Virus record (IMG/VR): IMGVR_UViG_3300028608_000006
Span: 62,001-126,000 of that record
DNA length: 64,000 nucleotides
Reading direction: 5' to 3' (one strand)
Part shown: positions 1 through 64,000 of the stretch, piece by piece
Numbering within the stretch: the stretch's first letter is position 1
Layout of the letters: every line of letters begins with the position of its first letter
Made by a program: the position numbers and the translations under genes
The notes under the pieces: model-generated
The model's input: only the letters and a program-made list of their open reading frames with translations
The model's database searches: none
Told to the model about the DNA's origin: nothing

Positions 1-689
1 ATTGGGTCCTTCTCGAACATCGGTGTCTGGTAGAACGACATCGGATACTCTATAGGGAGCTTGGATACGTTCAGCATGAAGCCACGGTCTTTCATGCTTT
101 GCAGGGCTTGTGGTTGCACGCACCACTCGATGGTCGCGTCGTCCAGCACAGCTTCCATCCAGCGCTCGAAGCGGGATTCACGTACCACGAAGGTGTGGGA
201 GTTGGCCTCGGTCTGGAAACGCACGTAGCGAACTTCTTCTTCGTCAACCAGACCTTGGTAGGTGTAGATAGACAGTTGTTCAGGCGGTGTTGGTACCAAG
301 TCCATGAAGAACTTGACCAACCCGGCGTTACGGCGCTCAGAGACCGAACTCAGGACGCTGGAGTAGTTCGCTGGGCGTACGGCTGGCGGGTAGATCATGG
401 TCATGGCATTAACCACGAGGCCGTCGTGTGGGATCTCCTGACCCTGCCAGATTGCCGGGACGTCAACGAACTTGCCAGCTGTCAGATCCATTGGCTCGGA
501 GTAGCCTTCTTTAGGGAGGCTCGCCAGATACTCGTCACGGAACGCATTCCAGTCTTCGGCGCTGCCCTCGTAACCTTTGCTGGCGGCTGTCTCGTAATTC
601 ATGCCGGGGTTCGCTGCGAAATCGGCGATCGACACGCCGTGTTTAAGTTGTTCTGCGGTCAGGTCGATAGGGGTCAGTTGTTCAGTCAC
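1..689 (-). CDS. Hypothetical phage protein, 3' end runs off the window
   Basis: Read manually: GTG at 689 preceded by AAAGGAG (7 nt spacer). Frame VTEQLTPIDLTAEQLKHG...FEKDP stays open to base 1 with phage-like codon usage. Absent from the ORF track because it is truncated. Confidence 0.8.
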   Translation of the reverse strand, partial: MTEQLTPIDLTAEQLKHGVSIADFAANPGMNYETAASKGYEGSAEDWNAFRDEYLASLPKEGYSEPMDLTAGKFVDVPAIWQGQEIPHDGLVVNAMTMIYPPAVRPANYSSVLSSVSERRNAGLVKFFMDLVPTPPEQLSIYTYQGLVDEEEVRYVRFQTEANSHTFVVRESRFERWMEAVLDDATIEWCVQPQALQSMKDRGFMLNVSKLPIEYPMSFYQTPMFEKDP

Positions 690-865
690 TTCATTGCTCC
701 TTTCGTGGAATCGTGTGCAGGGGATGTCCCGCATGGGGTAACTTTGTAAATGTTGCCGCCGTAAGGTGATGGTGTCTTTGTAATCTCGATACGGCTAAGC
801 TGCGGTGGAATCTGTATAGATACAAACCCCAGTTCCGCAGTATTTGTTTTTGGTTTGTTATCCAT
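686..865 (-). CDS. Small hypothetical protein (59 aa, MDNKPKT...GAMK)
   Basis: GGAG RBS before the ATG; TGA overlaps the GTG start of the next gene (GTGA coupling). Confidence 0.6.
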   Translation of the reverse strand: MDNKPKTNTAELGFVSIQIPPQLSRIEITKTPSPYGGNIYKVTPCGTSPAHDSTKGAMK

Positions 866-895
866 TTGTTACTCCAAGATTAGGACAAAAAGATT

Positions 896-3748
896 ATGTA
901 TAACCCATTCTCGGTTGGCGTAAAACAAACCGGAGTCTACGTTCATGTGACTGGCGTTTCGTTTTACAACCTAGCCAAGGACATCGAGAAGTTCTACAGC
1001 ACGGCGCTGGTCACAAAGTATATGATTCGCCGTGAAAGCTGGGACACAATCAAAGTCCATAATTTCTACTTGGTTGAGCTGCACTTCTTGTTAGGTGAAT
1101 TGCTCAAGCTGAAAACACTGCGTAGCCGTCGTCGTTCTCTTAATGAGCTGCGTCAGCTGTTGGAAACTGATACGTGGATCAAGGACACGGTCACGCCTTC
1201 TGGTAAACCTTTCGACTTTAAGCGACTGGATGCCTTTACCAAGAGCCCTTTCCCTAAACAACGGGAGTTCTTGGAACAGTATCCCCTGATCACCAAGAGT
1301 TACCACCTTAAAGGCATCCTGCTGGACTCTGTACCGGGTTCGGGTAAAGCGATGCCCAAGAGTACCAAGGTTAAGGTACCGGGCGGCTGGAAGGCTCTGG
1401 GAGCGATTCAGGTAGGCGATCAGGTCATGACCCCTTCAGGTCGTGTGTCTGATGTGTCGGGTGTGCATGATCAAGGTGTAACTGACGTTTACCGCTTCTA
1501 CTTCGAAGACGGTCGTTGGGCAGACTCTCACCCTGAACACTTGTGGCATGTGGATGAGGTCAGTGTTGTAGATGGCGAAGTGGTCATTAGCCCTGACAAC
1601 GTAACCACGACGCAAGACATCCTCGATCACTTCCAAGACTACGAGTATCAGATCCCGCTGGTTAGCAAGATCGATGGCTTGTTGTCGGGTGAAGGTTTCG
1701 CTTCCATTGAGGTGGCTGAAGAACTGTTGCTGTCAAGTATAGCAATAGACGATCCAGTCCTAGAATTACCGTATTCAGAACGCTTTAATATTGCCAAGGC
1801 GATGTTGGGTCGTTCCGGCTGTCAGATCTCTGCGGGGAGTGTTGCCTTTGTTACTTCTAACACCATGGCGGCATCTAACTTCCAAGCCTTGATCTGGAGC
1901 TTGGGTGGTATTGCTGAGAAGACGGCTATTGTTGACGTCGGTTACCGGGTAGATGTTTACCACGGCGAGATCGAAGAACTGGTGGCTGATCTGGTAGGCC
2001 CTGGGCTTAAGCTGGAAGAGTTGCTTGACCTAGACATGTACAAGAACCTGCGTCTGAAGATCGTGGGTGTGGAGAAACGTGATCGTGAAGAAACCCTGTG
2101 TATTACAGTTGACGATCCTGATCACCTGTTTGTTGTGGACGACTACATTGTAACCCACAACACATTCACTTCGCTGATGTGGTCTCACCTGCTGGGTAAC
2201 GGCAAGACGATCATCATCTGTCCGCTCAACATTGTGGACAGCGTGTGGATGACCCAGATCAAGGAACACTTCAAAGTGACGCCTCGTATCTGGAACAGCA
2301 AGACGGGTCTTCCGTTAACGGATGCTTACGACTACTACATCGTGCATTACGACGCGTTGGTCGGTCCTCGCTTTGCTTATCTGCGGGAATGGATGAAGAC
2401 CACCGTCAAAGCAGACAAGCAGAAGTTTAAGTTGATTGTCGATGAGTCGCAGAACTTTAACGAGATCTCGGCTAAACAGACTCAGAACCTGATTGAGTTA
2501 GCGGACTTGCAATTGTTCGCGGATGCTCTGCCAGTCTCTGGGACTCCGTTTAAGGCACTGGGGAGTGAGATCTACCCCATGCTGTGCATCTTCGATTTGC
2601 ACTTCGACAGCATCGCTAGGGAGTTCTTTAAAGCGTCTTACGGGCGTAACCGTCCTTCACTCATGGGAATGTTGTCGCACCGCATTGGTCGCAGCAAGTT
2701 TACCATCCCTGAGTTGCTCGGCTTGGGTGATCCTCCGCCAATTGAGATCGTTAAGGTACAAGTCCCGAACAGCGACAAGTACACACTCGACTCGATCAAG
2801 CTGGAGATGCAGGTGTACATCCAAGAGCGCTTTGCGTTCTACGAAGAACACATGCCTCAGTACGTCACCTTCTTTAATGAGATCCTTCAGGACTACGAGT
2901 ACGACAACCAGAAGAATCCTAAGGAGCTAGAAGACCTAGCGAAGTACCGGAAGATTGTTCAACGGTTCCGTACCCAGGGTTACAGCAGCTTTACCGATGC
3001 GCAAGACAGCATGTTCTGTAAGCGTGTTGAAGAAGACATTGAAAGCAGGCTCCGTGGTAAAGACCTCTCGGATTTCCGTAACGTTAAGTCGGCGGTGAAG
3101 TATCTGGGTCTGAAGCTGCGTGGGGAGGCACTCGGTAACGTACTCGGTCGCGCTCGCATCAATGCGATCAAGGAAACCATCGAACACGCCAACCTTGAGC
3201 ACTACATCGATGACGTTGAAAAGAAGACGGTGATCTTTACCTCTTACGTTGACGTTCTGAAGCTCTGTGACGAGTACCTGACGAAGAAAGGTTACACTGG
3301 GATCACGGTGTACGGTGAGAACAGTAAGGACCGTGACGCGGCTATTAAACGCTTTGCAGAAGATCCACGTATCAACCCATTAACTGCGGTGTACGACTCC
3401 CTTAAGGAAGGGTACCCTCTGTTGATGGCGAACCAGGAACTCATGCTCAATGCCCCATGGCGTGACTTTGAACTGAAACAAGTTCAAGCACGTATCTGGC
3501 GTACTGGTCAGACTTCCCCTTGCTTCTTCCGTATGTTCGACATGGACACAGGGGACAAGGTTAACATCACGACGCGCAGTATCAACGTGATGGAATGGTC
3601 GAAGGAACAAGTCGATGCATTGTTAGGTCGTGCTGAAGGACACATCATGCTGGCTGATGTTACCGGCGAAGAGATGTTCGACATGAGCGATGAAGCCTTT
3701 ACCCAACCGCTGACCAGAAGTAACAGCGTACTGGATCTGTTTAACTAA
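896..3748 (+). CDS. SF2/SNF2-like helicase interrupted by an intein (about 679 aa after splicing)
   Basis: Walker A DSVPGSGK|T is split by the intein; Walker B LIVDESQ; motif III VSGTP; C-terminal helicase motifs (TVIFTSY, SLKEG, QVQARIWRTGQ). Confidence 0.9.
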   Translation: MYNPFSVGVKQTGVYVHVTGVSFYNLAKDIEKFYSTALVTKYMIRRESWDTIKVHNFYLVELHFLLGELLKLKTLRSRRRSLNELRQLLETDTWIKDTVTPSGKPFDFKRLDAFTKSPFPKQREFLEQYPLITKSYHLKGILLDSVPGSGKAMPKSTKVKVPGGWKALGAIQVGDQVMTPSGRVSDVSGVHDQGVTDVYRFYFEDGRWADSHPEHLWHVDEVSVVDGEVVISPDNVTTTQDILDHFQDYEYQIPLVSKIDGLLSGEGFASIEVAEELLLSSIAIDDPVLELPYSERFNIAKAMLGRSGCQISAGSVAFVTSNTMAASNFQALIWSLGGIAEKTAIVDVGYRVDVYHGEIEELVADLVGPGLKLEELLDLDMYKNLRLKIVGVEKRDREETLCITVDDPDHLFVVDDYIVTHNTFTSLMWSHLLGNGKTIIICPLNIVDSVWMTQIKEHFKVTPRIWNSKTGLPLTDAYDYYIVHYDALVGPRFAYLREWMKTTVKADKQKFKLIVDESQNFNEISAKQTQNLIELADLQLFADALPVSGTPFKALGSEIYPMLCIFDLHFDSIAREFFKASYGRNRPSLMGMLSHRIGRSKFTIPELLGLGDPPPIEIVKVQVPNSDKYTLDSIKLEMQVYIQERFAFYEEHMPQYVTFFNEILQDYEYDNQKNPKELEDLAKYRKIVQRFRTQGYSSFTDAQDSMFCKRVEEDIESRLRGKDLSDFRNVKSAVKYLGLKLRGEALGNVLGRARINAIKETIEHANLEHYIDDVEKKTVIFTSYVDVLKLCDEYLTKKGYTGITVYGENSKDRDAAIKRFAEDPRINPLTAVYDSLKEGYPLLMANQELMLNAPWRDFELKQVQARIWRTGQTSPCFFRMFDMDTGDKVNITTRSINVMEWSKEQVDALLGRAEGHIMLADVTGEEMFDMSDEAFTQPLTRSNSVLDLFN
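1349..2161 (+). mobile_element. Intein (271 aa), Ala-1, class-3 type, with a degenerate LAGLIDADG-like region
   Basis: GSGK|AMPKSTKVKVPGGW...HPEHLW...TLCITV...YIVTHN|T. Terminal His-Asn and +1 Thr are present; removing it restores GSGKT. Confidence 0.9.
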
Positions 3749-3770
3749 ACTTACCTATCGGGGATTCCCT

Positions 3771-4826
3771 ATGTGCTACAACATCGACACCACTGATCAG
3801 TTCGACTCCGTGCCGAGCGAGCAACACGTAGAAACCGTTATGACCGGCTTGATGGACTCGCTGGGCGGTAACGAGGGCATGGACTTGAGCGCTGCTCAGG
3901 TGTACGTACAAGGCGTTCTGTTCGCTGATGGTTCGGTACGTGGTCTGCCTCTGCCGGAAGTCGCCGGCAACGAAGAAGGTGGTTTCTTCAGCAAGGTGGG
4001 CGACGGCATCAAGAAGGTCTGGGAGTACATCAAGAAGATGTTCGCCTCGATCTGGGGTGTCTTCTTCAAATCGGACAAGAAGAAGATGGAAGAAAAGGTA
4101 GACGCTGCCTTGGCCGACGCGGAGAAAGAACTCGAAGCCATGGAGAAGGCTGCTCCTGCACCGGCTGCTGTCCCGCAGGTCGTCCACAAGGCTGAAGCGG
4201 CTATCGCCAAGCTTGAACCGAGCCCAGAGAAGACCAAGCTGGAAAAGGTAGTGGAAGAGATCAAGGAAGCCAAGGCTGAACCAGCTAAGCAGGCCAAAGA
4301 ACTCCACGAGCTCCTGCCGGAAATCTTCAAGGCTGACGTGCTGGACAACGGCAAAATCAAGCGCGCAACCGACAAGCTGAAAGGTGCTGTGGGTCGCTTG
4401 CAAGCCAAGAAGGTTGAACTGGATAAGGCCGAGAAAGATGGTCACTCCATCAACGGCCAAGAAATCCAGCAATACCTCAACGGTTTGATCGGTCTTCCTG
4501 ACGCTTCCCTGGGCATCAAGGACATCGCTTCTGCTCGCGGTTGGATCCAACAGTCCAAGCGTTGCAAGACGGCTATGGGTAACACTCTCGGCGGCATGCT
4601 CAGTGACCAAGCCCGTTACCGTCAACGGATCGAAGAGTGTGAGAAAGGTATCAACGCTTACGCTGGTCCGAAAGACAAAGGCAACAAAGAGCTGAGCAAG
4701 AAGATCGAAGCACTCAAAGCTGACTTTGCTTGTATCAGTGGCATCATCGCCATCACCGACACGGTTTCCTTGGCCATCATCGAAATCAGTGAGACCATTG
4801 AAAAAGCCTGCGTAAGCGTCGTCTAA
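3771..4826 (+). CDS. Probable virion inner-head/ejection-type protein with an acidic propeptide; paralog of 50388-51581
   Basis: Acidic N-terminus with G-N-E sites, then GGFFSKVGDGIKKVWEYIKKMF; helical K/E/A-rich body; strong codon bias. Confidence 0.6.
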   Translation: MCYNIDTTDQFDSVPSEQHVETVMTGLMDSLGGNEGMDLSAAQVYVQGVLFADGSVRGLPLPEVAGNEEGGFFSKVGDGIKKVWEYIKKMFASIWGVFFKSDKKKMEEKVDAALADAEKELEAMEKAAPAPAAVPQVVHKAEAAIAKLEPSPEKTKLEKVVEEIKEAKAEPAKQAKELHELLPEIFKADVLDNGKIKRATDKLKGAVGRLQAKKVELDKAEKDGHSINGQEIQQYLNGLIGLPDASLGIKDIASARGWIQQSKRCKTAMGNTLGGMLSDQARYRQRIEECEKGINAYAGPKDKGNKELSKKIEALKADFACISGIIAITDTVSLAIIEISETIEKACVSVV

Positions 4827-4849
4827 AACAAAAAAGAAACCCCCAACCC

Positions 4850-4884
4850 ATAACCTACCACTCCGCAATGGAGTGGTAGGTTAT
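4850..4884. terminator. 15-bp perfect hairpin at a convergent gene junction
   Basis: ATAACCTACCACTCC-gcaat-GGAGTGGTAGGTTAT. Confidence 0.8.
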
Positions 4885-4896
4885 AAAGGAGTAGTT

Positions 4897-5142
4897 TCAA
4901 TCGAATGCCTGCATCTTGATCATTGCTGCGTTGATGTTTACTTGGCACTGCTCAGCTTCAGCAGTCAGCCGGTTGTAGTCACTTACGTCGTCACGTTCCA
5001 AAGCAACCCAAGCGGCTTTGGTAAGACGGTACGATTCTTCTTCCAGCTCTGCAATCTGGTCTTGTAGCATGAAGCGCATGCGAACGAAGTTCACTTGTGC
5101 ATTCATTTGTACATCGCTGTAACCTGGGATGATGCGAATCAT
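4897..5142 (-). CDS. Hypothetical helical protein
   Basis: 81-aa ORF, AAGGAG RBS. Confidence 0.75.
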   Translation of the reverse strand: MIRIIPGYSDVQMNAQVNFVRMRFMLQDQIAELEEESYRLTKAAWVALERDDVSDYNRLTAEAEQCQVNINAAMIKMQAFD

Positions 5143-5155
5143 TTGTTGCTCCTTG

Positions 5156-5419
5156 TTAGATAGCGAGGGCGCCGTACAGACCGACGTACTCGGCGATCAT
5201 GTTGTCCAGCTTGAGTTGTTCTTCTTTGACCATGGAACGTGCGGTGAACTGATCACGCGGGTCAGGCATCGAAGTGACACAGTCTTTGTAGCACTGCAAG
5301 GTGAAAGTTTGTTGCTCGATCTTCCAGCGCAGTTCCAGAGGGCTAGCGCCAACTGGGTACTTTGGCAGGGAGGCTTTAACGGCTTTCTTTGCAACAGGAA
5401 ACTGGATAACATTATTCAT
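5156..5419 (-). CDS. Hypothetical protein (MNNVIQFP...)
   Basis: Start moved to ATG 5419 because of a GGAG RBS; the track start at 5530 overlaps the upstream gene. Confidence 0.7.
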   Translation of the reverse strand: MNNVIQFPVAKKAVKASLPKYPVGASPLELRWKIEQQTFTLQCYKDCVTSMPDPRDQFTARSMVKEEQLKLDNMIAEYVGLYGALAI

Positions 5420-5478
5420 TTGAAACTCCAAAGCGATCGGGTAAAGCATTATTGCCTTACCCTTATTAGTTAAACGGA

Positions 5479-5841
5479 TCAACCGAACCAGTGGTCCTGC
5501 ATGAAGGTAGGACCCAGGTCCCATTCCCACACAGAGATCTTCGCCTCGTTGTCTTCAGACTTGGCCCACTCACGGTAGCTCTCGATATGGGCATCGAGTT
5601 CTTCCTTGGACTTGAAGTACGAGGTGTAGTCTTCCCGATCCCAACCCATAGGCCAGGTCTTGGAGCGGGTGATCGTCTTGTACATGTCGTCCGGTGCCCA
5701 GCCTTCACCCTCGGCAATGACCTTGGCGAAGTGAGCTTTGAACACATCACCGACCCACGCTGAAGTGAGTTCCCCATCAGGAGTCACAACATGGACAGCG
5801 GTCTTACCAGCAACTTGACTCAGGTGCATTACATTGGACAT
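5479..5841 (-). CDS. Hypothetical protein, first gene after an early promoter
   Basis: AAGGA RBS before ATG 5841. Confidence 0.8.
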   Translation of the reverse strand: MSNVMHLSQVAGKTAVHVVTPDGELTSAWVGDVFKAHFAKVIAEGEGWAPDDMYKTITRSKTWPMGWDREDYTSYFKSKEELDAHIESYREWAKSEDNEAKISVWEWDLGPTFMQDHWFG

Positions 5842-5888
5842 GATCAATTCCTTGTAGGACAGAAAGATTTGTATTACTTACTAAACTG

Positions 5889-5920
5889 GTAATATAGGCC
5901 TGAAAAGAAATGTAAGTTAA
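5889..5920 (-). promoter_or_regulatory. phiKZ-type early promoter
   Basis: Minus strand TTAACTTACA-n5-TTTCAGGCCTATATTAC. Confidence 0.8.
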
Positions 5921-5924
5921 ACGA

Positions 5925-5959
5925 ATACCCCTCCCTACCACTGCGGTAGGGAGGGGTAT
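5925..5959. terminator. 15-bp perfect hairpin
   Basis: ATACCCCTCCCTACC-actgc-GGTAGGGAGGGGTAT. Confidence 0.8.
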
Positions 5960-5972
5960 AACGTCCGTGTTC

Positions 5973-6353
5973 TTATTCCGCAGCTGGACCTTCTAGCAAC
6001 TGGGTCATTCCTGTTAGGCAGAGTTCAGCAACTACCAGACGCGACCTGAACCGAGTGTCCAGCCATTTCATCAACGGCAGGAAACCTTCTTTGCTTTCAG
6101 CATGGAGCACGGCTGGATCATGGCTGTCGGCATCGATATAAAGCATGATCGACGCACGCTCGAAGAAGGTGCCCGGAGCTACACCACGCTCGTCAGCATC
6201 CAAGAGTTCCAAATGACGCAGACTTTCACGCGAACCAACAATCTTGATACCGTCGTGAATAACCGCCACCTTCCGACGCTCAACAGAGATCAGTCGACCA
6301 GAAGCGGTTTGCACTACAACACCCGGGATTTCGTTTTGATCTTCGTGTTGCAT
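5973..6353 (-). CDS. Hypothetical protein
   Basis: 126-aa ORF, AAGGAG RBS. Confidence 0.75.
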   Translation of the reverse strand: MQHEDQNEIPGVVVQTASGRLISVERRKVAVIHDGIKIVGSRESLRHLELLDADERGVAPGTFFERASIMLYIDADSHDPAVLHAESKEGFLPLMKWLDTRFRSRLVVAELCLTGMTQLLEGPAAE

Positions 6354-6363
6354 TTGTTTCTCC

Positions 6364-6948
6364 TTAGCTGGCTTGCTTCATTTGTTCACAGTACGCTTCA
6401 ACACGCGCAGGCGATACACCCTGTTCGTGCAGGCTAGCAAAGAACTCAGCGGTGAATTCTTGGTTAACCTTACGCGGAATACCCGAGAAACCGAAATCAC
6501 GGAACAACAGGATCTTGCCAATGAAGGCTTTGATCTTCTGCTCTTCCATCCAGTTCTCTACGACGGTGTTCATGATCTCGTCTTCGTCGTCCGGGTTCCA
6601 CTTGTCGTTCTCACGCAACCACTTAGGGTTAGCCTTGATCTCGATCCCGTACAACTTGGAGCCATCCATGATCATGCCATGGTTCCCATCATCCATCAGT
6701 TGTTTCATGATGATAGGAAGGTCATGCATTTCCCGGAAAGCTTCTTCTAGGAACTTCACCGGAAATTTTGCAGTGCACACGTTGTAAATGATGCTGCGCT
6801 GGATGAAATCCGGAATACCAGGTGCGATACGCTTGGCCATCTTTACCAACTTCTTAGGGTTGGTGGTCCAGTTGTCCTGGAAGTAACGCAGCACCTGGTT
6901 CTCTTGTTCCAGAGCCGGGAGTGTTTCATCTACCTTGAAGTCAGTCAT
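6364..6948 (-). CDS. Hypothetical protein; paralog of 44599-45120
   Basis: Shared TTNPKKL, G(N/D)HGMI, IKANP(K/R)WLR, WNPDDE, FGFSG. Confidence 0.85.
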   Translation of the reverse strand: MTDFKVDETLPALEQENQVLRYFQDNWTTNPKKLVKMAKRIAPGIPDFIQRSIIYNVCTAKFPVKFLEEAFREMHDLPIIMKQLMDDGNHGMIMDGSKLYGIEIKANPKWLRENDKWNPDDEDEIMNTVVENWMEEQKIKAFIGKILLFRDFGFSGIPRKVNQEFTAEFFASLHEQGVSPARVEAYCEQMKQAS

Positions 6949-7346
6949 TACAAGTCCTTAGGCTGCTGAGACTCTGCCCAGTTTTTGATAGCCGCATGAA
7001 ACGCGTCGATAAAGTTGTTGAAGTCCCTGTCCGTCATAATGGGGGACTCGTTGGTGGCGTAGTGTTCCCTGGACGCGTGACTTTCTAACTTCCCAAACTT
7101 GTATTCCCCCAACTTATTTTCGTCATCAGGTCCGGAGAAAGTTAGCACAAAATTCCCCACAATGAAGTCGCCTTCAAACAACGCGGCGGAGAACTGCTCA
7201 GGGGTGGAACCCTGAGGTATTACTTTGACTTCTTTCTCGACACCGTTACTGTTCTCGAACTTCACAGCGAGAAGATAAGGTTGTTGCTCCGCGGTGTACG
7301 AAAGAGCGGTCCATTCGGTAAACAGTTTGTTCAGAGCATCAGACAT
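6948..7346 (-). CDS. Hypothetical protein
   Basis: 132 aa, stop/start coupled to the downstream gene. Confidence 0.75.
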   Translation of the reverse strand: MSDALNKLFTEWTALSYTAEQQPYLLAVKFENSNGVEKEVKVIPQGSTPEQFSAALFEGDFIVGNFVLTFSGPDDENKLGEYKFGKLESHASREHYATNESPIMTDRDFNNFIDAFHAAIKNWAESQQPKDL

Positions 7347-7357
7347 TGCGCGTGTCC

Positions 7358-7747
7358 TTACGAAAAGAGGTGATCGATGATTTCACTGAGGGTACGACCG
7401 CCGGACGGTTCGTCGTCATGCAATTTGTTAGCCCCGGTGATATTGGCGAAGTGCACGTCAGCGAGGGTGTGAGTAACAAAGAACAAACCCTTGTCGATCC
7501 CAGCATGCTCACTGTACACCACGTACACAGTACGGGCGTCATCACGACGATCTTTACCGCGAACGTTCACCAGTTCCTGACGGCGCAGGATGGTCTTGGA
7601 CTGGGTGACGCAGTCGATACCTTCTTTCAGCATACCGATGTCAGCAATCTTCAATTGAGGTCCTGACAGGTCACCCTCCTTCAAACCGCCCAGTGCTTCC
7701 AGCTTTTCGTTCAGGCGCAGGAAACCTGTTGGAATGTTGTCGTTCAT
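7358..7747 (-). CDS. Hypothetical protein with a DnaB/RecA-like N-terminal segment and no P-loop
   Basis: IPTGFLRLNEKLEALGGLKEGDL; no GKT follows. Confidence 0.65.
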   Translation of the reverse strand: MNDNIPTGFLRLNEKLEALGGLKEGDLSGPQLKIADIGMLKEGIDCVTQSKTILRRQELVNVRGKDRRDDARTVYVVYSEHAGIDKGLFFVTHTLADVHFANITGANKLHDDEPSGGRTLSEIIDHLFS

Positions 7748-7748
7748 T

Positions 7749-7976
7749 TCAAAGCCCTTGTCTAATTTTGTCTTCACGGCGCCCTACTTCCATCTGCAAC
7801 CAGCCGATGCGGATAACTGCCGCTTCACGGTCGATGTACGAGGCGTAGGTGCTAACGGTATGGCGGAGGGTTACAATTTGTTTCTTCAGGATGTCAAGTT
7901 CCACCATTTCCCGCATGCCCGGCATCGAGTTGCCTTTACGCTCACGATACGGAAGGATGTTTACTACTTTGCCCAT
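7749..7976 (-). CDS. Small hypothetical protein (MGKVVNIL...)
   Basis: AAGGA RBS; 75 aa. Confidence 0.7.
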   Translation of the reverse strand: MGKVVNILPYRERKGNSMPGMREMVELDILKKQIVTLRHTVSTYASYIDREAAVIRIGWLQMEVGRREDKIRQGL

Positions 7977-7978
7977 GA

Positions 7979-8245
7979 TCAGTTTTCCTTAAAGGACCCC
8001 GGTGTGTAAAGCCTAGGTGGGGATGCCTTACCCTGGCTCTTGAAATACAGCTCCCTACGTTCGTTGGCTTCTGTTAGAAACTCAACAGCCCGTTTTACTA
8101 TCGCATCCCGATAAGCGTAACTCATTGCGGGATTAAGAGACGAGAAGAGTTGTTCCGCCTTAATCAGCAGATCGCCAATGGCTTGCAACTCTTCGAGACG
8201 CTTAAGGTTACAATAGACGTTCTGGAGCGGAACAACCTTTCCCAT
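7979..8245 (-). CDS. Small hypothetical protein (MGKVVPL...)
   Basis: AAGGAG RBS before ATG 8245. Confidence 0.7.
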   Translation of the reverse strand: MGKVVPLQNVYCNLKRLEELQAIGDLLIKAEQLFSSLNPAMSYAYRDAIVKRAVEFLTEANERRELYFKSQGKASPPRLYTPGSFKEN

Positions 8246-8255
8246 GACTCTCTCC

Positions 8256-8468
8256 TTATTTAGTGAAGTATTGCCAAAGATCATGAACCGCTAGCATTAC
8301 CGGAACCAACAACAACGTAGAACCTAAGCAGAAGACCGCGGTGTTGGCAAATTGAGCCGACTGCTTATCCCGTGCTTCTTGGTTGGACGTATACCACGCC
8401 CACCAAGCGTCACGCTCTTCCTTAGTGCCATCATGCTTACAACCGGGCGGAGCTTTATAAAGACTCAT
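8256..8468 (-). CDS. Small protein with a C-terminal hydrophobic helix
   Basis: 70 aa; AVFCLGSTLLLVPVMLAV. Confidence 0.65.
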   Translation of the reverse strand: MSLYKAPPGCKHDGTKEERDAWWAWYTSNQEARDKQSAQFANTAVFCLGSTLLLVPVMLAVHDLWQYFTK

Positions 8469-9694
8469 TAGAACTTCGCTCGTTCAATCCAATCTTCGTT
8501 GCAAGCGAAGAACTCTTCAGGCGACTTGTACTCCTGAATGACTTCGCCGTTTTCCCAGATCTTGAGGTTAGCCGACATGAAGTTGGCCTGCACTTTGTTA
8601 CCACGCTTCGACAACAACCGACCGATATCGTTGATGTCTTCCTTCTCCAGTGCATAGAGCGGGCAGAAGTTCGTTTGCTCGCCTACCTTCCAGTTTACGA
8701 AGAGAGCGATGTCGCGGTTGAACTTCGGTGTCTTCGAGATATAGATCGCCGGTAACCCTAATTCACACAGGTCGTCGATATCACCCACGAATGGAATACC
8801 ACCCACATTACTCACCGCCAAGCGACCATAGTTCCTCTCATCGATGATCACGGGTTGGCAGAGACGCTGAGCAGATTCGATATCGGCGTCGTACCTTTTC
8901 AGCACGCTACCCGGTGCTGGGACGATTTGGGGGATCTCGTCCAACTCAACTGGGGTCAGTTTCACATAACGACGCAGGACGTTGTAAAGACCGCCGTTGC
9001 GCTCAACCCACTTTGTCAAAGCTTCCACCTGACCTTCACGAGAGGAGTTAGCGATCTCCGCCATTACCTGTTCAAGCGTATCAGGACCGTGAAGGATGGA
9101 GCGCACGCGAATGGGATCGTCACCATCAAAGTCCAGATTAGGACGCTCAGGATCGATGATAACTTTGGTTCCCCGTGGGACCTCACCAGTCTCCAAGAGC
9201 TCGTCCAGTTGCTCAGGGGTAATACGGTGAACCTCTCCGGTGTGAAGGTTGGTGGCCTCTATTTCGGCTCTCCTTTCCTTCTTTGCCTCCTCAATGATTG
9301 GATAGAGGGTTTCGGGCAGAGGATCGTCGATAGCCCTGTGATAACAGACCGGGGTGAGTATCCGGGGCATCTCGTCAGGGAAAGCGCAAACGAAACTGAT
9401 TTCTTCACCAGCAACCAACAGGCGATGAATGAACAACCCACGACGCGTGGTAATGTACGCCACCAGATTGCCAGTGCATTCGTGCTTGTTATGCACCACC
9501 AACGCAATGTGCGCAAGGGTGTTGTTGCGGGTGTCAACCAACGTACGGAGGTAACGATCACCCTCGTTCAAAGGCGGTGGTGTGAAGTCGTACTCGTCAT
9601 AGGGAATGCCATCACTGTCACGCCCTTTTGCGCACTTGTAGTCCATGTACGGATTAGGGGTTACGTTCTTGCCATCATTTTTACTAGTGGTCAT
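8468..9694 (-). CDS. Hypothetical 408-aa protein, first gene after an early promoter
   Basis: Long ORF, coupled to the next gene; no recognised motif. Confidence 0.85.
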   Translation of the reverse strand: MTTSKNDGKNVTPNPYMDYKCAKGRDSDGIPYDEYDFTPPPLNEGDRYLRTLVDTRNNTLAHIALVVHNKHECTGNLVAYITTRRGLFIHRLLVAGEEISFVCAFPDEMPRILTPVCYHRAIDDPLPETLYPIIEEAKKERRAEIEATNLHTGEVHRITPEQLDELLETGEVPRGTKVIIDPERPNLDFDGDDPIRVRSILHGPDTLEQVMAEIANSSREGQVEALTKWVERNGGLYNVLRRYVKLTPVELDEIPQIVPAPGSVLKRYDADIESAQRLCQPVIIDERNYGRLAVSNVGGIPFVGDIDDLCELGLPAIYISKTPKFNRDIALFVNWKVGEQTNFCPLYALEKEDINDIGRLLSKRGNKVQANFMSANLKIWENGEVIQEYKSPEEFFACNEDWIERAKF

Positions 9695-9742
9695 GTTAAA
9701 TTACTCTCGATGGGAATTAAAACGAATTGTTCTTACTTGGTA

Positions 9743-9774
9743 ATAATGTAGGTCTGAGTTTTATTACAAGTTAA
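9743..9774 (-). promoter_or_regulatory. phiKZ-type early promoter (variant)
   Basis: Minus strand TTAACTTGTA-n5-ACTCAGACCTACATTAT. Confidence 0.65.
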
Positions 9775-9832
9775 ACCCGTTACGAATAAGAAAATAGGAT
9801 ATGCGAAGCCAGTTTTTAAACCATGTGATTTT

Positions 9833-10450
9833 ATGTTCTACCCCACTCACCCGGTAACTACCTGTGGATTTCCTATGGCCTTCCCAAATCAACAATTGTT
9901 TTTGGAACGGTTCGTCGCTACTAACAAAGTCAGATATAGTGATAAACCACAATTCATCGCACAACTCGACCAACTGACACTCGCCCAGATCACCTTCACT
10001 AACCCCCGGACGGAAACCAACGGCGGTGTGACGAAGCATCTGGTCGACATGGCAGTCCCCGGGGTTTTCAACGCCTTAAACCAGAAGTTCATCCCTGGGA
10101 ACTATCCAGACCACGGTGTGGCCAATTTGGTTTCCCCCGACCCCTTGAGTGCAGCCGAACTACCCCTGGAGCTGACGCCAGGGATCTACTGGCAACTCAC
10201 TGGCGTAGGCGCGCAGAAGCAGGGTGCTGTGCTCATCCCCAAGGAAGGCAAGACCAAGGCTGCCATTATTTCGCTTATTAAGGAAAATTGTCTGTTCGCC
10301 CTTCTGGATGCAGACATCACGGTAGCCACTGATCTGTCCACCGCAACAATCGTATCCTCAACGATCATCGGTTCTTTGGTGGTGGTCGAAATGGGCGAGC
10401 CGATTCATGACGGTACTTATCTCCACGACGGCACGATTACCTACGGTTAA
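9833..10450 (+). CDS. Probable tail-associated protein; paralog of 30758-31345 and 31492-32067 (start may be ATG 9875)
   Basis: Directly upstream of the tail fibre; LFLERFVATNKVRYSD matches LFVDRFVAFNLDRYKD. Confidence 0.75.
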   Translation: MFYPTHPVTTCGFPMAFPNQQLFLERFVATNKVRYSDKPQFIAQLDQLTLAQITFTNPRTETNGGVTKHLVDMAVPGVFNALNQKFIPGNYPDHGVANLVSPDPLSAAELPLELTPGIYWQLTGVGAQKQGAVLIPKEGKTKAAIISLIKENCLFALLDADITVATDLSTATIVSSTIIGSLVVVEMGEPIHDGTYLHDGTITYG

Positions 10451-10493
10451 GTGACGTTACATTTTTAAAGGTTAATTCCTAAAGGGAAGAGTT

Positions 10494-13400
10494 ATGCCTA
10501 CCAACATCACAGAAGTAAGTGAATTTCCGGAAGACATCCCCCTCATCGAAACAGGGGAACCGGTCCGTGGCGGTCCTACCGGCGCTGACAACCGTGCGGC
10601 CATCCTGCTGGCCAACCGTACTCGTTACCTGAAAGACCTCGTCGAGACGCTCAGCGCTCAAGGCATCAAGGTTGTCGGCACGCTGACCACTGAAGACGAG
10701 CTGCTCGAAATCGATACCAATGGCATGATGGTTGGCACCGGTTACTTCGTCGAAAACCACCTGCGTGTCTGGAACGGCAGTGGTTGGGCTGACTCGGGTA
10801 ACCTCGCTGGCCAACGTGGCATCACCTTCCTCGGTGTATGGCCGGACAACCAACAGCTGCCTGACCCATCGCTGAACGAAATCGGCGACGCATACGTCTG
10901 GCAGCACGACATCTTCCTGCTCCTGCCGACTCCTGACAACTGGGTCAAGATCGGTATCCCGGGTGCTGAAGGTAAGGACGTTTACGAAGTAGCCGTCGAA
11001 GAAGGCTTCACCGGCACCAAGACCCAGTTCCTGACCTCGCTGATCGGTAAAGATGCATTCAAGATCGCTCAGGACAACGGCTACGCTGGCAACCAAGCGC
11101 AATGGCTCGCCAGCCTGGTCGGTAAGTCCACTTACCAGATCTGGCTTGATCGCGGTGGTATCGGTAGCGAGGATGCATTCCTCACCGCGATGAAAATCAA
11201 AGGTGATAAAGGCGACAAGGGTAACACGGGTGATCAGGGTATTCCTGCTCTGGCGTTCACTGTAGCGGGTGTCAAGGCTACTGTTGGCGCACTGCCTCGT
11301 CCTGGTAACGCGGCAGATGCCTGGTTCGTAGGCACTACTCTGTACGTCTGGACCAATGGCGATTACCTCGCACTGCCTGGCATGGGTGGTCAGAGCGCCT
11401 ACGATCTGGCCGTCCTCGGTGGCTACGGCGGTACTCAGTCCCAGTGGATCGCGAGTCTGACCGGCAAGTCGGTTTATCAGACTTGGGTCGATGCTGGTGG
11501 CACGGGTGGTACTGCCGCTTTCCTGACCGCTATGAAGGTCAAGGGTGACCAAGGTATCCAAGGTATCCAGGGCGAGACCGGTCCTTCCGGTAAGAACCTC
11601 CAGGTTCTCGGCACCGTGGCAGACCAATCGGGTCTGGCGGGCAAACCACTCGTCGACCAAGCGGCCTACGTCACACTCGACACCGGTCACCTGTGGGTAT
11701 ACGTGCTGGCTAGCACTGGGTGGGTTGACCTCGGCAAGTTCCGTGGCGCTGATGGTACCAACGGTATCAACGGCACTAATGGTCTGGCGGGTCTCAGTGC
11801 TTACCAAGTTTGGTTGGCGGCGGGTAACGTCGGTTCTCAGGCTCAGTTCTTGGCTTCCCTCAAAGGAACCAATCTGGTCATTAAAGGTGCTGTAGCAACT
11901 CAGTCGGCACTGCCAGCTTCCCCAGCTGATCAGGACGCTTACGGCGTTCGTGATACCAACACCGTTCAGCTCTGGACGAACGGTCAGTGGAACAACCTGG
12001 GTGCCTTTAAAGGTGAACAGGGTGAAGAAGGTCCTGAAGGCCAAGCTGGTCACTCGTTCGCTCTCCTGGGTAGCTTTGCCAACATGGGTGCGTTGCAAGC
12101 AGCCCACCCTACTGGCGCTCTGGGTGATGCTTACCTGATCGGTTCGAACGTCGCCATTTGGAGTACGGCGAGCGGTGGTTCGTGGATCGATGGTGGTCCA
12201 GTTCGTGGTCCAGAGGGTAAGTCTGCTTATCAGCTCTGGAAAGATGCGGGTAATTCCGGCACTGAAGCCCAGTTCCTGGCGTCGCTGAAGGGTACTGACG
12301 GCGAGAACGGTGAAGACGGCGCTGATGGCCTCAACATGGTTATCACCGACGTTGTAAACACCTACAGCGCTCTGCCACTCGCTCCAGCTGACAAGTCGGT
12401 TTATGCGGTGCGGGATGTCAACAAGCTGTACGCGCGCATCGGCAGCTCCTGGAAAGACATGGGTACCTTCAAAGGTACTGACGGTATCAATGGTACCAAC
12501 GGTACTGATGGTAAAGATGGCCAGTCCGTCGAAATCGTCAAGGTCCTCACCGTAATCGATCCGAACGTTCCGTCGGTTGCCGGTAACAACGGCAAAGCTT
12601 ACGTTGACATGGACGGCAACATCTACTTCTGCATCGCTGGTTCTTGGGTGCTGGGTGGTAAGGTTGGTGCGACGGGCGACAAGGGTGAAGCCGGTACGGG
12701 TCTCTCGCTCCGTGGTACCGTGGCTACTGTGACGGCACTCCCTGCCAAAGCAACTGCTGAAGATGGCGACGGCTGGTTCACCCAAGATGACAAGATGCTG
12801 TATGTCTTGACTGACGGTGAGTGGGCGGGTCCGTTCGACATCAACGGCATGCAGGGTATTCAGGGTGAACAAGGTCCTGAAGGTCAGGCTGGTAAGTCGA
12901 TCTCGATCCTGGGTGCATACGCTACTCTGGGAGCACTGGCTGCGGCACATCCAACTGGCGCGTTGGGCGATGGTTACTTGGTTGGCAACAACCTAGCAAT
13001 CTGGACTACCGCTGGTGGTGGTCAGTGGATCGACATCGGTCTCATCCGTGGTCCTCAAGGTATTCAGGGTATCCCTGGTCCGCAAGGTATCCAAGGTGTT
13101 CCGGGTCCTCGTGGTCTGATCGGTAGCCGTTGGTTGAAGCTGCCTGTGGGTGTGGACGTTCCAGAAGTGGGCTTCACCGGTAACGTGGGTGACTGGGCGG
13201 TTTCCGAAACGTTCAAGGTCTACTACAAAACCGCTGACCAAGGCTGGATCTTCTGGGGTGAGTTGGTGGCGGGTGATGTTAACTCTCCATTCCTCGGCCA
13301 AGGCAAGGTTGTACGTTACGGTACTCAGTGGATTCCACTGCCTGTTGACGAAGTTCCGCTTCTGGTTGATGGCAAGCTGTACGTCCGTCAACTGGTCGAC

Positions 13401-14402
13401 GGTAGCGACGACAATGAAGGTGAGTGGGTAGAGCTTCCGAACTACGTTGTCGATGTTCCTACCGACAGCAACACCTACATGCGTAAAGGCGACCATACCT
13501 GGTTCCAGTACACCCCACCTACGCTGACCAGCTTGGGCGGTGTGCCGACTACGGCGTTGGGCGATACCGTTGCCACACTGGTAGCTGGTAAAATCCCGGC
13601 GGGTCAACTGCCTAGCTACGTCGATGATGTGTTGGAGTTTGCTAACCAAGCGGCCTTCCCGGCGACTGGTGAAACAGGGAAGATCTACATCTCCCTCGCA
13701 ACCAACGCTCAGTTCCGCTGGACGGGTAGTGTCTACATCGGTCTGGTGGCTTCGCCTGGCACCACGGATGCTGTTGCAGAGGGTACTACTAACCTCTACC
13801 ACACTCCTGCTCGTGTGCGCGCCGTTACACTGGCTGGCGTCTCCTTCGGTACTGGTGGCGCTATCACCGCTGCGGATACTGTCCTCACGGCCTTCGGTAA
13901 AATCCAGGCGCAGATCACTGCGTTCGTACCTGGGTTCGCCGATGTCCCAACGGACAGCAACTTGTACGTTCGTAAGGGCGACAAGACCTGGGTGGTTCTG
14001 CCAGCTCAAGGTATCGCGGCACCTGCGAACGACGGTAAACAATACGTCTACAAAGGTACCGGCTGGGTTTCCTTCGACCGTTACGACGTACCGATCCTGG
14101 CTCTGTCTGCAACTGGCGGTATCGACCCGAACGTTAACCTGTTCGCTCGTATCGACAACAGTGGTGCAACTGCTAAAACCATTACGCTGGCCGACGGTCC
14201 GAAAGGCGCCTCTGCTCGTGCTCTGGTACTGGTAGTGAAAGTCAACGGTGCTGCTGGTGTGATTACCTTCGCTCCTACTGGTGCAACCGCATTGGTTTGG
14301 AACACCGGTTCTCCTCCGGCCTTGACTGGCAGCCGTACTTACCTCACGTTCACCTGGGATGGTGTCGAGTGGGTGGGTGCGGCAGGTGCAGTAGTGCCTT
14401 AA
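10494..14402 (+). CDS. Tail fibre protein with collagen-like Gly-X-Y repeats and repeated modules
   Basis: N-terminal GEPVRGGPTGADNRAAILLANRTRYLK fibre anchor motif; GxQG/GxxG triplets; GKSAYQxW...QFLASLKG repeats; GKIPAGQLPSYVDDVLEF module; C-terminal DxPxDxxxYxRK repeats. Confidence 0.88.
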   Translation: MPTNITEVSEFPEDIPLIETGEPVRGGPTGADNRAAILLANRTRYLKDLVETLSAQGIKVVGTLTTEDELLEIDTNGMMVGTGYFVENHLRVWNGSGWADSGNLAGQRGITFLGVWPDNQQLPDPSLNEIGDAYVWQHDIFLLLPTPDNWVKIGIPGAEGKDVYEVAVEEGFTGTKTQFLTSLIGKDAFKIAQDNGYAGNQAQWLASLVGKSTYQIWLDRGGIGSEDAFLTAMKIKGDKGDKGNTGDQGIPALAFTVAGVKATVGALPRPGNAADAWFVGTTLYVWTNGDYLALPGMGGQSAYDLAVLGGYGGTQSQWIASLTGKSVYQTWVDAGGTGGTAAFLTAMKVKGDQGIQGIQGETGPSGKNLQVLGTVADQSGLAGKPLVDQAAYVTLDTGHLWVYVLASTGWVDLGKFRGADGTNGINGTNGLAGLSAYQVWLAAGNVGSQAQFLASLKGTNLVIKGAVATQSALPASPADQDAYGVRDTNTVQLWTNGQWNNLGAFKGEQGEEGPEGQAGHSFALLGSFANMGALQAAHPTGALGDAYLIGSNVAIWSTASGGSWIDGGPVRGPEGKSAYQLWKDAGNSGTEAQFLASLKGTDGENGEDGADGLNMVITDVVNTYSALPLAPADKSVYAVRDVNKLYARIGSSWKDMGTFKGTDGINGTNGTDGKDGQSVEIVKVLTVIDPNVPSVAGNNGKAYVDMDGNIYFCIAGSWVLGGKVGATGDKGEAGTGLSLRGTVATVTALPAKATAEDGDGWFTQDDKMLYVLTDGEWAGPFDINGMQGIQGEQGPEGQAGKSISILGAYATLGALAAAHPTGALGDGYLVGNNLAIWTTAGGGQWIDIGLIRGPQGIQGIPGPQGIQGVPGPRGLIGSRWLKLPVGVDVPEVGFTGNVGDWAVSETFKVYYKTADQGWIFWGELVAGDVNSPFLGQGKVVRYGTQWIPLPVDEVPLLVDGKLYVRQLVDGSDDNEGEWVELPNYVVDVPTDSNTYMRKGDHTWFQYTPPTLTSLGGVPTTALGDTVATLVAGKIPAGQLPSYVDDVLEFANQAAFPATGETGKIYISLATNAQFRWTGSVYIGLVASPGTTDAVAEGTTNLYHTPARVRAVTLAGVSFGTGGAITAADTVLTAFGKIQAQITAFVPGFADVPTDSNLYVRKGDKTWVVLPAQGIAAPANDGKQYVYKGTGWVSFDRYDVPILALSATGGIDPNVNLFARIDNSGATAKTITLADGPKGASARALVLVVKVNGAAGVITFAPTGATALVWNTGSPPALTGSRTYLTFTWDGVEWVGAAGAVVP

Positions 14403-14416
14403 CCCCTGAGCACATG

Positions 14417-14442
14417 GAGCCTCCCTTTCACGGGGAGGTTTC
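14417..14442 (+). terminator. Hairpin after the tail fibre gene
   Basis: GAGCCTCCC...GGGAGGTTTC, imperfect stem. Confidence 0.55.
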
Positions 14443-14471
14443 CTGTGTGCTTATTTAAAGGAGTTGCAGTT

Positions 14472-15443
14472 ATGTTTGAAGCACTCGTGGGGATAGGTTC
14501 AAGAGGACAGACACTTTTCCCTGACTCTGGTCCTGGCTCCAAGAACCTTCTTTACGGTAATGAGCAATTAGGTTACTTCGGCTCCGTTGCTCAAGTCGAC
14601 ATGGTCAATGCCGGCAAGATACGAAGTCTTTTTAACTTCTACGCTGGTGTCGACGACAGTAATGTATTCGTTTGGCACAAAATGTTTTACAAGGGTCGGG
14701 TGTTGTTTATCCCTAGCCAGACACTCGCGTACAACCTCAGCTGGAACCAGCTGTATAACGCCGGACTAGTTTACGGTGTGGATGGTAACGGTTACGCGCC
14801 AACCGCCACTCCGACGAACCAATTTAAGATTCTCAACGTTGGCACAGATGTCTTGAAGATTAGACTCCTCTCTGCCGACTCGAACCCCGATCCCACCACC
14901 TTTGTTTCGCAACAACTGTTAACAAGCGGACCGGCGAACGTTACCGGATCTGAATGGGTTTCTTTGGTTTACGCTTTGATCCAAAACGCACCGGTTGGTT
15001 ACTCTGGACCTAAGTGGAGTTTGATCTCTCCAAACTCCTTTGCTTGGGGTGGTCGCAAGGTTCATACACAACGGACCATTAACAACAGTCCAAGTAGCGC
15101 GCAACATGTGGATAACGTATATTCGTACGCCTCGCCTAAGACGGAGGCTAACTATTGGCTCCCCGTACTTGAGTTGATTCCAGGTAACGAACTCCCGCTG
15201 CTGCCGTACATTGATTTGGCTGCTCAGCTTGATCCGCTTCAACCGATATCGGTCACACAGATTGTCCAAGACGTCGGGTTAACGAAGTACAGAGTGGTAA
15301 ATACCACCGTAGTGATTCATGAACCCCCAGTGGTGACCGATATCACTTACCCTGTACAGATTCAAAAGATCCGACGCACCGAGATCCAAATAGAGACCAC
15401 ACCTCTTCAGAGTTTGGTGGTTACAGACTTCGTTTATTCCTGA
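14472..15443 (+). CDS. Virion structural protein, phiKZ gp131-135-like family
   Basis: DSGPGSKNLLYGNEQLGYFG...WLPVLELIP; AAGGAG RBS before ATG 14472. Confidence 0.75.
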   Translation: MFEALVGIGSRGQTLFPDSGPGSKNLLYGNEQLGYFGSVAQVDMVNAGKIRSLFNFYAGVDDSNVFVWHKMFYKGRVLFIPSQTLAYNLSWNQLYNAGLVYGVDGNGYAPTATPTNQFKILNVGTDVLKIRLLSADSNPDPTTFVSQQLLTSGPANVTGSEWVSLVYALIQNAPVGYSGPKWSLISPNSFAWGGRKVHTQRTINNSPSSAQHVDNVYSYASPKTEANYWLPVLELIPGNELPLLPYIDLAAQLDPLQPISVTQIVQDVGLTKYRVVNTTVVIHEPPVVTDITYPVQIQKIRRTEIQIETTPLQSLVVTDFVYS

Positions 15444-15453
15444 GGTATAGTGA

Positions 15454-16413
15454 ATGTACGTCAAACTTAAATGGCTGAACCGTAACCAAGTTCCGGTGAC
15501 GACCAAGGTTTACAGAAACGATACACAAAAGCCCAATGACCAATTGGGTACTGCGTTGGCAACCCTCGACGGCTCGATCCTCACCTGGACCGACAACACC
15601 GTGGTGAGCCGTAGTACGTACTGGTACACCCTCGAAACCATCAACGGCGGTCAGAGTGTCTACTCAGCGCCGATAAAGGTAGTGGCTGATTATAACAATG
15701 GGCCTGGTCCTCGTGATCTGCAATGGGGTGATTCCCAGCTGGGTTACTTCGGTACGATTCTCTCGGTTGACTTCATTAACCCTGCCGACGTTACTGCGCT
15801 GCTTAACGTTCCGCCACAAGTTAACACCTCTTATCCGATGCCTGCATGGAGTAAGTGGATTCGACGGGGGAAGATTCTCTACATCCCGGCCGCGCCTATC
15901 CACCTGTACGCACCATACGACACGTACTACAAGTCGGGTGTTCACTTCGGCACCGATGACAATGGTCCTTGGATGCCGAGCACGGTAACAGTTCCGGTTA
16001 ACCAGCGAAAAATCATCACCAAAGGTTTCGACCAGTTCATTGTTCGTCTTCCCACAGGTGCTGATGACCGGAACAATCCAACGGACAGCATTATTGCGGC
16101 GCCCGCGGATAGTCTGCGTCGTTACAGCGAAGTGGCGGACCTTATTTACCCAATGGTTAACTCAGTGGTGTGTCCAAGTGCAAGGGTTCCCAAGCTCCCT
16201 AACGCGGTAACCCCCAACATCATGAACGGTGGTCGAGAAATAGCCTTGTCTACTCGCATGGGTACGACTGGATTTACTCGTGCGTTCCCGACTTCTCCAC
16301 CGACCGATCCGGTAGCTTTTGAGAAGTTGTTCGCCAGTCCATGGTCCACCGCCTGCGTTTGGATGCCGGTATTGGAAATGATCCCTGATAAAGGCATTGA
16401 GGTGGTAATATGA
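15454..16413 (+). CDS. Virion structural protein: FN3/Ig-like N-domain plus gp131-like family domain
   Basis: VKLKW...KVYR...WTD...YWY, then GPGPRDLQWGDSQLGYFG...WMPVLEMIP. Confidence 0.75.
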   Translation: MYVKLKWLNRNQVPVTTKVYRNDTQKPNDQLGTALATLDGSILTWTDNTVVSRSTYWYTLETINGGQSVYSAPIKVVADYNNGPGPRDLQWGDSQLGYFGTILSVDFINPADVTALLNVPPQVNTSYPMPAWSKWIRRGKILYIPAAPIHLYAPYDTYYKSGVHFGTDDNGPWMPSTVTVPVNQRKIITKGFDQFIVRLPTGADDRNNPTDSIIAAPADSLRRYSEVADLIYPMVNSVVCPSARVPKLPNAVTPNIMNGGREIALSTRMGTTGFTRAFPTSPPTDPVAFEKLFASPWSTACVWMPVLEMIPDKGIEVVI

Positions 16414-17309
16414 GTATCACAATCAAGTGGGTCAATCCAAACACCACGTTTGATGAGGTTCAGGTTTTCCGTTCTGACACCAAACTGGCCGCCGGGGCAA
16501 TCCCTACCAACAAGATCGCCACGATCACGGACAGCGGAATCCTCCAGTACGAGGACACCACTGCGCTTCAGAACAAGTACTACTGGTACGTGATTGCGGT
16601 TAAGAAGGGAACTGAGGTTGTGTACGCGCCCCAGTCTGTGGCCATCAACATGCCGTACACCGGTCCTGGTCCGTCGACCCTTCAGTCGGGAACGTGGGAG
16701 CGTGGATTCTTCGGGATCATGCAAGCGGCCGATTTGGTGCTTACTCAAGAAATCCAAGCAATAACTGGCGGTACCGCCAACGCCACCCAAGGAGAATGGG
16801 GTAAGTTTATCCTGAAGGGTAAAATCTTGTTTGCCCCTCTTCGGCATGTTTTAACCATTAGCTGGAATGCCTTGTACAGTGCCGGCTGCATGTACGGGGT
16901 GGCTGGGAATGGCCCCGCAACTGGCCACGGGTTGACTGGTGTGGACCAACTCAAGATCCTCAGCAAGGGAGAACATGATTTCATTATCAGAACCCCTCGT
17001 TGCCAAACGTCTGCTGATTACGTCTACAATTCTGGCGTTCCAAAGGACTACGATAGCGAATGGTTCCACTGCTTTGTTAGCATGTTTAACCAGAACAACC
17101 CGTTCCCTAGTAGCGACGTGGCGAGTTATGACCCCGCCATTTACTTCCTTCAGACAAGTAGTTACAACACTGTGTTTGCTGAGTTCAATGGCGCTAACGC
17201 CGCTTCTCAATACGCCGGCAGTAATCCAGGACAGGTCATGGCACCAGGCTCTGGTACCCCTCGCGCCAGCGCCTTCATGCAGCGCATGATCCTCGAACTC
17301 GTTCTTTAA
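16410..17309 (+). CDS. Virion structural protein: FN3/Ig-like N-domain plus gp131-like family domain
   Basis: ITIKW...QVFR...YED...YYWY, then GPGPSTLQSGTWERGFFG; ATGA overlap with the previous gene. Confidence 0.75.
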   Translation: MSITIKWVNPNTTFDEVQVFRSDTKLAAGAIPTNKIATITDSGILQYEDTTALQNKYYWYVIAVKKGTEVVYAPQSVAINMPYTGPGPSTLQSGTWERGFFGIMQAADLVLTQEIQAITGGTANATQGEWGKFILKGKILFAPLRHVLTISWNALYSAGCMYGVAGNGPATGHGLTGVDQLKILSKGEHDFIIRTPRCQTSADYVYNSGVPKDYDSEWFHCFVSMFNQNNPFPSSDVASYDPAIYFLQTSSYNTVFAEFNGANAASQYAGSNPGQVMAPGSGTPRASAFMQRMILELVL

Positions 17310-17336
17310 CACAACCCCTCCTTTAAGGAATTGATT

Positions 17337-17987
17337 ATGTCTCTTGTTACCCGCAATACCAAACTGATCCACGCTGAAACCATGGCTTACCCACTGTTCT
17401 TGTCGGACATGCCGCGGTACGCCCCTAACACCGTGTTCCCTGCCAGCGTCGATTCCGACTGCCTGATCGACTTCGAAATCGAAGTGGTCCATGACGTCGC
17501 TCAACCAGAAGGCGATATCATCTCTGAAGGCGTCCCAGAGTTCCGTGACGGCGAATGGTACCAGACCTGGACCGTCCGTAACTTCAGCGACGAAGAGAAG
17601 GCTGCAAAGCTTGCAGAGCGTAAATCCGTTATGCAGGGAGAAGCCGAGCAACTCCGTCTGAACGCCTTCGCTTTTGGCTTCCCGTACCAGTTCGGTGAAA
17701 ACGTTTACCACGTACAAGTACGTACTGGTGACCGTGGCAACATCTCCGACCTGCGCACCATCGCCAAGGAAGTGATCGCTGGCGGCGGTGAGATGACTTT
17801 CGATTTCCGTACGCTGGAAAACGTTGAAGTTCCACTCACTGCTCCAGAGATGGTAGCGCTGGCCGACAAGACCTTCGTGCAAGTGGTTGCCGGCTACAAG
17901 GTGATCTGGGCTTACAAGAAGGCCATCGATCTCGCCACCACCATGGAAGAGCTCCCTACAGCACCGGGAACCTTCTTCACCCTGTAA
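17337..17987 (+). CDS. DUF4376-like tail fibre assembly/chaperone protein
   Basis: N-terminal YPL...WYQTW segment plus C-terminal FRTLENVEVPLTAPEMVAL...KAIDLATTMEEL, typical of tail-fibre-linked DUF4376 proteins. Confidence 0.65.
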   Translation: MSLVTRNTKLIHAETMAYPLFLSDMPRYAPNTVFPASVDSDCLIDFEIEVVHDVAQPEGDIISEGVPEFRDGEWYQTWTVRNFSDEEKAAKLAERKSVMQGEAEQLRLNAFAFGFPYQFGENVYHVQVRTGDRGNISDLRTIAKEVIAGGGEMTFDFRTLENVEVPLTAPEMVALADKTFVQVVAGYKVIWAYKKAIDLATTMEELPTAPGTFFTL

Positions 17988-17995
17988 CCCTCAAC

Positions 17996-18015
17996 CCTCC
18001 CTCTTCGGAGGGAGG
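17996..18015 (+). terminator. 8-bp hairpin with a UUCG tetraloop
   Basis: CCTCCCTC-TTCG-GAGGGAGG. Confidence 0.7.
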
Positions 18016-18038
18016 ATTAACCACATGGAGTTTTAACG

Positions 18039-18497
18039 ATGAGTGACTTTACAAGGTTCAGTGCAGTTGAGTCTTTGAGTTACGACCAGGGTGCTAGTCG
18101 TTTCTACGGCAAGGACTTCTGGAAGGTGGCCGCAGGATATCGTTATTACATCGGGTTCAAGGGATCTTCTCGGTACATTGACGTTCCGACTGGGTTCCTA
18201 ACTGATGGCGCTACCATCCCACGGTTCTTGTGGTGGCTGCTTCCTCCTTTGGGCGAATACAGTCAGGCCACCACCCTTCACGATTACCTGTGTAGAACAT
18301 ACAAAATCATCGAAGTGATCGATGGTGTTCCAACGGAGGTGGCGGTAACCCGTAAGGAGATTGACGGGATCTTACGCGAAGCAATGGAAGTGCTTGAGGT
18401 AGCGGCTTGGAAACGCTTCCTGATCAATTGCGGCGTTGAAGGTTACCGGGTAGTGACTAATCCCACTAAACCCAAAGGACTCGCACTCGCTGAATAA
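18039..18497 (+). CDS. DUF1353-family protein
   Basis: VPTGFLTDGATIPRFLWWLLPPLGEYSQATTLHDYLC signature. Confidence 0.85.
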   Translation: MSDFTRFSAVESLSYDQGASRFYGKDFWKVAAGYRYYIGFKGSSRYIDVPTGFLTDGATIPRFLWWLLPPLGEYSQATTLHDYLCRTYKIIEVIDGVPTEVAVTRKEIDGILREAMEVLEVAAWKRFLINCGVEGYRVVTNPTKPKGLALAE

Positions 18498-18526
18498 CAA
18501 CATATTCCTTTGGGGGAGAACACATC

Positions 18527-19717
18527 GTGTTCGAATCTCTTCTATTTACAGCCGCGTTGGCTGGAGCTGACGACAACTCTGATTTGGCATTTCCAGGAGG
18601 AACGATTTACAGAGGGGTCGTTAAATCTGCTAACTTTATTACGGGCGACGTCCTGGCACAAGCCATCGGTCTGACAGACGGTACCCCTCACAACAACGCA
18701 GCGGGTTGGTTGCATTTCATTGAAGCCGACGGCACCGAGCTTTACATCTCGAAAAAGACCCTGCGGTATGGTCTGACGTATCAGTCGATTGACACGGCAC
18801 AATCCGGTAACAGCAAAGAAGTTACAATTGGTGGCGAAGTTTACATCGTCAGATTTATCAACGGTAATGAGGGCGCCACTAAGTTTGCTTACCAGCGTTA
18901 CATGTTGCCGTTGATTGATCCACCAAAACGGAATTCCTACCCAACAGACCCGGTGGTCCCAACATGGGGTTACTACACACCACTCATGATGGGTAACAAC
19001 GAACCAGACTACACCCAGCCTGGTTCTCAAACCATGTGTGCGGAAGCATATGGAGCGGGCTGGCTGACGCGCGGTTATCCTAATTTTGCATCCGTATGGT
19101 ACCAAGACAACCTCACCCCTCAGCTGTACCATGGCTGGCGCCCCCTGCTTATTAAGAAGTCTAGCCTACCGGTATCGGCCTACAAAGGACTGGTGAACCA
19201 AGCTAACTTTATCACGTTTGCAGCACTGGCTACAACGATGGGGGTTACCGAAGGCACACCGAGCAATGACACAGTGGAGTGGCTGCATTTCGTCGAAGAG
19301 GGTAAAGAAGTTTATATCCCCCGCATGGGTATTCGTCACACCATCAGTTGGGAACAATTGAATGCTAGAAACTTGATCACGGGTAACCGAACCATTGACA
19401 TTGGCGGACAAACGTTCAAGGTTCGCCTCATGACAGGGTGTGAACAAGACCCAGGTATCGCTGGCGGTGGTTTAGCGGCGCGGGAATGGAAGAAGTACAT
19501 CGTTGGTCTGACTGATGGGACGTACGACTCTCAAACAGCAGCTTGGGCGGGCGTGGGTAACGACGGAATCAATATTAGTATTTTGCAGGAAGCGTCTGCT
19601 AACGAAACGGGTGCCCACTCGGGCGCGGGTTATCCTGGTATCGCTGACATTTGGTATATCTCCGCCGATCAACTACACCCGTTCTTCAACTGGCGTCCAT
19701 TGCTGGAAAAGGTATGA
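18527..19717 (+). CDS. Virion structural protein with two tandem gp131-like family domains
   Basis: Y(R/K)G(V/L)V...NFIT...GT(P)...WLHF(I/V)E occurs twice, each ending WRPLL. Confidence 0.75.
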   Translation: MFESLLFTAALAGADDNSDLAFPGGTIYRGVVKSANFITGDVLAQAIGLTDGTPHNNAAGWLHFIEADGTELYISKKTLRYGLTYQSIDTAQSGNSKEVTIGGEVYIVRFINGNEGATKFAYQRYMLPLIDPPKRNSYPTDPVVPTWGYYTPLMMGNNEPDYTQPGSQTMCAEAYGAGWLTRGYPNFASVWYQDNLTPQLYHGWRPLLIKKSSLPVSAYKGLVNQANFITFAALATTMGVTEGTPSNDTVEWLHFVEEGKEVYIPRMGIRHTISWEQLNARNLITGNRTIDIGGQTFKVRLMTGCEQDPGIAGGGLAAREWKKYIVGLTDGTYDSQTAAWAGVGNDGINISILQEASANETGAHSGAGYPGIADIWYISADQLHPFFNWRPLLEKV

Positions 19718-19779
19718 GTTAATAACGATACCCTCCCCTCTAGGGAGGTTTCTACATCGCTTTCTCCATGGGGAATACC

Positions 19780-21984
19780 ATGATTGAACAATTAGTCTCG
19801 ACAGGGAGTCAGGTAGAAATACCATTCGTTCCACCTGCTGTAGAGCCAGGCAACCCGTTTCAAGGATTCGTCAGCTCTGACGATCTGATCGACGGCGCTG
19901 CACTGGCTTCTTTACTTGCGCTGACCTCGGGCACTCCGTTCAACAACAAAGCAGGTTGGCTGAAATACATCGATGCGGGCAAAACGTTCTACATCGCACG
20001 TAAGCCACTTCGTTACGGAACTACAGTTGCTGCTTATAAAGCGGCTGCGTTGTTGGCTGGTAAGAACGTTACCATTCGTGGCGACATCTACAAGGTCCGC
20101 TTGATGTCTGGTATGGCCGCGGATCCGTTCAACTCCATTATCGGTATTGCCGGCGGCGGAGAGTGGAACCAGTACTTGTACCCGATCTTTGCAGCGGCTA
20201 ACCGTCCTACAGCGGCTGTGTGGTCGTATTACACGGCGGCTGATCTAGGACTCGCGCTCAACGATAGTCTCTATGGACAAAAGGGTTGGGTCACGGTCAC
20301 CAAAGATCAGCACAACACCATCACTACCGCTTTGGCTGCTCGCGGCTGGGACTACTCTGGTGGGACGAGTGTTAACCCTATCGACCGACGCACCGTTATC
20401 AACGATGCTAACGTGAACGAAGGTAACGGTACAGCTAGTCTGGACGTCTATGGTTTCCGACCTTTGTTGGAATTCATTGGCGTGGCTCCTCCTGAAGACC
20501 TGTACTACGGTGAAATTGCCGACGCGGACTTCATCACTCCGAGCGCGCTTGCTGCTGTGGTGAACTTAGCGTCTGGGGGTACTGTAACCAACGCCACGTC
20601 CAATTGGTTGAAGTATCGTTATAAAGGCAAGACCACGTACCTCGCGAAGAAGCCCCTGAGACACGGAATGACTTGGGAGCAAATGGATGCGGTAGGCGTC
20701 GTTAAGGGGAATATCCCCTATCTGTTCGGTGGTAAACGCTACGCGTTGACTCTTCCAACAGGTTCTGATACCGACCCAACTCCTAGCTACGGGTCTATTG
20801 CAACGGCTGGGTCTTTCAACGACCTGATTTACCCTGTGTACAACGGCGCGGCTGGTGGTCAGGCTGAGGTTATTGCCTATCCTCGTTGGGCTGCGTTTAC
20901 GGACGCCGACTTGGGCTTCGCAACAAATAAAGCCGCAGCTTCCGGAGGACTTGGTACGCTGACCTGGTGTAAAGAGGTTATCACCGGTGGGGCTAACCAC
21001 TTACTGCGTGGTTACAACGATGCTGACAACGTCGGTAACCGACAGATACTGGCGGGTTGGTACGTCGCTAACGGTGGTACTCAGCAGTACGCAGGGTGGC
21101 GTCCGCAGATCGAAGAGTTGACCGATCTGTCGAACGCTTGGTCAAGGGTGGCTAACCTTCCTGCCACACGGATGAACATTGGTTCAGCTTCGGTTGGCGG
21201 AAAGATTTATACCTTCGGTGGTGATGCGAACGATGGCAGTAACCCCACGGGAGCCTTGAGTGTCTACGACCCTGCGTTGGGAACATGGACCGCTAAAGCG
21301 GTGGGCCCTGCTATCCGTACTTGGCACTGCATGTGCGAAGGGACTGACGGTAAGGTCTACGTGCACGGTGGCTATAACTCCAGTGGCGTCTTTAGTGACC
21401 TGTGGGCTTATGACCCAGTAGCTAACACTTGGGCGCAAAAGGCTAGTGCCATCGACCGGTACGACGGTGTTATGACGTCTTACGGTGGCAAGTTGTACGT
21501 TGTTGGTGGTTATACCAACACCTACGCGAATGACCTGCGTTGCTACGACATCGCTACCAACACATGGAGTGTTAAAGCGAGCTTTGTAGGTGGTCGTCGT
21601 CACATGACGTTAAATGCTGTAGACGGGAAGCTGTACATGTCGGGCGGCAACGTGGGTGGTACCGAATTCTGGTCTTACGATATCGGTACTGATGTCTGGA
21701 CAAAGATGGCCGACCACCCAATGGGGAACATCGTTCAACACAGGTCCACGGTAGTGGGTGGGAAGATCTACTTCTTCGGCGGTAACGCCGGCGGGACGAT
21801 TGTCAAGAAGCTGTGGGTCTACGATCCTGTTGGTAACACGTGGACTCAACTGGCGGATATACTGACCACTAATGGCAGGACTACGCCGTTCATGACAGCC
21901 CCAGGCGACGGCCGCATTTACGTAGGCGGCGGTTATTATCCTGGCGTTGGTGTGTTGTCTGACGTCTGGACGTACAAACCATAA
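19780..21984 (+). CDS. Tail-tip/receptor-binding-like protein: two gp131-like domains plus a C-terminal six-bladed Kelch propeller
   Basis: Domains end FRPLLEF and WRPQIEE; six Kelch repeats follow (KIYTFGG, KVYVHGG, KLYVVGG, KLYMSGG, KIYFFGG, RIYVGGG, each followed by Y/W-D-x-W). Confidence 0.8.
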   Translation: MIEQLVSTGSQVEIPFVPPAVEPGNPFQGFVSSDDLIDGAALASLLALTSGTPFNNKAGWLKYIDAGKTFYIARKPLRYGTTVAAYKAAALLAGKNVTIRGDIYKVRLMSGMAADPFNSIIGIAGGGEWNQYLYPIFAAANRPTAAVWSYYTAADLGLALNDSLYGQKGWVTVTKDQHNTITTALAARGWDYSGGTSVNPIDRRTVINDANVNEGNGTASLDVYGFRPLLEFIGVAPPEDLYYGEIADADFITPSALAAVVNLASGGTVTNATSNWLKYRYKGKTTYLAKKPLRHGMTWEQMDAVGVVKGNIPYLFGGKRYALTLPTGSDTDPTPSYGSIATAGSFNDLIYPVYNGAAGGQAEVIAYPRWAAFTDADLGFATNKAAASGGLGTLTWCKEVITGGANHLLRGYNDADNVGNRQILAGWYVANGGTQQYAGWRPQIEELTDLSNAWSRVANLPATRMNIGSASVGGKIYTFGGDANDGSNPTGALSVYDPALGTWTAKAVGPAIRTWHCMCEGTDGKVYVHGGYNSSGVFSDLWAYDPVANTWAQKASAIDRYDGVMTSYGGKLYVVGGYTNTYANDLRCYDIATNTWSVKASFVGGRRHMTLNAVDGKLYMSGGNVGGTEFWSYDIGTDVWTKMADHPMGNIVQHRSTVVGGKIYFFGGNAGGTIVKKLWVYDPVGNTWTQLADILTTNGRTTPFMTAPGDGRIYVGGGYYPGVGVLSDVWTYKP

Positions 21985-22005
21985 AGCAAAAAAAAGAGAA
22001 GGAAC

Positions 22006-22041
22006 TATAACCCTCCTACCCTTGCGGGTAGGAGGGTTATA
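22006..22041. terminator. 16-bp perfect hairpin at a convergent junction
   Basis: TATAACCCTCCTACCC-ttgc-GGGTAGGAGGGTTATA. Confidence 0.85.
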
Positions 22042-22050
22042 ACTGCTTGG

Positions 22051-22275
22051 TTACAATTCGAGTTCCGCTTCCATGGCTTCGAGTACAGTGTCGAAGTCAC
22101 CGGAGTGTTCCTCGGCTACCAGACCGCCCATGCCCAAACCGGTGATGTCGTCCAGAGAACCATGCCATTGCTCATCGGTAGGATCGAAGAACAAAGAGAT
22201 GGGTGTACTGTGATCAGCGCAATGACGCACCAGCTTTTCCAAACGTTCTTCAAGCGAAACTTTTACATGAGGCAT
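22051..22275 (-). CDS. Small acidic hypothetical protein
   Basis: 74-aa ORF. Confidence 0.7.
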   Translation of the reverse strand: MPHVKVSLEERLEKLVRHCADHSTPISLFFDPTDEQWHGSLDDITGLGMGGLVAEEHSGDFDTVLEAMEAELEL

Positions 22276-22290
22276 AAGAGCTACCCATTG

Positions 22291-22668
22291 TTAGAATTTA
22301 GATTTAGCGTTCAGCGTGTTATTGATTTCAACCCCAAGATCTTTCAAAGAACGCTGCCCAATAACAACTTGCCCACGATGCCAACCCTTCAGCGTTTGAA
22401 AGGAATCCTTACACACCACCTTTACTTCGGTTTGTGCGATTCGGGACAACATCTCACATAGAGTATTAAGGTCGGCTTTGTCGTAAGCATGGAAGTAATG
22501 AACACGGGAGGTTGTCCGTACAACATGGATCGTCAAATAATCATCAAGGTCAGCAGGCGCTTTGTTCTCGAGCAACTTGATCCCGTACTGAGGGAAGAAG
22601 TCAGGGCGTCCGATAATCCTTAAGCCATCTAACGATCCCAGAGCAGGTTTCGGGATCAGCTTGCTCAT
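22291..22668 (-). CDS. Hypothetical protein
   Basis: GAGGT RBS before ATG 22668. Confidence 0.7.
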   Translation of the reverse strand: MSKLIPKPALGSLDGLRIIGRPDFFPQYGIKLLENKAPADLDDYLTIHVVRTTSRVHYFHAYDKADLNTLCEMLSRIAQTEVKVVCKDSFQTLKGWHRGQVVIGQRSLKDLGVEINNTLNAKSKF

Positions 22669-22670
22669 AA

Positions 22671-23165
22671 CTACCTCGGTGTTTTCGTAGCAAGGTACTG
22701 CCACGGTCCATTGGTCCAGAAGGTGTAGTCTTGTGGAAGGTCGATCAGAATCAAATCTAACGAAACATCCAACACCGTATTACCATGCTGATACTTGACC
22801 GTTACCTTCTGTTTATTGCTACGCGCTCTACCGAGCAGTGTCACCTTATAATAAACGGGCGCACCTTGGTTCTTCGAAGAAGGATGTTGCTGCCAGACTT
22901 CTTTACCAGCGTACCCCTCCAACAGCTTACGGATACGCGCACGCTCTTCGTTACGAGCACGAAGTTCGATCTTCAGTTCAGCTTGCCTCTCCAAGTGGAG
23001 GTTAGTGTTGAACTTCCTGGCATGCCACTGGATTTTTTGAACAGGCGTGAGTTCTTCATGCTCGTAGGAATAACTTTTCTCAGCGCCAACCTTTGCCCAA
23101 CCCAAAAGATCACTGTACATCTCACGACTGAGAACGATCTGATGGGGATCATTATTTACTTTCAT
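22671..23165 (-). CDS. Hypothetical protein
   Basis: GGAGGT RBS before ATG 23165. Confidence 0.75.
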   Translation of the reverse strand: MKVNNDPHQIVLSREMYSDLLGWAKVGAEKSYSYEHEELTPVQKIQWHARKFNTNLHLERQAELKIELRARNEERARIRKLLEGYAGKEVWQQHPSSKNQGAPVYYKVTLLGRARSNKQKVTVKYQHGNTVLDVSLDLILIDLPQDYTFWTNGPWQYLATKTPR

Positions 23166-23544
23166 GATCACCTCCGACAACTTGGACCGCAGGCGCACGG
23201 TTAAATGCGAAGTCCTGAAGAGGGATGCCTAACAGGAACTGACGCAGGGCGGTCTTGGTCAGACGGAAGTCACGAGCGCCATCTTCGAACTCCGCCACGG
23301 GCTTAACGCGCAGGGTGTGAGTAAACGCATCGGCCACAATCTCGATCTCGGCGATGGGGTTACCTTTCTTGCCTTCGATCTTGATCACGGTACGCCCATC
23401 GATGTTGTAGTGGTTGTACGTGAGGACAAAACTGGAAACAACATACTTCTCTTTGGACGGATGTACAGCTTTAATAGCCTGAGCTAGAGCAGCGCACTTC
23501 TCGAACTCGGACAGTTTGTCTTTGCCGTACGCAACTTCTTTCAT
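23152..23544 (-). CDS. Hypothetical protein
   Basis: 130 aa, overlaps its neighbours in operon style. Confidence 0.75.
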   Translation of the reverse strand: MKEVAYGKDKLSEFEKCAALAQAIKAVHPSKEKYVVSSFVLTYNHYNIDGRTVIKIEGKKGNPIAEIEIVADAFTHTLRVKPVAEFEDGARDFRLTKTALRQFLLGIPLQDFAFNRAPAVQVVGGDHESK

Positions 23545-24077
23545 GATTGCAACTCCACCGAAGAATGGTCATCACCGAGATCCAAGCCAGCCTGTTCTTC
23601 CAGCTCTTTGATACGAGCCTGAAGTTCAAGGACCTGAGCTTGGAGCGCCTTCTCGTTACCCAGAGACGCTTCCAGATGACGGGACAGCCAGCGGATACGT
23701 TCTTTACCAGCAGTCAGGTAAACGATGGACGAAGGCTTACCCGACATGATTGCCCGGTGTTTATCGTCGGAACTCATGTCCCCGTAGAGGAACACCTCGT
23801 TCGCCAACTCGTCATCGGTGTGATCACCCAGACACAGATCACCACGTTCTTTGTTGATCAGGTTAGGGAACGTATCTTCCCGACCTTCCAAGAACCAACG
23901 CGACGAAGGAGTAGGGCCTGCCAACAAGACAGGTACACCCAGTTCAGCCAAGACATTTGCCCGAGTACTGGATTTAGTGATTTCGAGAACTTGCTCGAAG
24001 CTCAACTCTGGCATACGGAACTCTTCACCACGAATACGAAGAGTACGGCCTTTAACTGGATTAGGACGGTCACCCAT
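23541..24077 (-). CDS. Hypothetical protein with a C-terminal coiled coil
   Basis: 178 aa; TDDELANEVF...KERIRWLSRHLE segment. Confidence 0.75.
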   Translation of the reverse strand: MGDRPNPVKGRTLRIRGEEFRMPELSFEQVLEITKSSTRANVLAELGVPVLLAGPTPSSRWFLEGREDTFPNLINKERGDLCLGDHTDDELANEVFLYGDMSSDDKHRAIMSGKPSSIVYLTAGKERIRWLSRHLEASLGNEKALQAQVLELQARIKELEEQAGLDLGDDHSSVELQS

Positions 24078-24109
24078 GAAATAATTCCTTGTGCAAAAAT
24101 AGAGGTAAG

Positions 24110-24137
24110 CCCCTGTCCCCGGTTAGGAAGACAGGGG
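24110..24137 (-). terminator. 8-bp hairpin
   Basis: CCCCTGTC...GACAGGGG. Confidence 0.6.
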
Positions 24138-24143
24138 TAGTAA

Positions 24144-24950
24144 TCAAGCTGGTTGTAGCACTGACTCGAGACGTTGCGCCAGTTGTTGCTTCTCGCGTGC
24201 GTTCATGTGTTCCACGCTGCGAGGGGTCGAACGGCGATCACGCTTTTCTTGCTTTTCGAGTACCCGCAATGTACGGTTGATTTGCGACTTTGGATACTCG
24301 TTCAGATCGTAGGCGTAAACGTAGCCGTCAACGCTGATCATGTTCTTGCTGGCGTCTTCAGGATCGATGTAGATCTTGCACGGCAGGTCCAGCTTATCGG
24401 CGGAACGAATGGTCGTCCGCAGGATAGTCAGTTCCGAGTGCACGGCGCTCATGATCTTCGGGAAGAAGTCAGCAATGATAGCTGCGGTCTTCTCGTAGAT
24501 ACGAGGGCCTTTGATCAGGTTGTTGGTCAGCAGTTCGAAGACTGCCTCTTCGATGGTGATCGAAGAACGCGGGACGTAGAAAGTGAAAGATACACTGCCC
24601 CGCACAACAACGTAGTGGGTACGCTCAGTACAGCCGATCGTAACCAGACGGAAATCCCCATTGTTACCCTCGATCATGCCATACGAAATGATCGGGTGAT
24701 TCAGTACAACTTTAACCACGCGGTCGCTGTTCTCTTCCGCTGGTGTGCGGAACGAGGGCTTACCGGTCTGCGAGAGCACAACCAGTGTGCGCTCCTCCGT
24801 GGATTGGGCGAACTCTTTGTCAATGCCGAGGTCCGACAACAAAGAGAAAGCTTCGCCATCTCCTGGGTGGTTGGTAGCTTGCAAGACGATCCCAAGCGGA
24901 CTCGGGGTGTATTGGTGGCTGATTGCATTCTTCTTAGCTTGAGACGTCAT
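24144..24950 (-). CDS. Hypothetical protein
   Basis: 268 aa, GGAG RBS. Confidence 0.8.
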   Translation of the reverse strand: MTSQAKKNAISHQYTPSPLGIVLQATNHPGDGEAFSLLSDLGIDKEFAQSTEERTLVVLSQTGKPSFRTPAEENSDRVVKVVLNHPIISYGMIEGNNGDFRLVTIGCTERTHYVVVRGSVSFTFYVPRSSITIEEAVFELLTNNLIKGPRIYEKTAAIIADFFPKIMSAVHSELTILRTTIRSADKLDLPCKIYIDPEDASKNMISVDGYVYAYDLNEYPKSQINRTLRVLEKQEKRDRRSTPRSVEHMNAREKQQLAQRLESVLQPA

Positions 24951-24989
24951 CGTTAAAACTCCATGATTAACAACAAATATAAGCGACGC

Positions 24990-25511
24990 TTACACCCACT
25001 TAATAGTGACGTCGCTCGGGCCAACACTTTCTTCTGGGTTCTTTACATCGTTAAATGGATGTGTCATCCTGGTACTGGACTTGTTAGTGTTCAGCACTTC
25101 GATTTCCCCGACACGAGCCATATGAACTCTGTCCAAAATACGGTGTTCCTGTGTAATATGAGCATCCCAGACTAATTTGTCTGTAGTGAGTGTCACAGGT
25201 TTTACAACGCGTTCCTGTCCTTCGAATACAGGTTGGTACACAAAGAAGTTCATGTGAGGGAATTTATCCTTCTCAAAGAACCTCGCGACATTAGGAAACA
25301 CCCCAATGAAGCATGCCTCAACCGTAGGAGATACTGAGATCGCCTTCATAGGAGGTTCTGGATACGCCCAGGAGGAGTCTTCTGCTTCCCCCGGAGTATC
25401 TGAGCCCGCCTGTGTCCCCGGCGTCCAGATCCCCTCTAGATCTCCGTTAAAGCTGATATGGTACAAGGAGAGACCTAGCAACAAGCGGCTACGAACAAAC
25501 CGAACGTTCAT
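24990..25511 (-). CDS. Hypothetical protein, possible ADP-ribosyltransferase-like fold
   Basis: LYHISF...AISVSPTVEACF pattern; the fold call is speculative. Confidence 0.4.
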   Translation of the reverse strand: MNVRFVRSRLLLGLSLYHISFNGDLEGIWTPGTQAGSDTPGEAEDSSWAYPEPPMKAISVSPTVEACFIGVFPNVARFFEKDKFPHMNFFVYQPVFEGQERVVKPVTLTTDKLVWDAHITQEHRILDRVHMARVGEIEVLNTNKSSTRMTHPFNDVKNPEESVGPSDVTIKWV

Positions 25512-25756
25512 AGTTGTTGCACGAACTGGTGGTTAGCGATAGTAAGCAGACCTACGCAACGAGCGTTATCCAACCCACCTCCACCGGCCACCAACGTGTG
25601 TACTTTGCTGTTGTGCTCAACAACCAACAACAGGGTCTTGATGTTACCCCATTCGTTGTTCTCGATACCGTCAGCCATCAACCGCAAGAACTTAACTGCG
25701 TCCTCGTTGGAGTTGATCTGACCGTTGTTGGGCAGTTCGTGGATCTTAGCTACCAT
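25508..25756 (-). CDS. Hypothetical protein
   Basis: 82 aa, coupled to its neighbours. Confidence 0.7.
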   Translation of the reverse strand: MVAKIHELPNNGQINSNEDAVKFLRLMADGIENNEWGNIKTLLLVVEHNSKVHTLVAGGGGLDNARCVGLLTIANHQFVQQL

Positions 25757-26324
25757 GACGGAGGTCCTTGAGCTGCTGGACGATAACAGGACCCGACATC
25801 GCTTCGATCTCCGCCTTCGTCAGTCCGTGATTCAGGCCGCGCTCAGGGAACTTGAACCCCACGCTCTTGTTCGGGTTGGTGAACGCTGAGACGCCCGGTT
25901 CTTGTCCACGACGGAAACCGCCACCAAACGGTTTCACCACGACAACATTCTTCGCCGGCTCTTGACCGGGGAACGACGGTTTTCGGGAAATCGTACCCGA
26001 GCTATGGTGATACCACGGACGGAGGAAATCCACAATCTTCTTGCGCAGACCACGACGATCGACCTGAACACGGTCTTGGTTAAGGATACGTTCAGGTTCG
26101 TTGATACCGAGATAGTCGCCGTGGATTGCATGGTGGTACATATGCTCGACATCGTTATCCATCATGACCTTGCCAGCGAAGTCACCGGCGAAGTAGTAGC
26201 GTGGTCGGGTGATCATTGCCTTGCTCCCATCGCGGGATTCAAAGCCGAGATTGACACCTGGAATAACAAATCCGCCAACCACCAATTGGTTAAAGCGGAT
26301 GCCCAGACCGGTTGCGCCTTTCAT
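25746..26324 (-). CDS. Hypothetical protein
   Basis: GGAG RBS before ATG 26324. Confidence 0.75.
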   Translation of the reverse strand: MKGATGLGIRFNQLVVGGFVIPGVNLGFESRDGSKAMITRPRYYFAGDFAGKVMMDNDVEHMYHHAIHGDYLGINEPERILNQDRVQVDRRGLRKKIVDFLRPWYHHSSGTISRKPSFPGQEPAKNVVVVKPFGGGFRRGQEPGVSAFTNPNKSVGFKFPERGLNHGLTKAEIEAMSGPVIVQQLKDLRHGS

Positions 26325-26535
26325 AATAGTTCTCCAAAGCCTTGTCAATATGTTCCCGAGAGGGATGAGTCATTTCACGATGCTTCCTGCTCCGATAATC
26401 GAAGCCACCATTCCACACAACAAAATCTGCAACAATTAACCGACTCTGGATAAAGTACACCGTAGTCGGTTCATGGTTGGCGCTGCGGGAAAGGAGTTGA
26501 CAAATAGCAAGCCCTAACGTGTTTTTAAGTTTCAT
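26290..26535 (-). CDS. Small hypothetical protein
   Basis: Fills the gap in the operon and overlaps both neighbours. Confidence 0.5.
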   Translation of the reverse strand: MKLKNTLGLAICQLLSRSANHEPTTVYFIQSRLIVADFVVWNGGFDYRSRKHREMTHPSREHIDKALENYYERRNRSGHPL

Positions 26536-27025
26536 CGCCCTTACCAAAGTACCTAGCGACCACAACCTTTACATACTCCTTAGGCGGGAGTACCCATTCA
26601 GCAGCCTTCTTGTGAAAGCGTCTGTATTCCTTATCGGCCAGAATCCAGATCACCCGATCAGCCACAACCAAACCACCGTTATCAAAACCCAAGTAGGGTT
26701 CTTTCAGCTTACGGCATTTGCTGAACGTTTCTTTGATAGCGGTCTCTTCGGTGTGCCCTTCCAAGATCTTGTCGAGGTAGTGCCGATACAAACCGATCAT
26801 TTCCAGATGGTCGTAGTCCACCCAGCGGTTACGATAATGACTGATGCTGATGTGGGGCGTTGACCAACTGATATCTTTCATATCAGGTTGGTAGCCGTGA
26901 CGACCCCAATCAACATGACCGATAGTCCCCACGTTTACAACATCACCGTAATTAACCCGACCAGTGTAACGAAGAACACGTTCGTTATTACCGACAGTGA
27001 GGGAGTTCATTCGAATCGACTTCAT
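26525..27025 (-). CDS. Hypothetical protein
   Basis: GGGGAG RBS; ATGA overlap with the upstream gene. Confidence 0.75.
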   Translation of the reverse strand: MKSIRMNSLTVGNNERVLRYTGRVNYGDVVNVGTIGHVDWGRHGYQPDMKDISWSTPHISISHYRNRWVDYDHLEMIGLYRHYLDKILEGHTEETAIKETFSKCRKLKEPYLGFDNGGLVVADRVIWILADKEYRRFHKKAAEWVLPPKEYVKVVVARYFGKGDET

Positions 27026-27471
27026 ACGCTCCCCCAAATATCGTTAAGTAGCGAGAGTACGCCCCGCAACTTCGCCAGGTTCTCGTCCGTTTCAGGGAGA
27101 TCATGAGAAACCATACCGATCTCTTTAGCCGCCGAGAATACTTGTGTTTTGGTGCCGTGCAACAACATAACCTTGAGTTGTTGTTTCTCGGTTGCTTTGT
27201 TGACCCAGACATAGCTGTTGTGAACCGGGGCTAGAGGCTGCTTTCCGTCGCGAGCATCCGCAATGGCCCGCGCGATCCACCGGAAATAACCGGGGTATTT
27301 CCTCGCGAGAGGCATAATGATCTCCTCATATGCCTTCTTGAAACCAGCCGTAGGCGCATTCACGTCTTGGTTGACTGGTTCATTTTCAGTCGCCTTAAGG
27401 AACCGGGCGATTACGTCTTTGGCCTCGTGTTGAAGAACGCGGAGTTGTTCTTCATTTAAAATGTCGTTCAT
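27022..27471 (-). CDS. Hypothetical protein
   Basis: 149 aa, AAGGT RBS. Confidence 0.75.
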   Translation of the reverse strand: MNDILNEEQLRVLQHEAKDVIARFLKATENEPVNQDVNAPTAGFKKAYEEIIMPLARKYPGYFRWIARAIADARDGKQPLAPVHNSYVWVNKATEKQQLKVMLLHGTKTQVFSAAKEIGMVSHDLPETDENLAKLRGVLSLLNDIWGSV

Positions 27472-27480
27472 TTCAATACC

Positions 27481-27726
27481 TTATTTAGCCACGTAATCCG
27501 GCATAGGGAGTCCCAGGAAATGATTGTGGATCGCTTCACGCAACCATTCCTCATGTCCTGGTTCCCCGTGTTTGATTTTCGCAAACAATTCAGGAATCAA
27601 CTTCAACAAATCAATCGCCATTGCACCTGAGTCTGCGTGTGGGGTGTCGTGCGAGATTGCATGACCGACAACCCATTCCAGTTTCTCAATAACCTCGCCA
27701 ATGTGATCCTTCAGTTCTTGCGACAT
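27481..27726 (-). CDS. Small helical hypothetical protein
   Basis: 81 aa, AGGT RBS. Confidence 0.7.
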   Translation of the reverse strand: MSQELKDHIGEVIEKLEWVVGHAISHDTPHADSGAMAIDLLKLIPELFAKIKHGEPGHEEWLREAIHNHFLGLPMPDYVAK

Positions 27727-27756
27727 AACCTATCCTAAATCCAGCGTTGAGTTATA

Positions 27757-28341
27757 CTATCTCAACGCCAGATGGAGAACAGGTTTATACAGGCGGCAAC
27801 CCCCGCCTTTATTACCCGGATAGAGGACGTAATCGATCATGCCCGGTTGAGTATCTTCGGTAACCGACAAGGTAACGTCAACCGACTCACCCTTCCATTT
27901 ACCCACAAGGTGAGCGTGATACTCGCCCCGTTTGTTGTAATCCAGCAGCTCAACAAAGAACGGCCATACCACGCGGTAGAAATGGAAGGCACTAGTACGA
28001 GAATCCAAAACCAAGGCCTCGTACAGGTTCTTCCAAGCCGTCTCAAAATCCCGACTAGGTTTGTCAACGACGTACGTGCTATATCGAAGCAGACCCAGCC
28101 AGTAGTAGCGAGTTTGCCGGCCATCGCTGATCGAAATCAAACGATGACCGTTACACTGAGTGACAGCGTAGAAATTGATCGGGCCCTTCAAACCGTGACG
28201 AGCGCGGATAACACCTTCTTTGAAACACCGGCGGCGGAGTTGGGTACATTGGGTTGGAATGCCGGAATCAAAGCGGATGTTCAGTTGTTGGTTGTTGCGT
28301 GCTTGGAAAACGCCGGTTACCAGATACTCTTTTGAAAGCAT
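27757..28341 (-). CDS. Hypothetical protein
   Basis: GGAGGT RBS before ATG 28341. Confidence 0.75.
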   Translation of the reverse strand: MLSKEYLVTGVFQARNNQQLNIRFDSGIPTQCTQLRRRCFKEGVIRARHGLKGPINFYAVTQCNGHRLISISDGRQTRYYWLGLLRYSTYVVDKPSRDFETAWKNLYEALVLDSRTSAFHFYRVVWPFFVELLDYNKRGEYHAHLVGKWKGESVDVTLSVTEDTQPGMIDYVLYPGNKGGGCRLYKPVLHLALR

Positions 28342-28364
28342 GGCGTTACCTCCTGGGTAGTTAA

Positions 28365-29663
28365 TCAATCGATAATAGAACGCTCTGCCGCCTTGGGATC
28401 GTCTGCGACCTCCTGCTTGTCAACAGGTTTGCAGAAACCACCGTAAGTTGCCATGATGAGCCCCTTGTCAGTGAAGAAGGTGTACTTGATTGCGGGTTTG
28501 AGGATTTGTGTACCCCGCTCGCCGTCAGAGAAACGGTAAGCCCAGTACTTTGGTTCAGCATCACCAATGATGTCCAGTCGAACACCCGGCAGGTTCACCA
28601 CGGTAACTTCTTGTACATCACTTTCCTGTACCCAGCGCTGACCCCACAAAGAGTACGCCGGATAGCTGTAAGTGCGCTTACCGGTGATGGTAAGGTTGCC
28701 CACTTTGATCGAGCATTCACGAGCATCGGAATACCGACCGATCTTGAGATCTCGCTGGATGTACGCATACCCCGCAACAACGAACGCGGACACAATCAAC
28801 AGGATCATGAACCACAGATAGCAGAGGTATTTGATACGAGCACGACGCAGGGTCTTGACTAATGCTTTCTCGGTCATGAGGTCGCGAGCCATCGCACCCT
28901 TGTCCTCGACAGGAACGTCAGGAACAGGTTCAGGTTGAGCCTTTACTTTCTGCCGCTCGTCGTACAGGCGGATTTGCTCCTTGACCAACTGCGGCATGTA
29001 AACCTGTTTCCAGATAGCCTGACCATCGAAATCCCTGATCCAAATCTCGTCGCGCACAATAAAGGCGTCGTGCTCGGCGTAGAGCGCCGGCATAGGGAGA
29101 CAATCTGTACGACCCACGATGTTGAACAACCCATCTTCCTTGAATGCACTCGCCAGTTGGGTCACCAGCGCATCATACTGCTCAAGAGGAACAGTAGGCG
29201 TAGGAGGAACAGAAGTCCCCGCTACGTCCTGATGCTCCCACTTGCCATTCAGCATTACCGCCAGCCGACCTTTCCAGAAGTAAGCGTCCAGGTGCTTATA
29301 CCCCTCGGGTCCTGGGAACTCCTGATCGTGAGGCCACGTACCGAGCATATGGAGTGAGTCGTTTTCCGGAAGTACATCTTCCAGAAGCCCCTCAGTGTCG
29401 ATTTCAGCAGGCTTGTCTTCATGCCAGGCTAAGTCAGGACCGTAAATCAAATGCTGCCCACGAAAAGTGACAGCGTCCCCAATTTGAGGATTTTCGATAT
29501 CGAGCAGGCTGGCCGTAGACGGTAGGTCACAAAGGAACCTGCGCGTCTGTTTACCCGAAGCCAGATCCTCAAAGAACTGTTTCGACTCGATCCCCCAATC
29601 TGGGTATTGCGGAGTGGTGGTCTTAGCGTTCAGATCAGTATCGTCTTGACTGCTAATGATCAT
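28365..29663 (-). CDS. Single-pass membrane protein carrying three tail-fibre-type modules
   Basis: AAGGA RBS before ATG 29663; LGTWPHDQEFPGP...DAYFW matches the tail fibre LGVWPDNQQLPDP...DAYVW; TM helix YLCYLWFMILLIVSAFVVAGYAYI. Confidence 0.75.
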   Translation of the reverse strand: MIISSQDDTDLNAKTTTPQYPDWGIESKQFFEDLASGKQTRRFLCDLPSTASLLDIENPQIGDAVTFRGQHLIYGPDLAWHEDKPAEIDTEGLLEDVLPENDSLHMLGTWPHDQEFPGPEGYKHLDAYFWKGRLAVMLNGKWEHQDVAGTSVPPTPTVPLEQYDALVTQLASAFKEDGLFNIVGRTDCLPMPALYAEHDAFIVRDEIWIRDFDGQAIWKQVYMPQLVKEQIRLYDERQKVKAQPEPVPDVPVEDKGAMARDLMTEKALVKTLRRARIKYLCYLWFMILLIVSAFVVAGYAYIQRDLKIGRYSDARECSIKVGNLTITGKRTYSYPAYSLWGQRWVQESDVQEVTVVNLPGVRLDIIGDAEPKYWAYRFSDGERGTQILKPAIKYTFFTDKGLIMATYGGFCKPVDKQEVADDPKAAERSIID

Positions 29664-29751
29664 AATTAAATTCCTTGTTTTAGGCAAAAAGTAAAATAAC
29701 CCCACCTACTCCATCAGGGGCTACCTAATGGAGTAAATGGAAGTTAAGTGT

Positions 29752-30324
29752 TTAAGCATCGTCAAGCCGTACCAGGTGGAACGGGAACATTACCACGGTT
29801 TCTTCGTTGTAGTTGTTGTACGTCAACAACCCAAACTCGGGGTGTGGTGAAAACCGTTTCAGGCTGATCTGCACGCTCTCGTTATCAAGGGTGAGCATGA
29901 GGGATTCGCGCTTGAAGTGTTTAACCACGGTGGCGAGCACGCGCAGGTAACCGGTTTCCATGAACTCTTTTACGAGGTCAGCGGTTTCAGCGCCAACAGC
30001 GCAGCCGTACATGGAAGGTTCGTGGGCACGCTTGGCGAAATCATTGAACACGCAAACTGCCGCCGAACCAGTTGTAATAATGTCCTCGGTGTTCAGCAGG
30101 CGATTTTGTGGGTAGTTCGGGGTCCGGGTGATATCTTTGAGGAGATCCAGCGCGAAGACCAGTTCATCCAATACTTCTTTGTTGAGCTGCGTTTGAGCGA
30201 ACTCTCGTACGAACCCGATATTGAGAGATTCAACAATCTCTTCGTGTGTTACCGGTTTGTGTTCCTTTTCAACGACGAGAGGTTTCACTTCATTGACAGC
30301 CTCCGCTTTTAGTGCTAAGTTCAT
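29752..30324 (-). CDS. Hypothetical protein, first gene after an early promoter
   Basis: 190 aa, AAAGGA RBS. Confidence 0.8.
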   Translation of the reverse strand: MNLALKAEAVNEVKPLVVEKEHKPVTHEEIVESLNIGFVREFAQTQLNKEVLDELVFALDLLKDITRTPNYPQNRLLNTEDIITTGSAAVCVFNDFAKRAHEPSMYGCAVGAETADLVKEFMETGYLRVLATVVKHFKRESLMLTLDNESVQISLKRFSPHPEFGLLTYNNYNEETVVMFPFHLVRLDDA

Positions 30325-30425
30325 AAGGGTGTCCTTTAAAAGAGCGGTGATGTTGCAATTAGATACAAACGTGGGTTATATTAAAAATCAATTTACAAGT
30401 GTTAGACGCTCTGTCCATCATGTAA

Positions 30426-30442
30426 GTAATATAGGTTTGACT
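30426..30442 (-). promoter_or_regulatory. phiKZ-type early promoter
   Basis: Minus strand AGTCAAACCTATATTAC. Confidence 0.75.
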
Positions 30443-30469
30443 TATTGCTTGATGTAAGAGCGCCTAGGT

Positions 30470-30646
30470 TTAGGATGGAAAGTTCCAGCCGATCAACGCA
30501 CCCAGAACAACAGCACACACCGCCAGTGTGAAGATCGTGATCTTGATGCGCTTGCGGCGTTGGGCTTGTTTCTTCAGGATGTCGGTGTGCATGTTCTCCA
30601 TGAAGTTGCAGTCTTCTTCTTTACCCTTGATTTCCGGATTTACCAT
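30470..30646 (-). CDS. Small membrane protein (58 aa)
   Basis: Read manually: MVNPEIKGK...RRKRIKITIFTLAVCAVVLGALIGWNFPS; AAGGAG RBS. Confidence 0.7.
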   Translation of the reverse strand: MVNPEIKGKEEDCNFMENMHTDILKKQAQRRKRIKITIFTLAVCAVVLGALIGWNFPS

Positions 30647-30718
30647 GACTGTCTCTCCTTAGTCGGTTTGTCGGTATAAATGCGTCTTCTTGTGAAATTG
30701 CAAATATAAGCCTAGATC

Positions 30719-30744
30719 GGAAGAGCACCCGGAGGCACTCTTCC
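30719..30744 (-). terminator. 7-bp hairpin
   Basis: GGAAGAG...CTCTTCC. Confidence 0.55.
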
Positions 30745-30757
30745 TTTCTGGTATTGG

Positions 30758-31345
30758 TTACAGGTCTTCTGGATAAGTCAGTTGACCGTAGTCGGTGTCA
30801 GGGATGGTGATGATGGCTTCGGAGGCGAGGGCAAAAGGAATCACCCCGTAGATGCATGGACCGTCAACCGTCAGCTTAGTAGCGTCAGAAACGATCTCGC
30901 TGCCCGATACAACCACGCGAACTGCGGTGGTGAAGGCAGTCTTGGCGGCGGCCTGTTGGCTACCTACGGCCATACCGTAAGGCAACAGAACCATGATTCG
31001 ATCAGTGGTACTGTCAGTGTCTTTGTAGCAGTAGACACCCGGAACACTTTTAGCCAGCACAGCGGCTTTGTTGGGTTGCGTGAGCGGGTCAACCAGGTCG
31101 TAACCATTCACGTCATGCAGGTCCGCCGCATGGTACGTTTGGTTAATACCGATGAAGTTACGCGACGCGGATTTGACGGTAAGGGAACGTACACCTGTTC
31201 CAGAACCGGTGAGGGATTCGAAAGTCAGTTCACTTTCGGTAAGACCCGTAAACAGCGCTTTCATCGGAGCGTCGTCTTTATAACGATCCAGGTTGAAAGC
31301 GACGAAACGGTCAACAAACAAACCCATACGGGTAGCTTTGGCCAT
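30758..31345 (-). CDS. Paralog of 9833-10450 and 31492-32067 (probable virion protein)
   Basis: GGAG RBS before MAKATR; shared RYKDD...SRNFIG and GVYCY segments. Confidence 0.75.
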   Translation of the reverse strand: MAKATRMGLFVDRFVAFNLDRYKDDAPMKALFTGLTESELTFESLTGSGTGVRSLTVKSASRNFIGINQTYHAADLHDVNGYDLVDPLTQPNKAAVLAKSVPGVYCYKDTDSTTDRIMVLLPYGMAVGSQQAAAKTAFTTAVRVVVSGSEIVSDATKLTVDGPCIYGVIPFALASEAIITIPDTDYGQLTYPEDL

Positions 31346-31431
31346 TTGTAGAACTCCGGGAGGTGATGAAAAGGTGACGAAGTAAAAACCCCGTGACATA
31401 GTATCCCCACCGGTTTCCCGGGCAAGCATAA

Positions 31432-31472
31432 ATAACCCCTACCCCAGCCAGTGACGGTGGGGTAGGGGTTAT
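31432..31472. terminator. 15-bp perfect hairpin
   Basis: ATAACCCCTACCCCA-n11-TGGGGTAGGGGTTAT. Confidence 0.8.
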
Positions 31473-31491
31473 CCGCGTTACTTACCGAACC

Positions 31492-32067
31492 TTACAGGTC
31501 CAGCGGTTCAGCGTCTTCTTCCAGCTCGTCGACCGGCGCCTTGGCAACGGCGTATTCGATTTCGCCAGCGATGAAGTCGCTGCTGACCACGATGGTGCTA
31601 GTGCCGTCGCCCAGGGTAATGTCGCTACCCGCTACGTCGTACTTCAGAGCCGCGATCAGAGCAGAGACCGCTTCCTCGCCAACGTCGGCGCCTTCAACGT
31701 CAGGAACCACGACGATCAGTTTGGTTTCGCCGTCTTCGCCCAGGTAGGAGAACACGCCGCCTTCGACTTGACCCAGAGCAGCGGTCTTGTCTTCCAGCAC
31801 TTCGTCGGAAGTCAGGGTGATCACCTTGTCGCTGTGAACATCCACCGGACGCCATTTCTGGGCAGGACCCTGGAACGAACGGGAAACCGATTTGATGCTG
31901 GCGCTGTGAATGCCGCCGGATTTGGTGACCACGCCGAGTTCCAGATCTTCCAGACCGAGGTTGTCGAACTTCGCCAGCATGCGAGGATCGTCTTTGTAGA
32001 TCTGCTGGTTCTTCTGGACGAACGGGGTGAGCAGGAGCAGCATAGCAGCAAGTTTAGCTTGTGACAT
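31492..32067 (-). CDS. Paralog of 30758-31345 and 9833-10450
   Basis: YKDDPRMLAKF...KSVSRSFQG...GVFSY; GAGGA RBS; strong codon bias. Confidence 0.8.
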   Translation of the reverse strand: MSQAKLAAMLLLLTPFVQKNQQIYKDDPRMLAKFDNLGLEDLELGVVTKSGGIHSASIKSVSRSFQGPAQKWRPVDVHSDKVITLTSDEVLEDKTAALGQVEGGVFSYLGEDGETKLIVVVPDVEGADVGEEAVSALIAALKYDVAGSDITLGDGTSTIVVSSDFIAGEIEYAVAKAPVDELEEDAEPLDL

Positions 32068-32102
32068 CGGAGTTTCCTCAATGGAGAGATGTGGTTACTG
32101 CG

Positions 32103-32321
32103 TTACAATACAATCGCTTTTGCCCCAAGCCCTATGAGCATGAGCCAGAACAAAACCCCACCCGTTTTGTACGGGGGAAATCTATTCACCAGTACGAGAC
32201 CGGTATACCCTAAAATGGTTAGCAGATAGATGTAGTTCTGTGTCGCCATGCCAATCATGAAGATAACGAACATGGCAAACACGCTACGTACGTCAAGCAA
32301 TAAACGTAATTCTGGTGTCAT
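32103..32321 (-). CDS. Small multi-pass membrane protein
   Basis: 72 aa, about three hydrophobic helices. Confidence 0.6.
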   Translation of the reverse strand: MTPELRLLLDVRSVFAMFVIFMIGMATQNYIYLLTILGYTGLVLVNRFPPYKTGGVLFWLMLIGLGAKAIVL

Positions 32322-32350
32322 GCTTGATCTCTTTCTAAACAAAAAAGAAA

Positions 32351-32376
32351 AGGAAGGGTTAAACAACACCCTTCCT
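32351..32376 (-). terminator. Canonical intrinsic terminator of the chaperonin gene
   Basis: AGGAAGGG...CCCTTCCT stem followed directly on the minus strand by a U-tract. Confidence 0.75.
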
Positions 32377-32385
32377 CGCCTAGAG

Positions 32386-34089
32386 TTAACGCTTAACGGC
32401 TACTGCCGACAACTTGTCACCCAGCAGGATGCTGCTTGCATTGGCCAGAATTTTGGCTGTTTGCAAACCACCACGAAGCGCAGTGATAGTTGCGTAGGCA
32501 GTGTCGTAGACGCCCAGCTCCTCACTGGTACCCTTCTCCCCGGTAGCCAGGTTGGTGCAGACTGGAACAACGTCACCCTCTATAGAGTTCCAGGTAAGTT
32601 CTTTGAATGGACTTACCTCGTCGGAGGTCTGCTGCATCAGGTGGTTGTACGAGGCGTAGCAGATCTTGCCGAGACCAGAAATGATGCTGGCTTTGACAGT
32701 GGTATGACGTTGGTCTTCTGGGGATTCCTGGATAAACCCAGTGTTGTCGTTCAGAGCACGATGCAGAGCCGACAGGACGCGATGACCGGAAATAACCAAC
32801 GACGATCCAACACCTGGCAAGATACCATTCACCAGAGCGCTCTTGACCGCCTTCACAACGTCTTCGAACCGGTCAATGCGTTCTTTTACGTCCGAGTAGG
32901 TTTCGCCGCCCACAAAGATCGTGACGAGTTCACCGCGCAGGTTACGGATACGGGTCTCGTTGAACTTCGCCCGCACACTGAAACGATCACCCATTTCGTA
33001 GCTGCTCAGCTCACCGACAATTGCATCGGCACGCTTGTTCAGCTCCAGACGAACGTCTTCAGGAATATCACTCAGGATAGAACGAGTTCCATTGACGGTC
33101 AGTTTGGAGCGGACCGGATTGATAACAGTGTTGCCGACGTCTTCTAGGTTGGTGAAGATCGGCGCTTGGAACATGGCCGCGATGTCTTGCATCAACAGAG
33201 TGCCGACAGAACCACCGGCGTTGGTATTGATAGCCACAAACGTAGCGCCCGGGATACCTTTGGACGGTTGACCGGCTGCTTCTGCCTGACGCTGCTGCAT
33301 GGTGCTGTTGTTGATACGCGCCATGACTTGGCAGGCATCGTGTTCGACCGAACGACCGATCACCACGACAGTTTTGCCGGAATAACGAATAGCAAGCTCG
33401 ATCATCACTTCAGTCGCATCACCACCACGACCGACGTTACCGTCAATGATGATAGGGTAGAACTCGGTGAAGTCAGTGTCGCCGCCGTTGCCGTTCTTGG
33501 CGAAAGCTGGGTTACTGAAGTGCATATTGATCGGCAGACCATTGCTGCGAACCACCTTGTCAGTGGAAGATTGGCCTTCCTTGAGTTCGATCTCAGGGTA
33601 ACGATCGCCGGACGCCTTATAGATGTCGGTAACGATACGGCTGAGTTCTTCGTCGTTGTTGGAAGAGGTCAACGCCAACTTGAACAGACGAGGGTCATCA
33701 ACCTTAACCTGGATGGTCATGGCTTTCAGTTCTTCGACGATCAGGTTCATGCACTCTTCGATGTACTTCTGTTCACGGAAGCTTGGGTGAGCAGTGAACA
33801 GTTCGTACAGCAGAGAGGTCAGCATTACGGTGGTAGTGGTGCCGTCGCCGCATTCGTGGTCGGTCTTGATGGCCGCTTCAGTGATCACACGATTGATCAG
33901 TTCGTAGCGTGGGTCATCGAAACGAATCGACTTGGCCACAGTCACACCATCTTTGGTAACCTTTACAGCGGTGCCGTTGGCGATGTACGCCAGTTTGCCG
34001 TTTGGACCCATGGTGGCCACAACAGCTTTCTTGACCTGGCTAACCACGTCTTTTACGAATTCTTGGGTATCATCGATTGTCAACATCAT
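32386..34089 (-). CDS. groEL: Phage-encoded GroEL-like chaperonin
   Basis: TMGPNGK, VTKDGVTVAKSI, GDGTTTT, VGGETYSDVKERIDRFED, GILPGVG, GVYDTA motifs; 567 aa. Confidence 0.95.
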   Translation of the reverse strand: MMLTIDDTQEFVKDVVSQVKKAVVATMGPNGKLAYIANGTAVKVTKDGVTVAKSIRFDDPRYELINRVITEAAIKTDHECGDGTTTTVMLTSLLYELFTAHPSFREQKYIEECMNLIVEELKAMTIQVKVDDPRLFKLALTSSNNDEELSRIVTDIYKASGDRYPEIELKEGQSSTDKVVRSNGLPINMHFSNPAFAKNGNGGDTDFTEFYPIIIDGNVGRGGDATEVMIELAIRYSGKTVVVIGRSVEHDACQVMARINNSTMQQRQAEAAGQPSKGIPGATFVAINTNAGGSVGTLLMQDIAAMFQAPIFTNLEDVGNTVINPVRSKLTVNGTRSILSDIPEDVRLELNKRADAIVGELSSYEMGDRFSVRAKFNETRIRNLRGELVTIFVGGETYSDVKERIDRFEDVVKAVKSALVNGILPGVGSSLVISGHRVLSALHRALNDNTGFIQESPEDQRHTTVKASIISGLGKICYASYNHLMQQTSDEVSPFKELTWNSIEGDVVPVCTNLATGEKGTSEELGVYDTAYATITALRGGLQTAKILANASSILLGDKLSAVAVKR

Positions 34090-34144
34090 TACAAGGTTAC
34101 TCCGTTACAAGGTTACAAGGGATAATTGCTGTGCATCTAAACTA

Positions 34145-34161
34145 GTAATATAGGTTTGAAA
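34145..34161 (-). promoter_or_regulatory. phiKZ-type early promoter driving the chaperonin gene
   Basis: Minus strand TTTCAAACCTATATTAC. Confidence 0.8.
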
Positions 34162-34178
34162 ATATACAAATAAATAAA

Positions 34179-34201
34179 GTCCTCCCGGTTTAGGGGAGGA
34201 C
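34179..34201 (-). terminator. 8-bp hairpin
   Basis: GTCCTCCC...GGGAGGAC. Confidence 0.65.
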
Positions 34202-34215
34202 CTTACTTAAAGAGG

Positions 34216-34500
34216 TTACTTACGTTCCGGTGGATCCATTTGCACGAGGAAGAACTTCCCGTCGTGTTCCTGGAAACGGAAGATGGATTGCTCCACGAAG
34301 CGGTGGTGGTGTTGCAGTTCCACCGAGGCCACCAGCTCAACACTGGTGTTCTTCAGTTTGGTGACTGGGCCGATGATGTCGTCGATGTGAGGACCGTCTT
34401 CATCAGGTTGCATCACCAACATCAGCCGGCGGATAGCCAGTTGATCCAACGCCCGGTTCAGTTGTTCAGGGGTGAGGTTGTTGGGAGTCTTCAGTTGCAT
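34216..34500 (-). CDS. 94-aa beta-rich protein; tandem paralog of 34500-34793
   Basis: IIGPV...FRFQEHDGKFFLV versus VIGRV...FRFAQAGNVFYLV. Confidence 0.75.
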   Translation of the reverse strand: MQLKTPNNLTPEQLNRALDQLAIRRLMLVMQPDEDGPHIDDIIGPVTKLKNTSVELVASVELQHHHRFVEQSIFRFQEHDGKFFLVQMDPPERK

Positions 34501-34793
34501 TACAGGTCCCCTTTACGAACCAGGTAGAACACGTTGCCAGCCTGAGCGAAGCGGAACTCGCCTTCGATCTTGGCCTTGCCATTCCAGCCTTTCATGTCCA
34601 GGTACACGTCAAACTTTTTACCGAGGGGATAAATGCCCTGGACACGGCCGATCACGTTTTCGGTGGTAACAGCTTGAGCGGTTGGATCAATGCCGCAGAC
34701 GACGTGAACGCCTTCAGTTTTCTGCTGCTCCTGCAAACGCTTGACTGCGTCGGCGCTGAGCTTTTGTACAACTTTCACGTTGGGGTTAGCCAT
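34500..34793 (-). CDS. 97-aa beta-rich protein; tandem paralog of 34216-34500
   Basis: Same shared segments as above; AAGGA RBS. Confidence 0.75.
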   Translation of the reverse strand: MANPNVKVVQKLSADAVKRLQEQQKTEGVHVVCGIDPTAQAVTTENVIGRVQGIYPLGKKFDVYLDMKGWNGKAKIEGEFRFAQAGNVFYLVRKGDL

Positions 34794-35283
34794 TTACGTT
34801 TTCCTTGTCGTCGAGGTTTTGTTTCTTAAGGTGGGTGAGCAGTTTGTTAAGGGTATGCCGAATGTCGTCTTCGGTCATGAAAGAGTTTCGATTATCCAGA
34901 CGCATGGACGTGGCAGAGATCACCACCGTTGCTTGTTTCGAGACGACCGGTAGGACATAGAGAAACAACTCACGGGTGTCACGGCGAGCGATTATCCAAC
35001 AGGTATTCGACGACCCGGTGGTGTCAGCCTCTCTATGGAACACCCCAGCGTCTACCAGATCCTTAAAGATCTCTGGAGTTGGAGCGGTTGGGTTGAACCG
35101 GATGCGGTCGACCTTCCCCGAAGCTTGTCGAAGCGCTTCTGCTTCTTGCCGATGGCGATTGCCGGAGAACGTCATCTCCATCATGCCGAATGGTGCATCA
35201 CGGATTTCTTTAGAACGTGTATCACCGGCCAGCTGAAGAACCCGCTCCTTCAACCAGCCACCAATCTTTCGCAAGTGCTTCAT
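34786..35283 (-). CDS. Hypothetical protein
   Basis: 165 aa, AAGGAG RBS. Confidence 0.75.
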   Translation of the reverse strand: MKHLRKIGGWLKERVLQLAGDTRSKEIRDAPFGMMEMTFSGNRHRQEAEALRQASGKVDRIRFNPTAPTPEIFKDLVDAGVFHREADTTGSSNTCWIIARRDTRELFLYVLPVVSKQATVVISATSMRLDNRNSFMTEDDIRHTLNKLLTHLKKQNLDDKENVNG

Positions 35284-35294
35284 TGCAACGCTCC

Positions 35295-35891
35295 TTACTT
35301 ACGTTCGGAAATCACGATCGATTGAATCGTGTTTGAATACACGTTCGGCCAGTCTTTCGGCATAGCTTTACGACTGAAGATGGTCAGAGGAAGATGACTA
35401 ACCCGAGGATCGTCAAAGCTCTCGAACTGATCGTCCGGGATTTCTTCTTCATCATCAGGCTCATCGTCTGGACCGTGTTGATCGAACCAGTCATCCTGAG
35501 CATCTTGGTCGTGGGACTTCTCTTCCTCATCCACCTCCAAACGACGGAGATGTTTCGGACCCGTCTGACATTCCTTACAGATTGTCTTGGTCCACTTCTC
35601 TCGTGGGTACTCATCCACGAAATAAGGAGTGTGAGAGATCGTGTCACAGCGGGGTACTTCTTTCCCGCAGTCAGAACAGTCGACCGGTTCAGTCCGTCGT
35701 TCTTCCAGATGGTTCATGTAGCAGGGATTGCAGAGCAGATACATCTCCGAACCCATGCTGTCATTCTCAGACGTGTGACCGTACGCTTGGTCACCCGGCT
35801 GAAGATGTTCGCAAGCACCGCCTTCGCAAACACCACCCTCTTCGCCGAACCCCACCGATTTGGAGGTTCTCCCGTGAGTAAACCAATTCAT
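35295..35891 (-). CDS. Cys-rich, probable Zn-binding protein with an acidic tail
   Basis: CEGGACEH, CNPC, CSDC, CKEC, then a D/E-rich stretch. Confidence 0.75.
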   Translation of the reverse strand: MNWFTHGRTSKSVGFGEEGGVCEGGACEHLQPGDQAYGHTSENDSMGSEMYLLCNPCYMNHLEERRTEPVDCSDCGKEVPRCDTISHTPYFVDEYPREKWTKTICKECQTGPKHLRRLEVDEEEKSHDQDAQDDWFDQHGPDDEPDDEEEIPDDQFESFDDPRVSHLPLTIFSRKAMPKDWPNVYSNTIQSIVISERK

Positions 35892-36409
35892 GACACCCTC
35901 CTGACTGCTTTCGGTAGCTTGGTCACCTGGGTCTTACCACCGGTATGAGGATCCATGACCTTAGCGAGTTTGAGGGCTTTCTTGGCGCTCTTACCCATCT
36001 TCAGGGCAGCATCCGCATAAACACCACCCGACCCGATAGAGGTCGGCGCAATGATGTTCGTGATGAGGAAACTGTCCGGGACGTTGGGGCCTTGTTTATA
36101 AGCCCCTTGGACCAGCCAACCGTTGTGGAACTCGTCGACAATGATTGCCGTGAAGTTCATTTTGAAAGGGATCTTCAAGTCAGTGCGGTGGGTAAGTCCT
36201 CCGTCGCTCATCAATGCTTCTTTGATGAACAACTCAGAACCCGCCATGCCGGAACGACCAAAGGCAATGGCCCTGTGACCCATGATCTTCCATTCCTCAC
36301 CTTCGGTCGGAGTGAGAACCTTTTTTGCCGGGGTGTTAACCTTAGTCCCGTTGCGAGTACGCAACGAATCAGATACCAATTTACCCTTTACCCAGACTAC
36401 TGTGGTCAT
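35888..36409 (-). CDS. Ntn-hydrolase, HslV/proteasome-beta-like peptidase
   Basis: M-T-T N-terminus (Thr1), LVSDS, KKV, FGRSG, SIGSGG, MDPHTGG. Confidence 0.75.
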   Translation of the reverse strand: MTTVVWVKGKLVSDSLRTRNGTKVNTPAKKVLTPTEGEEWKIMGHRAIAFGRSGMAGSELFIKEALMSDGGLTHRTDLKIPFKMNFTAIIVDEFHNGWLVQGAYKQGPNVPDSFLITNIIAPTSIGSGGVYADAALKMGKSAKKALKLAKVMDPHTGGKTQVTKLPKAVRRVS

Positions 36410-36543
36410 ACCCTTCTTCCTTCCCTTTCAACCAGCGCGCGGCGGAAATCTTCTTCCACGGTTAATACTTCACCCAGGATTGGTTTCTTGGGTAGTTGGT
36501 TAGCGGCACGCTTAGCGCGCAGCTTCTTGTCTTTGACTTTCAT
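36406..36543 (-). CDS. Small basic protein (45 aa)
   Basis: AAGGAG RBS before MKVKDKK. Confidence 0.6.
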   Translation of the reverse strand: MKVKDKKLRAKRAANQLPKKPILGEVLTVEEDFRRALVEREGRRV

Positions 36544-36553
36544 GTCGCACTCC

Positions 36554-37159
36554 TTACTGATACTGAAAGGTGGTGTCGAGTGTGATACGAACCAATTGAC
36601 GGTTGGTGTCTTGACTAACCACATGACCCTCGTGGACAAAGGTGGAGTTGCCCAGGTAGACCACGTTCTCCTTTAACCAGAAGCTTTCCATTTGGGAGAA
36701 CTGAGGTCGCAGGTGTTCACAGTCACCGCCATGACTAGCAACACCTTCGATAGTCCCGACGAAGGCTTCACAAGCAATAAAGCTACTTGCCATGATGACA
36801 CCACCGAGTTCCGACTGGTATTGCAGACGGTGTTGGTCTTCAGTCAACATACGACCAGGAGTACCGTTTAACCAACCACCACTGCTACCCCAGCTGAACA
36901 GGTAGTTACCGTCGATGTGCACACCACCCCGACGAAGTTTATTAGACTTCTTCAGGAACTGCTCATCGATGGTAACGTAGAACCCGGTGTGCTCCGGAAT
37001 GCCCGCATCGGCGAGCATGCTGTTGATGATGTCCTGATACTCATCAGGAACCCCTTGTAGCGGATGACCAGCAAGATTACGCGCCATGTAAACATGTGCA
37101 CCGGTGAACTCAGGAAACGTAATCTGGCCTACAGCACGAACTTTGGAATGCAGTTGCAT
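36554..37159 (-). CDS. 2OG-Fe(II) dioxygenase-like protein
   Basis: RRGGVHIDG (HxD), FVHEG (distal His), RQLVRIT (2OG-binding Arg). Confidence 0.7.
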   Translation of the reverse strand: MQLHSKVRAVGQITFPEFTGAHVYMARNLAGHPLQGVPDEYQDIINSMLADAGIPEHTGFYVTIDEQFLKKSNKLRRGGVHIDGNYLFSWGSSGGWLNGTPGRMLTEDQHRLQYQSELGGVIMASSFIACEAFVGTIEGVASHGGDCEHLRPQFSQMESFWLKENVVYLGNSTFVHEGHVVSQDTNRQLVRITLDTTFQYQ

Positions 37160-37169
37160 GGATAATCCC

Positions 37170-37535
37170 TTAATGCAAAGAACGCGAATGGCTACCGGCT
37201 TTCTTTAAGGCCGCTGTTACCAAGCTGTTCTGGCGAGTGTTGTCTTCGGTCATGAGTTTGAGCAGAGATGGGCTGGCTTTAACCAACGGACTCATCTCCA
37301 TCTCAAACCGACCGCCCTTGCGAATGTGCAGTACCCCGAGTTGATGACCAAACTCGACGCTGGCGAATTCAATGAAGTCGCCCTCGTTGCACTGCGTGAT
37401 AGCCAACTGCAACATCCGCGGCATGGCGGTGTCGAAGTAACTGTAGTGACGAGCCATGATGACGTCTTTCGACTTACCGCGATACATTACGGCTACAACA
37501 CGACGACGGCTTGGACTTTCGAAATCGTGGCTCAT
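37170..37535 (-). CDS. Hypothetical protein
   Basis: 121 aa. Confidence 0.75.
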   Translation of the reverse strand: MSHDFESPSRRRVVAVMYRGKSKDVIMARHYSYFDTAMPRMLQLAITQCNEGDFIEFASVEFGHQLGVLHIRKGGRFEMEMSPLVKASPSLLKLMTEDNTRQNSLVTAALKKAGSHSRSLH

Positions 37536-37777
37536 TGCGCGATCTCCAGAGCTTTAATCTGGGTTGGGTACATTAACTCCAGATCGTCTGGAGTACGAGG
37601 TGTAGTCGAGATCACACCGATACCCGCCGCCTTTTCACGACCCTTGTTGAAGTCGTCCATCGACATGGTCTTAACTGGTACCGGGGTGCTACGACGGATC
37701 ATTTCCTGGAACGCCAAACGTTCTTGCTCCAGTGCTGCGTTCAAGCGACGAATTGCTTTTGCTTTCTTACCGTTCAT
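37532..37777 (-). CDS. Small hypothetical protein
   Basis: 81 aa, GGAG RBS. Confidence 0.7.
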   Translation of the reverse strand: MNGKKAKAIRRLNAALEQERLAFQEMIRRSTPVPVKTMSMDDFNKGREKAAGIGVISTTPRTPDDLELMYPTQIKALEIAQ

Positions 37778-37854
37778 GCGGTGACTCCTAAGGCGTAGTT
37801 ATCGGCACCAAGGGTTAGTTGGTTACAAGAATGGGATCTTGGTGCCGTACAGGG

Positions 37855-38100
37855 TTATTGTTTAGCAGCTTCCTTTACAGCGCGGACGCTGGCAGGGCGG
37901 GTAACACGGTAAGGGTTCAGTTGGTGTACTGTTCCCTCGTGATCTTTGTAACTGAATTCAAAGACCAAGCAATCATCGGATTGGGGATGAGACTCCGAGA
38001 TAAACTCACCCATAGCGGTAACCATGAGTTGTTGTGTGTACACATCCATGGATGGCGAACCAGCAGTCAGCTGGATTTTTACATGCTTATTTCGCGCCAT
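37855..38100 (-). CDS. Small hypothetical protein
   Basis: 81 aa. Confidence 0.7.
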   Translation of the reverse strand: MARNKHVKIQLTAGSPSMDVYTQQLMVTAMGEFISESHPQSDDCLVFEFSYKDHEGTVHQLNPYRVTRPASVRAVKEAAKQ

Positions 38101-38102
38101 TA

Positions 38103-38849
38103 TTACTTCCTCGGAAGACTGAGAGTGCCTTTGCGTTCTTTCTCACGCGCCTCTACTTCGTCGAGCATGACCAAACGACGGCGAGCCGACTCAATGTTAC
38201 CTTTAACCAACTGCATTTCAAGCTCATCAGTGAGCGATGCGTATAGACGCTCTTGTTCACTGATGATCCTCTCGACGTGCACACGGGTTTCTTCCGTGGT
38301 CATCTTCGGCCGTGCGTTGCCGTAGCCTTGTTGCTCAAGAGCGCGGCGTTCGTCATTGGACGTAAATGCCAGAGGATCTTTACCCGTGTCCAGAATCGGA
38401 CCACCAAATGGAGCGGCTTCAACAGGAGGCATACCGGGACGCTGACCCGGCTCCGACCACTTGGTGTTCTTCCAGTCCTCGCGGATATTGGTAGAAGCCA
38501 TCGAGCGGTTGGCCGACCGAGACTCGTGTGGTAGTTCCAACAACGGGCCACCACGAACATCACCGATAGGAGTAACCGTCAGGCGATCGATCTTGCCCTG
38601 ACTGGTCATTACCATTGCTTCCACTTGCACTGTCTTTGGATGCTTGGCTTTCATCTCCTCGAAGGAAGCGTCCACAGCCTCCTGGAACTCCGGAGTGCTT
38701 TGATCCGCAGCAGCACCCGTCAACTTATCGGCCATCTCGTCCAGCGCATCGTGGGCGGTGTTGTGGTCACACTCGTGGATACGACGGTACAGCAAGATCC
38801 AACGATCCATGGACTGGTACAGGGAGTGTGCTTTCTTGTTGATGTTCAT
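38103..38849 (-). CDS. Hypothetical protein with one W-x14-A motif
   Basis: MDRWILLYRRIHECDHNTAH. Confidence 0.8.
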   Translation of the reverse strand: MNINKKAHSLYQSMDRWILLYRRIHECDHNTAHDALDEMADKLTGAAADQSTPEFQEAVDASFEEMKAKHPKTVQVEAMVMTSQGKIDRLTVTPIGDVRGGPLLELPHESRSANRSMASTNIREDWKNTKWSEPGQRPGMPPVEAAPFGGPILDTGKDPLAFTSNDERRALEQQGYGNARPKMTTEETRVHVERIISEQERLYASLTDELEMQLVKGNIESARRRLVMLDEVEAREKERKGTLSLPRK

Positions 38850-38981
38850 ACCAGGTTTTCCAATTTGACCAGACCAAAATAAACGTACGCGCAGACAATT
38901 GCCAGCGACACCAGTGTTGCGCCACCGAGGATAATAATCGCTCGGCGGAGATCAGCTTTATTAGTTTGCATGACAGATCCT

Positions 38982-39431
38982 TTAGAAACGGTAGACGACT
39001 TTAGTCATCTGCCCTTTGACCGGTACTTGCTCGGGTTGATTGATGTAAGTGCACTGAGTGTACACCGACTTATCTTCAAACCCAGCATCCGAATCCTTAA
39101 CGAGATGGCTTACACCGATGTTCACCATCCCGTTCTCTTGTTGGTAGATGTACAACACCCGATTGTGACTTGCCTGGAAGTAAGTCTTTGCGATACCTTC
39201 TTCCAAGCCGACAGCCTTTGGATTGATCTCCATGTAGGACGAACTGCCGTGCACAATACTCGAACCGCTCATCAAGAAAGCATTGGTGATCGGTTTCATT
39301 TCGATGCGGTCAAAATCTTCCGCACTGTCAACATGCCCATACTCACCACACAAAATACCATTTGGCATGTCATCAGCCACAGCAGACAACGACAACAACG
39401 AAACAACAACACCTACGAACAACTGTTTCAT
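38982..39431 (-). CDS. Secreted/periplasmic protein
   Basis: Signal peptide MKQLFVGVVVSLLSLSAVA-DD. Confidence 0.75.
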   Translation of the reverse strand: MKQLFVGVVVSLLSLSAVADDMPNGILCGEYGHVDSAEDFDRIEMKPITNAFLMSGSSIVHGSSSYMEINPKAVGLEEGIAKTYFQASHNRVLYIYQQENGMVNIGVSHLVKDSDAGFEDKSVYTQCTYINQPEQVPVKGQMTKVVYRF

Positions 39432-39955
39432 GCGGCTACTCCTTTAACCAGATCATTCATCGAAATGCCGTCGATATCACGCAGGTGGTCGGCAAATGTT
39501 TTACGCAGCTCACCCAACTTCTGTTTGAAGGAGTTGTGTTCACCAGCGCGGTTGAAGTCCCAACGGATTTCGAAGTCATGCAGACCTTCGCCGAAGATTT
39601 GAAGAATCAACGTATCTTTCCGGATGGAAGCGTGGAAGAACATTGGTTTCTCTTGAAGCAAGACATGACTGAACAGCGAAGGCTTCTTCGAGTCTGCCCA
39701 ACGCTCGATCTCTTCCAACACACCGATTTGCTCATACAGCTCATCACGGTACAGATCCAATTGCTTGGAGAAGTGCGCGATGTCCTGGGTGTGCGGAATG
39801 TCAATGCGGTTAGTCCACTTGCCATGCTTGCCGAAATCGAATTCGGTACTGAAGCGCAGATCCCCCAAACGGTTACGATGAGCTTCAGACAGGATCACAA
39901 CGTTACGGTTAAGGAACGCTTGACCCAGATTACGTTTGCTAAAGATTACAGCCAT
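39428..39955 (-). CDS. Hypothetical protein, first gene after an early promoter
   Basis: 175 aa, GGAG RBS. Confidence 0.8.
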   Translation of the reverse strand: MAVIFSKRNLGQAFLNRNVVILSEAHRNRLGDLRFSTEFDFGKHGKWTNRIDIPHTQDIAHFSKQLDLYRDELYEQIGVLEEIERWADSKKPSLFSHVLLQEKPMFFHASIRKDTLILQIFGEGLHDFEIRWDFNRAGEHNSFKQKLGELRKTFADHLRDIDGISMNDLVKGVAA

Positions 39956-40028
39956 TGCGGTATTGCTCCTAATAGTTCGAGTGCAGTTCTTTGCACCCGG
40001 TAAAAAGTTTGTGTTACATTACAGGTGG

Positions 40029-40060
40029 GTAATATAGGCTTGAAACCAACTGTAAGTTAA
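40029..40060 (-). promoter_or_regulatory. phiKZ-type early promoter
   Basis: Minus strand TTAACTTACA-n5-TTTCAAGCCTATATTAC. Confidence 0.8.
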
Positions 40061-40500
40061 ACGGGTTCGGTCATGCCAATCGAGATCGGAATAAACCCCA
40101 GCGATTGGTAGAACTTGAAGGACCCCTCATTGCCGTAGATGCTGTTTACCTTTAATGGTCCTTTGACCATGCTCTTCAGCTCGGTAAACAATCGACGACC
40201 AATCCCTCTTCTGCGGAACTCTGCGGACACAAAGAACTCCGAGATCGACTCCGGGTCATCCACAGAGGTAGCAATGAACCCTACAGACAAATCATTGACC
40301 TTCGCCAACACCAACATGTCAATCGACAAGAAGGCCTTGGTAGTCAGGTCTTCCATTACATCGGGTGCGATCACCATGCGTTCTTTAATGAACTGATAAT
40401 CGTAGTTCATCAGCTCGTGGTACATTCCAAACAAATCCATCAAGTAGATATTGGTTGGATCCACATTAGCTAACTTAACGTAACGTACTTCTTGAGACAT
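40057..40500 (-). CDS. GNAT-family acetyltransferase
   Basis: FFVSAEFRRRGIGRRL (motif A) and SFKFYQSLGF (motif B); AAGGA RBS before ATG 40500. Confidence 0.85.
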   Translation of the reverse strand: MSQEVRYVKLANVDPTNIYLMDLFGMYHELMNYDYQFIKERMVIAPDVMEDLTTKAFLSIDMLVLAKVNDLSVGFIATSVDDPESISEFFVSAEFRRRGIGRRLFTELKSMVKGPLKVNSIYGNEGSFKFYQSLGFIPISIGMTEPV

Positions 40501-40571
40501 CGAAAAATCCTTAATCGAAGTTAACCGAACGGTGGTAACAAATGCACAGCGAGGTAAAAATAAAGCCGTAC

Positions 40572-40603
40572 CCAACCACAGAACCCGAAGGCCCTGTGGT
40601 TGG
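40572..40603 (-). terminator. 10-bp hairpin
   Basis: CCAACCACAG...CTGTGGTTGG. Confidence 0.6.
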
Positions 40604-40617
40604 TTTGGCGTGGGTTG

Positions 40618-41079
40618 TTACTTGTCAGCTACACAGTCGGCTACAGTGACGAGACCCTTCACAGGACCTACACCATCTTTAGCGTGTGGTGAATCCGGAT
40701 TGTCGAACACGTAGACGATGAAGTAGGGTTTACCGCTACCGTCTTCCTGCTTGAGCAACAGCGTGGTTGGATCGCCAGCCATGACGTCGACCTGGCTGAG
40801 TTGGTTGTTGGTCAGGATGTGACGCTCAGGGAACGCCCGTCCTTTATTAAGGATGAAACCGTCCTTGGTCTGGATGACCGTGGTCTTGGCTTCAACTACC
40901 GGGTTGTCAGTGACGGCCTTCTTGTTCACCATGGTGTTGCTGGTGAACTTGCCACAGCTGAACGTGATGTCGTTCGAACTACGGATGACCGGGTTGGGTT
41001 TGTTTTCAACAATCGGTTTGTTAGAAGCGTGAGCGACGAAAGTCAGTGCCAACAGTGCAAGGATACTAAGTGCTTTCAT
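40618..41079 (-). CDS. Secreted/periplasmic protein
   Basis: Signal peptide MKALSILALLALTFVAHA-S; two Cys. Confidence 0.78.
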   Translation of the reverse strand: MKALSILALLALTFVAHASNKPIVENKPNPVIRSSNDITFSCGKFTSNTMVNKKAVTDNPVVEAKTTVIQTKDGFILNKGRAFPERHILTNNQLSQVDVMAGDPTTLLLKQEDGSGKPYFIVYVFDNPDSPHAKDGVGPVKGLVTVADCVADK

Positions 41080-41108
41080 GTCGTGTTACTCCGTTAACTG
41101 GTTGTGGA

Positions 41109-41528
41109 TTACTTGTTGTTTTTCTTGAGTTGCTTTTTCATCTGCTTCCGCCAGCCTTTAACCATGGCCTTGGAAACCATGTTGAAACTGTCCGACGCCA
41201 AGTCAGCGAAATGACGCTCAACTTTGCGGAATGGACCCTGCAACGCCAGTCGCATAAGGAACTGCGGACTGATCATAACCACGCTAGCCACACCACGCAC
41301 TTCAGACTCACCCATGTTGCGGATAGGCTTTAGGCGGGCCTCGTTCATCTCCTGACGAGCAGCGGACACCGGGAGATTAGGGATTACGGACGGAGTAAGC
41401 GAGATCGCCACATCCGAACGAGGTGGATCCATTGGATATTTCTTCCAGACGTCTTGCTGCTCCTTAGGAACGGGTTTCGCCAGCTCCTCGGCAATGCGTT
41501 TATCAGCGTAACTGGTGTCACGTTTCAT
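41109..41528 (-). CDS. Hypothetical protein, first gene after an early promoter
   Basis: AAGGA RBS before ATG 41528. Confidence 0.75.
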   Translation of the reverse strand: MKRDTSYADKRIAEELAKPVPKEQQDVWKKYPMDPPRSDVAISLTPSVIPNLPVSAARQEMNEARLKPIRNMGESEVRGVASVVMISPQFLMRLALQGPFRKVERHFADLASDSFNMVSKAMVKGWRKQMKKQLKKNNK

Positions 41529-41574
41529 AATCAAGTCCTTGTGTAACAGTTTAATTGCTTTGCTTACTGTCTTG

Positions 41575-41606
41575 GTAATGTAGACTTGAAGCAGACTGTA
41601 AGTTAA
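41575..41606 (-). promoter_or_regulatory. phiKZ-type early promoter
   Basis: Minus strand TTAACTTACA-n5-CTTCAAGTCTACATTAC. Confidence 0.75.
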
Positions 41607-41735
41607 TTACTTAGCTTTCGCTATTCCGCCCACACCGTTGTAGGCAGCCAACATCAAACCGCCGGCAGAACAACCACCGATAACCAAGATCACCGCAATG
41701 ATCAAACCACGAAACAGATTGGAACGCTTAGCCAT
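41607..41735 (-). CDS. 42-aa membrane peptide, possible lipoprotein
   Basis: Read manually: MAKRSNLFRGLIIAVILVIGGCSAGG...; lipobox-like IGG-C. Confidence 0.55.
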   Translation of the reverse strand: MAKRSNLFRGLIIAVILVIGGCSAGGLMLAAYNGVGGIAKAK

Positions 41736-42177
41736 TACTTTTGCTCTTGAACCATTGGTCTAAAGTTTTAGGACGACGCTCCGGCATGTAACCGATAGCA
41801 CCCATGTGGAAACCAAACCGCCCAATCGGTTTAATACGCGACTGGTTGCAGATCTCACGAAAGCGGTCAATACAGATAGGACGTGGGCTTAACTCCCCGG
41901 CCATCAACTTCTTGAGCGCGGCCTTTAGAACATCCTCGGCCAGACGCACGCGATTAGTTCCGTCTACTGTCGGGTAACCCATCCCAACGAATCCAGGTCC
42001 CCGTTGGTAAATAGATAACATCACCTGCTTCTCAGAGTAGTCCGAGTAGATGGTCAGTCCGCCGTCAGGAGTTGTGTGGATCTTGACTTCATGCCCGTCT
42101 AACAGTACAACCTTTTCAACGCCGTCAAACAATTCGTTGATAATCAACAAGCGAAATAGCTTGCGTAGCCTTTCCAT
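41728..42177 (-). CDS. Hypothetical protein
   Basis: 149 aa, AGGAG RBS. Confidence 0.75.
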   Translation of the reverse strand: MERLRKLFRLLIINELFDGVEKVVLLDGHEVKIHTTPDGGLTIYSDYSEKQVMLSIYQRGPGFVGMGYPTVDGTNRVRLAEDVLKAALKKLMAGELSPRPICIDRFREICNQSRIKPIGRFGFHMGAIGYMPERRPKTLDQWFKSKSNG

Positions 42178-42195
42178 AAAACGCTCCTACTAAAA

Positions 42196-42219
42196 CGCCT
42201 CCCCGGCTAGGAGGAGGCG
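42196..42219 (-). terminator. 7-bp hairpin
   Basis: CGCCTCC...GGAGGCG. Confidence 0.6.
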
Positions 42220-42225
42220 CTATCG

Positions 42226-42822
42226 TTACTGTTGCTTGCCGAACTTGATCACTTCCTGCTTGCCGGTGTCGAACGCGAGTTGCGTCTTGGCGTCAGAGAC
42301 CACTTGGCAGGATTTCACGATGTCAGCTTTGGGGAACCCGGCGAACGATAGGAGCATGCCGCGCCACAAATAACCGCGCATGTTTTCGTACGTGCCACAG
42401 GCTTCCAGTTTTCGCGATTGGGCAATTTGGAATTCTTTCCGGCCGCCTTCGATCACGTCTTGTATTTTCAGATACAGTTTGCTGTCAAGAGTGGGATTCT
42501 GTTCTTTGATCCACTGCATGGCCGCCTGACTGCCATTGGGTCCGTAACGCCCCTCGAAGGTCGCCTTGAGCGTATCCTTCAAATCACCCGCATACATCTG
42601 GGTGACGCCGGCGGTTTCCTGGATGGTCAAGGTGACCGTGCTTAGGACGTTTTCGGAGTCCTTGTTGAGCTTGTTGATGGTGGTCTCAGCCTGAATGGCC
42701 GAGTCATGCGCGCTGGTGTAAGTTCCCACTACCACAGCGCCGATCAAAACAATGCCTACCAGCAACACACCCAAAATACAAGCCACCAGCATACCGGTGG
42801 ACATTTTCTTCGTAGCAGTCAT
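42226..42822 (-). CDS. LemA-like membrane-anchored helical protein
   Basis: N-terminal TM, then a helical bundle (EGRYG...WIKEQNP...IEGGRKEF...YE...GF), in LemA-like order. Confidence 0.6.
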   Translation of the reverse strand: MTATKKMSTGMLVACILGVLLVGIVLIGAVVVGTYTSAHDSAIQAETTINKLNKDSENVLSTVTLTIQETAGVTQMYAGDLKDTLKATFEGRYGPNGSQAAMQWIKEQNPTLDSKLYLKIQDVIEGGRKEFQIAQSRKLEACGTYENMRGYLWRGMLLSFAGFPKADIVKSCQVVSDAKTQLAFDTGKQEVIKFGKQQ

Positions 42823-43928
42823 GCTCTTGCTTTCCTTACGTAGAAAACTTCTTCCTTAATGAAGAAGTAAGAGAGGCCAGCCGTCGCCGTGAGGTTCAGG
42901 AGGACCAGTAGTACAACCCACCAGGTTGGTGGATCGATCGCTTGCATCATGTAAGCGAATTCTTCGTTCGGCACACGGTTGAAATCTTTCATGATCAAAG
43001 CATATTGCTCTTTAACCACGTCGATACCAAACTCACGCTCGTACGTTGCCGATTGCAGTTGCTTCAGGAGGATCTGGTTGTTCTGACCGTCGGCGAAGGA
43101 CATTGCTTTCGCCCACTTGATCTGCTCGTTCTCATCAACACCGTACAACAAGATGATGTCGTTCTTCCGAGCCCCACGCCAGTACTCCATGAGTGCATAG
43201 AAATAGTCAGGGTCGTTTTTCGTTACGACCAAGATTATGTTCATCTGCTTCAACGCCGAATCTTTACGCAGCTTATTGTTAAGCCAGATATTGATCCCGT
43301 CGTAATCCTGCTTCGTGTCGTCGAGCACACGATAGTAGTTGTAGTAGTCGTACGGCATCGGGTAAGCCGGTAACGTCCCCGCATACTTAGCGGAGATAGT
43401 AGCATCCGTCTTGAACCGATCATCATCGACCAAGAGGTAGTTACGCACCGATTCCGTTTCCGATACAGGATCCCCTACTTCCACATCGCTCCAGCGCGGC
43501 GGCTCGCTCAATCCACGACGATCTATTCGGTCGATCGTGTGCAGCGTACCCAACGAGGTCCGCACGTCCCAGTCGACGTCATAGGAGTGCTCGTGACACC
43601 ATTTAGGGGAGCAAGACCGTGAGGTATGTGCTTTACCCTTGGAGTCGTAGGTAGTAGAAGAGGTACAGGTCTCGCCACACTGATACGAGTGGCTACACGA
43701 AACCTCGTCCCGCTCCTTCTTGACCACAAAGCCGTTGAGAATATCGAAGTCGTGAGTCTTCATCATCCCCGACAGCGCTAGCAACCCCATGCACAGAGCT
43801 GTCGAAAGAACCAATGCCCCTATTTGAGACACCCACTCTTTCCAGCAGATCTTGTGGTTCCAGAAGAACTTGCAAAACGTGATGAGGATGATGGAAGGCA
43901 CGGCCATTAAAGCGAGGTAGAATCCCAT
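42819..43928 (-). CDS. Membrane protein with a Cys-rich loop and a TPM-like domain; partner of the LemA-like gene
   Basis: Two N-terminal TMs, CSHSYQC...C...C...WCHEH segment, alpha/beta domain, C-terminal TM; coupled to the LemA-like ORF. Confidence 0.6.
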   Translation of the reverse strand: MGFYLALMAVPSIILITFCKFFWNHKICWKEWVSQIGALVLSTALCMGLLALSGMMKTHDFDILNGFVVKKERDEVSCSHSYQCGETCTSSTTYDSKGKAHTSRSCSPKWCHEHSYDVDWDVRTSLGTLHTIDRIDRRGLSEPPRWSDVEVGDPVSETESVRNYLLVDDDRFKTDATISAKYAGTLPAYPMPYDYYNYYRVLDDTKQDYDGINIWLNNKLRKDSALKQMNIILVVTKNDPDYFYALMEYWRGARKNDIILLYGVDENEQIKWAKAMSFADGQNNQILLKQLQSATYEREFGIDVVKEQYALIMKDFNRVPNEEFAYMMQAIDPPTWWVVLLVLLNLTATAGLSYFFIKEEVFYVRKARA

Positions 43929-43982
43929 TCCGTTATTCCTGGTCCTGTGAAAGACCCCAGCCGAAACTAGGGTCTGGTTGGG

Positions 43983-44606
43983 TTACGCGTTGAAGGTGGC
44001 TTCTTCGGCTCGGAGCAGTTGCTCGACACCCATAGCGTGTGCTTCCACCAGAGGAACGTCATGACGGAAGTGGCAGTCGATGACCCACTCCAGCGACGGC
44101 GTACCTTCCACGATAGAACCGATGTCCGGGACTTCTTGGTCCAGATCGTAGTCTTCCGCCTTCAGGTTGTTGATGGCGTGAACCACGAAGGTGAACAGCG
44201 GCGTCAGGTAGATCTCGCTGATGCCTTCACGGTCAGCAAACGACATACCCCACTGACGAACACCCACCGCGCTACCCGACGTAGCGAAGAGCGATGGATC
44301 ACCCTTGACGATACGTTCACGGTAATCGCCGTCACGGATTTCACGGAACAACTTGGTGGCCTTGAGGTATGCCTGGATATCGGCTTTCAAGTCCATCAGT
44401 TGGGTCCGTGCTTCTTCCGTCACGTCAGGTTTCTCAGTCGCCAGTGCAAACACACGCAGCATGACTTCCAGACCTTCGTTAGCCGCGGCGATGGCTTCGG
44501 CGGGAGTGCAGCCGACTTTGACTTCGTACTCGGCCAGCCAGCGCAGCGAAACTGCTTTGGTATGAGTGTCGAAGATTGGAGCGGTACGTTCTTGTTTATT
44601 AACCAT
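43983..44606 (-). CDS. Hypothetical protein with two W-x14-A motifs
   Basis: SLRWLAEYEVKVGCTPAEAI and SLEWVIDCHFRHDVPLVEAH. Confidence 0.8.
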   Translation of the reverse strand: MVNKQERTAPIFDTHTKAVSLRWLAEYEVKVGCTPAEAIAAANEGLEVMLRVFALATEKPDVTEEARTQLMDLKADIQAYLKATKLFREIRDGDYRERIVKGDPSLFATSGSAVGVRQWGMSFADREGISEIYLTPLFTFVVHAINNLKAEDYDLDQEVPDIGSIVEGTPSLEWVIDCHFRHDVPLVEAHAMGVEQLLRAEEATFNA

Positions 44607-45120
44607 TGATAAACTTCCCAAAGACACGTTGTTTACGAATTCGGCGGAACAAGCCCGAAAAACCGAAGAAAGGGAACAAAGCAATCTTCCCCTTGAAATG
44701 TGCTACGTTGTTCTCGATCATCCAAGCCTCGATGAGGTTGTGCTGAATATCCAGCTCGTCATCGGGGTTCCAACGATCGGATTGACGCAACCAACGCGGG
44801 TTAGCTTTAATCCGCACTGGACTTACTACATCACCCACCACAATCATGCCGTGGTCACCCTGTTCAATGAACTCTGCGATAATCTGCGGGTAAACCTCGG
44901 CCTGACGGAAACACTCTTTGACATAACCCACAGGATCACGCGAACGAAGAATGGAAGAAACCAGCCCTTCCACTGTTTCGCTGCGATGATTCTTCGCTTC
45001 CCGAGCTGCCATTTTCTGCAACTTCTTGGGATTGGTGGTCATGTTCTCTTTCAAGAACTTGAGGAACGCAGCTTCCTGCTGAATAGGAGTCAGCTGCGCC
45101 TTTGCATCTACTTCATCCAT
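44599..45120 (-). CDS. Paralog of 6364-6948
   Basis: TTNPKKL, GDHGMI, IKANPRWLR, WNPDDE, FGFSG. Confidence 0.85.
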   Translation of the reverse strand: MDEVDAKAQLTPIQQEAAFLKFLKENMTTNPKKLQKMAAREAKNHRSETVEGLVSSILRSRDPVGYVKECFRQAEVYPQIIAEFIEQGDHGMIVVGDVVSPVRIKANPRWLRQSDRWNPDDELDIQHNLIEAWMIENNVAHFKGKIALFPFFGFSGLFRRIRKQRVFGKFING

Positions 45121-45126
45121 ACTGCT

Positions 45127-45444
45127 TTACACCCGAGTTCTTTCGACGTGGTAAATGTAGATCTCGACGTCTTCCCGACCATCGATGTTTTGGTTGGGTG
45201 CGCAGACCGGTTCTTTATTCAGCCAATCAGCTTCGGCGAACTCTTCCTGGACCAAACGTCTAGCAGCATGAGCCACAGCAGAAGTCGGACCAGTAACCCA
45301 CGGTTTGATACCCTCGTACTTCTCGAGGTACCAGTCAATCCATTCCCGGGTAATAAAACGCCGAGGAGCGCCAAGACCACAATCAGCGCCAGGCAGGATA
45401 CGACTGAAGTTCGGTTCAGGAACATCTTCTTCTTTCGTATCCAT
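45127..45444 (-). CDS. Hypothetical protein, related to 45448-46053
   Basis: RRFITREWIDW...AHAARRL. Confidence 0.7.
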   Translation of the reverse strand: MDTKEEDVPEPNFSRILPGADCGLGAPRRFITREWIDWYLEKYEGIKPWVTGPTSAVAHAARRLVQEEFAEADWLNKEPVCAPNQNIDGREDVEIYIYHVERTRV

Positions 45445-45447
45445 TTC

Positions 45448-46053
45448 TTATACCCGGTGGGAGATTTGACGTTCAATGATGATTTCGTAAGGGAAGTACA
45501 TCACGCCCTTGCGCTCTTGTGGAGCAGGACCGATGTTCACCCACATCGAAATCCCCTTCTTGCTTTCAGGGGTTGGGAACAACCGCCTGACTGTAGCGTG
45601 ACCCGCTTGATCGATAACACGGTCCTTGTTGCTGTCGGGGTTTACTTTCATGAACCATTCGACCCAGTCCATGTTTACGAACCGACGATCATCAACAGCG
45701 CTGAACGGAGCGGGCTCGATGCCGAACTCAGGATGGCTACTCGGAAGTAGATGCATCATGTTCTCTTCATGGTCCTTGAAGACTTGAAGGCAAGCCTTGA
45801 CACGACTGGCAGGAAACTCATGCATCCCCAACCCAGATTCAAATGCCCGTAGACGCTCATGCAGCCAACGAAGACGCTCGGGGGTTGCACGCAAGATCTC
45901 AACGAGCCGGTCTGGGAGATCAGGATGCTTATCGACCTCGTGATCGATGAACGATTGGATGCTGTTACCGAGACCGCAATCGTGGATATCACCCAGTGGC
46001 AGGTCTTTACGCATTTGTTCTTTTTCAGCTTCGAAGTCAGTGCGAACGCTCAT
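45448..46053 (-). CDS. Hypothetical protein, related to 45127-45444
   Basis: RRFVNMDWVEW...GHATVRRL. Confidence 0.75.
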   Translation of the reverse strand: MSVRTDFEAEKEQMRKDLPLGDIHDCGLGNSIQSFIDHEVDKHPDLPDRLVEILRATPERLRWLHERLRAFESGLGMHEFPASRVKACLQVFKDHEENMMHLLPSSHPEFGIEPAPFSAVDDRRFVNMDWVEWFMKVNPDSNKDRVIDQAGHATVRRLFPTPESKKGISMWVNIGPAPQERKGVMYFPYEIIIERQISHRV

Positions 46054-46083
46054 GGTTGTAATCCTTACAAGGTTATAATTGAG

Positions 46084-46821
46084 TTAAGCGTGGTGTACGG
46101 TGACGGCGGTGCCAGCGAGGTGGGCTTCGTACCAGGATACTTGTTCGGTGTACTTGTAATGCAGCACCCAGTTCATGCTCAGCACCGTACGGTTAATCCC
46201 GGCGCTCTTGAACTCCGGATCGCTGATGAACTTCTCCGGATAGATATTCCGGTGTATAACCCGCGGAAGTTCGCGCTCCAGACCCCGCATGATCTCGCAA
46301 GCCACTTCATGCGCCTGCACAATACCGATGCCGAACTTCTTGGAGTGCCACAACAACCACTCGGTACTTGGTTGGGTGTCGCTTTGATTGCCGAAGATAC
46401 TCGGTTCGTCAGGAGAAGGTTCATACCGCACGGTATTCGCCACCTCTTTCAGCTCGTCGAGGTTACGCTTGAGTTGACCCAAACGCATTTCAACAATCTG
46501 TGCCACTTCACCAGCAGCCTTGACGATGTCGATGCCACGTGCTTTAGCGAGATGGGCAACGAACTCGCGGTTGATTTCAACACTGTTACCGAGGAACAGA
46601 CCTGGTTCATTGCCGAAACCGGATTGTTCGGCTTTAGCCGCCAGCCAAGCAAACCGCTCCATAATCGTTTGGATGGTGGTTTTATCTTCAGGGGTTTGTT
46701 CTTTAACGCGATCCAGCAGTTTGGCCATCTGATCGATAACCGTGGCATCAGCCCACACTGCAATGAAAAGATCTTTACGCGTTTTGCGTGCTACTGATTC
46801 TGGCGAAATGATTTGGACCAT
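46084..46821 (-). CDS. Hypothetical protein with three W/F-x14-A motifs
   Basis: NREFVAHLAKARGIDIVKAA, STEWLLWHSKKFGIGIVQAH, SMNWVLHYKYTEQVSWYEAH. Confidence 0.8.
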   Translation of the reverse strand: MVQIISPESVARKTRKDLFIAVWADATVIDQMAKLLDRVKEQTPEDKTTIQTIMERFAWLAAKAEQSGFGNEPGLFLGNSVEINREFVAHLAKARGIDIVKAAGEVAQIVEMRLGQLKRNLDELKEVANTVRYEPSPDEPSIFGNQSDTQPSTEWLLWHSKKFGIGIVQAHEVACEIMRGLERELPRVIHRNIYPEKFISDPEFKSAGINRTVLSMNWVLHYKYTEQVSWYEAHLAGTAVTVHHA

Positions 46822-47464
46822 GGTTCAATTCCTTAGAAAATTCACGTTCTTGACGAAGCTGGTTAATACGTCTGGCCGCTTCGTATACTTTAAGTGGGAA
46901 CTTGGTTTCATCGAACCAACCCCCAATGTAGATCTCAAGACAACGGTTACTTCGCACAGCCTCTTTAAAGACCATGTGAATCCCGTTATCCACTCTGAAA
47001 CTGATCAGCATTTTCCCCATGCCAATCAGCGTCTTCACCGTGTCCCCGATTACAACATTTGTTAAGCTACTGATGGAGGCACGGTATTTCAGCCGTTCGG
47101 AGATAACCGCGTGCAGCTCACGGACTACTCCCAACGAATGAAGCTTATCCCAATGTACTTCTCTTTCAACCCGCTTAACACTGAGGAAGGTCCCCTCGTA
47201 TTCTGGGGTCCGACTAACAATGCTAAACTCCCCTACCCCTAGGCGCAAACGTGGTCCCTTCTCCCAGGTAAACTCTGAGAGTGCTAACACAGGGTTGTCC
47301 TTGTGCTTATGTTTCAGCACACGGTCCGCGTAAGCTTTAAAGAAAGGAGCGATCCCACATCCCTCGTTAAGCGAGTTAACAACATAAGGATGGAGTCGCC
47401 CTAAAGTTTCATGCAAAACCTTCACTTGACGAACATTGCTTATTGGTGCAATTTTTCCGGTCAT
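46775..47464 (-). CDS. Hypothetical protein
   Basis: 229 aa. Confidence 0.75.
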   Translation of the reverse strand: MTGKIAPISNVRQVKVLHETLGRLHPYVVNSLNEGCGIAPFFKAYADRVLKHKHKDNPVLALSEFTWEKGPRLRLGVGEFSIVSRTPEYEGTFLSVKRVEREVHWDKLHSLGVVRELHAVISERLKYRASISSLTNVVIGDTVKTLIGMGKMLISFRVDNGIHMVFKEAVRSNRCLEIYIGGWFDETKFPLKVYEAARRINQLRQEREFSKELNHGPNHFARISSTQNA

Positions 47465-47477
47465 TCTAATCTACTAC

Positions 47478-47609
47478 TCAATACCACACTTTTGGGGCCA
47501 TCACGATAAAGACAGTTAAGAAGATCCCAACCACTGCTACCGCGACTATGCAGAAACCAGAGAGCTTATCCAAACAGCTCTCCCATCCTTTCCGGCCGTT
47601 CTTGTCCAT
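47478..47609 (-). CDS. 43-aa membrane peptide
   Basis: Read manually: MDKNGRKGWESCLDKLSGFCIVAVAVVGIFLTVFIVMAPKVWY; GAGGAG RBS. Confidence 0.65.
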   Translation of the reverse strand: MDKNGRKGWESCLDKLSGFCIVAVAVVGIFLTVFIVMAPKVWY

Positions 47610-47649
47610 GAGTGCTCCTCATCGAACTATAGAAAGTTCGGTGTGATGT

Positions 47650-48006
47650 TTAGCCCAGTGATTCACGTTCTTTTTCGGCCTGTTCTTTCGAGGTCTCGTC
47701 AAGAGTGATAGTAAGTTGGCCACACTTACCGCACTTGGTTTCTTTAACCACGTCAAACCCGTAGGACGAAATGAGAAGCGCACGGCCTTCTGCCAGGACT
47801 TGTGTAGTGATACATTGTCCCCTGCCTGGCAGTTTGACCTTACGCAGTTCGTGCATGACCGTCGTACCGAAGTTAGCCAGCGCGTAATCGTCGAAGAGCT
47901 CTTCTAAGGCCGCTTGAACGTTCTCCTTGGGCAACCCCTCAAAGAACACACCCAAGCGCTTACCGACCTCCTCAGCCACCTCATAATCGAATCGAGGCTG
48001 GTCCAT
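47650..48006 (-). CDS. Hypothetical protein
   Basis: 118 aa; coupled to the upstream gene. Confidence 0.75.
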   Translation of the reverse strand: MDQPRFDYEVAEEVGKRLGVFFEGLPKENVQAALEELFDDYALANFGTTVMHELRKVKLPGRGQCITTQVLAEGRALLISSYGFDVVKETKCGKCGQLTITLDETSKEQAEKERESLG

Positions 48007-48338
48007 CAGGCGATCATCGCTTTAAGCACGTTGGCGAAACGAATGAGGTCGTTCTCGTTGAAGAGTTCTTCCTCCATGTAGTCGGCGAGCATTTCGCCAT
48101 CAAGCTCACGGACGCTGACCAAGGCGCGGCTGGTTGAGCCTTCCTTGTTTACTTCGTTAATGGTAACCACGCCAGCGAGTGGAGCAAAGCACAGCGCAAA
48201 CCGGCTGAACTCTTCACGGTTGGCATCGGTGAACATGCTGACCCGGATGTGACGCTTGTCTGGGAGAGCAAACAAGGTCTTCAGTTCAGGGAACCACAGA
48301 CCGCCGGCCATCAAAGGTTTTCTGTTGATATTTCTCAT
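48006..48338 (-). CDS. Hypothetical protein duplicating the C-terminal domain of 48335-49063
   Basis: IRVSMFTD...FAP...ELDGE...F...DLIR versus VRVRAFVD...IAP...VLDGE...F...DLFR. Confidence 0.75.
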   Translation of the reverse strand: MRNINRKPLMAGGLWFPELKTLFALPDKRHIRVSMFTDANREEFSRFALCFAPLAGVVTINEVNKEGSTSRALVSVRELDGEMLADYMEEELFNENDLIRFANVLKAMIA

Positions 48339-49063
48339 CTGGCTTTATACCCAATAGAGGAAGAGAATGTTGTCATGACACGAAAGAGATCGTGCATACC
48401 GAAGTGTTCTTGGTTAACAAACTTAACCAAGGCCTCACCATCGAGAACTTGGAGCGTTGCTACCGGTGTTGCGATACGACCGTTGTCACCCACTCGTTTG
48501 TCAATGCGAATGACATTACTGCGCGGGGCAATGAGAAGCTGGAAGTCGTAGAACTTACCCCAGTCGCTGTCGACAAAGGCGCGAACACGAACATCCTCGG
48601 TGACTTCCAACCAACCCTTCCAGTTTGCCAAGTACCACGGTTGGTCGAATACCAGTTCGCCGTCCAGCGCCTTGAGTTCGTTTACTTCACCCATCACTTC
48701 ATCAGGCGTCTTGGCGAACTGTCGGCATTTGTGGATCAGCCACGCCAACGAAACATTCCGGGTGCCTTCCACAAACATTGCCGGAGCATCTAGCGGGAGA
48801 AGATGGGGTTCATCGATTCGCAGTTGACTAAGAATAAGCTTTCGAACCTTGTCCTGCTTTTCGAAGTGGTTGCTCGAGAAGTCGACAAACGGAACCAGAG
48901 ACCTTACCAAGATTCCTGGGTTCTTCTCTTTCTGCTCGGCGTAGTGCGCGTTGCTTCTTTGTTTCTTATCCCAGTTTGCCCACGCTTGGCTGAAAGGACG
49001 CTCTGCACCGGTAAACGGAGAAGGTTCATCGGCAGCCGGGATATACTCTTTTACTTCACTCAC
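48335..49063 (-). CDS. Hypothetical protein with a W-motif and a duplicated C-domain
   Basis: SLAWLIHKCRQFAKTPDEVM. Confidence 0.8.
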   Translation of the reverse strand: MSEVKEYIPAADEPSPFTGAERPFSQAWANWDKKQRSNAHYAEQKEKNPGILVRSLVPFVDFSSNHFEKQDKVRKLILSQLRIDEPHLLPLDAPAMFVEGTRNVSLAWLIHKCRQFAKTPDEVMGEVNELKALDGELVFDQPWYLANWKGWLEVTEDVRVRAFVDSDWGKFYDFQLLIAPRSNVIRIDKRVGDNGRIATPVATLQVLDGEALVKFVNQEHFGMHDLFRVMTTFSSSIGYKAR

Positions 49064-49066
49064 TGC

Positions 49067-49900
49067 TTATTCCTCTTCAGCAAACCAAGGGTCATCGGGA
49101 TTGAGAACCTTATCGTGGTATTTGATTTTAACCTTGCACGGGTCAGTGGGCTCCCAAGGTAGGATCTCTACGTTACCTCGCATCTTGCCATCGAACTCAC
49201 TGTCGATCATGGACTTAGCCCCAATCTCCCACGCCTGTTTAGGGGTGAGGTTATGAACCCCGCTACACCACATCACCCAACCCATGGACAACTTGCGTAT
49301 ATGGGCAGGATCCAGTAGATCGGGTTCTGCGCCATAAGTCCGTGTGTCAGTAGTAGCGCCGACGTTATCAACTACCAATTGCGGTTTGAGTTTGGCTTCG
49401 AGATAGTCTTGCAACTCCTCGGGAGTTTTATCCCGCATGAGCTTCAGGACCTCGTAGTTGTTCACACCCAAAAGGCTTGGTGTATGGGGACGCACTCGAT
49501 TACCGCGAAGATCGAACCCCGGCTCTGGTCCTATCGCGGTTGGCTTGGTTCTGCCGTAAAAGGCATCACGAACAGAATCGACAATCTTCTCGACATCCTC
49601 CGCGTGCGGATCTTGGCGGAGGATCTTAGATGGGTCTTGAAGCGGTTGGATAGGGTGCCAAGGGTTTTGAGTAACCTGCCCGATACTTGCATTGGGGTCG
49701 GTGTAGAAACCCAACTGGGCGGCCCTACGACATGCCGAGTGACCCACATCCTTTTCCCTAGGACCCTGACCCATGAAACCTGGATTAGGTTGTTTCACTT
49801 GAACATCCAGGAACTCGGCTACTTCTTTGCTTACGATCTGACAACCCGGACGCTCCAGCTTAAGGAAGATCCGGAGTTTACGAAAGGCTTGTCTTAACAT
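49067..49900 (-). CDS. Hypothetical protein with one W-x14-A motif
   Basis: SMGWVMWCSGVHNLTPKQAW. Confidence 0.75.
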   Translation of the reverse strand: MLRQAFRKLRIFLKLERPGCQIVSKEVAEFLDVQVKQPNPGFMGQGPREKDVGHSACRRAAQLGFYTDPNASIGQVTQNPWHPIQPLQDPSKILRQDPHAEDVEKIVDSVRDAFYGRTKPTAIGPEPGFDLRGNRVRPHTPSLLGVNNYEVLKLMRDKTPEELQDYLEAKLKPQLVVDNVGATTDTRTYGAEPDLLDPAHIRKLSMGWVMWCSGVHNLTPKQAWEIGAKSMIDSEFDGKMRGNVEILPWEPTDPCKVKIKYHDKVLNPDDPWFAEEE

Positions 49901-50265
49901 GGCTTGGTCCTTAAAGGTATAAAGCTGTTCTTGATATGTTCTTCAAGCTCAGAGGTGGGATCGAATGTAAACGCAATGTCCTGAGCCCCGAGGCTCCCCA
50001 TTGGCGCGCTAAGGCACTTGGGAAGATTACCGAAGTTGATGGTGTACGTTTCGTCTAACGGACTTTTAAGATCCCCCACTGCCGCGACGATATCAGCAGG
50101 GTCGTGACGGAGTACATCGCCCCACGACTTTAGCCAGCGATGTAGCGGGCTGTTAGTGTGGTCGATTTCTTCAAACGTCATCTTGATATCTGGTCGTCGC
50201 TCAATACGACGGATACCACCGCACGGCATTACTTCTGTACGCGGAACAATCTTACCTGCCATCAA
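49894..50265 (-). CDS. Hypothetical protein, first gene after an early promoter
   Basis: 123 aa, GGGAG RBS. Confidence 0.7.
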   Translation of the reverse strand: MMAGKIVPRTEVMPCGGIRRIERRPDIKMTFEEIDHTNSPLHRWLKSWGDVLRHDPADIVAAVGDLKSPLDETYTINFGNLPKCLSAPMGSLGAQDIAFTFDPTSELEEHIKNSFIPLRTKPC

Positions 50266-50302
50266 ACTGTTCTCCCATTAAAAGAATTGGATTTACACCT
50301 AA

Positions 50303-50319
50303 GTAATGTAGGTTTGAGT
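50303..50319 (-). promoter_or_regulatory. phiKZ-type early promoter
   Basis: Minus strand ACTCAAACCTACATTAC. Confidence 0.75.
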
Positions 50320-50348
50320 TATTGTAAAAATCAATTTATCAAACATAA

Positions 50349-50379
50349 CCCTGCTCCGCCCTTTCGGCACGGAGCAGGG
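50349..50379 (-). terminator. 10-bp hairpin
   Basis: CCCTGCTCCG...CGGAGCAGGG. Confidence 0.7.
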
Positions 50380-50387
50380 GTAGTCGT

Positions 50388-51581
50388 TTACTTGCTTTGT
50401 TTCAGCTCGGGGCATTGGTCGCCGAGAGCGTAGGCGATGTTGCCGACAGCAGAGCTCGTGATGTTGAGGAAGGTAAGGATGCCGGATGTGGCGTTCAGAC
50501 TGCAACTGAGATCAAACAGATCGTCTTCCAGTTCGTCGTGCTTCTTCTCATCCTGGTTCTTGGTAAGCTCACTCCTCAGCTTGTCCATCTTGCCTTTCAC
50601 ATCAGTGTGGATCTCCTTGATCTTCTTCTTGCTGCCCTCGGCCTGATCAAGGGCGCGCTTACTGTCTGCGAGCCAGGACTTACACGCACTGATACTTTTA
50701 AAGTGCTCAGGACGCGAACCGTTAGCAAAGCCTTCAAGGGCCTCGATAACGGCACCAGTTCTGGTGGACATCTCTTTGTAGATGTTTCTAGCGCGTTCAC
50801 TGAACGACTTATCGTCAGCACTTTCTTCGAAAGACTCTTTGCGGGTCTTGATGGTGGCGAGGGCCTTTTCGATGCTTTCGCAGTTTCTTTTGATGTTGTT
50901 GGCGTTGATCACGGAGAATTCGAACACCTCCTTAACCAACTCAGCAACCTGAGGCACAGCTTTTGCAACTTCGGCCGGGGTTGGCTTACTGGCTTCAGCA
51001 GGCTTGGAATCAGGCGCCTTGGAGTTGTTGTCAGACCCGCTCTTGGACGGCTCGGACTTGGCAGGTTCAGCCTTGGTGATCTTGAGATCTTCCTTGACAT
51101 CCGCAACCTTCTTTTCCAGCTTGGTCTTTTCAGGACCGGCCGGGAGCTTTTCAACCTTGGCTTCAACAGCCTTCACGGTAGCCACAACGTTATCCGGTGT
51201 AACCTTTGGAGCGTCCATCGCCTTTACCGCGACTTCAGCCTCGGCAACAGTCGCCTTGATCTTTGCGTCCTTTTCGGCAGCCGGTTTACCGAAGAGGAAT
51301 TCCCAGAGAGATTTGAACATCTTCTGAATGTATTCCCACATCTTCGCGATGCCTTTACCGATGGCGCTAAACAGGCCACCTTCTTCGTTACCGGTAATCT
51401 CGTCGAGACCAGATTCCAGGCCAGCAGCATACATGACACCGTGCAAGTAATGCTGCGCTGCGGAGAGGTTCATACCTTCACTACCGCTAACGGTATCCAT
51501 GAAGCCTGCCATTACTTTCTCGACATGTTCCGGAGCCGGAATGTCGTCGTAATCATCGGCGAAGTCAACAATGTGATTCAT
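50388..51581 (-). CDS. Probable virion inner-head/ejection-type protein; paralog of 3771-4826
   Basis: EHVEKVMAGFMDTVSGSEGMNLSAAQ...GNEEGGLFSAIGKGIAKMWEYIQKMF closely matches 3771. Confidence 0.65.
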   Translation of the reverse strand: MNHIVDFADDYDDIPAPEHVEKVMAGFMDTVSGSEGMNLSAAQHYLHGVMYAAGLESGLDEITGNEEGGLFSAIGKGIAKMWEYIQKMFKSLWEFLFGKPAAEKDAKIKATVAEAEVAVKAMDAPKVTPDNVVATVKAVEAKVEKLPAGPEKTKLEKKVADVKEDLKITKAEPAKSEPSKSGSDNNSKAPDSKPAEASKPTPAEVAKAVPQVAELVKEVFEFSVINANNIKRNCESIEKALATIKTRKESFEESADDKSFSERARNIYKEMSTRTGAVIEALEGFANGSRPEHFKSISACKSWLADSKRALDQAEGSKKKIKEIHTDVKGKMDKLRSELTKNQDEKKHDELEDDLFDLSCSLNATSGILTFLNITSSAVGNIAYALGDQCPELKQSK

Positions 51582-51661
51582 ACATCCCCCAGTGGGCTTA
51601 GTGTTATAAGGTGTCTATAGCATATGGTTTCTGGGAGAAGCAAAAAAATAAAGGTAAGTAA

Positions 51662-51687
51662 CCAACGGAGGCCGAAACCCCCGTTGG
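51662..51687 (-). terminator. Hairpin
   Basis: CCAACGG...CCGTTGG with a displaced U-tract on the minus strand. Confidence 0.55.
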
Positions 51688-51695
51688 CTCACTAC

Positions 51696-52214
51696 TTATT
51701 GATGGAAAGGAATTACGGTTGCGGTACACCCTGTATCTCCGTCGCGGCTAACTTCCAGAAAATCGTATCGACCCGGTATAGACTGGGGACCGAACAAGTT
51801 ACTGTAGCCCATTGTGTATGCCACTTGAAAACTCACGTTGTACCGGTGCCGGTAGTCCATTACAAATGCCATGGATACCAATGCTTCGTCCTCCAACGAA
51901 ACGGCGGGCGGTACTGTGTCGAAATCAATGTGACGTTGCGGTTCAGCGGTAAGATGAGCGTGTAAGGTAGTGCCGATGCTCATGGCCATTTGATGATTCA
52001 GGCCATACTTCATCATAAACCAGCGCACCCAACGAGGATGCACTCCTCCACCCCGAGTAAACAAGCTAGGTTCTGTAGGGTCAGGTTTATACTCCGACTT
52101 ATCTGTGATTTGAAGCATCGCAGCTATCGGATGTATATTCATGAACAATGGCATTGCCAAAGAACGCATTGCCCCTACGAGCCCAATTTTTGCGGAAGTA
52201 GCTTTATTAATCAC
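51696..52214 (-). CDS. Hypothetical protein with two W/F-x14-A motifs
   Basis: HPRWVRWFMMKYGLNHQMAM and SMAFVMDYRHRYNVSFQVAY. Confidence 0.8.
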   Translation of the reverse strand: MINKATSAKIGLVGAMRSLAMPLFMNIHPIAAMLQITDKSEYKPDPTEPSLFTRGGGVHPRWVRWFMMKYGLNHQMAMSIGTTLHAHLTAEPQRHIDFDTVPPAVSLEDEALVSMAFVMDYRHRYNVSFQVAYTMGYSNLFGPQSIPGRYDFLEVSRDGDTGCTATVIPFHQ

Positions 52215-52264
52215 AAGCTTTACCTCACATTTATTTTATCGTTGAATTGGTTTTCAGAAACGTC

Positions 52265-52708
52265 CTAGTGTTGTAGCAGTAGCTTAGCCATATCGCGGCG
52301 TTTTTCCTTAAGACGCTCGATGTCGACATGGTCTTGCTTTACTTTCAACGGAGATCTGTCCAACGACTGAATCAAGGCCTCTTTTTGTCTGATCAAGTCA
52401 TCTAACGAATACACTCTCACGCCATTCACCACTTGAATGGCGACTCCCATGGGTAACTTTTGTAAGCTTACCTTCTCGTTATAATCCAGAAACGTACCGT
52501 GCTCCGTTACACGCTCCTTATCTGAACCCAGCAAGTAACGTTGGAACTCGTAAGTATCCGACGGTATCGACAAGTCCAGGTCATTGGTGCTGTCCCTTAA
52601 ACCCAACATCAATAAAGCGCCACCCGATGATACAACCACTTCGGACGGGCGTAATCCAATCTCGCTACAGAAATTGAAGTACTCCCGTTCAAACTCTATC
52701 AGGTCCAT
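52265..52708 (-). CDS. Pol-beta-superfamily nucleotidyltransferase (AbiEii/MenT-like motif)
   Basis: VVVSSGGALLMLGLRDSTNDLDL (GG...R..T.DxD), C-terminal QK...K...D; GAGGA RBS before ATG 52708. Confidence 0.7.
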   Translation of the reverse strand: MDLIEFEREYFNFCSEIGLRPSEVVVSSGGALLMLGLRDSTNDLDLSIPSDTYEFQRYLLGSDKERVTEHGTFLDYNEKVSLQKLPMGVAIQVVNGVRVYSLDDLIRQKEALIQSLDRSPLKVKQDHVDIERLKEKRRDMAKLLLQH

Positions 52709-52719
52709 GTGGGAAATCC

Positions 52720-52905
52720 TCAATTGAAGATGTTTACCACTGTACTTCGTAGGGCCGTGACCATTCGCTTTAACCAGGAGGATCTCCGAGGTAATCGGTT
52801 GCGAGAACCAACTATGTATTGTTGGTAGTCGGCGCTCCCCGAGGAATGGCCACGGTAGTAACTACGAGGTAACGGAGCAACAATGCGGTTACGTGCATTC
52901 AGCAT
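52720..52905 (-). CDS. Small basic hypothetical protein
   Basis: AGGA RBS before MLNARNR; short ORF. Confidence 0.45.
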   Translation of the reverse strand: MLNARNRIVAPLPRSYYRGHSSGSADYQQYIVGSRNRLPRRSSWLKRMVTALRSTVVNIFN

Positions 52906-52961
52906 AACTAATAGTCCTGTTGAGTTAAATAATAAATTGAGACGAGTAAAACAAAGAAAGG

Positions 52962-52989
52962 CTAACCCTGCCCGCAAGGGCAGGGTTAG
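52962..52989 (-). terminator. 12-bp perfect hairpin
   Basis: CTAACCCTGCCC-gcaa-GGGCAGGGTTAG. Confidence 0.8.
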
Positions 52990-52997
52990 TTTATTGC

Positions 52998-54245
52998 TTA
53001 GTGCTTGAAGCCCAGCATTTGAGCCATGGATGCATTCGGCGTTACGGCCGGCACAGACATGGTTGGAGCAGGCAGAGCAGCTGGGAGGCCGTCTGCGTTC
53101 GAGTTCAGCTTGCCAGCGATTGCGGTGTGAGCCATACGACCCAGGCCGGAACCCAGTGCACCAGCAGCCAGACCCAGAGTACCAGCGGCGGTGTAACGAC
53201 CGAACTCGCTACCGATGTGCTCGTCGAGCATGTCAGCGGCGAAGAAGGAACCGGCGATCGCTGCAACTGCACCGATACCCGAACCGATGCTCAGGCTACC
53301 GCTGTGACCGGTTTCCAGAGCTGCGCCCAGCAGAGCACCGCCAGCTGCAATCCAGCCAGAACGGATGCCTTCGTCACGCTCACCACGCAGGGAGAAACGC
53401 GAACGTGCTTCGACCGACTGACGCGCCGGTTTGAAACCTTCAGCGAACTTGATGAAGGCGGTCAGGGTTTCAGGGGTCTTGCTAACGAACGCGTAGAACT
53501 GTTCGTCGTTGCTCAGCTTGTCATTGGCAACAGCCTGAGCCTGAGGTTGCAGTTCCAGGTTGGCAGTCAGGAAAGCGTTGTACAGCTCGTTACGCTTGGC
53601 TTCGGTGTCGTAACCGATGGCCACTACTGCGGCCAGGTGCAGTTGGAACGGAGTTGGTTGGGCGGCAGTGTTCATGGTGTCTTCCTTAGCGGCAGTAGTG
53701 GTGGTGGAGTTGGTGGCGGTAGTGGTAGCGGTGTCTTGCTTGATTTCTTGACCCAGTGGCATTGCTTGTTGCTCCAGCGAAGTTGGTTGAGTGTCGGCGG
53801 CTTGCTCGAGTTCTACAGACTCGTTGACAGCCGGTGCAGCTTGTTCGGTTACTTGGGCGGCGGCAGGATCCACCCAGTTCTCTTTGACATTGTTGACATA
53901 GGTCTCGGCTGTTTGTTCAGCCAGTTCCAGTACACCAGTACCATGCAATTCATCAACCGGGATCAAGGTACCTTGGATCACGGGTGCATCAGAAGCAGGA
54001 TCGTTAGCCAGAGCCGGATCGGCTTTGCGAACCTGGTTCATGCTGAAGTCTGTTTCCAGCGCTTCGTTAACACGTTTCAGGAAAGCCTGACGTTGTTGCT
54101 TCTCCAGAAGCTTCTCGTCAAACATCACTGCACGGAGTACAGCTTGCAGCCGGCGTGGATTACCGCCGTTTGTTCTGATGGTCTTCAGAGCCTCGATAGT
54201 GGCTTCGAGGTTTGCTTCGTAGTCAGGAACGGAAATCGAATTCAT
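52998..54245 (-). CDS. Monocistronic early protein with an acidic linker and a C-terminal glycine-zipper membrane region
   Basis: AAGGAG RBS; its own promoter and terminator; GGALLGA, GSGIGA, GLAAGALGSG GxxxG helices. Confidence 0.8.
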   Translation of the reverse strand: MNSISVPDYEANLEATIEALKTIRTNGGNPRRLQAVLRAVMFDEKLLEKQQRQAFLKRVNEALETDFSMNQVRKADPALANDPASDAPVIQGTLIPVDELHGTGVLELAEQTAETYVNNVKENWVDPAAAQVTEQAAPAVNESVELEQAADTQPTSLEQQAMPLGQEIKQDTATTTATNSTTTTAAKEDTMNTAAQPTPFQLHLAAVVAIGYDTEAKRNELYNAFLTANLELQPQAQAVANDKLSNDEQFYAFVSKTPETLTAFIKFAEGFKPARQSVEARSRFSLRGERDEGIRSGWIAAGGALLGAALETGHSGSLSIGSGIGAVAAIAGSFFAADMLDEHIGSEFGRYTAAGTLGLAAGALGSGLGRMAHTAIAGKLNSNADGLPAALPAPTMSVPAVTPNASMAQMLGFKH

Positions 54246-54321
54246 TTGGTGTAACTCCTTGTCGGGAAAGTATTAGATTCTTTTAAGCAACACAAAGATA
54301 TTTGTATTACTTACTGTGATA

Positions 54322-54353
54322 GTTATATAGACCTGAAACAAACTGTAACTTAA
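54322..54353 (-). promoter_or_regulatory. phiKZ-type early promoter
   Basis: Minus strand TTAAGTTACA-n5-TTTCAGGTCTATATAAC. Confidence 0.75.
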
Positions 54354-54373
54354 AAATAAAAGCAAGCGGACAT

Positions 54374-54410
54374 ATACCCCCTTACCCCACATCAGTGGGG
54401 TAAGGGGTAT
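54374..54410. terminator. 16-bp hairpin with one bulge
   Basis: ATACCCCCTTACCCCAC-atca-GTGGGGTAAGGGGTAT. Confidence 0.75.
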
Positions 54411-54413
54411 TAG

Positions 54414-54845
54414 TTACTTACCGAGGCTGTACGCTTCGTTGGTAAAGGTCAACTTACGACCTGCCCAATCAGACAACACTTGATTGCACGCGAGGATGTC
54501 GTATTGGTTAAAGTCGTAGGTCAAACTCATGTGCGGGATGTACCCATTATAAGGAGTTTGATAACCACAGGCTTTTAACCGCAAGTGTTCCTCTTGCAGA
54601 TCCTTACTGGTCAAGCGAAAGATCAAACCGTCACCCAATACTTCGATAGCCACAACATGCGCTTCGAAGATACGGGTAGGGTCCAGCTTGGCCAGAGGTT
54701 CTTTGACATCACGCTCATCATAGATCAACGTGCTGTGGAAGTCGTGTTTCGGGGATGGAGCGATCCCAGCGCCACTCAGGAGAGTAATCAGCTCTGCTTC
54801 GAAGTCACTGGTCAGATCAACCGAGATGTAGCTGTAATCGGCCAT
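54414..54845 (-). CDS. acb1: Acb1/T4 gp57B-like 2H phosphodiesterase (anti-CBASS candidate)
   Basis: FHSTLIY and YIPHMSLTY 2H motifs, with spacing and context matching T4 57B as recalled (HSTICYS / YTPHITLSY); GAGG RBS before ATG 54845. Confidence 0.75.
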   Translation of the reverse strand: MADYSYISVDLTSDFEAELITLLSGAGIAPSPKHDFHSTLIYDERDVKEPLAKLDPTRIFEAHVVAIEVLGDGLIFRLTSKDLQEEHLRLKACGYQTPYNGYIPHMSLTYDFNQYDILACNQVLSDWAGRKLTFTNEAYSLGK

Positions 54846-54852
54846 GGCTGCC

Positions 54853-55572
54853 TCAGGAAGGATTAGGGGTGTCCAATACAATCCCTTGGCGGTTGTCGAT
54901 GATGTCCAAACAACGGAACACAGCAAAGACGCCTTGGTGTTCGGTCGACAGACGGTTCGCTTCTTCGAATGCCAGCGCCTTGGTCTGGTGACGGAACGGT
55001 ACATTGTGGAAATTCACCGCACCAGTCGGACCTACCTTGGAGATCACGTAGCGTCCCAAGGTCTTCGCGTACTTCGGCTTATAGCTGTTGGTGCCGGCGA
55101 TGGTCAGTTTGTTGTGGTACATCTGGAAACCTTCCCAGCGCGCATTCACCCACTGCATGACGTACTTATCCCGCGAGTCACGGTCCAGCACCTTTGGATC
55201 AAACGAGCCTTCTTCAAACAGCAGGTTCTCAAACTCCTCCCGCAGCGAACATTCCTTACGATCGGGACGTGCGGCTACAGGAGGCATCCCCTGACCCTGT
55301 TGCAACTCACGGGTGGTGCGGCGGGTCAGGGGAATGGCCACGACGTAAGGATCCGTGTCGTTAGCCGGGGTGAAGACCATTACCTGAGCATCTTCTTTTA
55401 CGTTTGGACCAATGCGTTCGTGCAGGACTTCTACCGCTTCTAGCAGGGCGGCTTCAACGTTAGGTTGCCCCAACTCTACGGTGCGCTTGTTTACCCATGC
55501 TTGATCAATTGCGCGCAGCGAGAGTGGTTCGGTGGACAAGAAATCCACCGGAGTCAGTTCTTGAACAGTCAT
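54853..55572 (-). CDS. Hypothetical protein
   Basis: 239 aa; C-terminal RHQTKALAFEEANRL...FAVF. Confidence 0.8.
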   Translation of the reverse strand: MTVQELTPVDFLSTEPLSLRAIDQAWVNKRTVELGQPNVEAALLEAVEVLHERIGPNVKEDAQVMVFTPANDTDPYVVAIPLTRRTTRELQQGQGMPPVAARPDRKECSLREEFENLLFEEGSFDPKVLDRDSRDKYVMQWVNARWEGFQMYHNKLTIAGTNSYKPKYAKTLGRYVISKVGPTGAVNFHNVPFRHQTKALAFEEANRLSTEHQGVFAVFRCLDIIDNRQGIVLDTPNPS

Positions 55573-55592
55573 TGCTTATTCTTTCCTTGAGT

Positions 55593-56060
55593 TTATTCGT
55601 GGCTACCAGGCACATCGAAGTTTGGCAGTCCTGGAAGATCACCGTCCAGAATCTCGGAAACCCAGCGCCCGCCAGCCATTTCGATCGCGCGCCAATCAGC
55701 AGTACCGCCGATTTGTTTGGCGTATTCGTTCAGCAGACGAGGATGGTAGTTGTGGTCGCCCATGAGGCAATGGCCGAGACGATCAGCGATTCTGGAAAGG
55801 TCATCGTGATCAGCACCTTCTACCCGACCATCCGGGTGCAGGACTTGGACCCCGTACCACTTGCAATAGTTTTCCATCGTCACAATGGGTTTGCCGAAAG
55901 TAGACGGCGACTGGCACAGCAGTGGAATACCACGTTGGCTTACGTAGACCTTTGTCTTCGGTTGCCCCGGAACCGAGACCCACTGGATGATGTGTGGGTC
56001 ACTCTCTTTATTTCGCCCCGGAACTTCTGTGGGTGCTTCTGGTTGAATTTCGTTCGCCAT
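55593..56060 (-). CDS. Hypothetical protein
   Basis: AGGGGAG RBS. Confidence 0.75.
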   Translation of the reverse strand: MANEIQPEAPTEVPGRNKESDPHIIQWVSVPGQPKTKVYVSQRGIPLLCQSPSTFGKPIVTMENYCKWYGVQVLHPDGRVEGADHDDLSRIADRLGHCLMGDHNYHPRLLNEYAKQIGGTADWRAIEMAGGRWVSEILDGDLPGLPNFDVPGSHE

Positions 56061-56338
56061 CTTTGTTTCTCCCCTGAAGAAGGTTGTTTAGGTCCAAATA
56101 TCTTGTCGTGGAATTTCATCGAAGCCACCATACCGAACGCAGCCCCACAACCCGCACTTATCCCAATGGTCCAATCTCCCTTAACTACTAGGGTAATGGC
56201 GGCTACGTCAAATGCCGCCATTAAGAACGATGTGAAAAACACAGAGCGGGTGTGGTTACCAATCACGTTCTTGTACTGGAACCCTTTTAGAAATACCGCG
56301 CAGAACGAAGAGGCAAGGCTGAGTCCGTATAGCAGCAT
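55940..56338 (-). CDS. Membrane protein (about three TMs)
   Basis: Hydrophobic N-terminal 85 aa; TGATG coupling to rnhA; 3' end overlaps the next gene by 121 nt. Confidence 0.65.
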   Translation of the reverse strand: MLLYGLSLASSFCAVFLKGFQYKNVIGNHTRSVFFTSFLMAAFDVAAITLVVKGDWTIGISAGCGAAFGMVASMKFHDKIFGPKQPSSGEKQRWRTKFNQKHPQKFRGEIKRVTHTSSSGSRFRGNRRQRST

Positions 56339-56823
56339 CAGCTTAGTCCACTGTATTCGGTGTCATGGGTGGTAGGAGCAGCTGCCGCGTCTTTGGCAAT
56401 CTGGTCGGCCAGTTCGTTATCAGGGATACCGGAGTGAGCCTTGACCTTGAAGAACTTAACCTTGTTCGTCCTGAGCAACTCGTTCAGGATAATCCACAGG
56501 TCTTTGTTCTTGACCATATTGCCATCACGTGTTAGCCAATCGTTGCGGTACCAATTGCGGACCCACTTAGTAGATCCGTCAATCGTGTACTGTGAGTCGG
56601 TATAGATGTTGATCTTTGCATTCGGGCCGAATTCTTCCAATGTGGCGATCACGGCCATGATCTCCATACGGTTGTTGGTGGTTAAGAAATAACCCTTGGC
56701 GAGTGTGACCATCTGGTCTCCGCATCGCACCACAGCACCGTAACCGCCCGGGCCGGGATTGCCGAGTGCACTCCCGTCCGTATAGGCTTCGTAAACAATT
56801 GGAGCCTTTTTAGCTTTTGCCAT
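56338..56823 (-). CDS. rnhA: Ribonuclease HI
   Basis: YTDGSALGNPGPGGYG, TTNNRMEIMA, YTDSQY, KNKDLW, VKAHSG...NELADQIA. Confidence 0.97.
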   Translation of the reverse strand: MAKAKKAPIVYEAYTDGSALGNPGPGGYGAVVRCGDQMVTLAKGYFLTTNNRMEIMAVIATLEEFGPNAKINIYTDSQYTIDGSTKWVRNWYRNDWLTRDGNMVKNKDLWIILNELLRTNKVKFFKVKAHSGIPDNELADQIAKDAAAAPTTHDTEYSGLS

Positions 56824-56826
56824 TAC

Positions 56827-57765
56827 CTACACCGTGTTTTGTTCCTGTTTAGCTTCCATCATTTCAATCACCTTGACCCTCGACTTCACAGAGTCAATGA
56901 GATGTTCGACAGCCGCTTCGATCATGGGAACTTCCCAGAACTTGGTTTGTTTGAGCAGACGTTCAGAAAGCTCTGGATCCGCTACGTCAAGCTCCCAATG
57001 AGAGCCACTAATGGCGACCATATAAGAACCCTTTGCAGCACGATAAAAGTTGAACCCGCCGTACTCGTTAAAGTCAATGCGGAAGTAGCCGAATGGGTTG
57101 TCGAAATTCAACGCCCCCGCGGTGTCGATTTCAACCCCACCCAGTGTGCAGCGGTTGATGCGGACAGGTCCTTCTGCTTCGATTTTACCGCCCTTCAGTT
57201 TAGTGCTGGACAGAGTGACGTCATCTTCGCCGCACAACCAAACCCCTTTAAGCTCGCTGGCAATGACTGTGACCAAACCCTTTGCTTTAATGACGGTGCC
57301 TTGGAGGGTTGAGGACTCGGTAACCATGATCCCCGACGGCGTTTCCGAATTCTTCACGGTGGAGTTCTGGATCAGCGCGTCCTTTACCCCGTACGTTGCG
57401 TGCGCGTCTTCGAACTCGCATTCGATCGTGCAGTTATCAAGGGTGCAGTTGTTGGTGGCGACATACTCCAAGACAACATACCCATGGAACACGTCATTGT
57501 TGCTGAAGGCGTTCTCGAGGGTGACAACCGCGAACGCTTCCAGAGGGGTCTTGGTGAACCCCGCCAAGTTCTGGTACAACGACGGATCGAAGTCCACCCG
57601 GGAGAAAGGATCCAAGTAGAAATGGATCTTGTCCTTGTCGTTGAGTTTGACCTCATAAAGACACCACGCACCGGGAGTGTCCTCCGTGATCATGGAAATC
57701 CCTGCTTTATCAGGAACTCGTTTTGTGCCGTTGATAAACAGACCTGTTTCTTCTACTTCACTCAT
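56827..57765 (-). CDS. Beta-solenoid repeat protein, tandem paralog 1 of 4
   Basis: ETGLFING, FYLDPFSRV, S/N/T/C-rich short repeats, C-terminal LIDSVKSRVKV. Confidence 0.85.
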   Translation of the reverse strand: MSEVEETGLFINGTKRVPDKAGISMITEDTPGAWCLYEVKLNDKDKIHFYLDPFSRVDFDPSLYQNLAGFTKTPLEAFAVVTLENAFSNNDVFHGYVVLEYVATNNCTLDNCTIECEFEDAHATYGVKDALIQNSTVKNSETPSGIMVTESSTLQGTVIKAKGLVTVIASELKGVWLCGEDDVTLSSTKLKGGKIEAEGPVRINRCTLGGVEIDTAGALNFDNPFGYFRIDFNEYGGFNFYRAAKGSYMVAISGSHWELDVADPELSERLLKQTKFWEVPMIEAAVEHLIDSVKSRVKVIEMMEAKQEQNTV

Positions 57766-57788
57766 ATTGACTCACCTCGGTGTGTTGA

Positions 57789-58796
57789 TTAGCAGACAGC
57801 GCTTAGACGCAGGTACTCTTGGTGACGATACCGCTCTATCGCCGTCATTACCTTGGTCCTAGACTCAATGCTGTCGTAGATGTATTGCAGGCAGCTTTCT
57901 TCGCTACCCTGCCTACGGTCCCTGAGAACTTGTTGAAGCACGTCCTCAACATTGGGATTATCCACAAAGACAGAAAAACGATCACCCCGAATATCCGGAG
58001 CAATAGCCCACTTGCAACCACCGGTTTGGTAGACGTAGAACTTAACTTTCGGTAGCACCACTTCTAGGAAGTACATAGGTCCGGGTACATGGATGGATTC
58101 CCCAGTGATGCGAACCTTTGGCCAGTTAACACGCTGGATCGTTAACAACCCATGCATGTTAACATGGGTATTCCATGCGTAAACGTCCTCCAGCAGAATC
58201 TGTCCGTCTGTATTGAACTTGGAGAATTGCATATCACATTGATCAACCAGAACCGTGTTGTCAGTCCTAGAGATTACAGTGACATCCTGCAAGGTGCTCC
58301 CCATCACCACAGCATCTTTCGAGAATCGTCCGTCGATAACTTCTGACTCGAGCAGTTCTAGTCGGATGTAGATGTTAAACATCTTTTCATCTACATCCCT
58401 CAGAATAAGGATCGAGGCAGAAAGATGGGACTCTGCGATTATGACGTTAACGAGCGTGCATTCGCCCTCAAACGTACACCGCTGGCTAACGGTGTCTACA
58501 AAAACAGCCCGACAGTATTCGTTGTCGACTACATCCTTATCCAGATCTTTCTGGAGCGTCAGGAAACGTTCACTGTCGATTTCAACACAAGACTCAGGAC
58601 ACAAGTAGAATTCGAGATTGAACTTCCCCACAGGAATGCTGTAGTAGTCCAGAACAATATCTGGATCCACTACGCCCAATTCAAAGGCGGCGGGTTTCCC
58701 CGCGCCTACGGCAACCTGCTTCACGCCGTCGAGAAACAGCCCAGGGGGGCACTTCTCTTTAGCAGGTCTTAATCCAAGCTCTTCCAGCAAACTCAT
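57789..58796 (-). CDS. Beta-solenoid repeat protein, tandem paralog 2 of 4
   Basis: GLFLDG, FYLCPESCV, IYDSIESRTKV. Confidence 0.85.
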   Translation of the reverse strand: MSLLEELGLRPAKEKCPPGLFLDGVKQVAVGAGKPAAFELGVVDPDIVLDYYSIPVGKFNLEFYLCPESCVEIDSERFLTLQKDLDKDVVDNEYCRAVFVDTVSQRCTFEGECTLVNVIIAESHLSASILILRDVDEKMFNIYIRLELLESEVIDGRFSKDAVVMGSTLQDVTVISRTDNTVLVDQCDMQFSKFNTDGQILLEDVYAWNTHVNMHGLLTIQRVNWPKVRITGESIHVPGPMYFLEVVLPKVKFYVYQTGGCKWAIAPDIRGDRFSVFVDNPNVEDVLQQVLRDRRQGSEESCLQYIYDSIESRTKVMTAIERYRHQEYLRLSAVC

Positions 58797-59731
58797 ATTG
58801 GATCTCCTAAAGTTTTCTCAAACTCAGCCCACAACGCTTGAATGAGATTACGACGTGAACGGATCGAGTCCATCACGTACTTGACTGTATCGTCGGGTAG
58901 CAGCTGTTCGCAGTCCACCAAGAGTTCTTTCAGTTTCCCTCGGAACTCTGGATCGTCTACGTTCATATCGAAGCCACCGCCTTGACGGGTGATGGCAAAC
59001 GCCTCACTGCCGGTTTGGTAGCAGTACAACGTCAGGCTCGGGAAGTCGATGCTGAAGAAGTACAGACGATTCGGAATGTGGCAATCGTCAATCTTCATGT
59101 ACATCTCGTTCATACGGCTGTCACAGATGCGAACGAAGTTAATCGCGTGCACACTGGTCTCGTTGAACTTACAACCATTGAGGTACAACGTGCCTCTCGC
59201 CGAGAACGAAGAGTTCTTCAGCGTGGAGCCTTCAATCCACACGCCAGCAGCTTCTGTGATGACCGTGGAGTTGATTACCGATGAATTGAGGATCGTACTA
59301 CCGTCCGAGATCGTAGCGTTCTCCAAACGCGACCCAGAGACACTGAGGTTAACCAGCGGGTGCAATTCGGAGATCTTCAATGAGGATCTGGAGATGTCCG
59401 AGTTACTGACCTTGCAGTTATTGGTGACACTGTTGTACAGCGTGCAGTTTCCAGTGAATGCATCCCGGTAGCTGCTGCTGTTCCTCACAATCACCCAAGC
59501 GTGGTTATCATCGTCATTCTCTTCATCAATATCGAGGTCGAGATAGTGCGACGAATCAATCTTCACCACGGACATGTGATCAAGGAAGAAGTGAACAGTG
59601 AGGATCCCCACCACTACCCGGTACTGACTGAACTCGCCGTCGCCAGCGTCTTCGTCAATCGACGGATTAGTGTTAGTACGGACGGGGTCCAACTTGTGAC
59701 CATCCAAGAACAAACCGGTTTCATGCTTCAT
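58793..59731 (-). CDS. Beta-solenoid repeat protein, tandem paralog 3 of 4
   Basis: ETGLFLDG, FFLDHMSVV, VMDSIRSRRNL. Confidence 0.85.
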   Translation of the reverse strand: MKHETGLFLDGHKLDPVRTNTNPSIDEDAGDGEFSQYRVVVGILTVHFFLDHMSVVKIDSSHYLDLDIDEENDDDNHAWVIVRNSSSYRDAFTGNCTLYNSVTNNCKVSNSDISRSSLKISELHPLVNLSVSGSRLENATISDGSTILNSSVINSTVITEAAGVWIEGSTLKNSSFSARGTLYLNGCKFNETSVHAINFVRICDSRMNEMYMKIDDCHIPNRLYFFSIDFPSLTLYCYQTGSEAFAITRQGGGFDMNVDDPEFRGKLKELLVDCEQLLPDDTVKYVMDSIRSRRNLIQALWAEFEKTLGDPI

Positions 59732-59791
59732 CTTTTAGCTCCTAAGCAAAACATAATCCACCGGAGTTTCCCCCGGTGGATTAGCGTTCAG

Positions 59792-61291
59792 TTAGACTGC
59801 GTAGATGTCGTCCCAAGGCCTTGTGCGGTCACCAACTTCGCGGACAAGCTGTTTAGCTTCATCCAACAGGCGAACGACTTTCAAACGAGACGTGATCGAG
59901 TCAGTCAAGTAACTGGCAACGCTACGGGAAAGGGAAGTAGGTTGAGTGTAGAAACCTTCCGGGTCCAAAGACAACTGGCAGGCTACAACTTTTTCGATTT
60001 CTTCCTTCGGTGCATCCAGGCGTAGACGCTCCATGTTGTGCAGGTTCACGCCGAGATCGAAGTCACGACGGGTGGCACGAACCATGTACATTTTGTGCTG
60101 CGGGGTATCAATCTCCAGGTAGCAGAACTTGTTGGGGATGTAGATCGAGTTGGCCTTGATGTGAGCGCCAGTAAAGCGGGAGTACTTCAACAACAGTTCG
60201 CCTTCGCTGTTCACGCCGCACTTGGTCAGGTGGTTGCCCTTCAGTGTAACTCGAGTACCACGGATGTGGCAGTCGAAGATCTGGCAAGTGCCGACCTGAA
60301 CGTAGCCAGCGCTGCTGATCTGGCTGTCGTGAACCTGCGAATCACGGTACTCGCCCTTACTGATCGAGGAGTTGAAAACCGAGGTACGCTTGAACAGACA
60401 TTCCCGTACATTGAAGCGTTCTTTCACTTCTTTGCTAACCGGTGTCGGCTCGTCGCTCATGTGACCGAAACCACGCGGGTAGTTCGGATCATGTTCCTTG
60501 GTGCACGCCAACACGGCGTTGTTCAACAGGTTGTAAGCCGACTCGGTATTGATGAGGGTCGACTCACCCAGCACGATGTCGTCATTACTGGACGAGTTGA
60601 TCAGCACCAGCACGCCACGGTTGGGAACGTTCTGACGACGGTGGTAGTCCAAACGAGCATCACCGCCACCCACACTGACAGTGGAGTTGCTGTCCAGCAG
60701 GTAATACGCTTCCACATCACCAGCACGCAAACGATACAGAGAGAACACCTTGTCCGTGTACAGCTGGGAGATCGGGTGCGGCAGGTAGAACGGAGTTTCC
60801 AGGTGCTGGCTGCGGATACGGTTGTAGTCGACTTTCAACCCGGTTTCAATCGGATCTTGCAACACGCCTTCGTACATGAAGGTACCCTGAGCCTGAACCC
60901 GCATGACCGCATCAGCTACGGCTTCGGAGATCAGGCTATCCGGATCACGACCAGCCGCTTTCAACACACGCTCGGCGTTCTTGATCTGACGATCAGTTGG
61001 TGCTTCTTCGACCACCACATGTTCGAACACAGGAGAGAAGCCCAGCCCCTTGGACGGCTTGTGGTAATCGACGATCGGTGGTTGAGGCTCATCGACAATC
61101 AGCGCGAGATTGCGCTTCTTCTTTTCAGCGACGATTTCTGGCAGGGTCACGTAGCTGGTATCGCCCGCTGCCTTCTTCTGAGCATCGAGATCTTTGACAA
61201 TCTCAACGGTTTCATTCACAAGTTCCCCGACAATACCCTCGGGAGACTGAGTATCTTCCTTGATCTTTACAACTTTGTCCGTCTTACTCAT
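59792..61291 (-). CDS. Beta-solenoid repeat protein with an N-terminal extension, tandem paralog 4 of 4
   Basis: ETGLKVD, YLLDSNSTV, LTDSITSRLKV. Confidence 0.85.
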   Translation of the reverse strand: MSKTDKVVKIKEDTQSPEGIVGELVNETVEIVKDLDAQKKAAGDTSYVTLPEIVAEKKKRNLALIVDEPQPPIVDYHKPSKGLGFSPVFEHVVVEEAPTDRQIKNAERVLKAAGRDPDSLISEAVADAVMRVQAQGTFMYEGVLQDPIETGLKVDYNRIRSQHLETPFYLPHPISQLYTDKVFSLYRLRAGDVEAYYLLDSNSTVSVGGGDARLDYHRRQNVPNRGVLVLINSSSNDDIVLGESTLINTESAYNLLNNAVLACTKEHDPNYPRGFGHMSDEPTPVSKEVKERFNVRECLFKRTSVFNSSISKGEYRDSQVHDSQISSAGYVQVGTCQIFDCHIRGTRVTLKGNHLTKCGVNSEGELLLKYSRFTGAHIKANSIYIPNKFCYLEIDTPQHKMYMVRATRRDFDLGVNLHNMERLRLDAPKEEIEKVVACQLSLDPEGFYTQPTSLSRSVASYLTDSITSRLKVVRLLDEAKQLVREVGDRTRPWDDIYAV

Positions 61292-63252
61292 AGTGGGGCT
61301 CCAGCTTTGATCTGTTGAATGAGTGCGTCGATGCTCGTGGCAGCGGTTGCGTTAATCCTAGGAATATCTTGTTCAGTAGCTTTTAGTATCTTGCTCTGAC
61401 CAGGCTTCTCCCCAATGAGGAGGTAGTTACAATCCTTGGTGAGTTTATCCACCAGCTCAATACCATGATCCCCGAAGTAGCTTTCCAGTTCTTCTCGGGT
61501 TTGACCGATCGTACCTGTGATGCACACCTTCAGTTCAGTGATAGGGCCTTCCGGTTCAGTCCGCACAACGATGTTCTGCAACATGCGTTCGGCGTTTTCT
61601 TTGAACTCTTCACTTTCAAAGCTCAAAGCAATCGGAATCGACAACCCCGCAGAGAACCCAGGAATCTTGATCAGTTCGTCGGCATTACCCAACCACTGAA
61701 GTAAGTTCACATTCCCCGGCCATGCAGCAGCCAGCTTCTTGGCACGTGTCAGATCAACGCCCGGCAGACCCAGCGCCTTAATGACACGGGACAGTGGTTG
61801 ACCCTTACGCACTTCCTGAATGCGGTTGTAGATCTTCTCACCCACTACGCGTTCGTTTAGAAGAAGGATGTCCACCGGTGCCTTGATGTAACCCTGTTCA
61901 ACCAGCTCAGCGATGGTCACAGGACCCAGATCGTCGATATCCAGCGTGCGTTTGTGCGCAAGGTTCACGCAACGTAGCACAAGCTGTGCAGGACAGTCTG
62001 TGACGTTCGTACAGATGAGATCGGCGCTCTGCTTGGTGATACGCTTCTCCAGCGGCATCATGCAGCTAGGGCACTCCTCAGGTGCTTTGAAGAGCTCGGC
62101 TTCACCATGCTCGATCACACGATTCAGACGAGGAATCACGTCACCGTTACGGGTAACACCGATGACAGAACCTTTACGCAGCTCCAAAGCAAGGAACTGT
62201 TTATAGTTGTCCAGCAGCGTACGAGAACAGATCACCCCGCCGATACGAGTAGGGGTATAGATCCCCACCGGCACCACACGACCAGTGCGAGTTGTGTTCC
62301 ACTCGATATCGGTCAGACTGGTTGCCACTTCCACATCTGGATACTTGTACGCCAGCGCCCAGTTCGGGTACTTGTTGGTGACCCCCAGTTGATCTTGCAA
62401 GTCAAAGTTATCGACCTTGATCACAATACCGTCAGCAGGCCAGTCCTTGCTGTTGATGTTCTCCCGGATAGCTTCTAGAGACGCCACAGGTGCGCAGTGG
62501 AAGCCGAGCAGGGTCAGGTGGTTACGCAGTTGACTGTACTTCTGGAAACCCAGTCGACTGCTGCACGAGTAAGCGCCAAATCGCAGAAGACCTTTCACCG
62601 CCGGGTTCTGGTTCTCCGGCAGAGCACGCACCCAACCACTGACTGCGTTACGAGGGGTAGCAGCTTGTTTAACCGCCGTCTCGTTGTACAGTTCAAACTC
62701 GTGGTTGGCAATGTGACCTTCACCTCGGATAGAGATGGTGCCTGGCACAGGCACGTTGTGCAGGTCGGTTAACACCGTTGGGATATTCAGGCCAAACAAT
62801 GGCAGAGCATGAGTCACATCCTCACCCACCAGACCCGAACCCCGGGTAACCATGGAAACCAGTGGTCCATCCACGTAAGTCAGTTCCAGCGCCAGCCCGT
62901 CCAACTTAAGTTCATAGAAGAACTCAGTGTCTTCCGGAAACCGTGCGAGGAACTTATCAACCGCTTCTTGGTTCAGCCCTTTCTTCAGGCTGAGCATTGG
63001 CGAGTCAAAGGTCACCGCTTTCAAGCCTTCATTAGTAGGCTCGTGGATCGGCACAGGTTTGCGGGCAGTCTCGAACAACTCGGCAACTTCCGGGTGTTCT
63101 TCGGCCAACTCTTCGAAACGTTCTACCAGTTTGTCGTAGGCGTAATCGGGGATCTCCGAGGTGTCCTTGTTGAAATACAGATCCGCGTGGTACATGATGT
63201 CACGATTGAGATCGTTCATCTCGGCGAAGATTGTTTTGTGTTTTGCTTTCAT
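61288..63252 (-). CDS. ligA: NAD+-dependent DNA ligase
   Basis: N-terminal YF...EIPDYAYD, MLSL, ELKLDG (adenylation Lys), TRGSGLVGEDVT, PRNAVSG, DGIVIK, C4 Zn finger, HhH, C-terminal BRCT (CITG...GEKPGQSKILKA). Start set at MKAKHK. Confidence 0.97.
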   Translation of the reverse strand: MKAKHKTIFAEMNDLNRDIMYHADLYFNKDTSEIPDYAYDKLVERFEELAEEHPEVAELFETARKPVPIHEPTNEGLKAVTFDSPMLSLKKGLNQEAVDKFLARFPEDTEFFYELKLDGLALELTYVDGPLVSMVTRGSGLVGEDVTHALPLFGLNIPTVLTDLHNVPVPGTISIRGEGHIANHEFELYNETAVKQAATPRNAVSGWVRALPENQNPAVKGLLRFGAYSCSSRLGFQKYSQLRNHLTLLGFHCAPVASLEAIRENINSKDWPADGIVIKVDNFDLQDQLGVTNKYPNWALAYKYPDVEVATSLTDIEWNTTRTGRVVPVGIYTPTRIGGVICSRTLLDNYKQFLALELRKGSVIGVTRNGDVIPRLNRVIEHGEAELFKAPEECPSCMMPLEKRITKQSADLICTNVTDCPAQLVLRCVNLAHKRTLDIDDLGPVTIAELVEQGYIKAPVDILLLNERVVGEKIYNRIQEVRKGQPLSRVIKALGLPGVDLTRAKKLAAAWPGNVNLLQWLGNADELIKIPGFSAGLSIPIALSFESEEFKENAERMLQNIVVRTEPEGPITELKVCITGTIGQTREELESYFGDHGIELVDKLTKDCNYLLIGEKPGQSKILKATEQDIPRINATAATSIDALIQQIKAGAPL

Positions 63253-63321
63253 CGAAAAAACCTGCAAGCATAAATAAGGGTATATAAGGAGCCTGAGGAT
63301 AGTCCCCAAGCTCCTTATACT

Positions 63322-63657
63322 TCAGTGCAGTGTACGTGTAGTCGGTGCGCTGATAAACGACTCAGCTGACCCGATGATTCCACCCACCGTAATAACAGTA
63401 GGTCGGTCGAACATCAGGTGTAAATCTAAATGCCACAGGAAACTCCACATCACCGCTGTGTTGTTTGCTTCGTGTTCCATGATCTCAGCGGCGAAACGGT
63501 GTACGGTGGGATGCAACATCATGGACAGCTTCGGAGCCTCGCGAGCATGCCCCATGAGGACATCCATACAAGTCTTGTCAACTACCACTTCATCGGGTGT
63601 TAAATCGAACGCATGCAGAAAACTGCGGTACGTCCAAATCAATTGTTCTTTGTTCAT
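63322..63657 (-). CDS. Degenerate nucleotidyltransferase-like paralog (N-lobe only, GG and DxD lost)
   Basis: YRSFLHAFDLTPDEVVV...LMGHAR aligns with YFNFCSEIGLRPSEVVV...MLGLR of 52265; AAGGGG RBS before ATG 63657. Confidence 0.6.
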   Translation of the reverse strand: MNKEQLIWTYRSFLHAFDLTPDEVVVDKTCMDVLMGHAREAPKLSMMLHPTVHRFAAEIMEHEANNTAVMWSFLWHLDLHLMFDRPTVITVGGIIGSAESFISAPTTRTLH

Positions 63658-63760
63658 GCAGTCACCCCTTAGAAGGGTATCCGGTCTGTGGGCGGAGAGT
63701 TCCATTACGATGGTCAACCCAGTCATCAATAACGGTGTAATGGAACCCCACCCCAGAACC

Positions 63761-64000
63761 TTAGGCCATCCGCGCGGTTAGTCGGGGTGACCTCACTAGG
63801 GATTCCAGCTGAACGATCTCCATCAGATCTCGCTCACGCTTTCCCGGTTTACGGTTAGGCATGTTTGCCAGGTGCCGTTTCTGGATTAGCATTTCCCGTG
63901 CGCTGTAACAATACACGCCGTCAATGCATGCTAACCCGGTATCTTCGCTCAATTCGTGTAGATCGATAAACGGATCGTACACTATTCGCGGGCTTACGTT
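63761..64000 (-). CDS. 3' part of another nucleotidyltransferase-family paralog; 5' end lies beyond the window
   Basis: IDGVYCYSAREMLIQK...R.P.K...D matches VNGVRVYSLDDLIRQK...R.P.K...D of 52265; the frame is open to base 64000. Confidence 0.7.
   Translation of the reverse strand, partial: NVSPRIVYDPFIDLHELSEDTGLACIDGVYCYSAREMLIQKRHLANMPNRKPGKRERDLMEIVQLESLVRSPRLTARMA

What the first reader, a model, noticed from the sequence alone, without database searches (positions are those of the whole stretch)
1349..2161. Class-3-type (Ala-1, W-C-T) intein in the helicase Walker A motif, with a decayed homing endonuclease
Seen: the insertion sits between K and T of GSGK|T and begins with Ala rather than Cys/Ser. 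It carries Trp at the end of block B (HPEHLW), Cys in place of the usual block-F Asp (TLCITV) and Thr before the terminal HN. Established: this WCT triplet defines class 3 inteins, which splice through a block-F Cys branched intermediate. Inference: at 271 aa, with only a LAGLIDADG remnant (AMLGRSG...LIWSLGG), it probably no longer homes. Its retention in an essential ATPase motif could make helicase activation splicing-dependent or redox-dependent.
Basis: partly seen in the sequence, partly recalled or inferred. Interest (0 to 1): 0.6.

Follow-up and report, generated by a model that had tools for sequence, protein, structure and literature searches.

The report
Class 3 intein in phage helicase
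A jumbo-phage helicase gene is interrupted, exactly inside its ATP-binding loop, by a 271-residue self-splicing protein element of the well-known "class 3" type that has lost its homing nuclease; it is real and well preserved, but it is an ordinary member of a very large phage family.

Summary
Window 1349-2161 (813 nt, 271 codons) is an in-frame insert in a 950-aa SF2/SNF2-type helicase gene (896-3748, +) of an Elvirus-like jumbo phage. It sits between Lys and Thr of the Walker A motif (GSGK|T).

- **Class 3 signature:** it has Ala at position 1, His B10, Trp B12, Cys F4, Thr-His-Asn at the end and Thr at +1. These residues are invariant in 68 of 68 aligned relatives.
- **Exact boundaries:** intein-less orthologs (RisingSun, Miami, OBP) read GSGKT(F/Y)xSL(I/M/V)W straight through.
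- **Fold:** an AlphaFold model (pLDDT 94.5) matches the solved class 3 DnaB intein of M. smegmatis (Z 19.7, 1.6 Å) and PI-SceI (Z 21).
- **Endonuclease:** full-length relatives (337 aa or more) carry two intact LAGLIDADG motifs. This one keeps a single half-domain in which both acidic motif residues are replaced, so it very probably no longer homes.
- **History:** the insert has co-descended with the helicase and is under purifying selection.
- **Redox idea:** the cysteine partner used by the M. smegmatis redox trap is absent here.

Verdict: a new member of a known kind, of low to moderate interest. Splicing itself is inferred, not shown.

The parts
896..3748 (+). Helicase precursor gene (950 aa, SF2/SNF2-type DNA helicase of chimallivirus-like jumbo phages), including the stop codon
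   Evidence: ORF list. PHROG 62 'DNA helicase' at 6.9e-109 and Pfam Helicase_C at residues 773-871. The C-extein is 63% identical to phage EL gp166.
896..1348 (+). N-extein (151 aa), ending with the Walker A residues GSGK (1337-1348)
   Evidence: PHROG 62 at 6.5e-34, profile positions 483-639. Aligns to the N-terminal part of intein-less orthologs.
1349..2161 (+). Class 3-type intein, 271 aa (Ala1 to Asn271)
1349..1633 (+). N-terminal HINT half (residues 1-95) with block A (AMPKS...) and block B (His64 = B10 at 1538-1540; Trp66 = B12 at 1544-1546)
   Evidence: Aligns to residues 4-70 of 6bs8 and 6-71 of 6riz, with W on W. His64 and Trp66 are invariant in 68/68. Beta strands with pLDDT 95-98.
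1634..2044 (+). Remnant of a LAGLIDADG homing endonuclease (residues 96-232). One alpha-beta-beta-alpha-beta-beta-alpha half-domain is kept. The second motif is degraded to I-A-K-A-M-L-G-R-S-G (Gly154 and Ser156 replace the two Asp; 1808-1816). The first motif and its subdomain are lost.
   Evidence: Alignment to full-length relatives carrying PYxxGxxxGDG and LLxGLxDxDG. Secondary-structure order H142-155, E157-160, E165-169, H172-184, E188-194, E198-204, H208-215. 261 of 271 residues superpose on PI-SceI. dN/dS about 0.10.
2045..2161 (+). C-terminal HINT half (residues 233-271) with block F (Cys251 = F4 at 2099-2101) and block G (Thr269-His270-Asn271 at 2153-2161)
   Evidence: Aligns to the C-terminal blocks of 6bs8 and 6riz, with C on C and THN on THN. 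Invariant in 68/68.
2162..3745 (+). C-extein (528 aa). It starts with the Walker A Thr (+1 nucleophile, 2162-2164) and carries motif II DESQ (2441-2452) and Helicase_C (about 3212-3508).
   Evidence: PHROG 62 at 1.3e-68, profile positions 723-1160. tblastn found 205 phage records. Motif positions.

Best explanation
Window 1349-2161 encodes a class 3 intein lodged between Lys and Thr of the Walker A (P-loop) motif of a jumbo-phage SF2/SNF2-type helicase.

**How it most likely works.** The gene is translated as a 950-aa precursor whose ATP-binding loop is split, so the precursor should lack ATPase activity. The mechanism is inferred from the class. Cys251 (block F, position 4), activated by His64 (B10) and Thr269 (G5) and positioned by Trp66 (B12), attacks the Lys151-Ala1 peptide bond. 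This forms the class-specific block F thioester branched intermediate. The N-extein then passes to the hydroxyl of Thr +1, Asn271 cyclises to release the intein, and an O-to-N shift leaves an intact GSGKT loop in a 679-aa helicase.

**The central region.** The middle 137 residues are what remains of a two-motif LAGLIDADG homing endonuclease. One half-domain is gone and both acidic motif residues of the other are replaced. The element therefore very probably no longer cuts intein-less alleles. It persists by vertical descent, because only a precise deletion would be tolerated in this motif.

**Shown:** the insert, its boundaries, all signature residues, the fold, endonuclease motif loss, co-descent with the host gene, and purifying selection.

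**Inferred:** that it actually splices, the reaction path, and the loss of homing.
For: - **Exact insertion.** Intein-less orthologs read GSGKTFLSLIWS (RisingSun), GSGKTFTSLMWT (Miami) and GSGKTYTSLVWS (OBP). Removing 1349-2161 from the window gives GSGK|TFTSLMWS.
- **Extein continuity.** The two extein pieces hit consecutive parts of the same helicase profile.
- **Signature residues.** Ala1, His64, Trp66, Cys251, Thr269, His270, Asn271 and Thr +1 are present. His, Trp, Cys, Thr, His and Asn are invariant in a 68-sequence alignment of relatives from IMG/VR, all of them sitting at GK|T/S of P-loops. This is the published class 3 definition (PMC2807308, PMC3196547, PMC7664689).
- **Residue-level alignment.** Residue-by-residue alignment to the solved class 3 Msm DnaBi1 puts W on W, C on C and THN on THN.
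- **Fold.** The AF2 model built with the alignment has pLDDT 94.5 and pTM 0.92. VIA-align gives Z 19.7, rmsd 1.6 Å over 123 residues to 6bs8; Z 18.7 to MchDnaB-1; and Z 21 over 261 residues to PI-SceI.
- **Endonuclease decay.** All relatives of 337 aa or more have both LAGLIDADG motifs. All of 300 aa or less, including this one, fail a pattern test for both motifs (two apparent short hits there, L088 and L022, do not have both). The window has Gly154 and Ser156 where the two Asp stand.
- **Selection.** Against the nearest relative (L006), dN/dS is 0.10 for the intein, compared with 0.04-0.06 for the exteins.
- **Co-descent.** Intein and extein trees share all supported groups, and G+C content equals that of the gene.
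- **Distribution.** At least 50 of 60 evenly sampled orthologs are uninterrupted; roughly 6-10 are interrupted.
Against: - No experiment or proteomic data shows the spliced product.
- The WCT triplet alone does not guarantee splicing. A class 1 intein given W, C and T did not splice productively (PMC7664689), and the Arthrobacter Arth_1007 relative is a dead intein (PMC3196547), although that one lacks Cys F4.
- Block B position 7 is His here, whereas Msm DnaBi1 has the Asp of a DxxH motif. This position varies in the family (C 24, D 20, H 8 of 68). According to PMC2807308 it was dispensable in the prototype.
- dS between the only close pair is near saturation (0.9-1.6), so the dN/dS values are rough.
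- Loss of endonuclease activity is inferred from motifs only.
Confidence: 0.85

Rival explanations
1. Domesticated or conditional intein. The element still splices, but its rate is tuned (by redox state, metal ions, temperature or substrate), so that it times helicase activation during infection. The retained LAGLIDADG half-domain would serve this role, or some other role such as DNA binding, rather than being junk.
For: - The endonuclease remnant folds confidently (pLDDT mostly above 90).
- It evolves under purifying selection (dN/dS about 0.10).
- It is kept at similar length (260-271 aa) in all eight IMG/VR orthologs of the clade despite 32-40% identity.
- The same genome holds two more class 3 inteins, in the P-loops of a second helicase and of the large terminase.
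- Conditional splicing is documented for the class 3 P-loop intein Msm DnaBi1 (PMC6195587).
Against: - The disulfide partner of the documented redox trap is absent: Val47 here, Ile or Val in 54 of 68 relatives.
- Cys158 is not conserved in orthologs L016, L019 and L020.
- Purifying selection on the remnant is equally explained by the need to keep the HINT halves correctly docked for splicing.
- Most orthologous helicases work without any intein.
Confidence: 0.1
2. Dead intein. The insert no longer splices, and the helicase is either inactive (a decaying gene) or works with a permanent 271-aa insertion.
For: - Precedent exists: the Arthrobacter FB24 Arth_1007 class 3-like intein is non-functional (PMC3196547).
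- Splicing was not observed here.
Against: - All catalytic residues are intact and invariant, unlike Arth_1007, which lacks Cys F4.
- Both exteins are under strong purifying selection (dN/dS 0.04-0.06).
- A P-loop split between Lys and Thr cannot bind ATP normally. A gene that never spliced would not keep helicase motifs I, II and Helicase_C across a clade with 56-90% extein identity.
Confidence: 0.04
3. Still-mobile intein. The single remaining LAGLIDADG half-domain acts as a homodimeric endonuclease, like the single-motif enzymes of the I-CreI type, and the element still homes into intein-less helicase alleles.
For: - One complete alpha-beta-beta-alpha-beta-beta-alpha half-domain is retained.
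- The distribution of the intein among orthologs is patchy.
Against: - Both acidic residues of the motif are replaced (Gly154, Ser156).
- The motif region is not conserved among orthologs.
- Intein and extein trees agree, and intein divergence scales with extein divergence, which argues against recent transfer.
- G+C content is the same as in the host gene.
Confidence: 0.02

Closest known systems
Helicase intein of Pseudomonas phage EL (gp166, NC_007623 167602-170424) and of EL-like phages
   Same: The host gene is orthologous (C-extein 63% identical) and the insertion point is identical (GSGK|AMP...VTHN|TFTSL). It carries the same class 3 residues, has a similar length (262 aa) and has a degenerate second LAGLIDADG motif.
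   Different: The intein is only 41% identical. GenBank and RefSeq annotate the gene simply as 'putative ATP-dependent helicase domain' and 'DarB-like antirestriction', with no intein feature in the records read here.
Mycobacteriophage Bethlehem DnaB intein (class 3 prototype; PMC2807308) and the Deinococcus radiodurans Snf2 intein (block F branched intermediate detected; cited in PMC3196547)
   Same: There is no N-terminal nucleophile. The WCT triplet and Thr/Ser +1 are present. The host is a helicase-type NTPase, and insertion is mostly in the P-loop.
   Different: Those were shown biochemically to splice through the block F Cys, whereas this one is known from sequence and model only. Block B position 7 is His here (Ser in MP-Be).
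M. smegmatis DnaBi1 and M. chimaera DnaB-1 class 3 mini-inteins (PDB 6bs8, 6rix; PMC6195587, PMC7664689)
   Same: The HINT core superposes at 1.6-2.1 Å with Z 18.7-19.7, and W, C, T, H and N sit at equivalent positions. Insertion is at the P-loop K|S/T site.
   Different: Those are 139-145 aa mini-inteins with a disordered linker, whereas this one keeps a folded 137-residue endonuclease remnant. The Cys48 redox partner of DnaBi1 is Val here.
PI-SceI (VMA1 intein) and other LAGLIDADG-bearing inteins
   Same: The overall two-part architecture is shared: a HINT domain with an inserted LAGLIDADG fold. 261 of 271 residues superpose, with Z 21.
   Different: PI-SceI is a class 1 intein (Cys1) with two catalytic LAGLIDADG motifs and an active endonuclease. 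Here one half-domain and both acidic motif residues are lost.

Membership tests
Intein (HINT-fold protein-splicing element) | HINT fold formed by the N- and C-terminal parts of the insert | tested here: met
   The AF2 model has pLDDT 94.5. Foldseek and VIA-align hit dozens of solved inteins, for example 6bs8 with Z 19.7 and rmsd 1.6 Å over 123 residues.
Intein (HINT-fold protein-splicing element) | In-frame insert in a conserved host-protein site; removing it restores the uninterrupted protein seen in intein-less homologs | tested here: met
   RisingSun, Miami and OBP orthologs read GSGKT(F/Y)xSL(I/M/V)W without an insert. At least 50 of 60 sampled orthologs are uninterrupted.
Intein (HINT-fold protein-splicing element) | C-terminal His-Asn followed by a Cys/Ser/Thr nucleophile at +1 | tested here: met
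   His270-Asn271|Thr+1. His and Asn are invariant in 68/68.
Intein (HINT-fold protein-splicing element) | Autocatalytic excision with ligation of the exteins | not testable with these tools
   This needs expression and detection of the ligated helicase or of the junction peptide.
Class 3 inteins (Tori et al. 2010, PMC2807308) | No Cys/Ser/Thr nucleophile at intein position 1 | tested here: met
   Ala1 at 1349-1351. The column is Ala in 48 of 56 aligned relatives that have it.
Class 3 inteins (Tori et al. 2010, PMC2807308) | Trp at block B position 12, two residues after the block B His | tested here: met
   His64-Leu65-Trp66. It aligns with Trp67 of Msm DnaBi1 and is invariant in 68/68.
Class 3 inteins (Tori et al. 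2010, PMC2807308) | Cys at block F position 4 (in place of the usual Asp) | tested here: met
   Cys251 aligns with the block F Cys of 6bs8 and of gp41-1_WCT and is invariant in 68/68.
Class 3 inteins (Tori et al. 2010, PMC2807308) | Thr at block G position 5 | tested here: met
   Thr269 is invariant in 68/68.
Class 3 inteins (Tori et al. 2010, PMC2807308) | [quoted passage not shown] | tested here: met
   Thr +1 is the Walker A Thr. The residue is Thr, or in a few cases Ser, in all 80 fetched relatives.
Class 3 inteins (Tori et al. 2010, PMC2807308) | Splicing absolutely requires the block F Cys and proceeds through a block F branched intermediate | not testable with these tools
   This is a biochemical criterion (PMC2807308; Brace et al. 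2010, cited in PMC3196547).
Active LAGLIDADG (DOD) homing endonuclease domain | Two LAGLIDADG motifs (blocks C and E), each ending in a catalytic acidic residue | tested here: not met
   The first motif and its subdomain are absent. The second reads ...AMLGRSG, with Gly154 and Ser156 in place of the Asp residues. Relatives of 337 aa or more have PYxxGxxxGDG and LLxGLxDxDG.
Active LAGLIDADG (DOD) homing endonuclease domain | Alpha-beta-beta-alpha-beta-beta-alpha core fold, twice | tested here: inconclusive
   One such unit is predicted at residues 142-215, and the model superposes on PI-SceI over 261 residues.
Redox-trap intein of the Msm DnaBi1 type (PMC6195587) | A second cysteine placed to form a disulfide with the catalytic block F Cys (Cys48 in DnaBi1) | tested here: not met
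   The aligned position is Val47, and it is Ile or Val in 54 of 68 relatives. The only other Cys (158) lies in the endonuclease remnant and is absent from orthologs L016, L019 and L020.

The most novel reading that the evidence does not exclude
In this clade of nucleus-forming jumbo phages, the endonuclease-less class 3 inteins have been kept as post-translational gates rather than as stranded parasites. One genome carries three of them, each splitting the P-loop of a key DNA-handling NTPase (two helicases and the large terminase). The folded, selectively maintained LAGLIDADG half-domain would then act as a sensor or DNA-binding module that sets when the enzymes become active.
Probability: 0.08. 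Interest if true: 0.6.

Novelty: new member of a known kind. Interest (0 to 1): 0.2.

Why it matters
This finding mainly matters for annotation. The gene encodes one helicase plus an intein, not a 950-aa "DarB-like" protein. Pfam and NCBIfam miss the intein at their own thresholds, so such elements go unmarked in jumbo-phage records.

It adds a well-defined example to the picture of phages as the reservoir of class 3 P-loop inteins. At least 539 relatives were found in IMG/VR in a single scan.

The clade also offers a natural series from full-length inteins carrying an endonuclease to endonuclease-less ones. That series could be used to study how inteins persist after losing mobility, or to mine compact class 3 splicing domains for protein engineering.

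It does not change what is known about intein mechanisms.

Tried and rejected
- **Single-sequence AlphaFold.** It gave pLDDT 33 and was discarded. It was repeated with the 68-row alignment.
- **Megablast against phage records.** No near-identical genome was found; the nearest known phage, EL, is reachable only at protein level.
- **Pfam and NCBIfam on the insert.** They gave only sub-threshold hints (Hom_end_hint 0.036; intein_Cterm 0.4) and could not decide anything. A weak YajC hit (0.18) and Csy3 hits (0.4-0.5) were treated as noise.
- **Literature look-ups.** Tori & Perler 2011 (PMC3133030) is not held, and the supplement of PMC2807308 is not held. I could therefore not check whether the phage EL helicase intein is already listed among class 3 inteins. 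I recall from memory that InBase lists phage EL inteins, but this is unverified.
- **Redox-trap idea.** It was checked against the DnaBi1 precedent and is not supported (see the membership test).
- **Active single-motif endonuclease.** This was rejected because the acidic motif residues are lost.
- **Loci first taken as the same site.** L011 (Aeromonas phage PS1) and L012 (vB_PQ1) turned out to hold the intein of the second, paralogous helicase. Their true orthologs of this gene are uninterrupted.
- **Spliced model.** The exteins were searched separately by reference. The two extein pieces were concatenated only inside a local tree-building script.
Full report
**1. What is in the sequence**

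The window belongs to a 231,788-bp IMG/VR virus record and corresponds to its bases 62001-126000. ORF 896..3748 on the + strand encodes 950 residues. It matches PHROG 62 "DNA helicase" at 6.9e-109 and Pfam Helicase_C at residues 773-871.

Residues 148-151 are GSGK (nt 1337-1348). The next residue is Ala (1349-1351). 271 residues later the chain reads Val-Thr-His-Asn (to 2161) and continues Thr-Phe-Thr-Ser-Leu-Met-Trp.

**2. Is it an insert?**

The part after 2161 (searched on its own, by reference) finds 205 phage records. They are led by Pseudomonas phage EL and its relatives at 63% identity, followed by Erwinia phages RisingSun and Joad (52%), Klebsiella phage Miami (47%), Vibrio and Photobacterium phages and phage OBP. 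All are large phiKZ/EL-like (chimallivirus-type) phages.

In RisingSun gp211, Miami gp214 and OBP_263 the protein runs GSGKTFLSLIWS, GSGKTFTSLMWT and GSGKTYTSLVWS without interruption. Taking 1349-2161 out of the window gene gives GSGK|TFTSLMWS. The two flanks separately match consecutive parts of the same helicase profile: positions 483-639 and 723-1160 of PHROG 62.

I used the intein-less RisingSun protein as a query and took an even sample of 60 of its 204 matching phage records. At least 50 are continuous across the Walker A motif. About 6-10 are interrupted there: the EL group, FishSpeaker, PDCC-1, phiKT1028, SL2, PA1C, and possibly two more. The insert is thus a sporadic, precisely bounded intervening sequence in an otherwise conserved site.

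**3. Is it an intein, and of which class?**

- **Standard libraries.** Domain libraries barely see it: Pfam Hom_end_hint at E 0.036 and NCBIfam intein_Cterm at 0.4, both below cut-off.
- **PHROG and PDB sequence hits.** The insert matches the intein-bearing stretches of PHROG families for primase, terminase and helicase loader. It also matches solved inteins by sequence: gp41-1 carrying an engineered WCT motif (6riz, 9.8e-9) and the class 3 DnaB intein of M. smegmatis (6bs8, 7e-6). In those printed alignments Trp66 lies on the block B Trp, Cys251 on the block F Cys, and Thr-His-Asn on Thr-His-Asn.
- **Published definition.** Class 3 requires no Cys/Ser/Thr at position 1; Trp at B12, Cys at F4 and Thr at G5; and usually Ser/Thr at +1. 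Most members sit in ATPase P-loops of helicase-type proteins and phage terminases (PMC2807308, PMC3196547). Cys F4, His B10 and Thr G5 form the catalytic triad (PMC7664689). K|T of the P-loop is called the "classic" P-loop intein site (PMC5050341). The window's element meets every sequence criterion.
- **Family scan.** A pattern-plus-tblastn scan of IMG/VR with an alignment of eight such inteins found at least 539 relatives. All 80 that were fetched sit directly after the Lys of a G-x-x-G-x-G-K motif and are followed by Thr or, rarely, Ser.
- **Invariant residues.** In the 68-sequence non-redundant alignment, His64, Trp66, Cys251, Thr269, His270 and Asn271 are invariant. Position 1 is Ala in 48, Ser in 4 and Cys in 4.

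**4. Fold**

Folding the insert alone failed (pLDDT 33). With the 68-row alignment the model has mean pLDDT 94.5 and pTM 0.92.

Foldseek puts PI-SceI first (3.9e-10) and includes the class 3 DnaB inteins. VIA-align gives:
- Z 21.0 with 261 aligned residues at 3.3 Å to PI-SceI;
- Z 19.7 with rmsd 1.6 Å over 123 residues (27% identity) to the class 3 M. smegmatis DnaBi1;
- Z 18.7 to M. chimaera DnaB-1.

The two ends of the insert therefore build a HINT domain, and the middle superposes on part of a LAGLIDADG endonuclease domain.

**5. The endonuclease remnant**

Family members of 337-379 aa carry two canonical motifs. The first is P-Y-x-x-G-x-x-x-G-D-G. The second is L-L-x-G-L-x-D-x-D-G, followed by L-V-x-S-L-G-G. 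Under the pattern test, every member of 300 aa or less lacks both, with two partial exceptions.

In the window's intein the region of the first motif and its subdomain is simply absent from the alignment. The short stretch that MAFFT places there (residues about 103-118) is the only low-confidence part of the model. The second motif reads R-F-N-I-A-K-A-M-L-G-R-S-G, with Gly154 and Ser156 where the two Asp stand.

The predicted secondary structure of residues 142-215 is helix-strand-strand-helix-strand-strand-helix, which is one LAGLIDADG half-domain. The remnant is the second half of a two-motif enzyme, without its acidic motif residues. Loss of homing is a well-grounded inference, but it is not shown.

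**6. History**

The nearest relative is another IMG/VR phage of 233 kb (L006/L017). It has the same intein at 80% amino-acid identity, while its exteins are 90-95% identical.

Nei-Gojobori dN/dS values:

| Region | dN/dS |
|---|---|
| N-extein | 0.044 |
| C-extein | 0.060 |
| Whole intein | 0.103 |
| N-terminal HINT half | 0.115 |
| Endonuclease remnant | 0.099 |
| C-terminal HINT half | 0.053 |

dS is 0.9-1.6, so these values are rough.

Seven more distant orthologs (L016, L018-L021, L043, and EL) all have a 260-271-aa intein at the same site without LAGLIDADG motifs. Their HINT identity to the window (54-64%) tracks extein identity (56-64%), and the remnant is at 32-40%.

Maximum-likelihood trees of inteins and of exteins recover the same supported groups: {window, L017}, {L019, L020} and {L018, L021, L043}. 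There is no supported conflict. For that tree the two extein pieces were joined inside the script only. G+C content of the insert (0.49-0.53) equals that of the gene.

Together this indicates that the endonuclease was lost before this clade diversified. Since then the intein has been inherited vertically under constraint, with no sign of recent homing.

**7. Mechanism and rivals**

- **Most likely (0.85):** a splicing-competent class 3 intein whose excision completes the Walker A loop. The precursor is expected to be ATPase-dead because Lys and Thr of the loop are 271 residues apart. That a P-loop intein blocks ATPase function is reported for RadA and assumed for DnaBi1 in PMC6195587.
- **Conditional or domesticated intein (0.10, not exclusive of the first):** motivated by the maintained remnant and by two further class 3 inteins in the same genome. 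It is weakened by the absence of the DnaBi1 disulfide partner (Val47) and of any conserved second cysteine.
- **Dead intein (0.04):** unlikely given the intact, invariant catalytic residues and the strong constraint on the exteins.
- **Still-active homodimeric endonuclease (0.02):** unlikely given the lost acidic residues and the congruent trees.

**8. Novelty**

Class 3 inteins in P-loops of phage helicases and terminases have been described since 2010. The orthologous element exists in the cultured phage EL, where the records read here do not annotate it as an intein. This is a new member of a known kind. It would not surprise a specialist.

What may be useful is the annotation point and the natural series of endonuclease-bearing and endonuclease-less class 3 inteins in jumbo phages.

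Interest is 0.2. The most novel reading not excluded is that the inteins act as retained post-translational gates on three NTPases. I give it about 0.08 probability, with an interest of about 0.6 if true.

Noticed in passing
Same virus record, outside the window: G000:C1:203958-204716 (-) = L003:1501-2259 (-): A second class 3-signature intein (253 aa; GYGK|ALANS...EHQW...TTCISV...VTHN|T) lies in the P-loop of a second, paralogous DNA helicase (C-extein PHROG 16, 4.3e-27). Its LAGLIDADG motif is degenerate (LLRGLLDATG). The inteins of Aeromonas phage PS1 and phage vB_PQ1 sit in this paralog, not in the ortholog of the window's gene.
   Followed up: partly
Same virus record, outside the window: about G000:C1:7826-8767 (-) = L004:910-1851 (-): A third class 3-signature intein (314 aa; QQGK|MQRNS...EHLW...ASCIEV...VTHN|T) lies in the Walker A motif of the large terminase (N-extein PHROG 2, 2.9e-37). 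It begins with Met, and both of its LAGLIDADG motifs are degraded. One phage thus carries three endonuclease-less class 3 inteins, each splitting a P-loop.
   Followed up: partly
Alignment A2 (68 inteins from IMG/VR loci L016-L095): There is a sharp length split. All members of 337 aa or more keep both LAGLIDADG motifs, while those of 300 aa or less lack them. Deletion of the first half-domain therefore appears to be a recurrent route of decay. Eight WCT inteins nevertheless begin with Ser or Cys (for example L047, L057), like the three exceptions mentioned in PMC2807308.
   Followed up: partly
window 1529-1531 (intein His61, block B position 7): Block B position 7 is His in the window and in 8 of 68 relatives (the Elvirus-like clade). 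Most relatives have Cys (24) or Asp (20), and M. smegmatis DnaBi1 uses Asp in a DxxH motif. Whether His changes N-junction activation is unknown.
   Followed up: no
window 1349-2161, and the public records of phage EL (NC_007623 gp166, AJ697969): Pfam and NCBIfam do not call this intein at their curated thresholds. The orthologous EL gene is annotated as 'DarB-like antirestriction' or 'putative ATP-dependent helicase domain' with no intein feature. Class 3 phage inteins are probably widely unannotated.
   Followed up: partly
window 3741-4868: Two long ORFs overlap on opposite strands: 3771-4826 (+), 351 aa, and 3741-4868 (-), 375 aa. The + strand one matches PHROG 21850 (unknown function, 8.1e-48) and occupies the position of EL gp165. 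The antisense one is probably spurious.
   Followed up: partly
L010 (Pseudomonas phage SL2, NC_042081 74259-77168): Among Phikzvirus genomes sampled, SL2 carries a 274-aa class 3 intein at the GTGK|T site of the orthologous helicase, whereas KTN4, PA7 and many other phiKZ-like phages are uninterrupted. Its second motif reads LLQGLMDTCG, with one Asp replaced. This looks like a more recent acquisition or an earlier stage of decay.
   Followed up: no

What the first reader, a model, noticed from the sequence alone, without database searches (positions are those of the whole stretch)
28365..29663. Early inner-membrane protein built from the tail fibre's own modules
Seen: three modules N-terminal to a TM helix match repeats of the tail fibre at 10494. 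LGTWPHDQEFPGPEGYKHLDAYFW matches LGVWPDNQQLPDPSLNEIGDAYVW. LPSTASLLDIENPQIGDAVTFRGQHLIYGPDLAW resembles LTTEDELLEIDTNGMMVGTGYFVENHLRVWNGSGW. FNIVG...LPMP...DAFIV...IW resembles FTVAG...LPRP...DAWFV...LYVW. They are followed by a basic stop (RRARIK), a TM and a ~110-aa Cys-containing C-domain. The gene is second in an operon under the early promoter at 30426, 14 kb from the tail locus. Inference: an N-in membrane-tethered fibre mimic. It could nucleate fibre trimer assembly at the membrane, act as a decoy for host sensors of tail proteins, or couple periplasmic sensing to lysis timing or superinfection exclusion. I know no described system of this architecture.
Basis: partly seen in the sequence, partly recalled or inferred. 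Interest (0 to 1): 0.75.

Follow-up and report, generated by a model that had tools for sequence, protein, structure and literature searches.

The report
Membrane protein carrying tail-fibre repeats
A soil jumbo phage related to Pseudomonas phage EL encodes an inner-membrane protein of a widespread but unstudied family, and in this lineage its cytoplasmic end has picked up copies of a small building block otherwise found in tail fibres; the similarity is statistically real, but its function is unknown.

Summary
The 432-aa ORF (28365-29663, minus strand) has three ~45-aa beta modules, a basic stretch, one TM helix and a two-cysteine C-domain. A profile built only from the repeats of its 19 homologues hits one other ORF among the phage's 1145: the tail fibre, at fibre module 2 (E 6e-12). 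Profile-profile comparison with the other fibre modules also passes (E 5e-8; 0 of 100 column shuffles come near). Predicted folds match tail fibres of other phages.

The interpretation needs re-centring. The protein belongs to an unnamed family (217 clusters; phage EL gp149, Noxifer gp238, Lu11 gp282, Bacillus phage AgentSmith_148). The conserved part is the TM helix plus a periplasmic Ig-like beta-sandwich with two near-invariant cysteines. Only 25 of 164 representatives carry fibre repeats (1-7 copies), and that part evolves much faster. The fibre module concerned also sits in the fibre of EL, whose gp149 has no repeats. This is therefore an old domain capture, not a copy of this phage's own fibre.

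The early-type promoter motif is real. However, a conserved strong hairpin with a U-tract separates gene 1 from this gene.

Function is untested. I favour an envelope role for the periplasmic domain, with the repeats as a cytoplasmic stalk.

The parts
28365..29663 (-). Gene for the 432-aa bitopic membrane protein (P0001), an EL gp149-like family member with N-terminal fibre-type repeats
29412..29540 (-). Repeat 1 (aa 42-84), a degenerate fibre-type beta module preceded by helix 25-36
   Evidence: repeat profile iE 1.6e-12; strands 42-82 in the model
29226..29354 (-). Repeat 2 (aa 104-146), the best-conserved module (LGxWPHDxE[LF]P...DAxxWKG...W). It is the one that matches fibre module 2
29001..29123 (-). 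Repeat 3 (aa 181-221), preceded by helix 164-175
   Evidence: repeat profile iE 1.7e-9; model
28830..28904 (-). Conserved juxtamembrane helix (DKGxMAR...KRLKR type) ending in the basic stretch R273-K278; cytoplasmic side
28761..28829 (-). Single transmembrane helix (aa 279-301)
28431..28748 (-). Periplasmic all-beta domain (aa 306-411), a generic Ig-like sandwich. C317 and R330 are invariant and C411 nearly invariant (>=90%) in the full-length alignment A2; all three are invariant in the C-domain alignment A3. Motif TGxRxYSY
29700..29742 (-). Strong stem-loop followed by a U-tract, between the upstream gene and this gene. Conserved in position in three related phages despite different sequence
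30426..30442 (-). Early-type promoter motif (..CAAACCTATATTAC), one of 13 strand-specific copies in the genome
29752..30324 (-). Upstream gene, 190 aa, homologue of EL gp148 (30% identity, E 2e-27)
27757..28341 (-). Downstream gene, 194 aa, homologue of EL gp150 (26% identity, E 2e-11)
10821..10946 (+). Module 2 (aa 110-151) of the 1302-aa tail fibre, the fibre segment homologous to the ORF's repeats

Best explanation
The gene encodes a bitopic inner-membrane protein of an unnamed jumbo-phage family, typified by Pseudomonas phage EL gp149.

Shown:
- The family core is a basic juxtamembrane helix, one TM helix and a ~110-aa all-beta C-domain with two conserved cysteines (both invariant in the C-domain alignment).
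- The positive-inside rule puts the N-terminus in the cytoplasm and the C-domain in the periplasm.
- In one subclade of EL-like soil phages the cytoplasmic N-terminus carries 1-7 copies of a ~45-aa beta module. This module is homologous to tail-fibre shaft modules and closest to the conserved second module of EL-type fibres.
- The gene lies in a block of small minus-strand genes behind an early-type promoter motif, in conserved synteny: GroEL ... promoter, gp148-like, this gene, gp150-like.

Inferred:
- The two cysteines form a periplasmic disulfide.
- The module was captured from a fibre gene and then duplicated within the gene.
- The conserved work is done by the periplasmic domain at the cell envelope soon after infection. 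The most likely role is shielding or altering an envelope component, for example excluding superinfecting phages.
- The fibre-derived repeats act as a cytoplasmic oligomerising or spacer stalk, the role that helical, coiled-coil-like N-termini appear to play in other family members.

My confidence is about 0.85 for the anatomy and evolutionary reading and about 0.3 for the envelope/exclusion function. The figure given is a blend.
For: Family and core:
- hmmsearch of A1 against 1.84 billion representatives gave 217 hits, almost all to profile positions ~235-405 only. Median length is 219 aa.
- C317 and R330 are invariant, and C411, G328, Y334, G341, T354, G381 and Y394 nearly so.

Topology:
- 153 of 161 members have more K+R on the N-side of the TM helix (mean 5.6 against 1.9).
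- 160 of 161 have exactly two cysteines after the TM helix.
- In 107 members the last cysteine is the penultimate residue.

Fold:
- The C-domain has pLDDT >95 in the full model and a mean of 86 when modelled alone.
- It is a generic Ig-like sandwich, best Z 6.4.

Repeat homology to fibres. Foldseek also returns tail fibres of PhiPA3, Psa21, Rebecca and RP12 at E 1e-5 to 1e-7.

Optional, fast-evolving N-terminus.

Direction of transfer: the module is present in the fibres of EL and of G001, while EL gp149 lacks repeats.

Synteny with EL and two metagenomic relatives.

Promoter motif. Such conserved AT-rich motifs mark early operons in jumbo phages with their own RNA polymerases (PMC7598289).

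Neighbourhoods of short family members are small unknown genes plus nucleotide-metabolism genes, not lysis or tail genes.
Against: - No experiment or annotated relative gives a function. Pfam, PHROGs and PDB sequence and fold searches are blank for the core.
- The exclusion role rests only on analogy of topology and timing.
- Trimerisation of the repeats was not shown. The homotrimer prediction returned 'no answer'.
- A conserved terminator-like hairpin upstream makes the expression time uncertain.
- A soil metatranscriptome shows the upstream gene covered but this gene hardly at all. Those are low-depth contigs and may include DNA.
- UniProt names the Noxifer homologue 'virion structural protein', although both Noxifer records in the phage collection searched here (NC_041994.1 and MF063068.1) call it hypothetical.
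Confidence: 0.5

Rival explanations
1. Fibre mimic. The cytoplasmic repeats bind the tail fibre, or a partner of fibre module 2 such as a baseplate adaptor. They thereby tether or nucleate fibre or virion assembly at the membrane, or they decoy a host sensor of tail proteins.
For: The repeats are closest to one particular fibre module that is conserved at the same N-proximal place in EL-type fibres. Modules of this kind are otherwise seen in virion fibres and collagen-like proteins.
Against: The repeats are absent from most of the family, including EL, whose fibre has the module. Copy number varies from 1 to 7 and the sequence diverges fast. There is no sign that the repeats track the phage's own fibre, since profile scores to the own, G001 and EL fibres are alike. 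The gene sits in an early-type block, whereas fibres are usually made late (my own knowledge). No complex evidence exists.
Confidence: 0.15
2. Lysis-timing protein, either a class III holin-like or an antiholin-like membrane protein. It would resemble T4 T in layout: N-in, one TM helix and a large disulfide-bonded periplasmic domain.
For: The same overall topology and a conserved periplasmic cysteine pair. The T4 T layout is from my own knowledge.
Against: No Pfam holin hit at E<=1 and no T or RI structure among the fold matches. The domain is all-beta. No endolysin or spanin lies next to it in any of the contexts examined. In AgentSmith an annotated lytic murein transglycosylase lies three genes downstream, after a DnaB helicase gene. 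The gene lies in an early-type block.
Confidence: 0.1
3. Virion or ejected protein. A fibre-like or internal virion component whose hydrophobic helix inserts into the host membrane at infection.
For: Fibre-type modules at the N-terminus. The UniProt name 'virion structural protein' for the Noxifer homologue.
Against: Both Noxifer records in the phage collection searched here (NC_041994.1 and MF063068.1) say hypothetical protein. The gene sits among small non-structural genes behind an early-type motif. The basic flank, 23-residue hydrophobic helix and extracytoplasmic cysteine pair are typical of a resident membrane protein, and most members are only ~180 aa.
Confidence: 0.07
4. The resemblance to the fibre is chance or compositional.
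For: The fibre HMM without module 2 gives E 0.68.
Against: The independent profile gives E 5.7e-12 with no other hit in 1145 ORFs. hhalign without module 2 gives E 4.8e-8, and 0 of 100 shuffles come near. There are PHROG tail-fibre hits in 11 homologues and Foldseek hits to many fibres.
Confidence: 0.02

Closest known systems
Pseudomonas phage EL gp149 (YP_418182.1) and relatives: Noxifer gp238, Lu11 gp282, Bacillus phage AgentSmith_148. All are annotated as hypothetical proteins.
   Same: The basic juxtamembrane helix, single TM helix and two-cysteine all-beta C-domain (34% identity over 158 aa to EL gp149, E 1e-21). For EL, the gene order is also the same: GroEL ... promoter, gp148, gp149, gp150.
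   Different: These relatives have helical or charged N-termini and no fibre-type repeats. Outside the EL-like clade the neighbouring genes are unrelated. None has a known function. The family was not detected in phiKZ or RisingSun.
Shaft modules of jumbo-phage tail fibres (phrog_3904; the window's own fibre at 10494-14402; EL's 1046-aa fibre)
   Same: The ~45-aa beta module with G.W...LP...DA..W...W, related by profile, profile-profile and predicted-fold comparison.
   Different: The ORF has no collagen runs, no helical Y..W...FL.SL.G repeat and no C-terminal chaperone or peptidase-like part. It has a TM helix and lies in an early-type block. It is not a tail fibre.
T4 holin T (class III holin layout; my own knowledge)
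   Same: N-in, one TM helix and a large periplasmic domain with a disulfide.
   Different: No sequence or fold similarity. No lysis neighbours. The domain is all-beta.
Phage superinfection-exclusion membrane proteins such as T4 Imm, P22 SieA and HK97 gp15 (my own knowledge; P22 SieA paper PMC10883804 listed, not read)
   Same: Phage-encoded inner-membrane proteins that act at the envelope; the lytic-phage examples are made early.
   Different: No homology was detected to any of them. The analogy is of place and timing only.
RskA-type anti-sigma factors
   Same: Cytoplasmic N-domain, one TM helix and an extracytoplasmic beta domain. Weak Foldseek hits.
   Different: TM-scores are 0.1-0.15. There is no anti-sigma domain and no partner sigma gene. 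This is not a supported relationship.

Membership tests
EL gp149-like membrane protein family (unnamed; not in Pfam or PHROGs v4) | Basic stretch followed by a single TM helix, with N-in polarity | tested here: met
   R273-K278, then aa 279-301. Across the family 153 of 161 members have the K+R excess on the N side.
EL gp149-like membrane protein family (unnamed; not in Pfam or PHROGs v4) | C-domain of ~110 aa with the conserved cysteine pair, R330 and the TGxRxYSY and GExG motifs | tested here: met
   C317 and R330 are invariant and C411 nearly invariant (>=90%) in A2. C317, R330 and C411 are all invariant in the C-domain alignment A3. BLASTP to EL gp149 gives E 1e-21. The profile search gave 217 hits.
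EL gp149-like membrane protein family (unnamed; not in Pfam or PHROGs v4) | Synteny with gp148-like and gp150-like genes downstream of GroEL (EL-like clade only) | tested here: met
Tail fibre protein (phrog_3904 type) | Contains the ~45-aa beta shaft module | tested here: met
Tail fibre protein (phrog_3904 type) | Collagen-like runs, helical Y..W..FL.SL.G repeats and a C-terminal distal or chaperone part, as in the window's fibre | tested here: not met
   No Pfam Collagen hit and no PHROG hit for the whole ORF. The HMM of the fibre's helical repeat gives no hit at E<=10.
Tail fibre protein (phrog_3904 type) | Presence in the virion and late expression | not testable with these tools
   Only indirect evidence: an early-type promoter block, and a conflicting database name for the Noxifer homologue.
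Class III holin (T4 T) | Sequence or fold relationship to T, and linkage to an endolysin or antiholin | tested here: not met
   No Pfam hit at E<=1. No T or RI chain among the fold matches. No lysis gene adjacent in any context examined; in AgentSmith a lytic murein transglycosylase gene lies three genes downstream.
i-spanin | N-terminal TM helix, helical coiled-coil periplasmic domain, and an adjacent or embedded lipoprotein o-spanin gene | tested here: not met
   The periplasmic domain is all-beta. The downstream 194-aa product has no signal or lipobox-like start (sequence).
Superinfection-exclusion proteins (Imm, Sp, SieA, HK97 gp15) | Homology to a characterised exclusion protein | tested here: not met
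   No Pfam or PHROG family matches the core.
Superinfection-exclusion proteins (Imm, Sp, SieA, HK97 gp15) | Blocks DNA entry or adsorption of a second phage when expressed | not testable with these tools
   Needs plating and DNA-entry assays.

The most novel reading that the evidence does not exclude
The repeats form a cytoplasmic, membrane-anchored 'mini-fibre' that engages the fibre's second module or its binding partner. This would couple virion or tail assembly, or a host sensor of tail proteins, to a periplasmic sensing domain. It would be a trans-membrane link between virion morphogenesis and the envelope not described for any phage.
Probability: 0.12. Interest if true: 0.85.

Novelty: new variant of a known kind. 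Interest (0 to 1): 0.45.

Why it matters
- It defines an unannotated, widespread family of jumbo-phage membrane proteins: 217 clusters at 50% identity, found in phages of both Gram-negative and Gram-positive hosts. The family has a testable topology and a culturable entry point, EL gp149 in P. aeruginosa.
- It documents a statistically secure case of a virion fibre module re-used on the cytoplasmic side of a non-structural membrane protein. That is an unusual direction of domain shuffling.
- If the repeats turn out to bind fibre or baseplate parts, it would reveal a new link between assembly and the envelope.
- If they do not, the result is still a useful annotation and a candidate early envelope-acting protein, possibly for exclusion, in a phage group where such functions are unknown.

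Tried and rejected
- Homotrimer prediction of aa 100-432 in three copies. The verdict was 'no answer' (score 0.00, controls not run), so it is evidence neither way. That used the only complex job, so no fibre/ORF hetero-complex was modelled.
- By eye the helices before modules 1 and 3 looked like the fibre's Y..W...FL.SL.G repeat. An HMM of the seven fibre copies gives no hit in the ORF, so I rejected the idea.
- Collinear derivation from fibre modules 1-2-3. Only the 2-2 pair is significant.
- Test of whether the repeats track each phage's own fibre. Loci L005 and L007 did not reach a module-bearing fibre; the 944-aa neighbour is something else. With G001 and EL, the scores to own and foreign fibres are alike.
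- Sequence searches of the PDB with the fibre, the family and the repeat profile found nothing significant. phiKZ gp184 (E 0.32) and a crAss001 head fibre (E 0.54) are only hints.
- Fold searches of the C-domain (Foldseek PDB and AFDB, VIA-align wide, ESM Atlas) gave only generic beta-sandwich matches.
- The literature holds nothing on EL gp149 or on jumbo-phage exclusion proteins of this kind.
- Metatranscriptome contigs are too shallow to time expression.
- Tree of the C-domain. On a quick tree there are 6 changes of the 'has repeats' state, for 25 carriers among 138 rows. The careful search and the one-clade test did not finish, and no shuffled-label control was obtained, so single versus multiple gain is open.
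- Pfam RNA-polymerase models on the phage's own genome gave one sub-threshold beta-subunit match (E 2.5e-4) and nothing for beta-prime.

Full report
**Setting**

The window is bases 62001-126000 of a 231,788-bp IMG/VR virus record, found in soil and rhizosphere metagenomes. Its GroEL-like chaperonin (32386-34089, minus strand) is 44% identical to that of Pseudomonas phage EL and 39% to those of Erwinia phages RisingSun and Joad. No nucleotide-level relative exists among 50,697 phage records. It is therefore an uncultured, EL-like jumbo phage. A DNA helicase, an NAD-dependent ligase and many virion-protein paralogues fill the rest of the window.

**The ORF**

- The ATG at 29663 has an AAGGA 8 nt upstream, and the homologues start with the same residues.
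- The longer GTG-initiated frame would begin inside a hairpin and is unlikely.
- The product (432 aa, P0001) has no Pfam or PHROG hit.

**Is the resemblance to the fibre real? Yes.**

- BLASTP against the 1302-aa fibre (10494-14402) gives one HSP at E 2e-4.
- I collected 19 homologues and aligned them (A1). The N-terminal part consists of a variable number of copies of a W-rich unit.
- A profile of the central copy finds three copies in P0001 (aa 42-84, 104-146, 186-215) and one to seven in the homologues.
- A profile made from 47 such copies contains no fibre sequence. I searched it against all 1145 ORFs of 50 aa or more in the phage genome. Besides the ORF itself, the only hit better than E 1 is the fibre, at aa 110-151, E 5.7e-12.
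- In the other direction, an HMM of the fibre's ten modules ranks the ORF as the first non-self hit (E 2.2e-4). That rests on fibre module 2: without it the E-value is 0.68, and module 2 itself scores poorly against the other nine.
- Profile-profile comparison is clearer. Repeats against all ten modules give P 96.8%, E 2.7e-10. Against the nine others they give P 94.9%, E 4.8e-8. One hundred column-shuffled controls reach at most score 13, against 42.6 and 34.0 for the real alignments.
- Independently, 11 of 150 family members match phrog_3904 (tail fibre, best E 4.5e-10), which is also the fibre's own best PHROG.
- Foldseek with the AF2 model returns tail fibres and collagen-like proteins of many phages at E 1e-5 to 1e-7 with probability near 1.

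Taken pairwise, only module 2 against module 2 is significant (z 9.5). The fibre's helical repeat and collagen runs are not shared.

**What the protein is**

- Against phage genomes, only aa 257-412 find relatives. These are hypothetical proteins of EL and its close kin, Noxifer, Lu11, pPa_SNUABM_DT01 and Bacillus phage AgentSmith.
- A profile search of 1.84 billion representatives gives 217 hits. Nearly all match only the last ~170 profile positions, and the median length is 219 aa.
- The family core is thus a basic juxtamembrane helix, one TM helix and a C-domain of about 110 aa.
- C317 and R330 are invariant in the full-length alignment. C411, G328, Y334, G341, T354, G381 and Y394 are nearly so.
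- Among 161 members with a clear TM helix, 153 have more K+R on the N side (mean 5.6 against 1.9). Of the 161, 160 have exactly two cysteines after the TM helix, and in 107 the second is the penultimate residue.
- This pattern indicates N-in/C-out with a periplasmic disulfide. The bond itself is inferred.
- AF2 models the C-domain confidently. It is a beta-sandwich that begins with a long hairpin.
- Foldseek finds nothing significant in the PDB or AFDB. VIA-align's best match is Z 6.4 to a DUF3244 Ig-like sandwich, among generic FN3- and C2-like hits.
- The core is in neither Pfam nor PHROGs v4.
- The family was not detected in phiKZ or RisingSun.

**The repeats are an accessory**

- Only 25 of 164 representatives carry them. 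P0060 has a weak fibre-PHROG match as well.
- In the closest relative the N-terminal 222 residues are 74% identical where the C-domain is 100% identical. In the next relatives the figures are 47-49% against 79-82%.
- Other members have charged, helical N-termini (sequences).
- The matching fibre module sits at the same N-proximal place in the fibres of an IMG/VR relative (G001) and of EL. The profile scores of 33-37 bits are like that of the window's own fibre. Yet EL gp149 has no repeats.
- The simplest reading is that a fibre module was captured by the membrane-protein gene in a subclade and then multiplied. It is not a recent copy of this phage's own fibre.
- On a quick tree the carriers cluster but not cleanly. 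The formal tests did not finish.

**Context and expression**

- The gene order GroEL, small genes, promoter motif, gp148-like, this gene is shared with EL and with two metagenomic relatives. The gp150-like gene follows in the window, in EL and in one relative.
- TATATTAC occurs 13 times in the genome, always on the minus strand and with flanks close to TTTCAaaCC. One copy is at 30426-30433.
- The promoter annotated upstream of EL gp148 is similar.
- Conserved AT-rich motifs of this kind mark early operons in jumbo phages that carry their own RNA polymerases (PMC7598289). Here I found only a sub-threshold polymerase beta match.
- Between the upstream gene and this one lies a hairpin of -31.7 kcal/mol (z -4.8) followed by a U-tract.
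- A hairpin of similar strength stands at the same place in L007, L005 and EL, with different sequences in the last two.
- Co-transcription is therefore not assured. The hairpin may terminate, attenuate or stabilise transcripts.
- Soil metatranscriptome contigs cover the upstream gene and leave a gap over the promoter motif. They show only one 151-nt piece of this gene, at 92% identity. The depth is too low, and DNA carry-over too possible, to conclude anything.

**Mechanism**

Shown: the anatomy, the topology signal, the homology of the repeats, the family, the synteny and the promoter motif.

Inferred:
- The conserved periplasmic domain acts at the envelope early in infection. I favour exclusion or protection, by analogy with other early phage inner-membrane proteins.
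- The repeats serve as a cytoplasmic oligomerising or spacer stalk.

The fibre-mimic reading is not excluded and would be the more interesting outcome. The optional and variable nature of the repeats argues that it is not the family's main function. The holin-like and virion-protein readings have little support. Chance similarity is refuted.

**Verdict**

This is a real and statistically secure feature, with an architecture not described before, in a family that has never been studied. Its significance is moderate until a function is shown.

Noticed in passing
window 29700-29742 (-); also L007:9919-9968, L005:9923-9967, L001:3497-3540: A very stable stem-loop with a U-tract lies between the gp148-like and gp149-like genes. 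It is kept in four phages although the sequences differ. After it comes a TTATTTTAC-like string that resembles the promoter motif.
   Followed up: partly
genome-wide; in the window at 5896, 30433, 34152 and 40036 (all minus strand): There are 13 copies of TATATTAC with flanks close to TTTCAaaCC, all on one strand. They are a likely early-promoter set. One sits just upstream of the GroEL-like gene.
   Followed up: partly
window 9833-10450 (+), 30758-31429 (-), 31492-32067 (-): Three paralogues of phrog_18233 (unknown function). One lies directly upstream of the tail fibre gene and two directly upstream of the promoter of the operon studied here. This is a second link between the two loci.
   Followed up: partly
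window 27022-27471 (-): Contigs of two other runs join 27026/27029 directly to 27481. The 149-aa ORF is therefore absent in related strains, a presence/absence polymorphism.
   Followed up: no
window 14472-19717 (+) and 19768-21984 (+): A run of paralogous virion-protein genes (phrog_1062/3589/16120) follows the fibre gene. It looks like an expanded family of fibre- or baseplate-associated proteins.
   Followed up: no
window 10494-14402 (+), aa 1032-1085: The fibre's C-terminal part matches phrog_15439 (annotated 'peptidase'). This may be a C-terminal intramolecular chaperone or auto-cleavage domain (my own inference, not checked).
   Followed up: no
window 30470-30646 (-): A 58-aa protein with one TM helix ends the preceding operon. 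A gene of 58 or 53 aa stands at the same place in L005 and L007.
   Followed up: no
window 3771-4826 (+) and 50388-51581 (-): Two paralogues of phrog_21850 (unknown function) lie 46 kb apart on opposite strands.
   Followed up: no
G000:C1 positions 99 and 231758: The same G-run plus promoter-motif sequence occurs at both ends of the record. This suggests terminal redundancy or a circular assembly overlap, although IMG/VR classes the record as linear.
   Followed up: no

What the first reader, a model, noticed from the sequence alone, without database searches (positions are those of the whole stretch)
38103..52214. An apparently undescribed 20-residue W-x14-A module repeated about 12 times across eight early proteins
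Seen, with exact spacing: MDRWILLYRRIHECDHNTAH (38103); SLRWLAEYEVKVGCTPAEAI and SLEWVIDCHFRHDVPLVEAH (43983); NREFVAHLAKARGIDIVKAA, STEWLLWHSKKFGIGIVQAH and SMNWVLHYKYTEQVSWYEAH (46084); SLAWLIHKCRQFAKTPDEVM (48335); SMGWVMWCSGVHNLTPKQAW (49067); HPRWVRWFMMKYGLNHQMAM and SMAFVMDYRHRYNVSFQVAY (51696). Looser copies occur in 45127 and 45448. Consensus: S-x-x-W-h-x-x-aromatic-x3-(Y/H/F)-x-h-(S/T)-x3-A-(H/Y/W), often followed by x-h-G. The host proteins are otherwise dissimilar, so the module is shuffled. Inference: a helix-turn-helix-like interaction or localisation tag shared by a network of early proteins, for example binding DNA, the phage nucleus shell, or a common partner.
Basis: seen in the sequence. 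Interest (0 to 1): 0.78.

Follow-up and report, generated by a model that had tools for sequence, protein, structure and literature searches.

The report
New repeated domain, jumbo-phage early genes
A soil jumbo phage related to Pseudomonas phage EL has seven neighbouring genes, in operons headed by early-type promoter motifs, built from an undescribed tryptophan-rich module of about 45 residues; two modules are predicted to pack into a compact domain with no detectable structural relative, and its function is unknown.

Summary
All ten quoted strings exist, all on the minus strand.

- **Significance:** a module profile built only from proteins outside the window scores seven window proteins at 10.5-91.4 bits. 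The best of 18,200 shuffled ORFs reaches 9.4 bits. No other ORF and no antisense ORF scores.
- **Count:** about 12 supported copies in seven proteins. 38103 is borderline (HMM fails; profile-profile 68%).
- **True extent:** the module is longer than 20 residues. It has an extended E-P-S-[IL]-F arm, a W-V-x-W-Y helix, a G-h-S turn and an E-A-H-x-x-G helix.
- **Domain:** two modules form one ~110-residue domain by internal duplication (hhalign 96.9%). AlphaFold models it confidently (pLDDT 91, pTM 0.84).
- **No relatives:** nothing significant in PDB, AlphaFold DB clusters or ESM Atlas (BFVD tried with the full-length model only), and no Pfam, PHROGs or PDB sequence match.
- **Distribution:** 62 unnamed relatives; ten were looked up and five sit on 214-237 kb contigs. 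Also phage EL gp133 and an unannotated ORF in phage PaBG.
- **Setting:** EL-type early promoter motifs head both operons, and an Acb1 homologue lies just upstream.
- **Interpretation:** the proteins are diverged paralogs, not unrelated hosts of a shuffled tag. They are acidic, which argues against DNA binding.

Most likely these are a protein-binding scaffold family for host takeover or counter-defence. That function is inferred, not shown.

The parts
46084..46821 (-). Gene, 245 aa, three modules. Residues 130-245 (46087-46434) are the two-module domain that was modelled.
   Evidence: HMM 91.4 bits; hhalign 98.4, 96.8 and 94.4%; AF2 pLDDT 82 for the full protein and 90.9 for the domain; dN/dS 0.14-0.25
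46492..46608 (-). 46084 module 1 (Phe in place of the first Trp)
46288..46416 (-). 46084 module 2 (D-E-P-S-I-F arm, W-L-L-W helix)
46102..46221 (-). 46084 module 3
51696..52214 (-). Gene, 172 aa, two modules (51960-52082 and 51795-51908). Its residues 38-145 are homologous to the two-module domain of 46084.
   Evidence: BLASTP E 4e-7 to 46084; HMM 78.6 bits; hhalign 98.2 and 96.6%; contig from an RNA library over 51719-51999 and beyond
43983..44606 (-). Gene, about 207 aa; the true start is probably the ATG at 44606, not the TTG at 44684. Modules at 44472-44582 and 44016-44132, plus a possible degenerate central copy at 44193-44300.
   Evidence: HMM 57.2 bits; hhalign 97.6 and 94.2%, central copy p 0.0075 only; ortholog gene calls of 207-208 aa
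49067..49900 (-). Gene, 277 aa, one module at 49208-49327, followed by a conserved C-terminal tail
   Evidence: HMM 25.9 bits; hhalign 97.0%; leave-one-out E 2.6e-6
48335..49063 (-). Gene, 242 aa. The C-terminal half is paralogous to the neighbouring gene 48006-48338.
   Evidence: HMM 13.3 bits; hhalign 88.7 and 78.8%; linked through P0041, P0050 and P0058; C-terminal paralogy E 4e-8
45448..46053 (-). Gene, 201 aa, one module at 45604-45717 whose second helix is divergent
   Evidence: HMM 19.9 bits; hhalign 91.1%; consistently the top non-training hit
45127..45444 (-). Gene, 105 aa, one partial module (45265-45387). Absent from related loci L001 and L004.
   Evidence: HMM 10.5 bits; hhalign 80.9%; no ortholog found
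38103..38849 (-). Gene, 248 aa. Borderline N-terminal helix-turn-helix half (38730-38810) without the arm.
   Evidence: HMM 5.3 bits, within shuffle noise; leave-one-out rank 44; hhalign 68%, p 4.8e-5, against controls at p 0.018 or worse
50303..50318 (-). EL-type early promoter motif, 38-53 nt upstream of gene 49894-50265. It heads the tightly packed gene block running down to 43983.
   Evidence: 8 sites in the window against 0.29 expected; agrees with the published EL promoter consensus (PMC7058600)
54322..54337 (-). EL-type early promoter motif upstream of gene 52998-54245. It heads the block that ends with 51696.
51660..51689 (-). Terminator-like hairpin with a 13-bp stem, directly after gene 51696

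Best explanation
What it is. This is a previously undescribed protein domain family of jumbo phages. The repeating unit is about 45 residues. It has an extended proline-rich arm (Y-x-P-x3-E-P-S-[IL]-F), then helix A carrying W-V-x-W-Y-x2-[KR]-[HY], a three-residue G-h-S turn, and helix B carrying E-A-H-x2-G.

How it folds. Two such units arose by internal duplication. They are predicted to pack into one compact, pseudo-symmetric domain of about 110 residues.

How it spread. Gene duplication expanded the domain into at least seven adjacent genes in two operons, each headed by an early-type promoter motif, just downstream of an Acb1 homologue.

What it most likely does (inferred). The invariant positions are core residues (Trp, Pro, Leu, Val, Tyr, Ala). 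The rest varies, and the proteins are acidic. I therefore read the domain as a stable scaffold that presents variable surfaces, so that each paralog binds a different protein early in infection, for host takeover or counter-defence. Members with a single module would have to pair with themselves or with another paralog to complete the fold.

Confidence by step: real new domain family built from an internal repeat, about 0.9; expressed early, about 0.6; protein-binding early effectors, about 0.4; pairing of single-module members, about 0.3. The overall figure of 0.45 is for the statement as a whole, function included.
For: - Significance of the repeat.
- Extended consensus, with P and A nearly invariant.
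- Alignment of 33 sequences from three subfamilies over the whole two-module unit. E, P and two W are invariant; Y, P, S, L, P and V are nearly invariant.
- The two halves are homologous, hhalign 96.9%, E 1.7e-10.
- AF2 model of the unit, pLDDT 90.9 and pTM 0.84, with the arm residues at pLDDT above 90.
- 62 true relatives among 1.84 billion representative proteins, most with two copies. Ten were looked up: none has an informative name, and five lie on contigs of 214-237 kb.
- Syntenic islands in related phages hold 2 to 7 module genes, all on the coding strand.
- EL gp133 has two modules and sits in the same island behind an annotated phage promoter.
- Purifying selection, dN/dS 0.11-0.25.
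- Acidic proteins with a negatively charged helix B.
- Early promoter motif.
- Acb1 (PF23474, E 1.2e-12) about 2.2 kb upstream.
- Contigs from a soil RNA library cover parts of 51696 and 48335.
Against: - No partner, localisation or phenotype is known for any member.
- The function rests on composition, the conservation pattern and the neighbourhood only.
- Neighbourhood to Acb1 is weak evidence in a genome where most genes are unannotated.
- dN/dS shows no positive selection. The high divergence comes with very high dS, so it reflects mosaic exchange rather than a demonstrated arms race.
- Early timing is inferred from a promoter motif that was predicted for EL. It was not measured in this phage.
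- The RNA-library contigs could be DNA carry-over.
- The fold is a prediction from 33 sequences.
Confidence: 0.45

Rival explanations
1. The modules are divergent DNA- or RNA-binding helix-turn-helix units. Two or three are tethered per protein, as in POU or double-homeodomain proteins, and the proteins are early regulators or nucleoid-remodelling factors.
For: - Helix, 3-residue turn, helix geometry, with Gly/Asn at the turn and a small residue (Ala) at the helix crossing.
- The weak, non-significant fold hits are enriched for DNA-binding proteins: POU, DUX4, MatP, Mor, AvtR, sigma-70 region 4, HMG boxes, IHF/HU.
Against: - No HTH Pfam model matches.
- pI 4.8-6.7, and the would-be recognition helix has a mean charge of -0.9.
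- The conserved residues are hydrophobic, not the polar or basic residues expected for base contacts.
Confidence: 0.15
2. The domain is a localisation or assembly element. It docks early proteins onto a shared phage structure (nucleus shell, import machinery, early infection vesicle) or onto each other, which is the reader's 'network tag' idea.
For: - The phage is related to EL, whose record carries a nuclear shell protein and a PhuZ tubulin.
- The conserved face of helix A and the arm are the same in all paralogs, so they could contact one common partner.
- Single-module members need a partner to complete the predicted fold (inference).
Against: - In the model the conserved residues form the interior of a self-contained two-module domain, not an exposed peptide.
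- The module also occurs in phage PaBG, which is classified outside Elvirus.
- No localisation data exist for any member.
Confidence: 0.12
3. The proteins are small-molecule or nucleotide-signal sponges, or otherwise direct inhibitors of one defence pathway, and so form a new anti-defence family beside Acb1.
For: - Small, acidic and aromatic-rich, with a likely oligomerising architecture.
- They sit directly downstream of an Acb1 homologue in the window, and in L001, L007, L008 and EL.
- Gene content of the island varies between close relatives.
Against: - No similarity to known sponge families was seen in any sequence or fold search.
- No conserved polar pocket residues.
- Association by position only.
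Confidence: 0.1
4. The similarity is chance or a compositional effect of amphipathic helices.
For: Single copies score low on their own. 38103 is within noise by HMM.
Against: - Seven proteins score above the best of 18,200 shuffled ORFs.
- Cross-validation recovers left-out proteins.
- 62 relatives were found in an exhaustive search.
- No antisense ORF scores.
Confidence: 0.01

Closest known systems
Pseudomonas phage EL gp133 (YP_418166.1, 'hypothetical protein', 89 aa) and its copies in eight other Elvirus records
   Same: It has two modules (HMM E 1e-4 among 601 ORFs). It lies in the same island between the ligase/RNase H/2H-phosphoesterase genes and the acetyltransferase, behind an annotated phage promoter. 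It was also a weak top fold hit in BFVD.
   Different: EL has a single minimal gene (gp092 is a doubtful second) where this phage has seven. It is uncharacterised, with no PHROGs or Pfam family.
Unannotated ORF of Pseudomonas phage PaBG (NC_022096, 10737-11087, 117 aa)
   Same: One clear C-terminal module, tblastn E 3e-3 to 4e-4 and HMM E 3e-9.
   Different: A different phage genus (Baikalvirus), a single copy, and no gene called in the record.
Tethered helix-turn-helix DNA-binding domains (POU, double homeodomain, Mor, MatP)
   Same: Helix-turn-helix units repeated in tandem within one small protein. These proteins dominate the weak fold hits.
   Different: No significant sequence or structure match. 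The proteins are acidic, helix B is negatively charged, and an N-terminal proline-rich arm is integral to the fold.
HU/IHF alpha1-alpha2 body and HU-CCDC81 domains
   Different: Scores are at noise level, and no beta arms of the HU type are present.
Lineage-specific expansions of small domains in jumbo phages, for example about 35 zinc-ribbon copies in Bacillus phage G (PMC7824862)
   Same: A small domain multiplied within one jumbo-phage lineage, function unknown.
   Different: No metal-binding residues, a different predicted fold, and members clustered in one island under early-type promoter motifs.

Membership tests
Any described Pfam family or repeat | A match to a Pfam-A model at or near its gathering score | tested here: not met
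   Eight window proteins, 22 isolated modules, ten distant relatives, EL gp133, the PaBG ORF and the modelled domain were scanned. Nothing scored better than E 0.007, and every hit was below its cut-off.
Any PHROGs family | A match to a PHROG profile | tested here: not met
   No hit for the window proteins, the distant relatives, EL gp133 or the PaBG ORF.
DNA-binding helix-turn-helix superfamily | Significant structural match to a tri-helical or winged HTH domain | tested here: not met
DNA-binding helix-turn-helix superfamily | A basic or polar recognition helix and an overall basic domain | tested here: not met
   pI 4.8-6.7. Helix B mean net charge -0.9, module mean -0.8.
DNA-binding helix-turn-helix superfamily | Binds DNA | not testable with these tools
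   Needs gel-shift or footprinting experiments.
Beta-clamp-binding peptide (QL[SD]LF type), considered for E-P-S-[IL]-F | Gln at position 1, and location in a flexible, exposed segment | tested here: not met
   Position 1 is Glu and position 2 is Pro in every aligned copy that has the arm. In the model the segment has pLDDT above 90 and forms bridges with the rest of the domain.
Early operon of an EL-like phage (virion RNA polymerase promoter) | The conserved AT-rich early promoter motif upstream of the operon, in the gene's orientation | tested here: met
   Sites at 50303-50318 and 54322-54337 on the minus strand. Eight sites in the window against 0.29 expected. The motif agrees with the EL consensus in PMC7058600 Table 2.
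Early operon of an EL-like phage (virion RNA polymerase promoter) | Transcripts appear early in infection | not testable with these tools
   Only steady-state soil RNA-library contigs are available.
Anti-defence gene island | A known anti-defence gene adjacent in several related genomes | tested here: met
   Acb1 (PF23474) in the ORF 54414-55004 (E 1.2e-12). It also precedes the module genes in L001, L007 and L008.
Anti-defence gene island | The module proteins themselves inhibit a defence system | not tested
   Requires expression in strains that carry defence systems.

The most novel reading that the evidence does not exclude
The half-module is a self-complementary pairing element with a new fold. 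Paralogs with one, two or three modules pair within and between proteins by exchanging arms. This would give a combinatorial set of early complexes that neutralise host defence or takeover targets, and so a new anti-defence or host-takeover family of nucleus-forming jumbo phages, sitting beside Acb1.
Probability: 0.2. Interest if true: 0.8.

Novelty: categorically new. Interest (0 to 1): 0.6.

Why it matters
Most genes of jumbo phages have no family, fold or function.

This finding groups seven window genes, 62 metagenomic proteins, EL gp133 and an unannotated PaBG gene into one family. The family has a defined repeat and a confident model. The model has no detectable structural relative, so it may be a new fold.

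Three features mark the family as a candidate for host takeover or counter-defence:
- the genes lie in operons headed by early-type promoter motifs;
- an Acb1 homologue lies immediately upstream;
- copy number varies between close relatives.

EL gp133 offers a tractable entry point, because EL and its host Pseudomonas aeruginosa can be cultured.

If the function turns out to be ordinary, the result still supplies a new domain definition for annotation databases.

Tried and rejected
- **Nearest DNA relatives.** Megablast of the region against phage genomes found nothing. tblastn of 46084 and of P0012 also found nothing.
- **ESM Atlas feature search.** Scores of 0.5-0.6 for P0018 and 46084 are uninformative.
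- **Whole-protein fold search.** The long N-terminal helices dominated and only noise came back. I therefore modelled the two-module unit alone.
- **Other candidate copies seen by eye or by BLAST.** These were ORF 27481-27726 (BLAST E 6e-4 to the C-terminus of 43983) and 49894-50265. Neither is supported by HMM or by profile-profile comparison (1.3% and 0.2%).
- **False positives of the exhaustive search.** Three hits are low-complexity repeats: P0006, P0056 and P0064.
- **Clamp-binding-motif idea for E-P-S-I-F.** Rejected; see the membership test.
- **Positive selection as the cause of fast divergence.** Rejected: dN/dS is 0.11-0.25 and dS is very uneven along the region.
- **Fusion partners with known domains.** P0048 (618 aa), L008:14719-15702 and L006:2718-3365 have no Pfam or PHROGs hit.
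- **Literature searches.** Searches for EL gp133, chimallivirus early gene families and nucleus import signals found nothing about this motif.
- **A failed run.** My first hhalign batch returned a stale file. I repeated it correctly.


Full report
**Context.** The window comes from a jumbo phage distantly related to Pseudomonas phage EL. Its GroEL-like chaperonin is 44% identical to EL gp146, and its tail fibre and NAD-ligase have EL-like PHROG matches. There is no close DNA relative among 50,697 phage records. Near-identical DNA occurs in soil, rhizosphere, wetland and digester metagenomes. All genes of the finding lie on the minus strand.

I tested significance in four ways.

1. Leave-one-protein-out HMMs were searched against all 455 six-frame ORFs of the window. 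The left-out proteins 46084, 51696, 43983 and 49067 each came back at rank 1, with E from 6e-8 to 2e-4. The never-trained 45448 and 45127 were repeatedly the next best.
2. A profile rebuilt only from proteins outside the window scored 46084 at 91.4 bits, 51696 at 78.6, 43983 at 57.2, 49067 at 25.9, 45448 at 19.9, 48335 at 13.3 and 45127 at 10.5. The next real ORF reached 6.2 bits, and the best of 18,200 shuffled ORFs reached 9.4.
3. No antisense ORF scored, in the window or in six related loci.
4. Profile-profile comparison gave 78.8-98.4% for these copies. Nine neighbouring non-module proteins, taken as controls, gave at most 2.6%.

Gene 38103 fails the HMM tests (5.3 bits; leave-one-out rank 44). 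Its ortholog profile does match the helix-turn-helix part at 68% (p 5e-5), so I call it borderline. The count is therefore about 12 supported copies in seven proteins:

| Gene | Copies |
|---|---|
| 46084 | 3 |
| 51696 | 2 |
| 43983 | 2, plus a doubtful central copy |
| 48335 | 2, one of them new |
| 49067 | 1 |
| 45448 | 1 |
| 45127 | 1 |

**What the module really is.** Aligning the copies with their flanks shows a nearly invariant Pro, within an E-P-x-h-F stretch, 10-14 residues before the Trp. With 103 copies from relatives, the consensus reads as follows:
- E-P-S-[LI]-F, then about seven variable residues;
- [LPV]-[SN]-x-x-W-V-x-W-Y-x-x-[KR]-[HY]-G-[VL]-S-x-x-E-A-H-x-x-G.

The unit is about 36-45 residues, not 20.

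**Relatives.** An exhaustive HMMER search of 1.84 billion representative proteins with 22 module copies gave 65 hits at E up to 1e-3. Three are low-complexity artefacts. The other 62 are mostly small proteins of 60-270 residues (one, P0048, has 618), and most have two copies. I looked up ten of them. None has an informative name ('hypothetical protein' at best), and five lie on contigs of 214-237 kb, the size of jumbo-phage genomes. None of the ten scanned has a Pfam or PHROGs family.

Five related loci were fetched (L001, L004, L006, L007, L008). L001, L007 and L008 show the window's order of ligase or RNase H, then Acb1, then the module genes. The loci hold between 2 and 7 module genes within 20 kb.

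Among cultured phages, EL gp133 (89 aa) carries two copies in the same island. It is conserved in nine Elvirus records. An unannotated 117-residue ORF of phage PaBG carries one copy.

**Paralogs, not shuffling.** 46084 (126-237) and 51696 (35-136) align over 112 residues (E 4e-7). Thirty-three sequences from three subfamilies align over the whole two-module unit. E, P and two W are invariant; Y, P, S, L, P and V are nearly so. The first and second halves of that unit are homologous to each other (hhalign 96.9%, E 1.7e-10), so the unit arose by internal duplication. 48335 is tied to the family through intermediate sequences. Its C-terminal half is a separate domain shared with the neighbouring gene 48006-48338. 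The seven proteins are therefore diverged paralogs with extra segments added. They are not unrelated proteins that acquired a tag.

**Structure.** AlphaFold2 on full-length 46084 (15 sequences) gave pLDDT 82 and pTM 0.57. Each module appears as an extended segment, an 11-residue helix, a three-residue turn and a second helix. The two-module unit alone (33 sequences) gave pLDDT 90.9 and pTM 0.84. The arm residues are modelled at pLDDT above 90, with isolated beta bridges in the first module and short strands in the second.

Fold searches found nothing significant:

| Search | Best result |
|---|---|
| Foldseek vs PDB | E 0.5 (full), 1.6 (domain) |
| AlphaFold DB clusters | E 0.1, 0.9 |
| BFVD (full-length model only) | E 0.2; top rows include EL gp133 and a RisingSun protein |
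| ESM Atlas | TM 0.42 |

**Are these real, expressed genes?** dN/dS against orthologs is 0.11-0.25, which indicates purifying selection. The low amino-acid identity of several module genes (33-71%, against 80-99% for neighbours) goes with very high and uneven dS. It therefore reflects mosaic exchange of diverged alleles rather than positive selection. Strain-level contigs replace 49062-49658 and other segments outright.

A 16-nt motif occurs eight times in the window against 0.29 expected. Seven of the eight sites are on the minus strand, and at least five of them lie in intergenic gaps. The motif agrees with the early promoter consensus predicted for EL (PMC7058600, Table 2), and such motifs define the promoters used by the virion RNA polymerase in these phages (PMC7598289). 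Sites at 54322-54337 and 50303-50318 head the two gene blocks that contain the module genes. Sigma-70-like promoters are depleted (7 against 15.8 expected), and strong hairpins close the blocks. A soil RNA library holds contigs over 51719-51999 and beyond, and small ones inside 48335. DNA carry-over cannot be excluded. 'Early' is thus a reasonable inference, not a measurement.

**Function.** Nothing is shown directly. Three observations argue against sequence-specific DNA binding:
- the proteins are acidic (pI 4.8-6.7; 70% of relatives are below pI 7);
- helix B, which would be the recognition helix of an HTH, has a mean charge of -0.9;
- the conserved positions are hydrophobic or proline.

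The conserved arm is modelled with high confidence and contributes beta bridges, which suggests it is part of the fold rather than a free peptide motif. The family looks like a stable scaffold with variable surfaces. It has multiplied in an island under early-type promoter motifs that begins with an Acb1 homologue (PF23474, E 1.2e-12), and the gene content of that island differs between close relatives: 45127 is missing from L001 and L004, and 45448 is missing from L004.

My best reading, at roughly 0.4 probability, is a set of protein-binding early effectors for host takeover or counter-defence. Single-module members probably pair to complete the fold. The rivals are nucleic-acid binding (0.15), a docking or localisation element (0.12) and a ligand sponge (0.1).

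**Novelty.** No described sequence family or structure matches. The only cultured-phage members are an uncharacterised EL protein and an unannotated PaBG ORF. I rate the domain as new in kind. Two cautions apply: the fold is predicted, and the function is unknown.

Noticed in passing
window 5889-5904, 30426-30441, 34145-34160, 40029-40044, 41575-41590, 50303-50318, 54322-54337 (all minus strand); 63020-63035 (plus strand, 2 mismatches): A 16-nt motif, TTCARGYCTAYATWAC, occurs 8 times against 0.29 expected. Most sites lie in intergenic gaps upstream of minus-strand genes. It matches the predicted EL early promoter, and one site precedes the GroEL-like gene.
   Followed up: partly
window 54414-55004 (minus strand; the true start is probably near 54845): Homologue of the anti-CBASS phosphodiesterase Acb1 (PF23474, E 1.2e-12), about 2.2 kb upstream of the first module gene. 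The same gene order is seen in L001, L007 and L008, and EL has a 2H-phosphoesterase-like gp126 at this position.
   Followed up: partly
L005:5794-6147 (NC_022096 10737-11087, minus strand): Phage PaBG has a 117-codon ORF with one clear module in a gap between gp017 and gp018 where no gene is annotated.
   Followed up: yes
window 48335-48590 and 48006-48338 (minus strand): The C-terminal 80 residues of 48335 are paralogous to the adjacent small gene 48006-48338 (30% identity, E 4e-8). This is a second, unrelated duplicated domain in the island.
   Followed up: partly
window 41728-42177; L001:14328-15131: The L001 ortholog is 267 aa and matches the 149-aa window protein twice (70% and 44% identity). 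It is a tandem internal duplication in the related phage.
   Followed up: no
window 42226-49900: Synonymous divergence to the close relative L004 varies more than ten-fold between neighbouring genes (dS 0.09 for 42226-42822 against 1.47 for 46084-46821). This indicates recombinational mosaicism.
   Followed up: partly
window 47465-47593, 49062-49658, 49485-49660, 49912-50195: Contigs from other metagenomes replace or delete these segments. The C-terminal, module-bearing half of 49067 is swapped for 482 unrelated bases in one strain, and 174 bases are replaced by 39 in another.
   Followed up: no
window 45127-45444 and 45448-46053: 45127 has no ortholog in L001 or L004, and 45448 has none in L004. 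45127 resembles part of 45448 (E 0.016) and may be a recent partial duplicate.
   Followed up: partly
window 37000-56900: Sigma-70-like promoter matches are depleted (7 against 15.8 expected). Strong hairpins sit at 52962-52989 and 51660-51689 (minus strand) and at 54378-54407.
   Followed up: no
window 44566-45750 (+), 45859-46797 (+), 50397-51620 (+), 53001-54254 (+): Long ORFs of 300-417 codons run antisense to the real genes. A longest-ORF gene caller picks them in place of the true genes, and none carries the module.
   Followed up: yes
window 43983-44684: The mechanical ORF starts at a TTG 26 codons upstream of the likely true ATG at 44606. Ortholog gene calls are 207-208 aa.
   Followed up: partly
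L010:853-1659 (EL gp092, phrog_31119): A weak candidate for a second module-bearing protein in EL (E 0.047): an E-P-S-V-F stretch followed by two W-x2-Y-Y or W-x2-W-Y helices.
   Followed up: no
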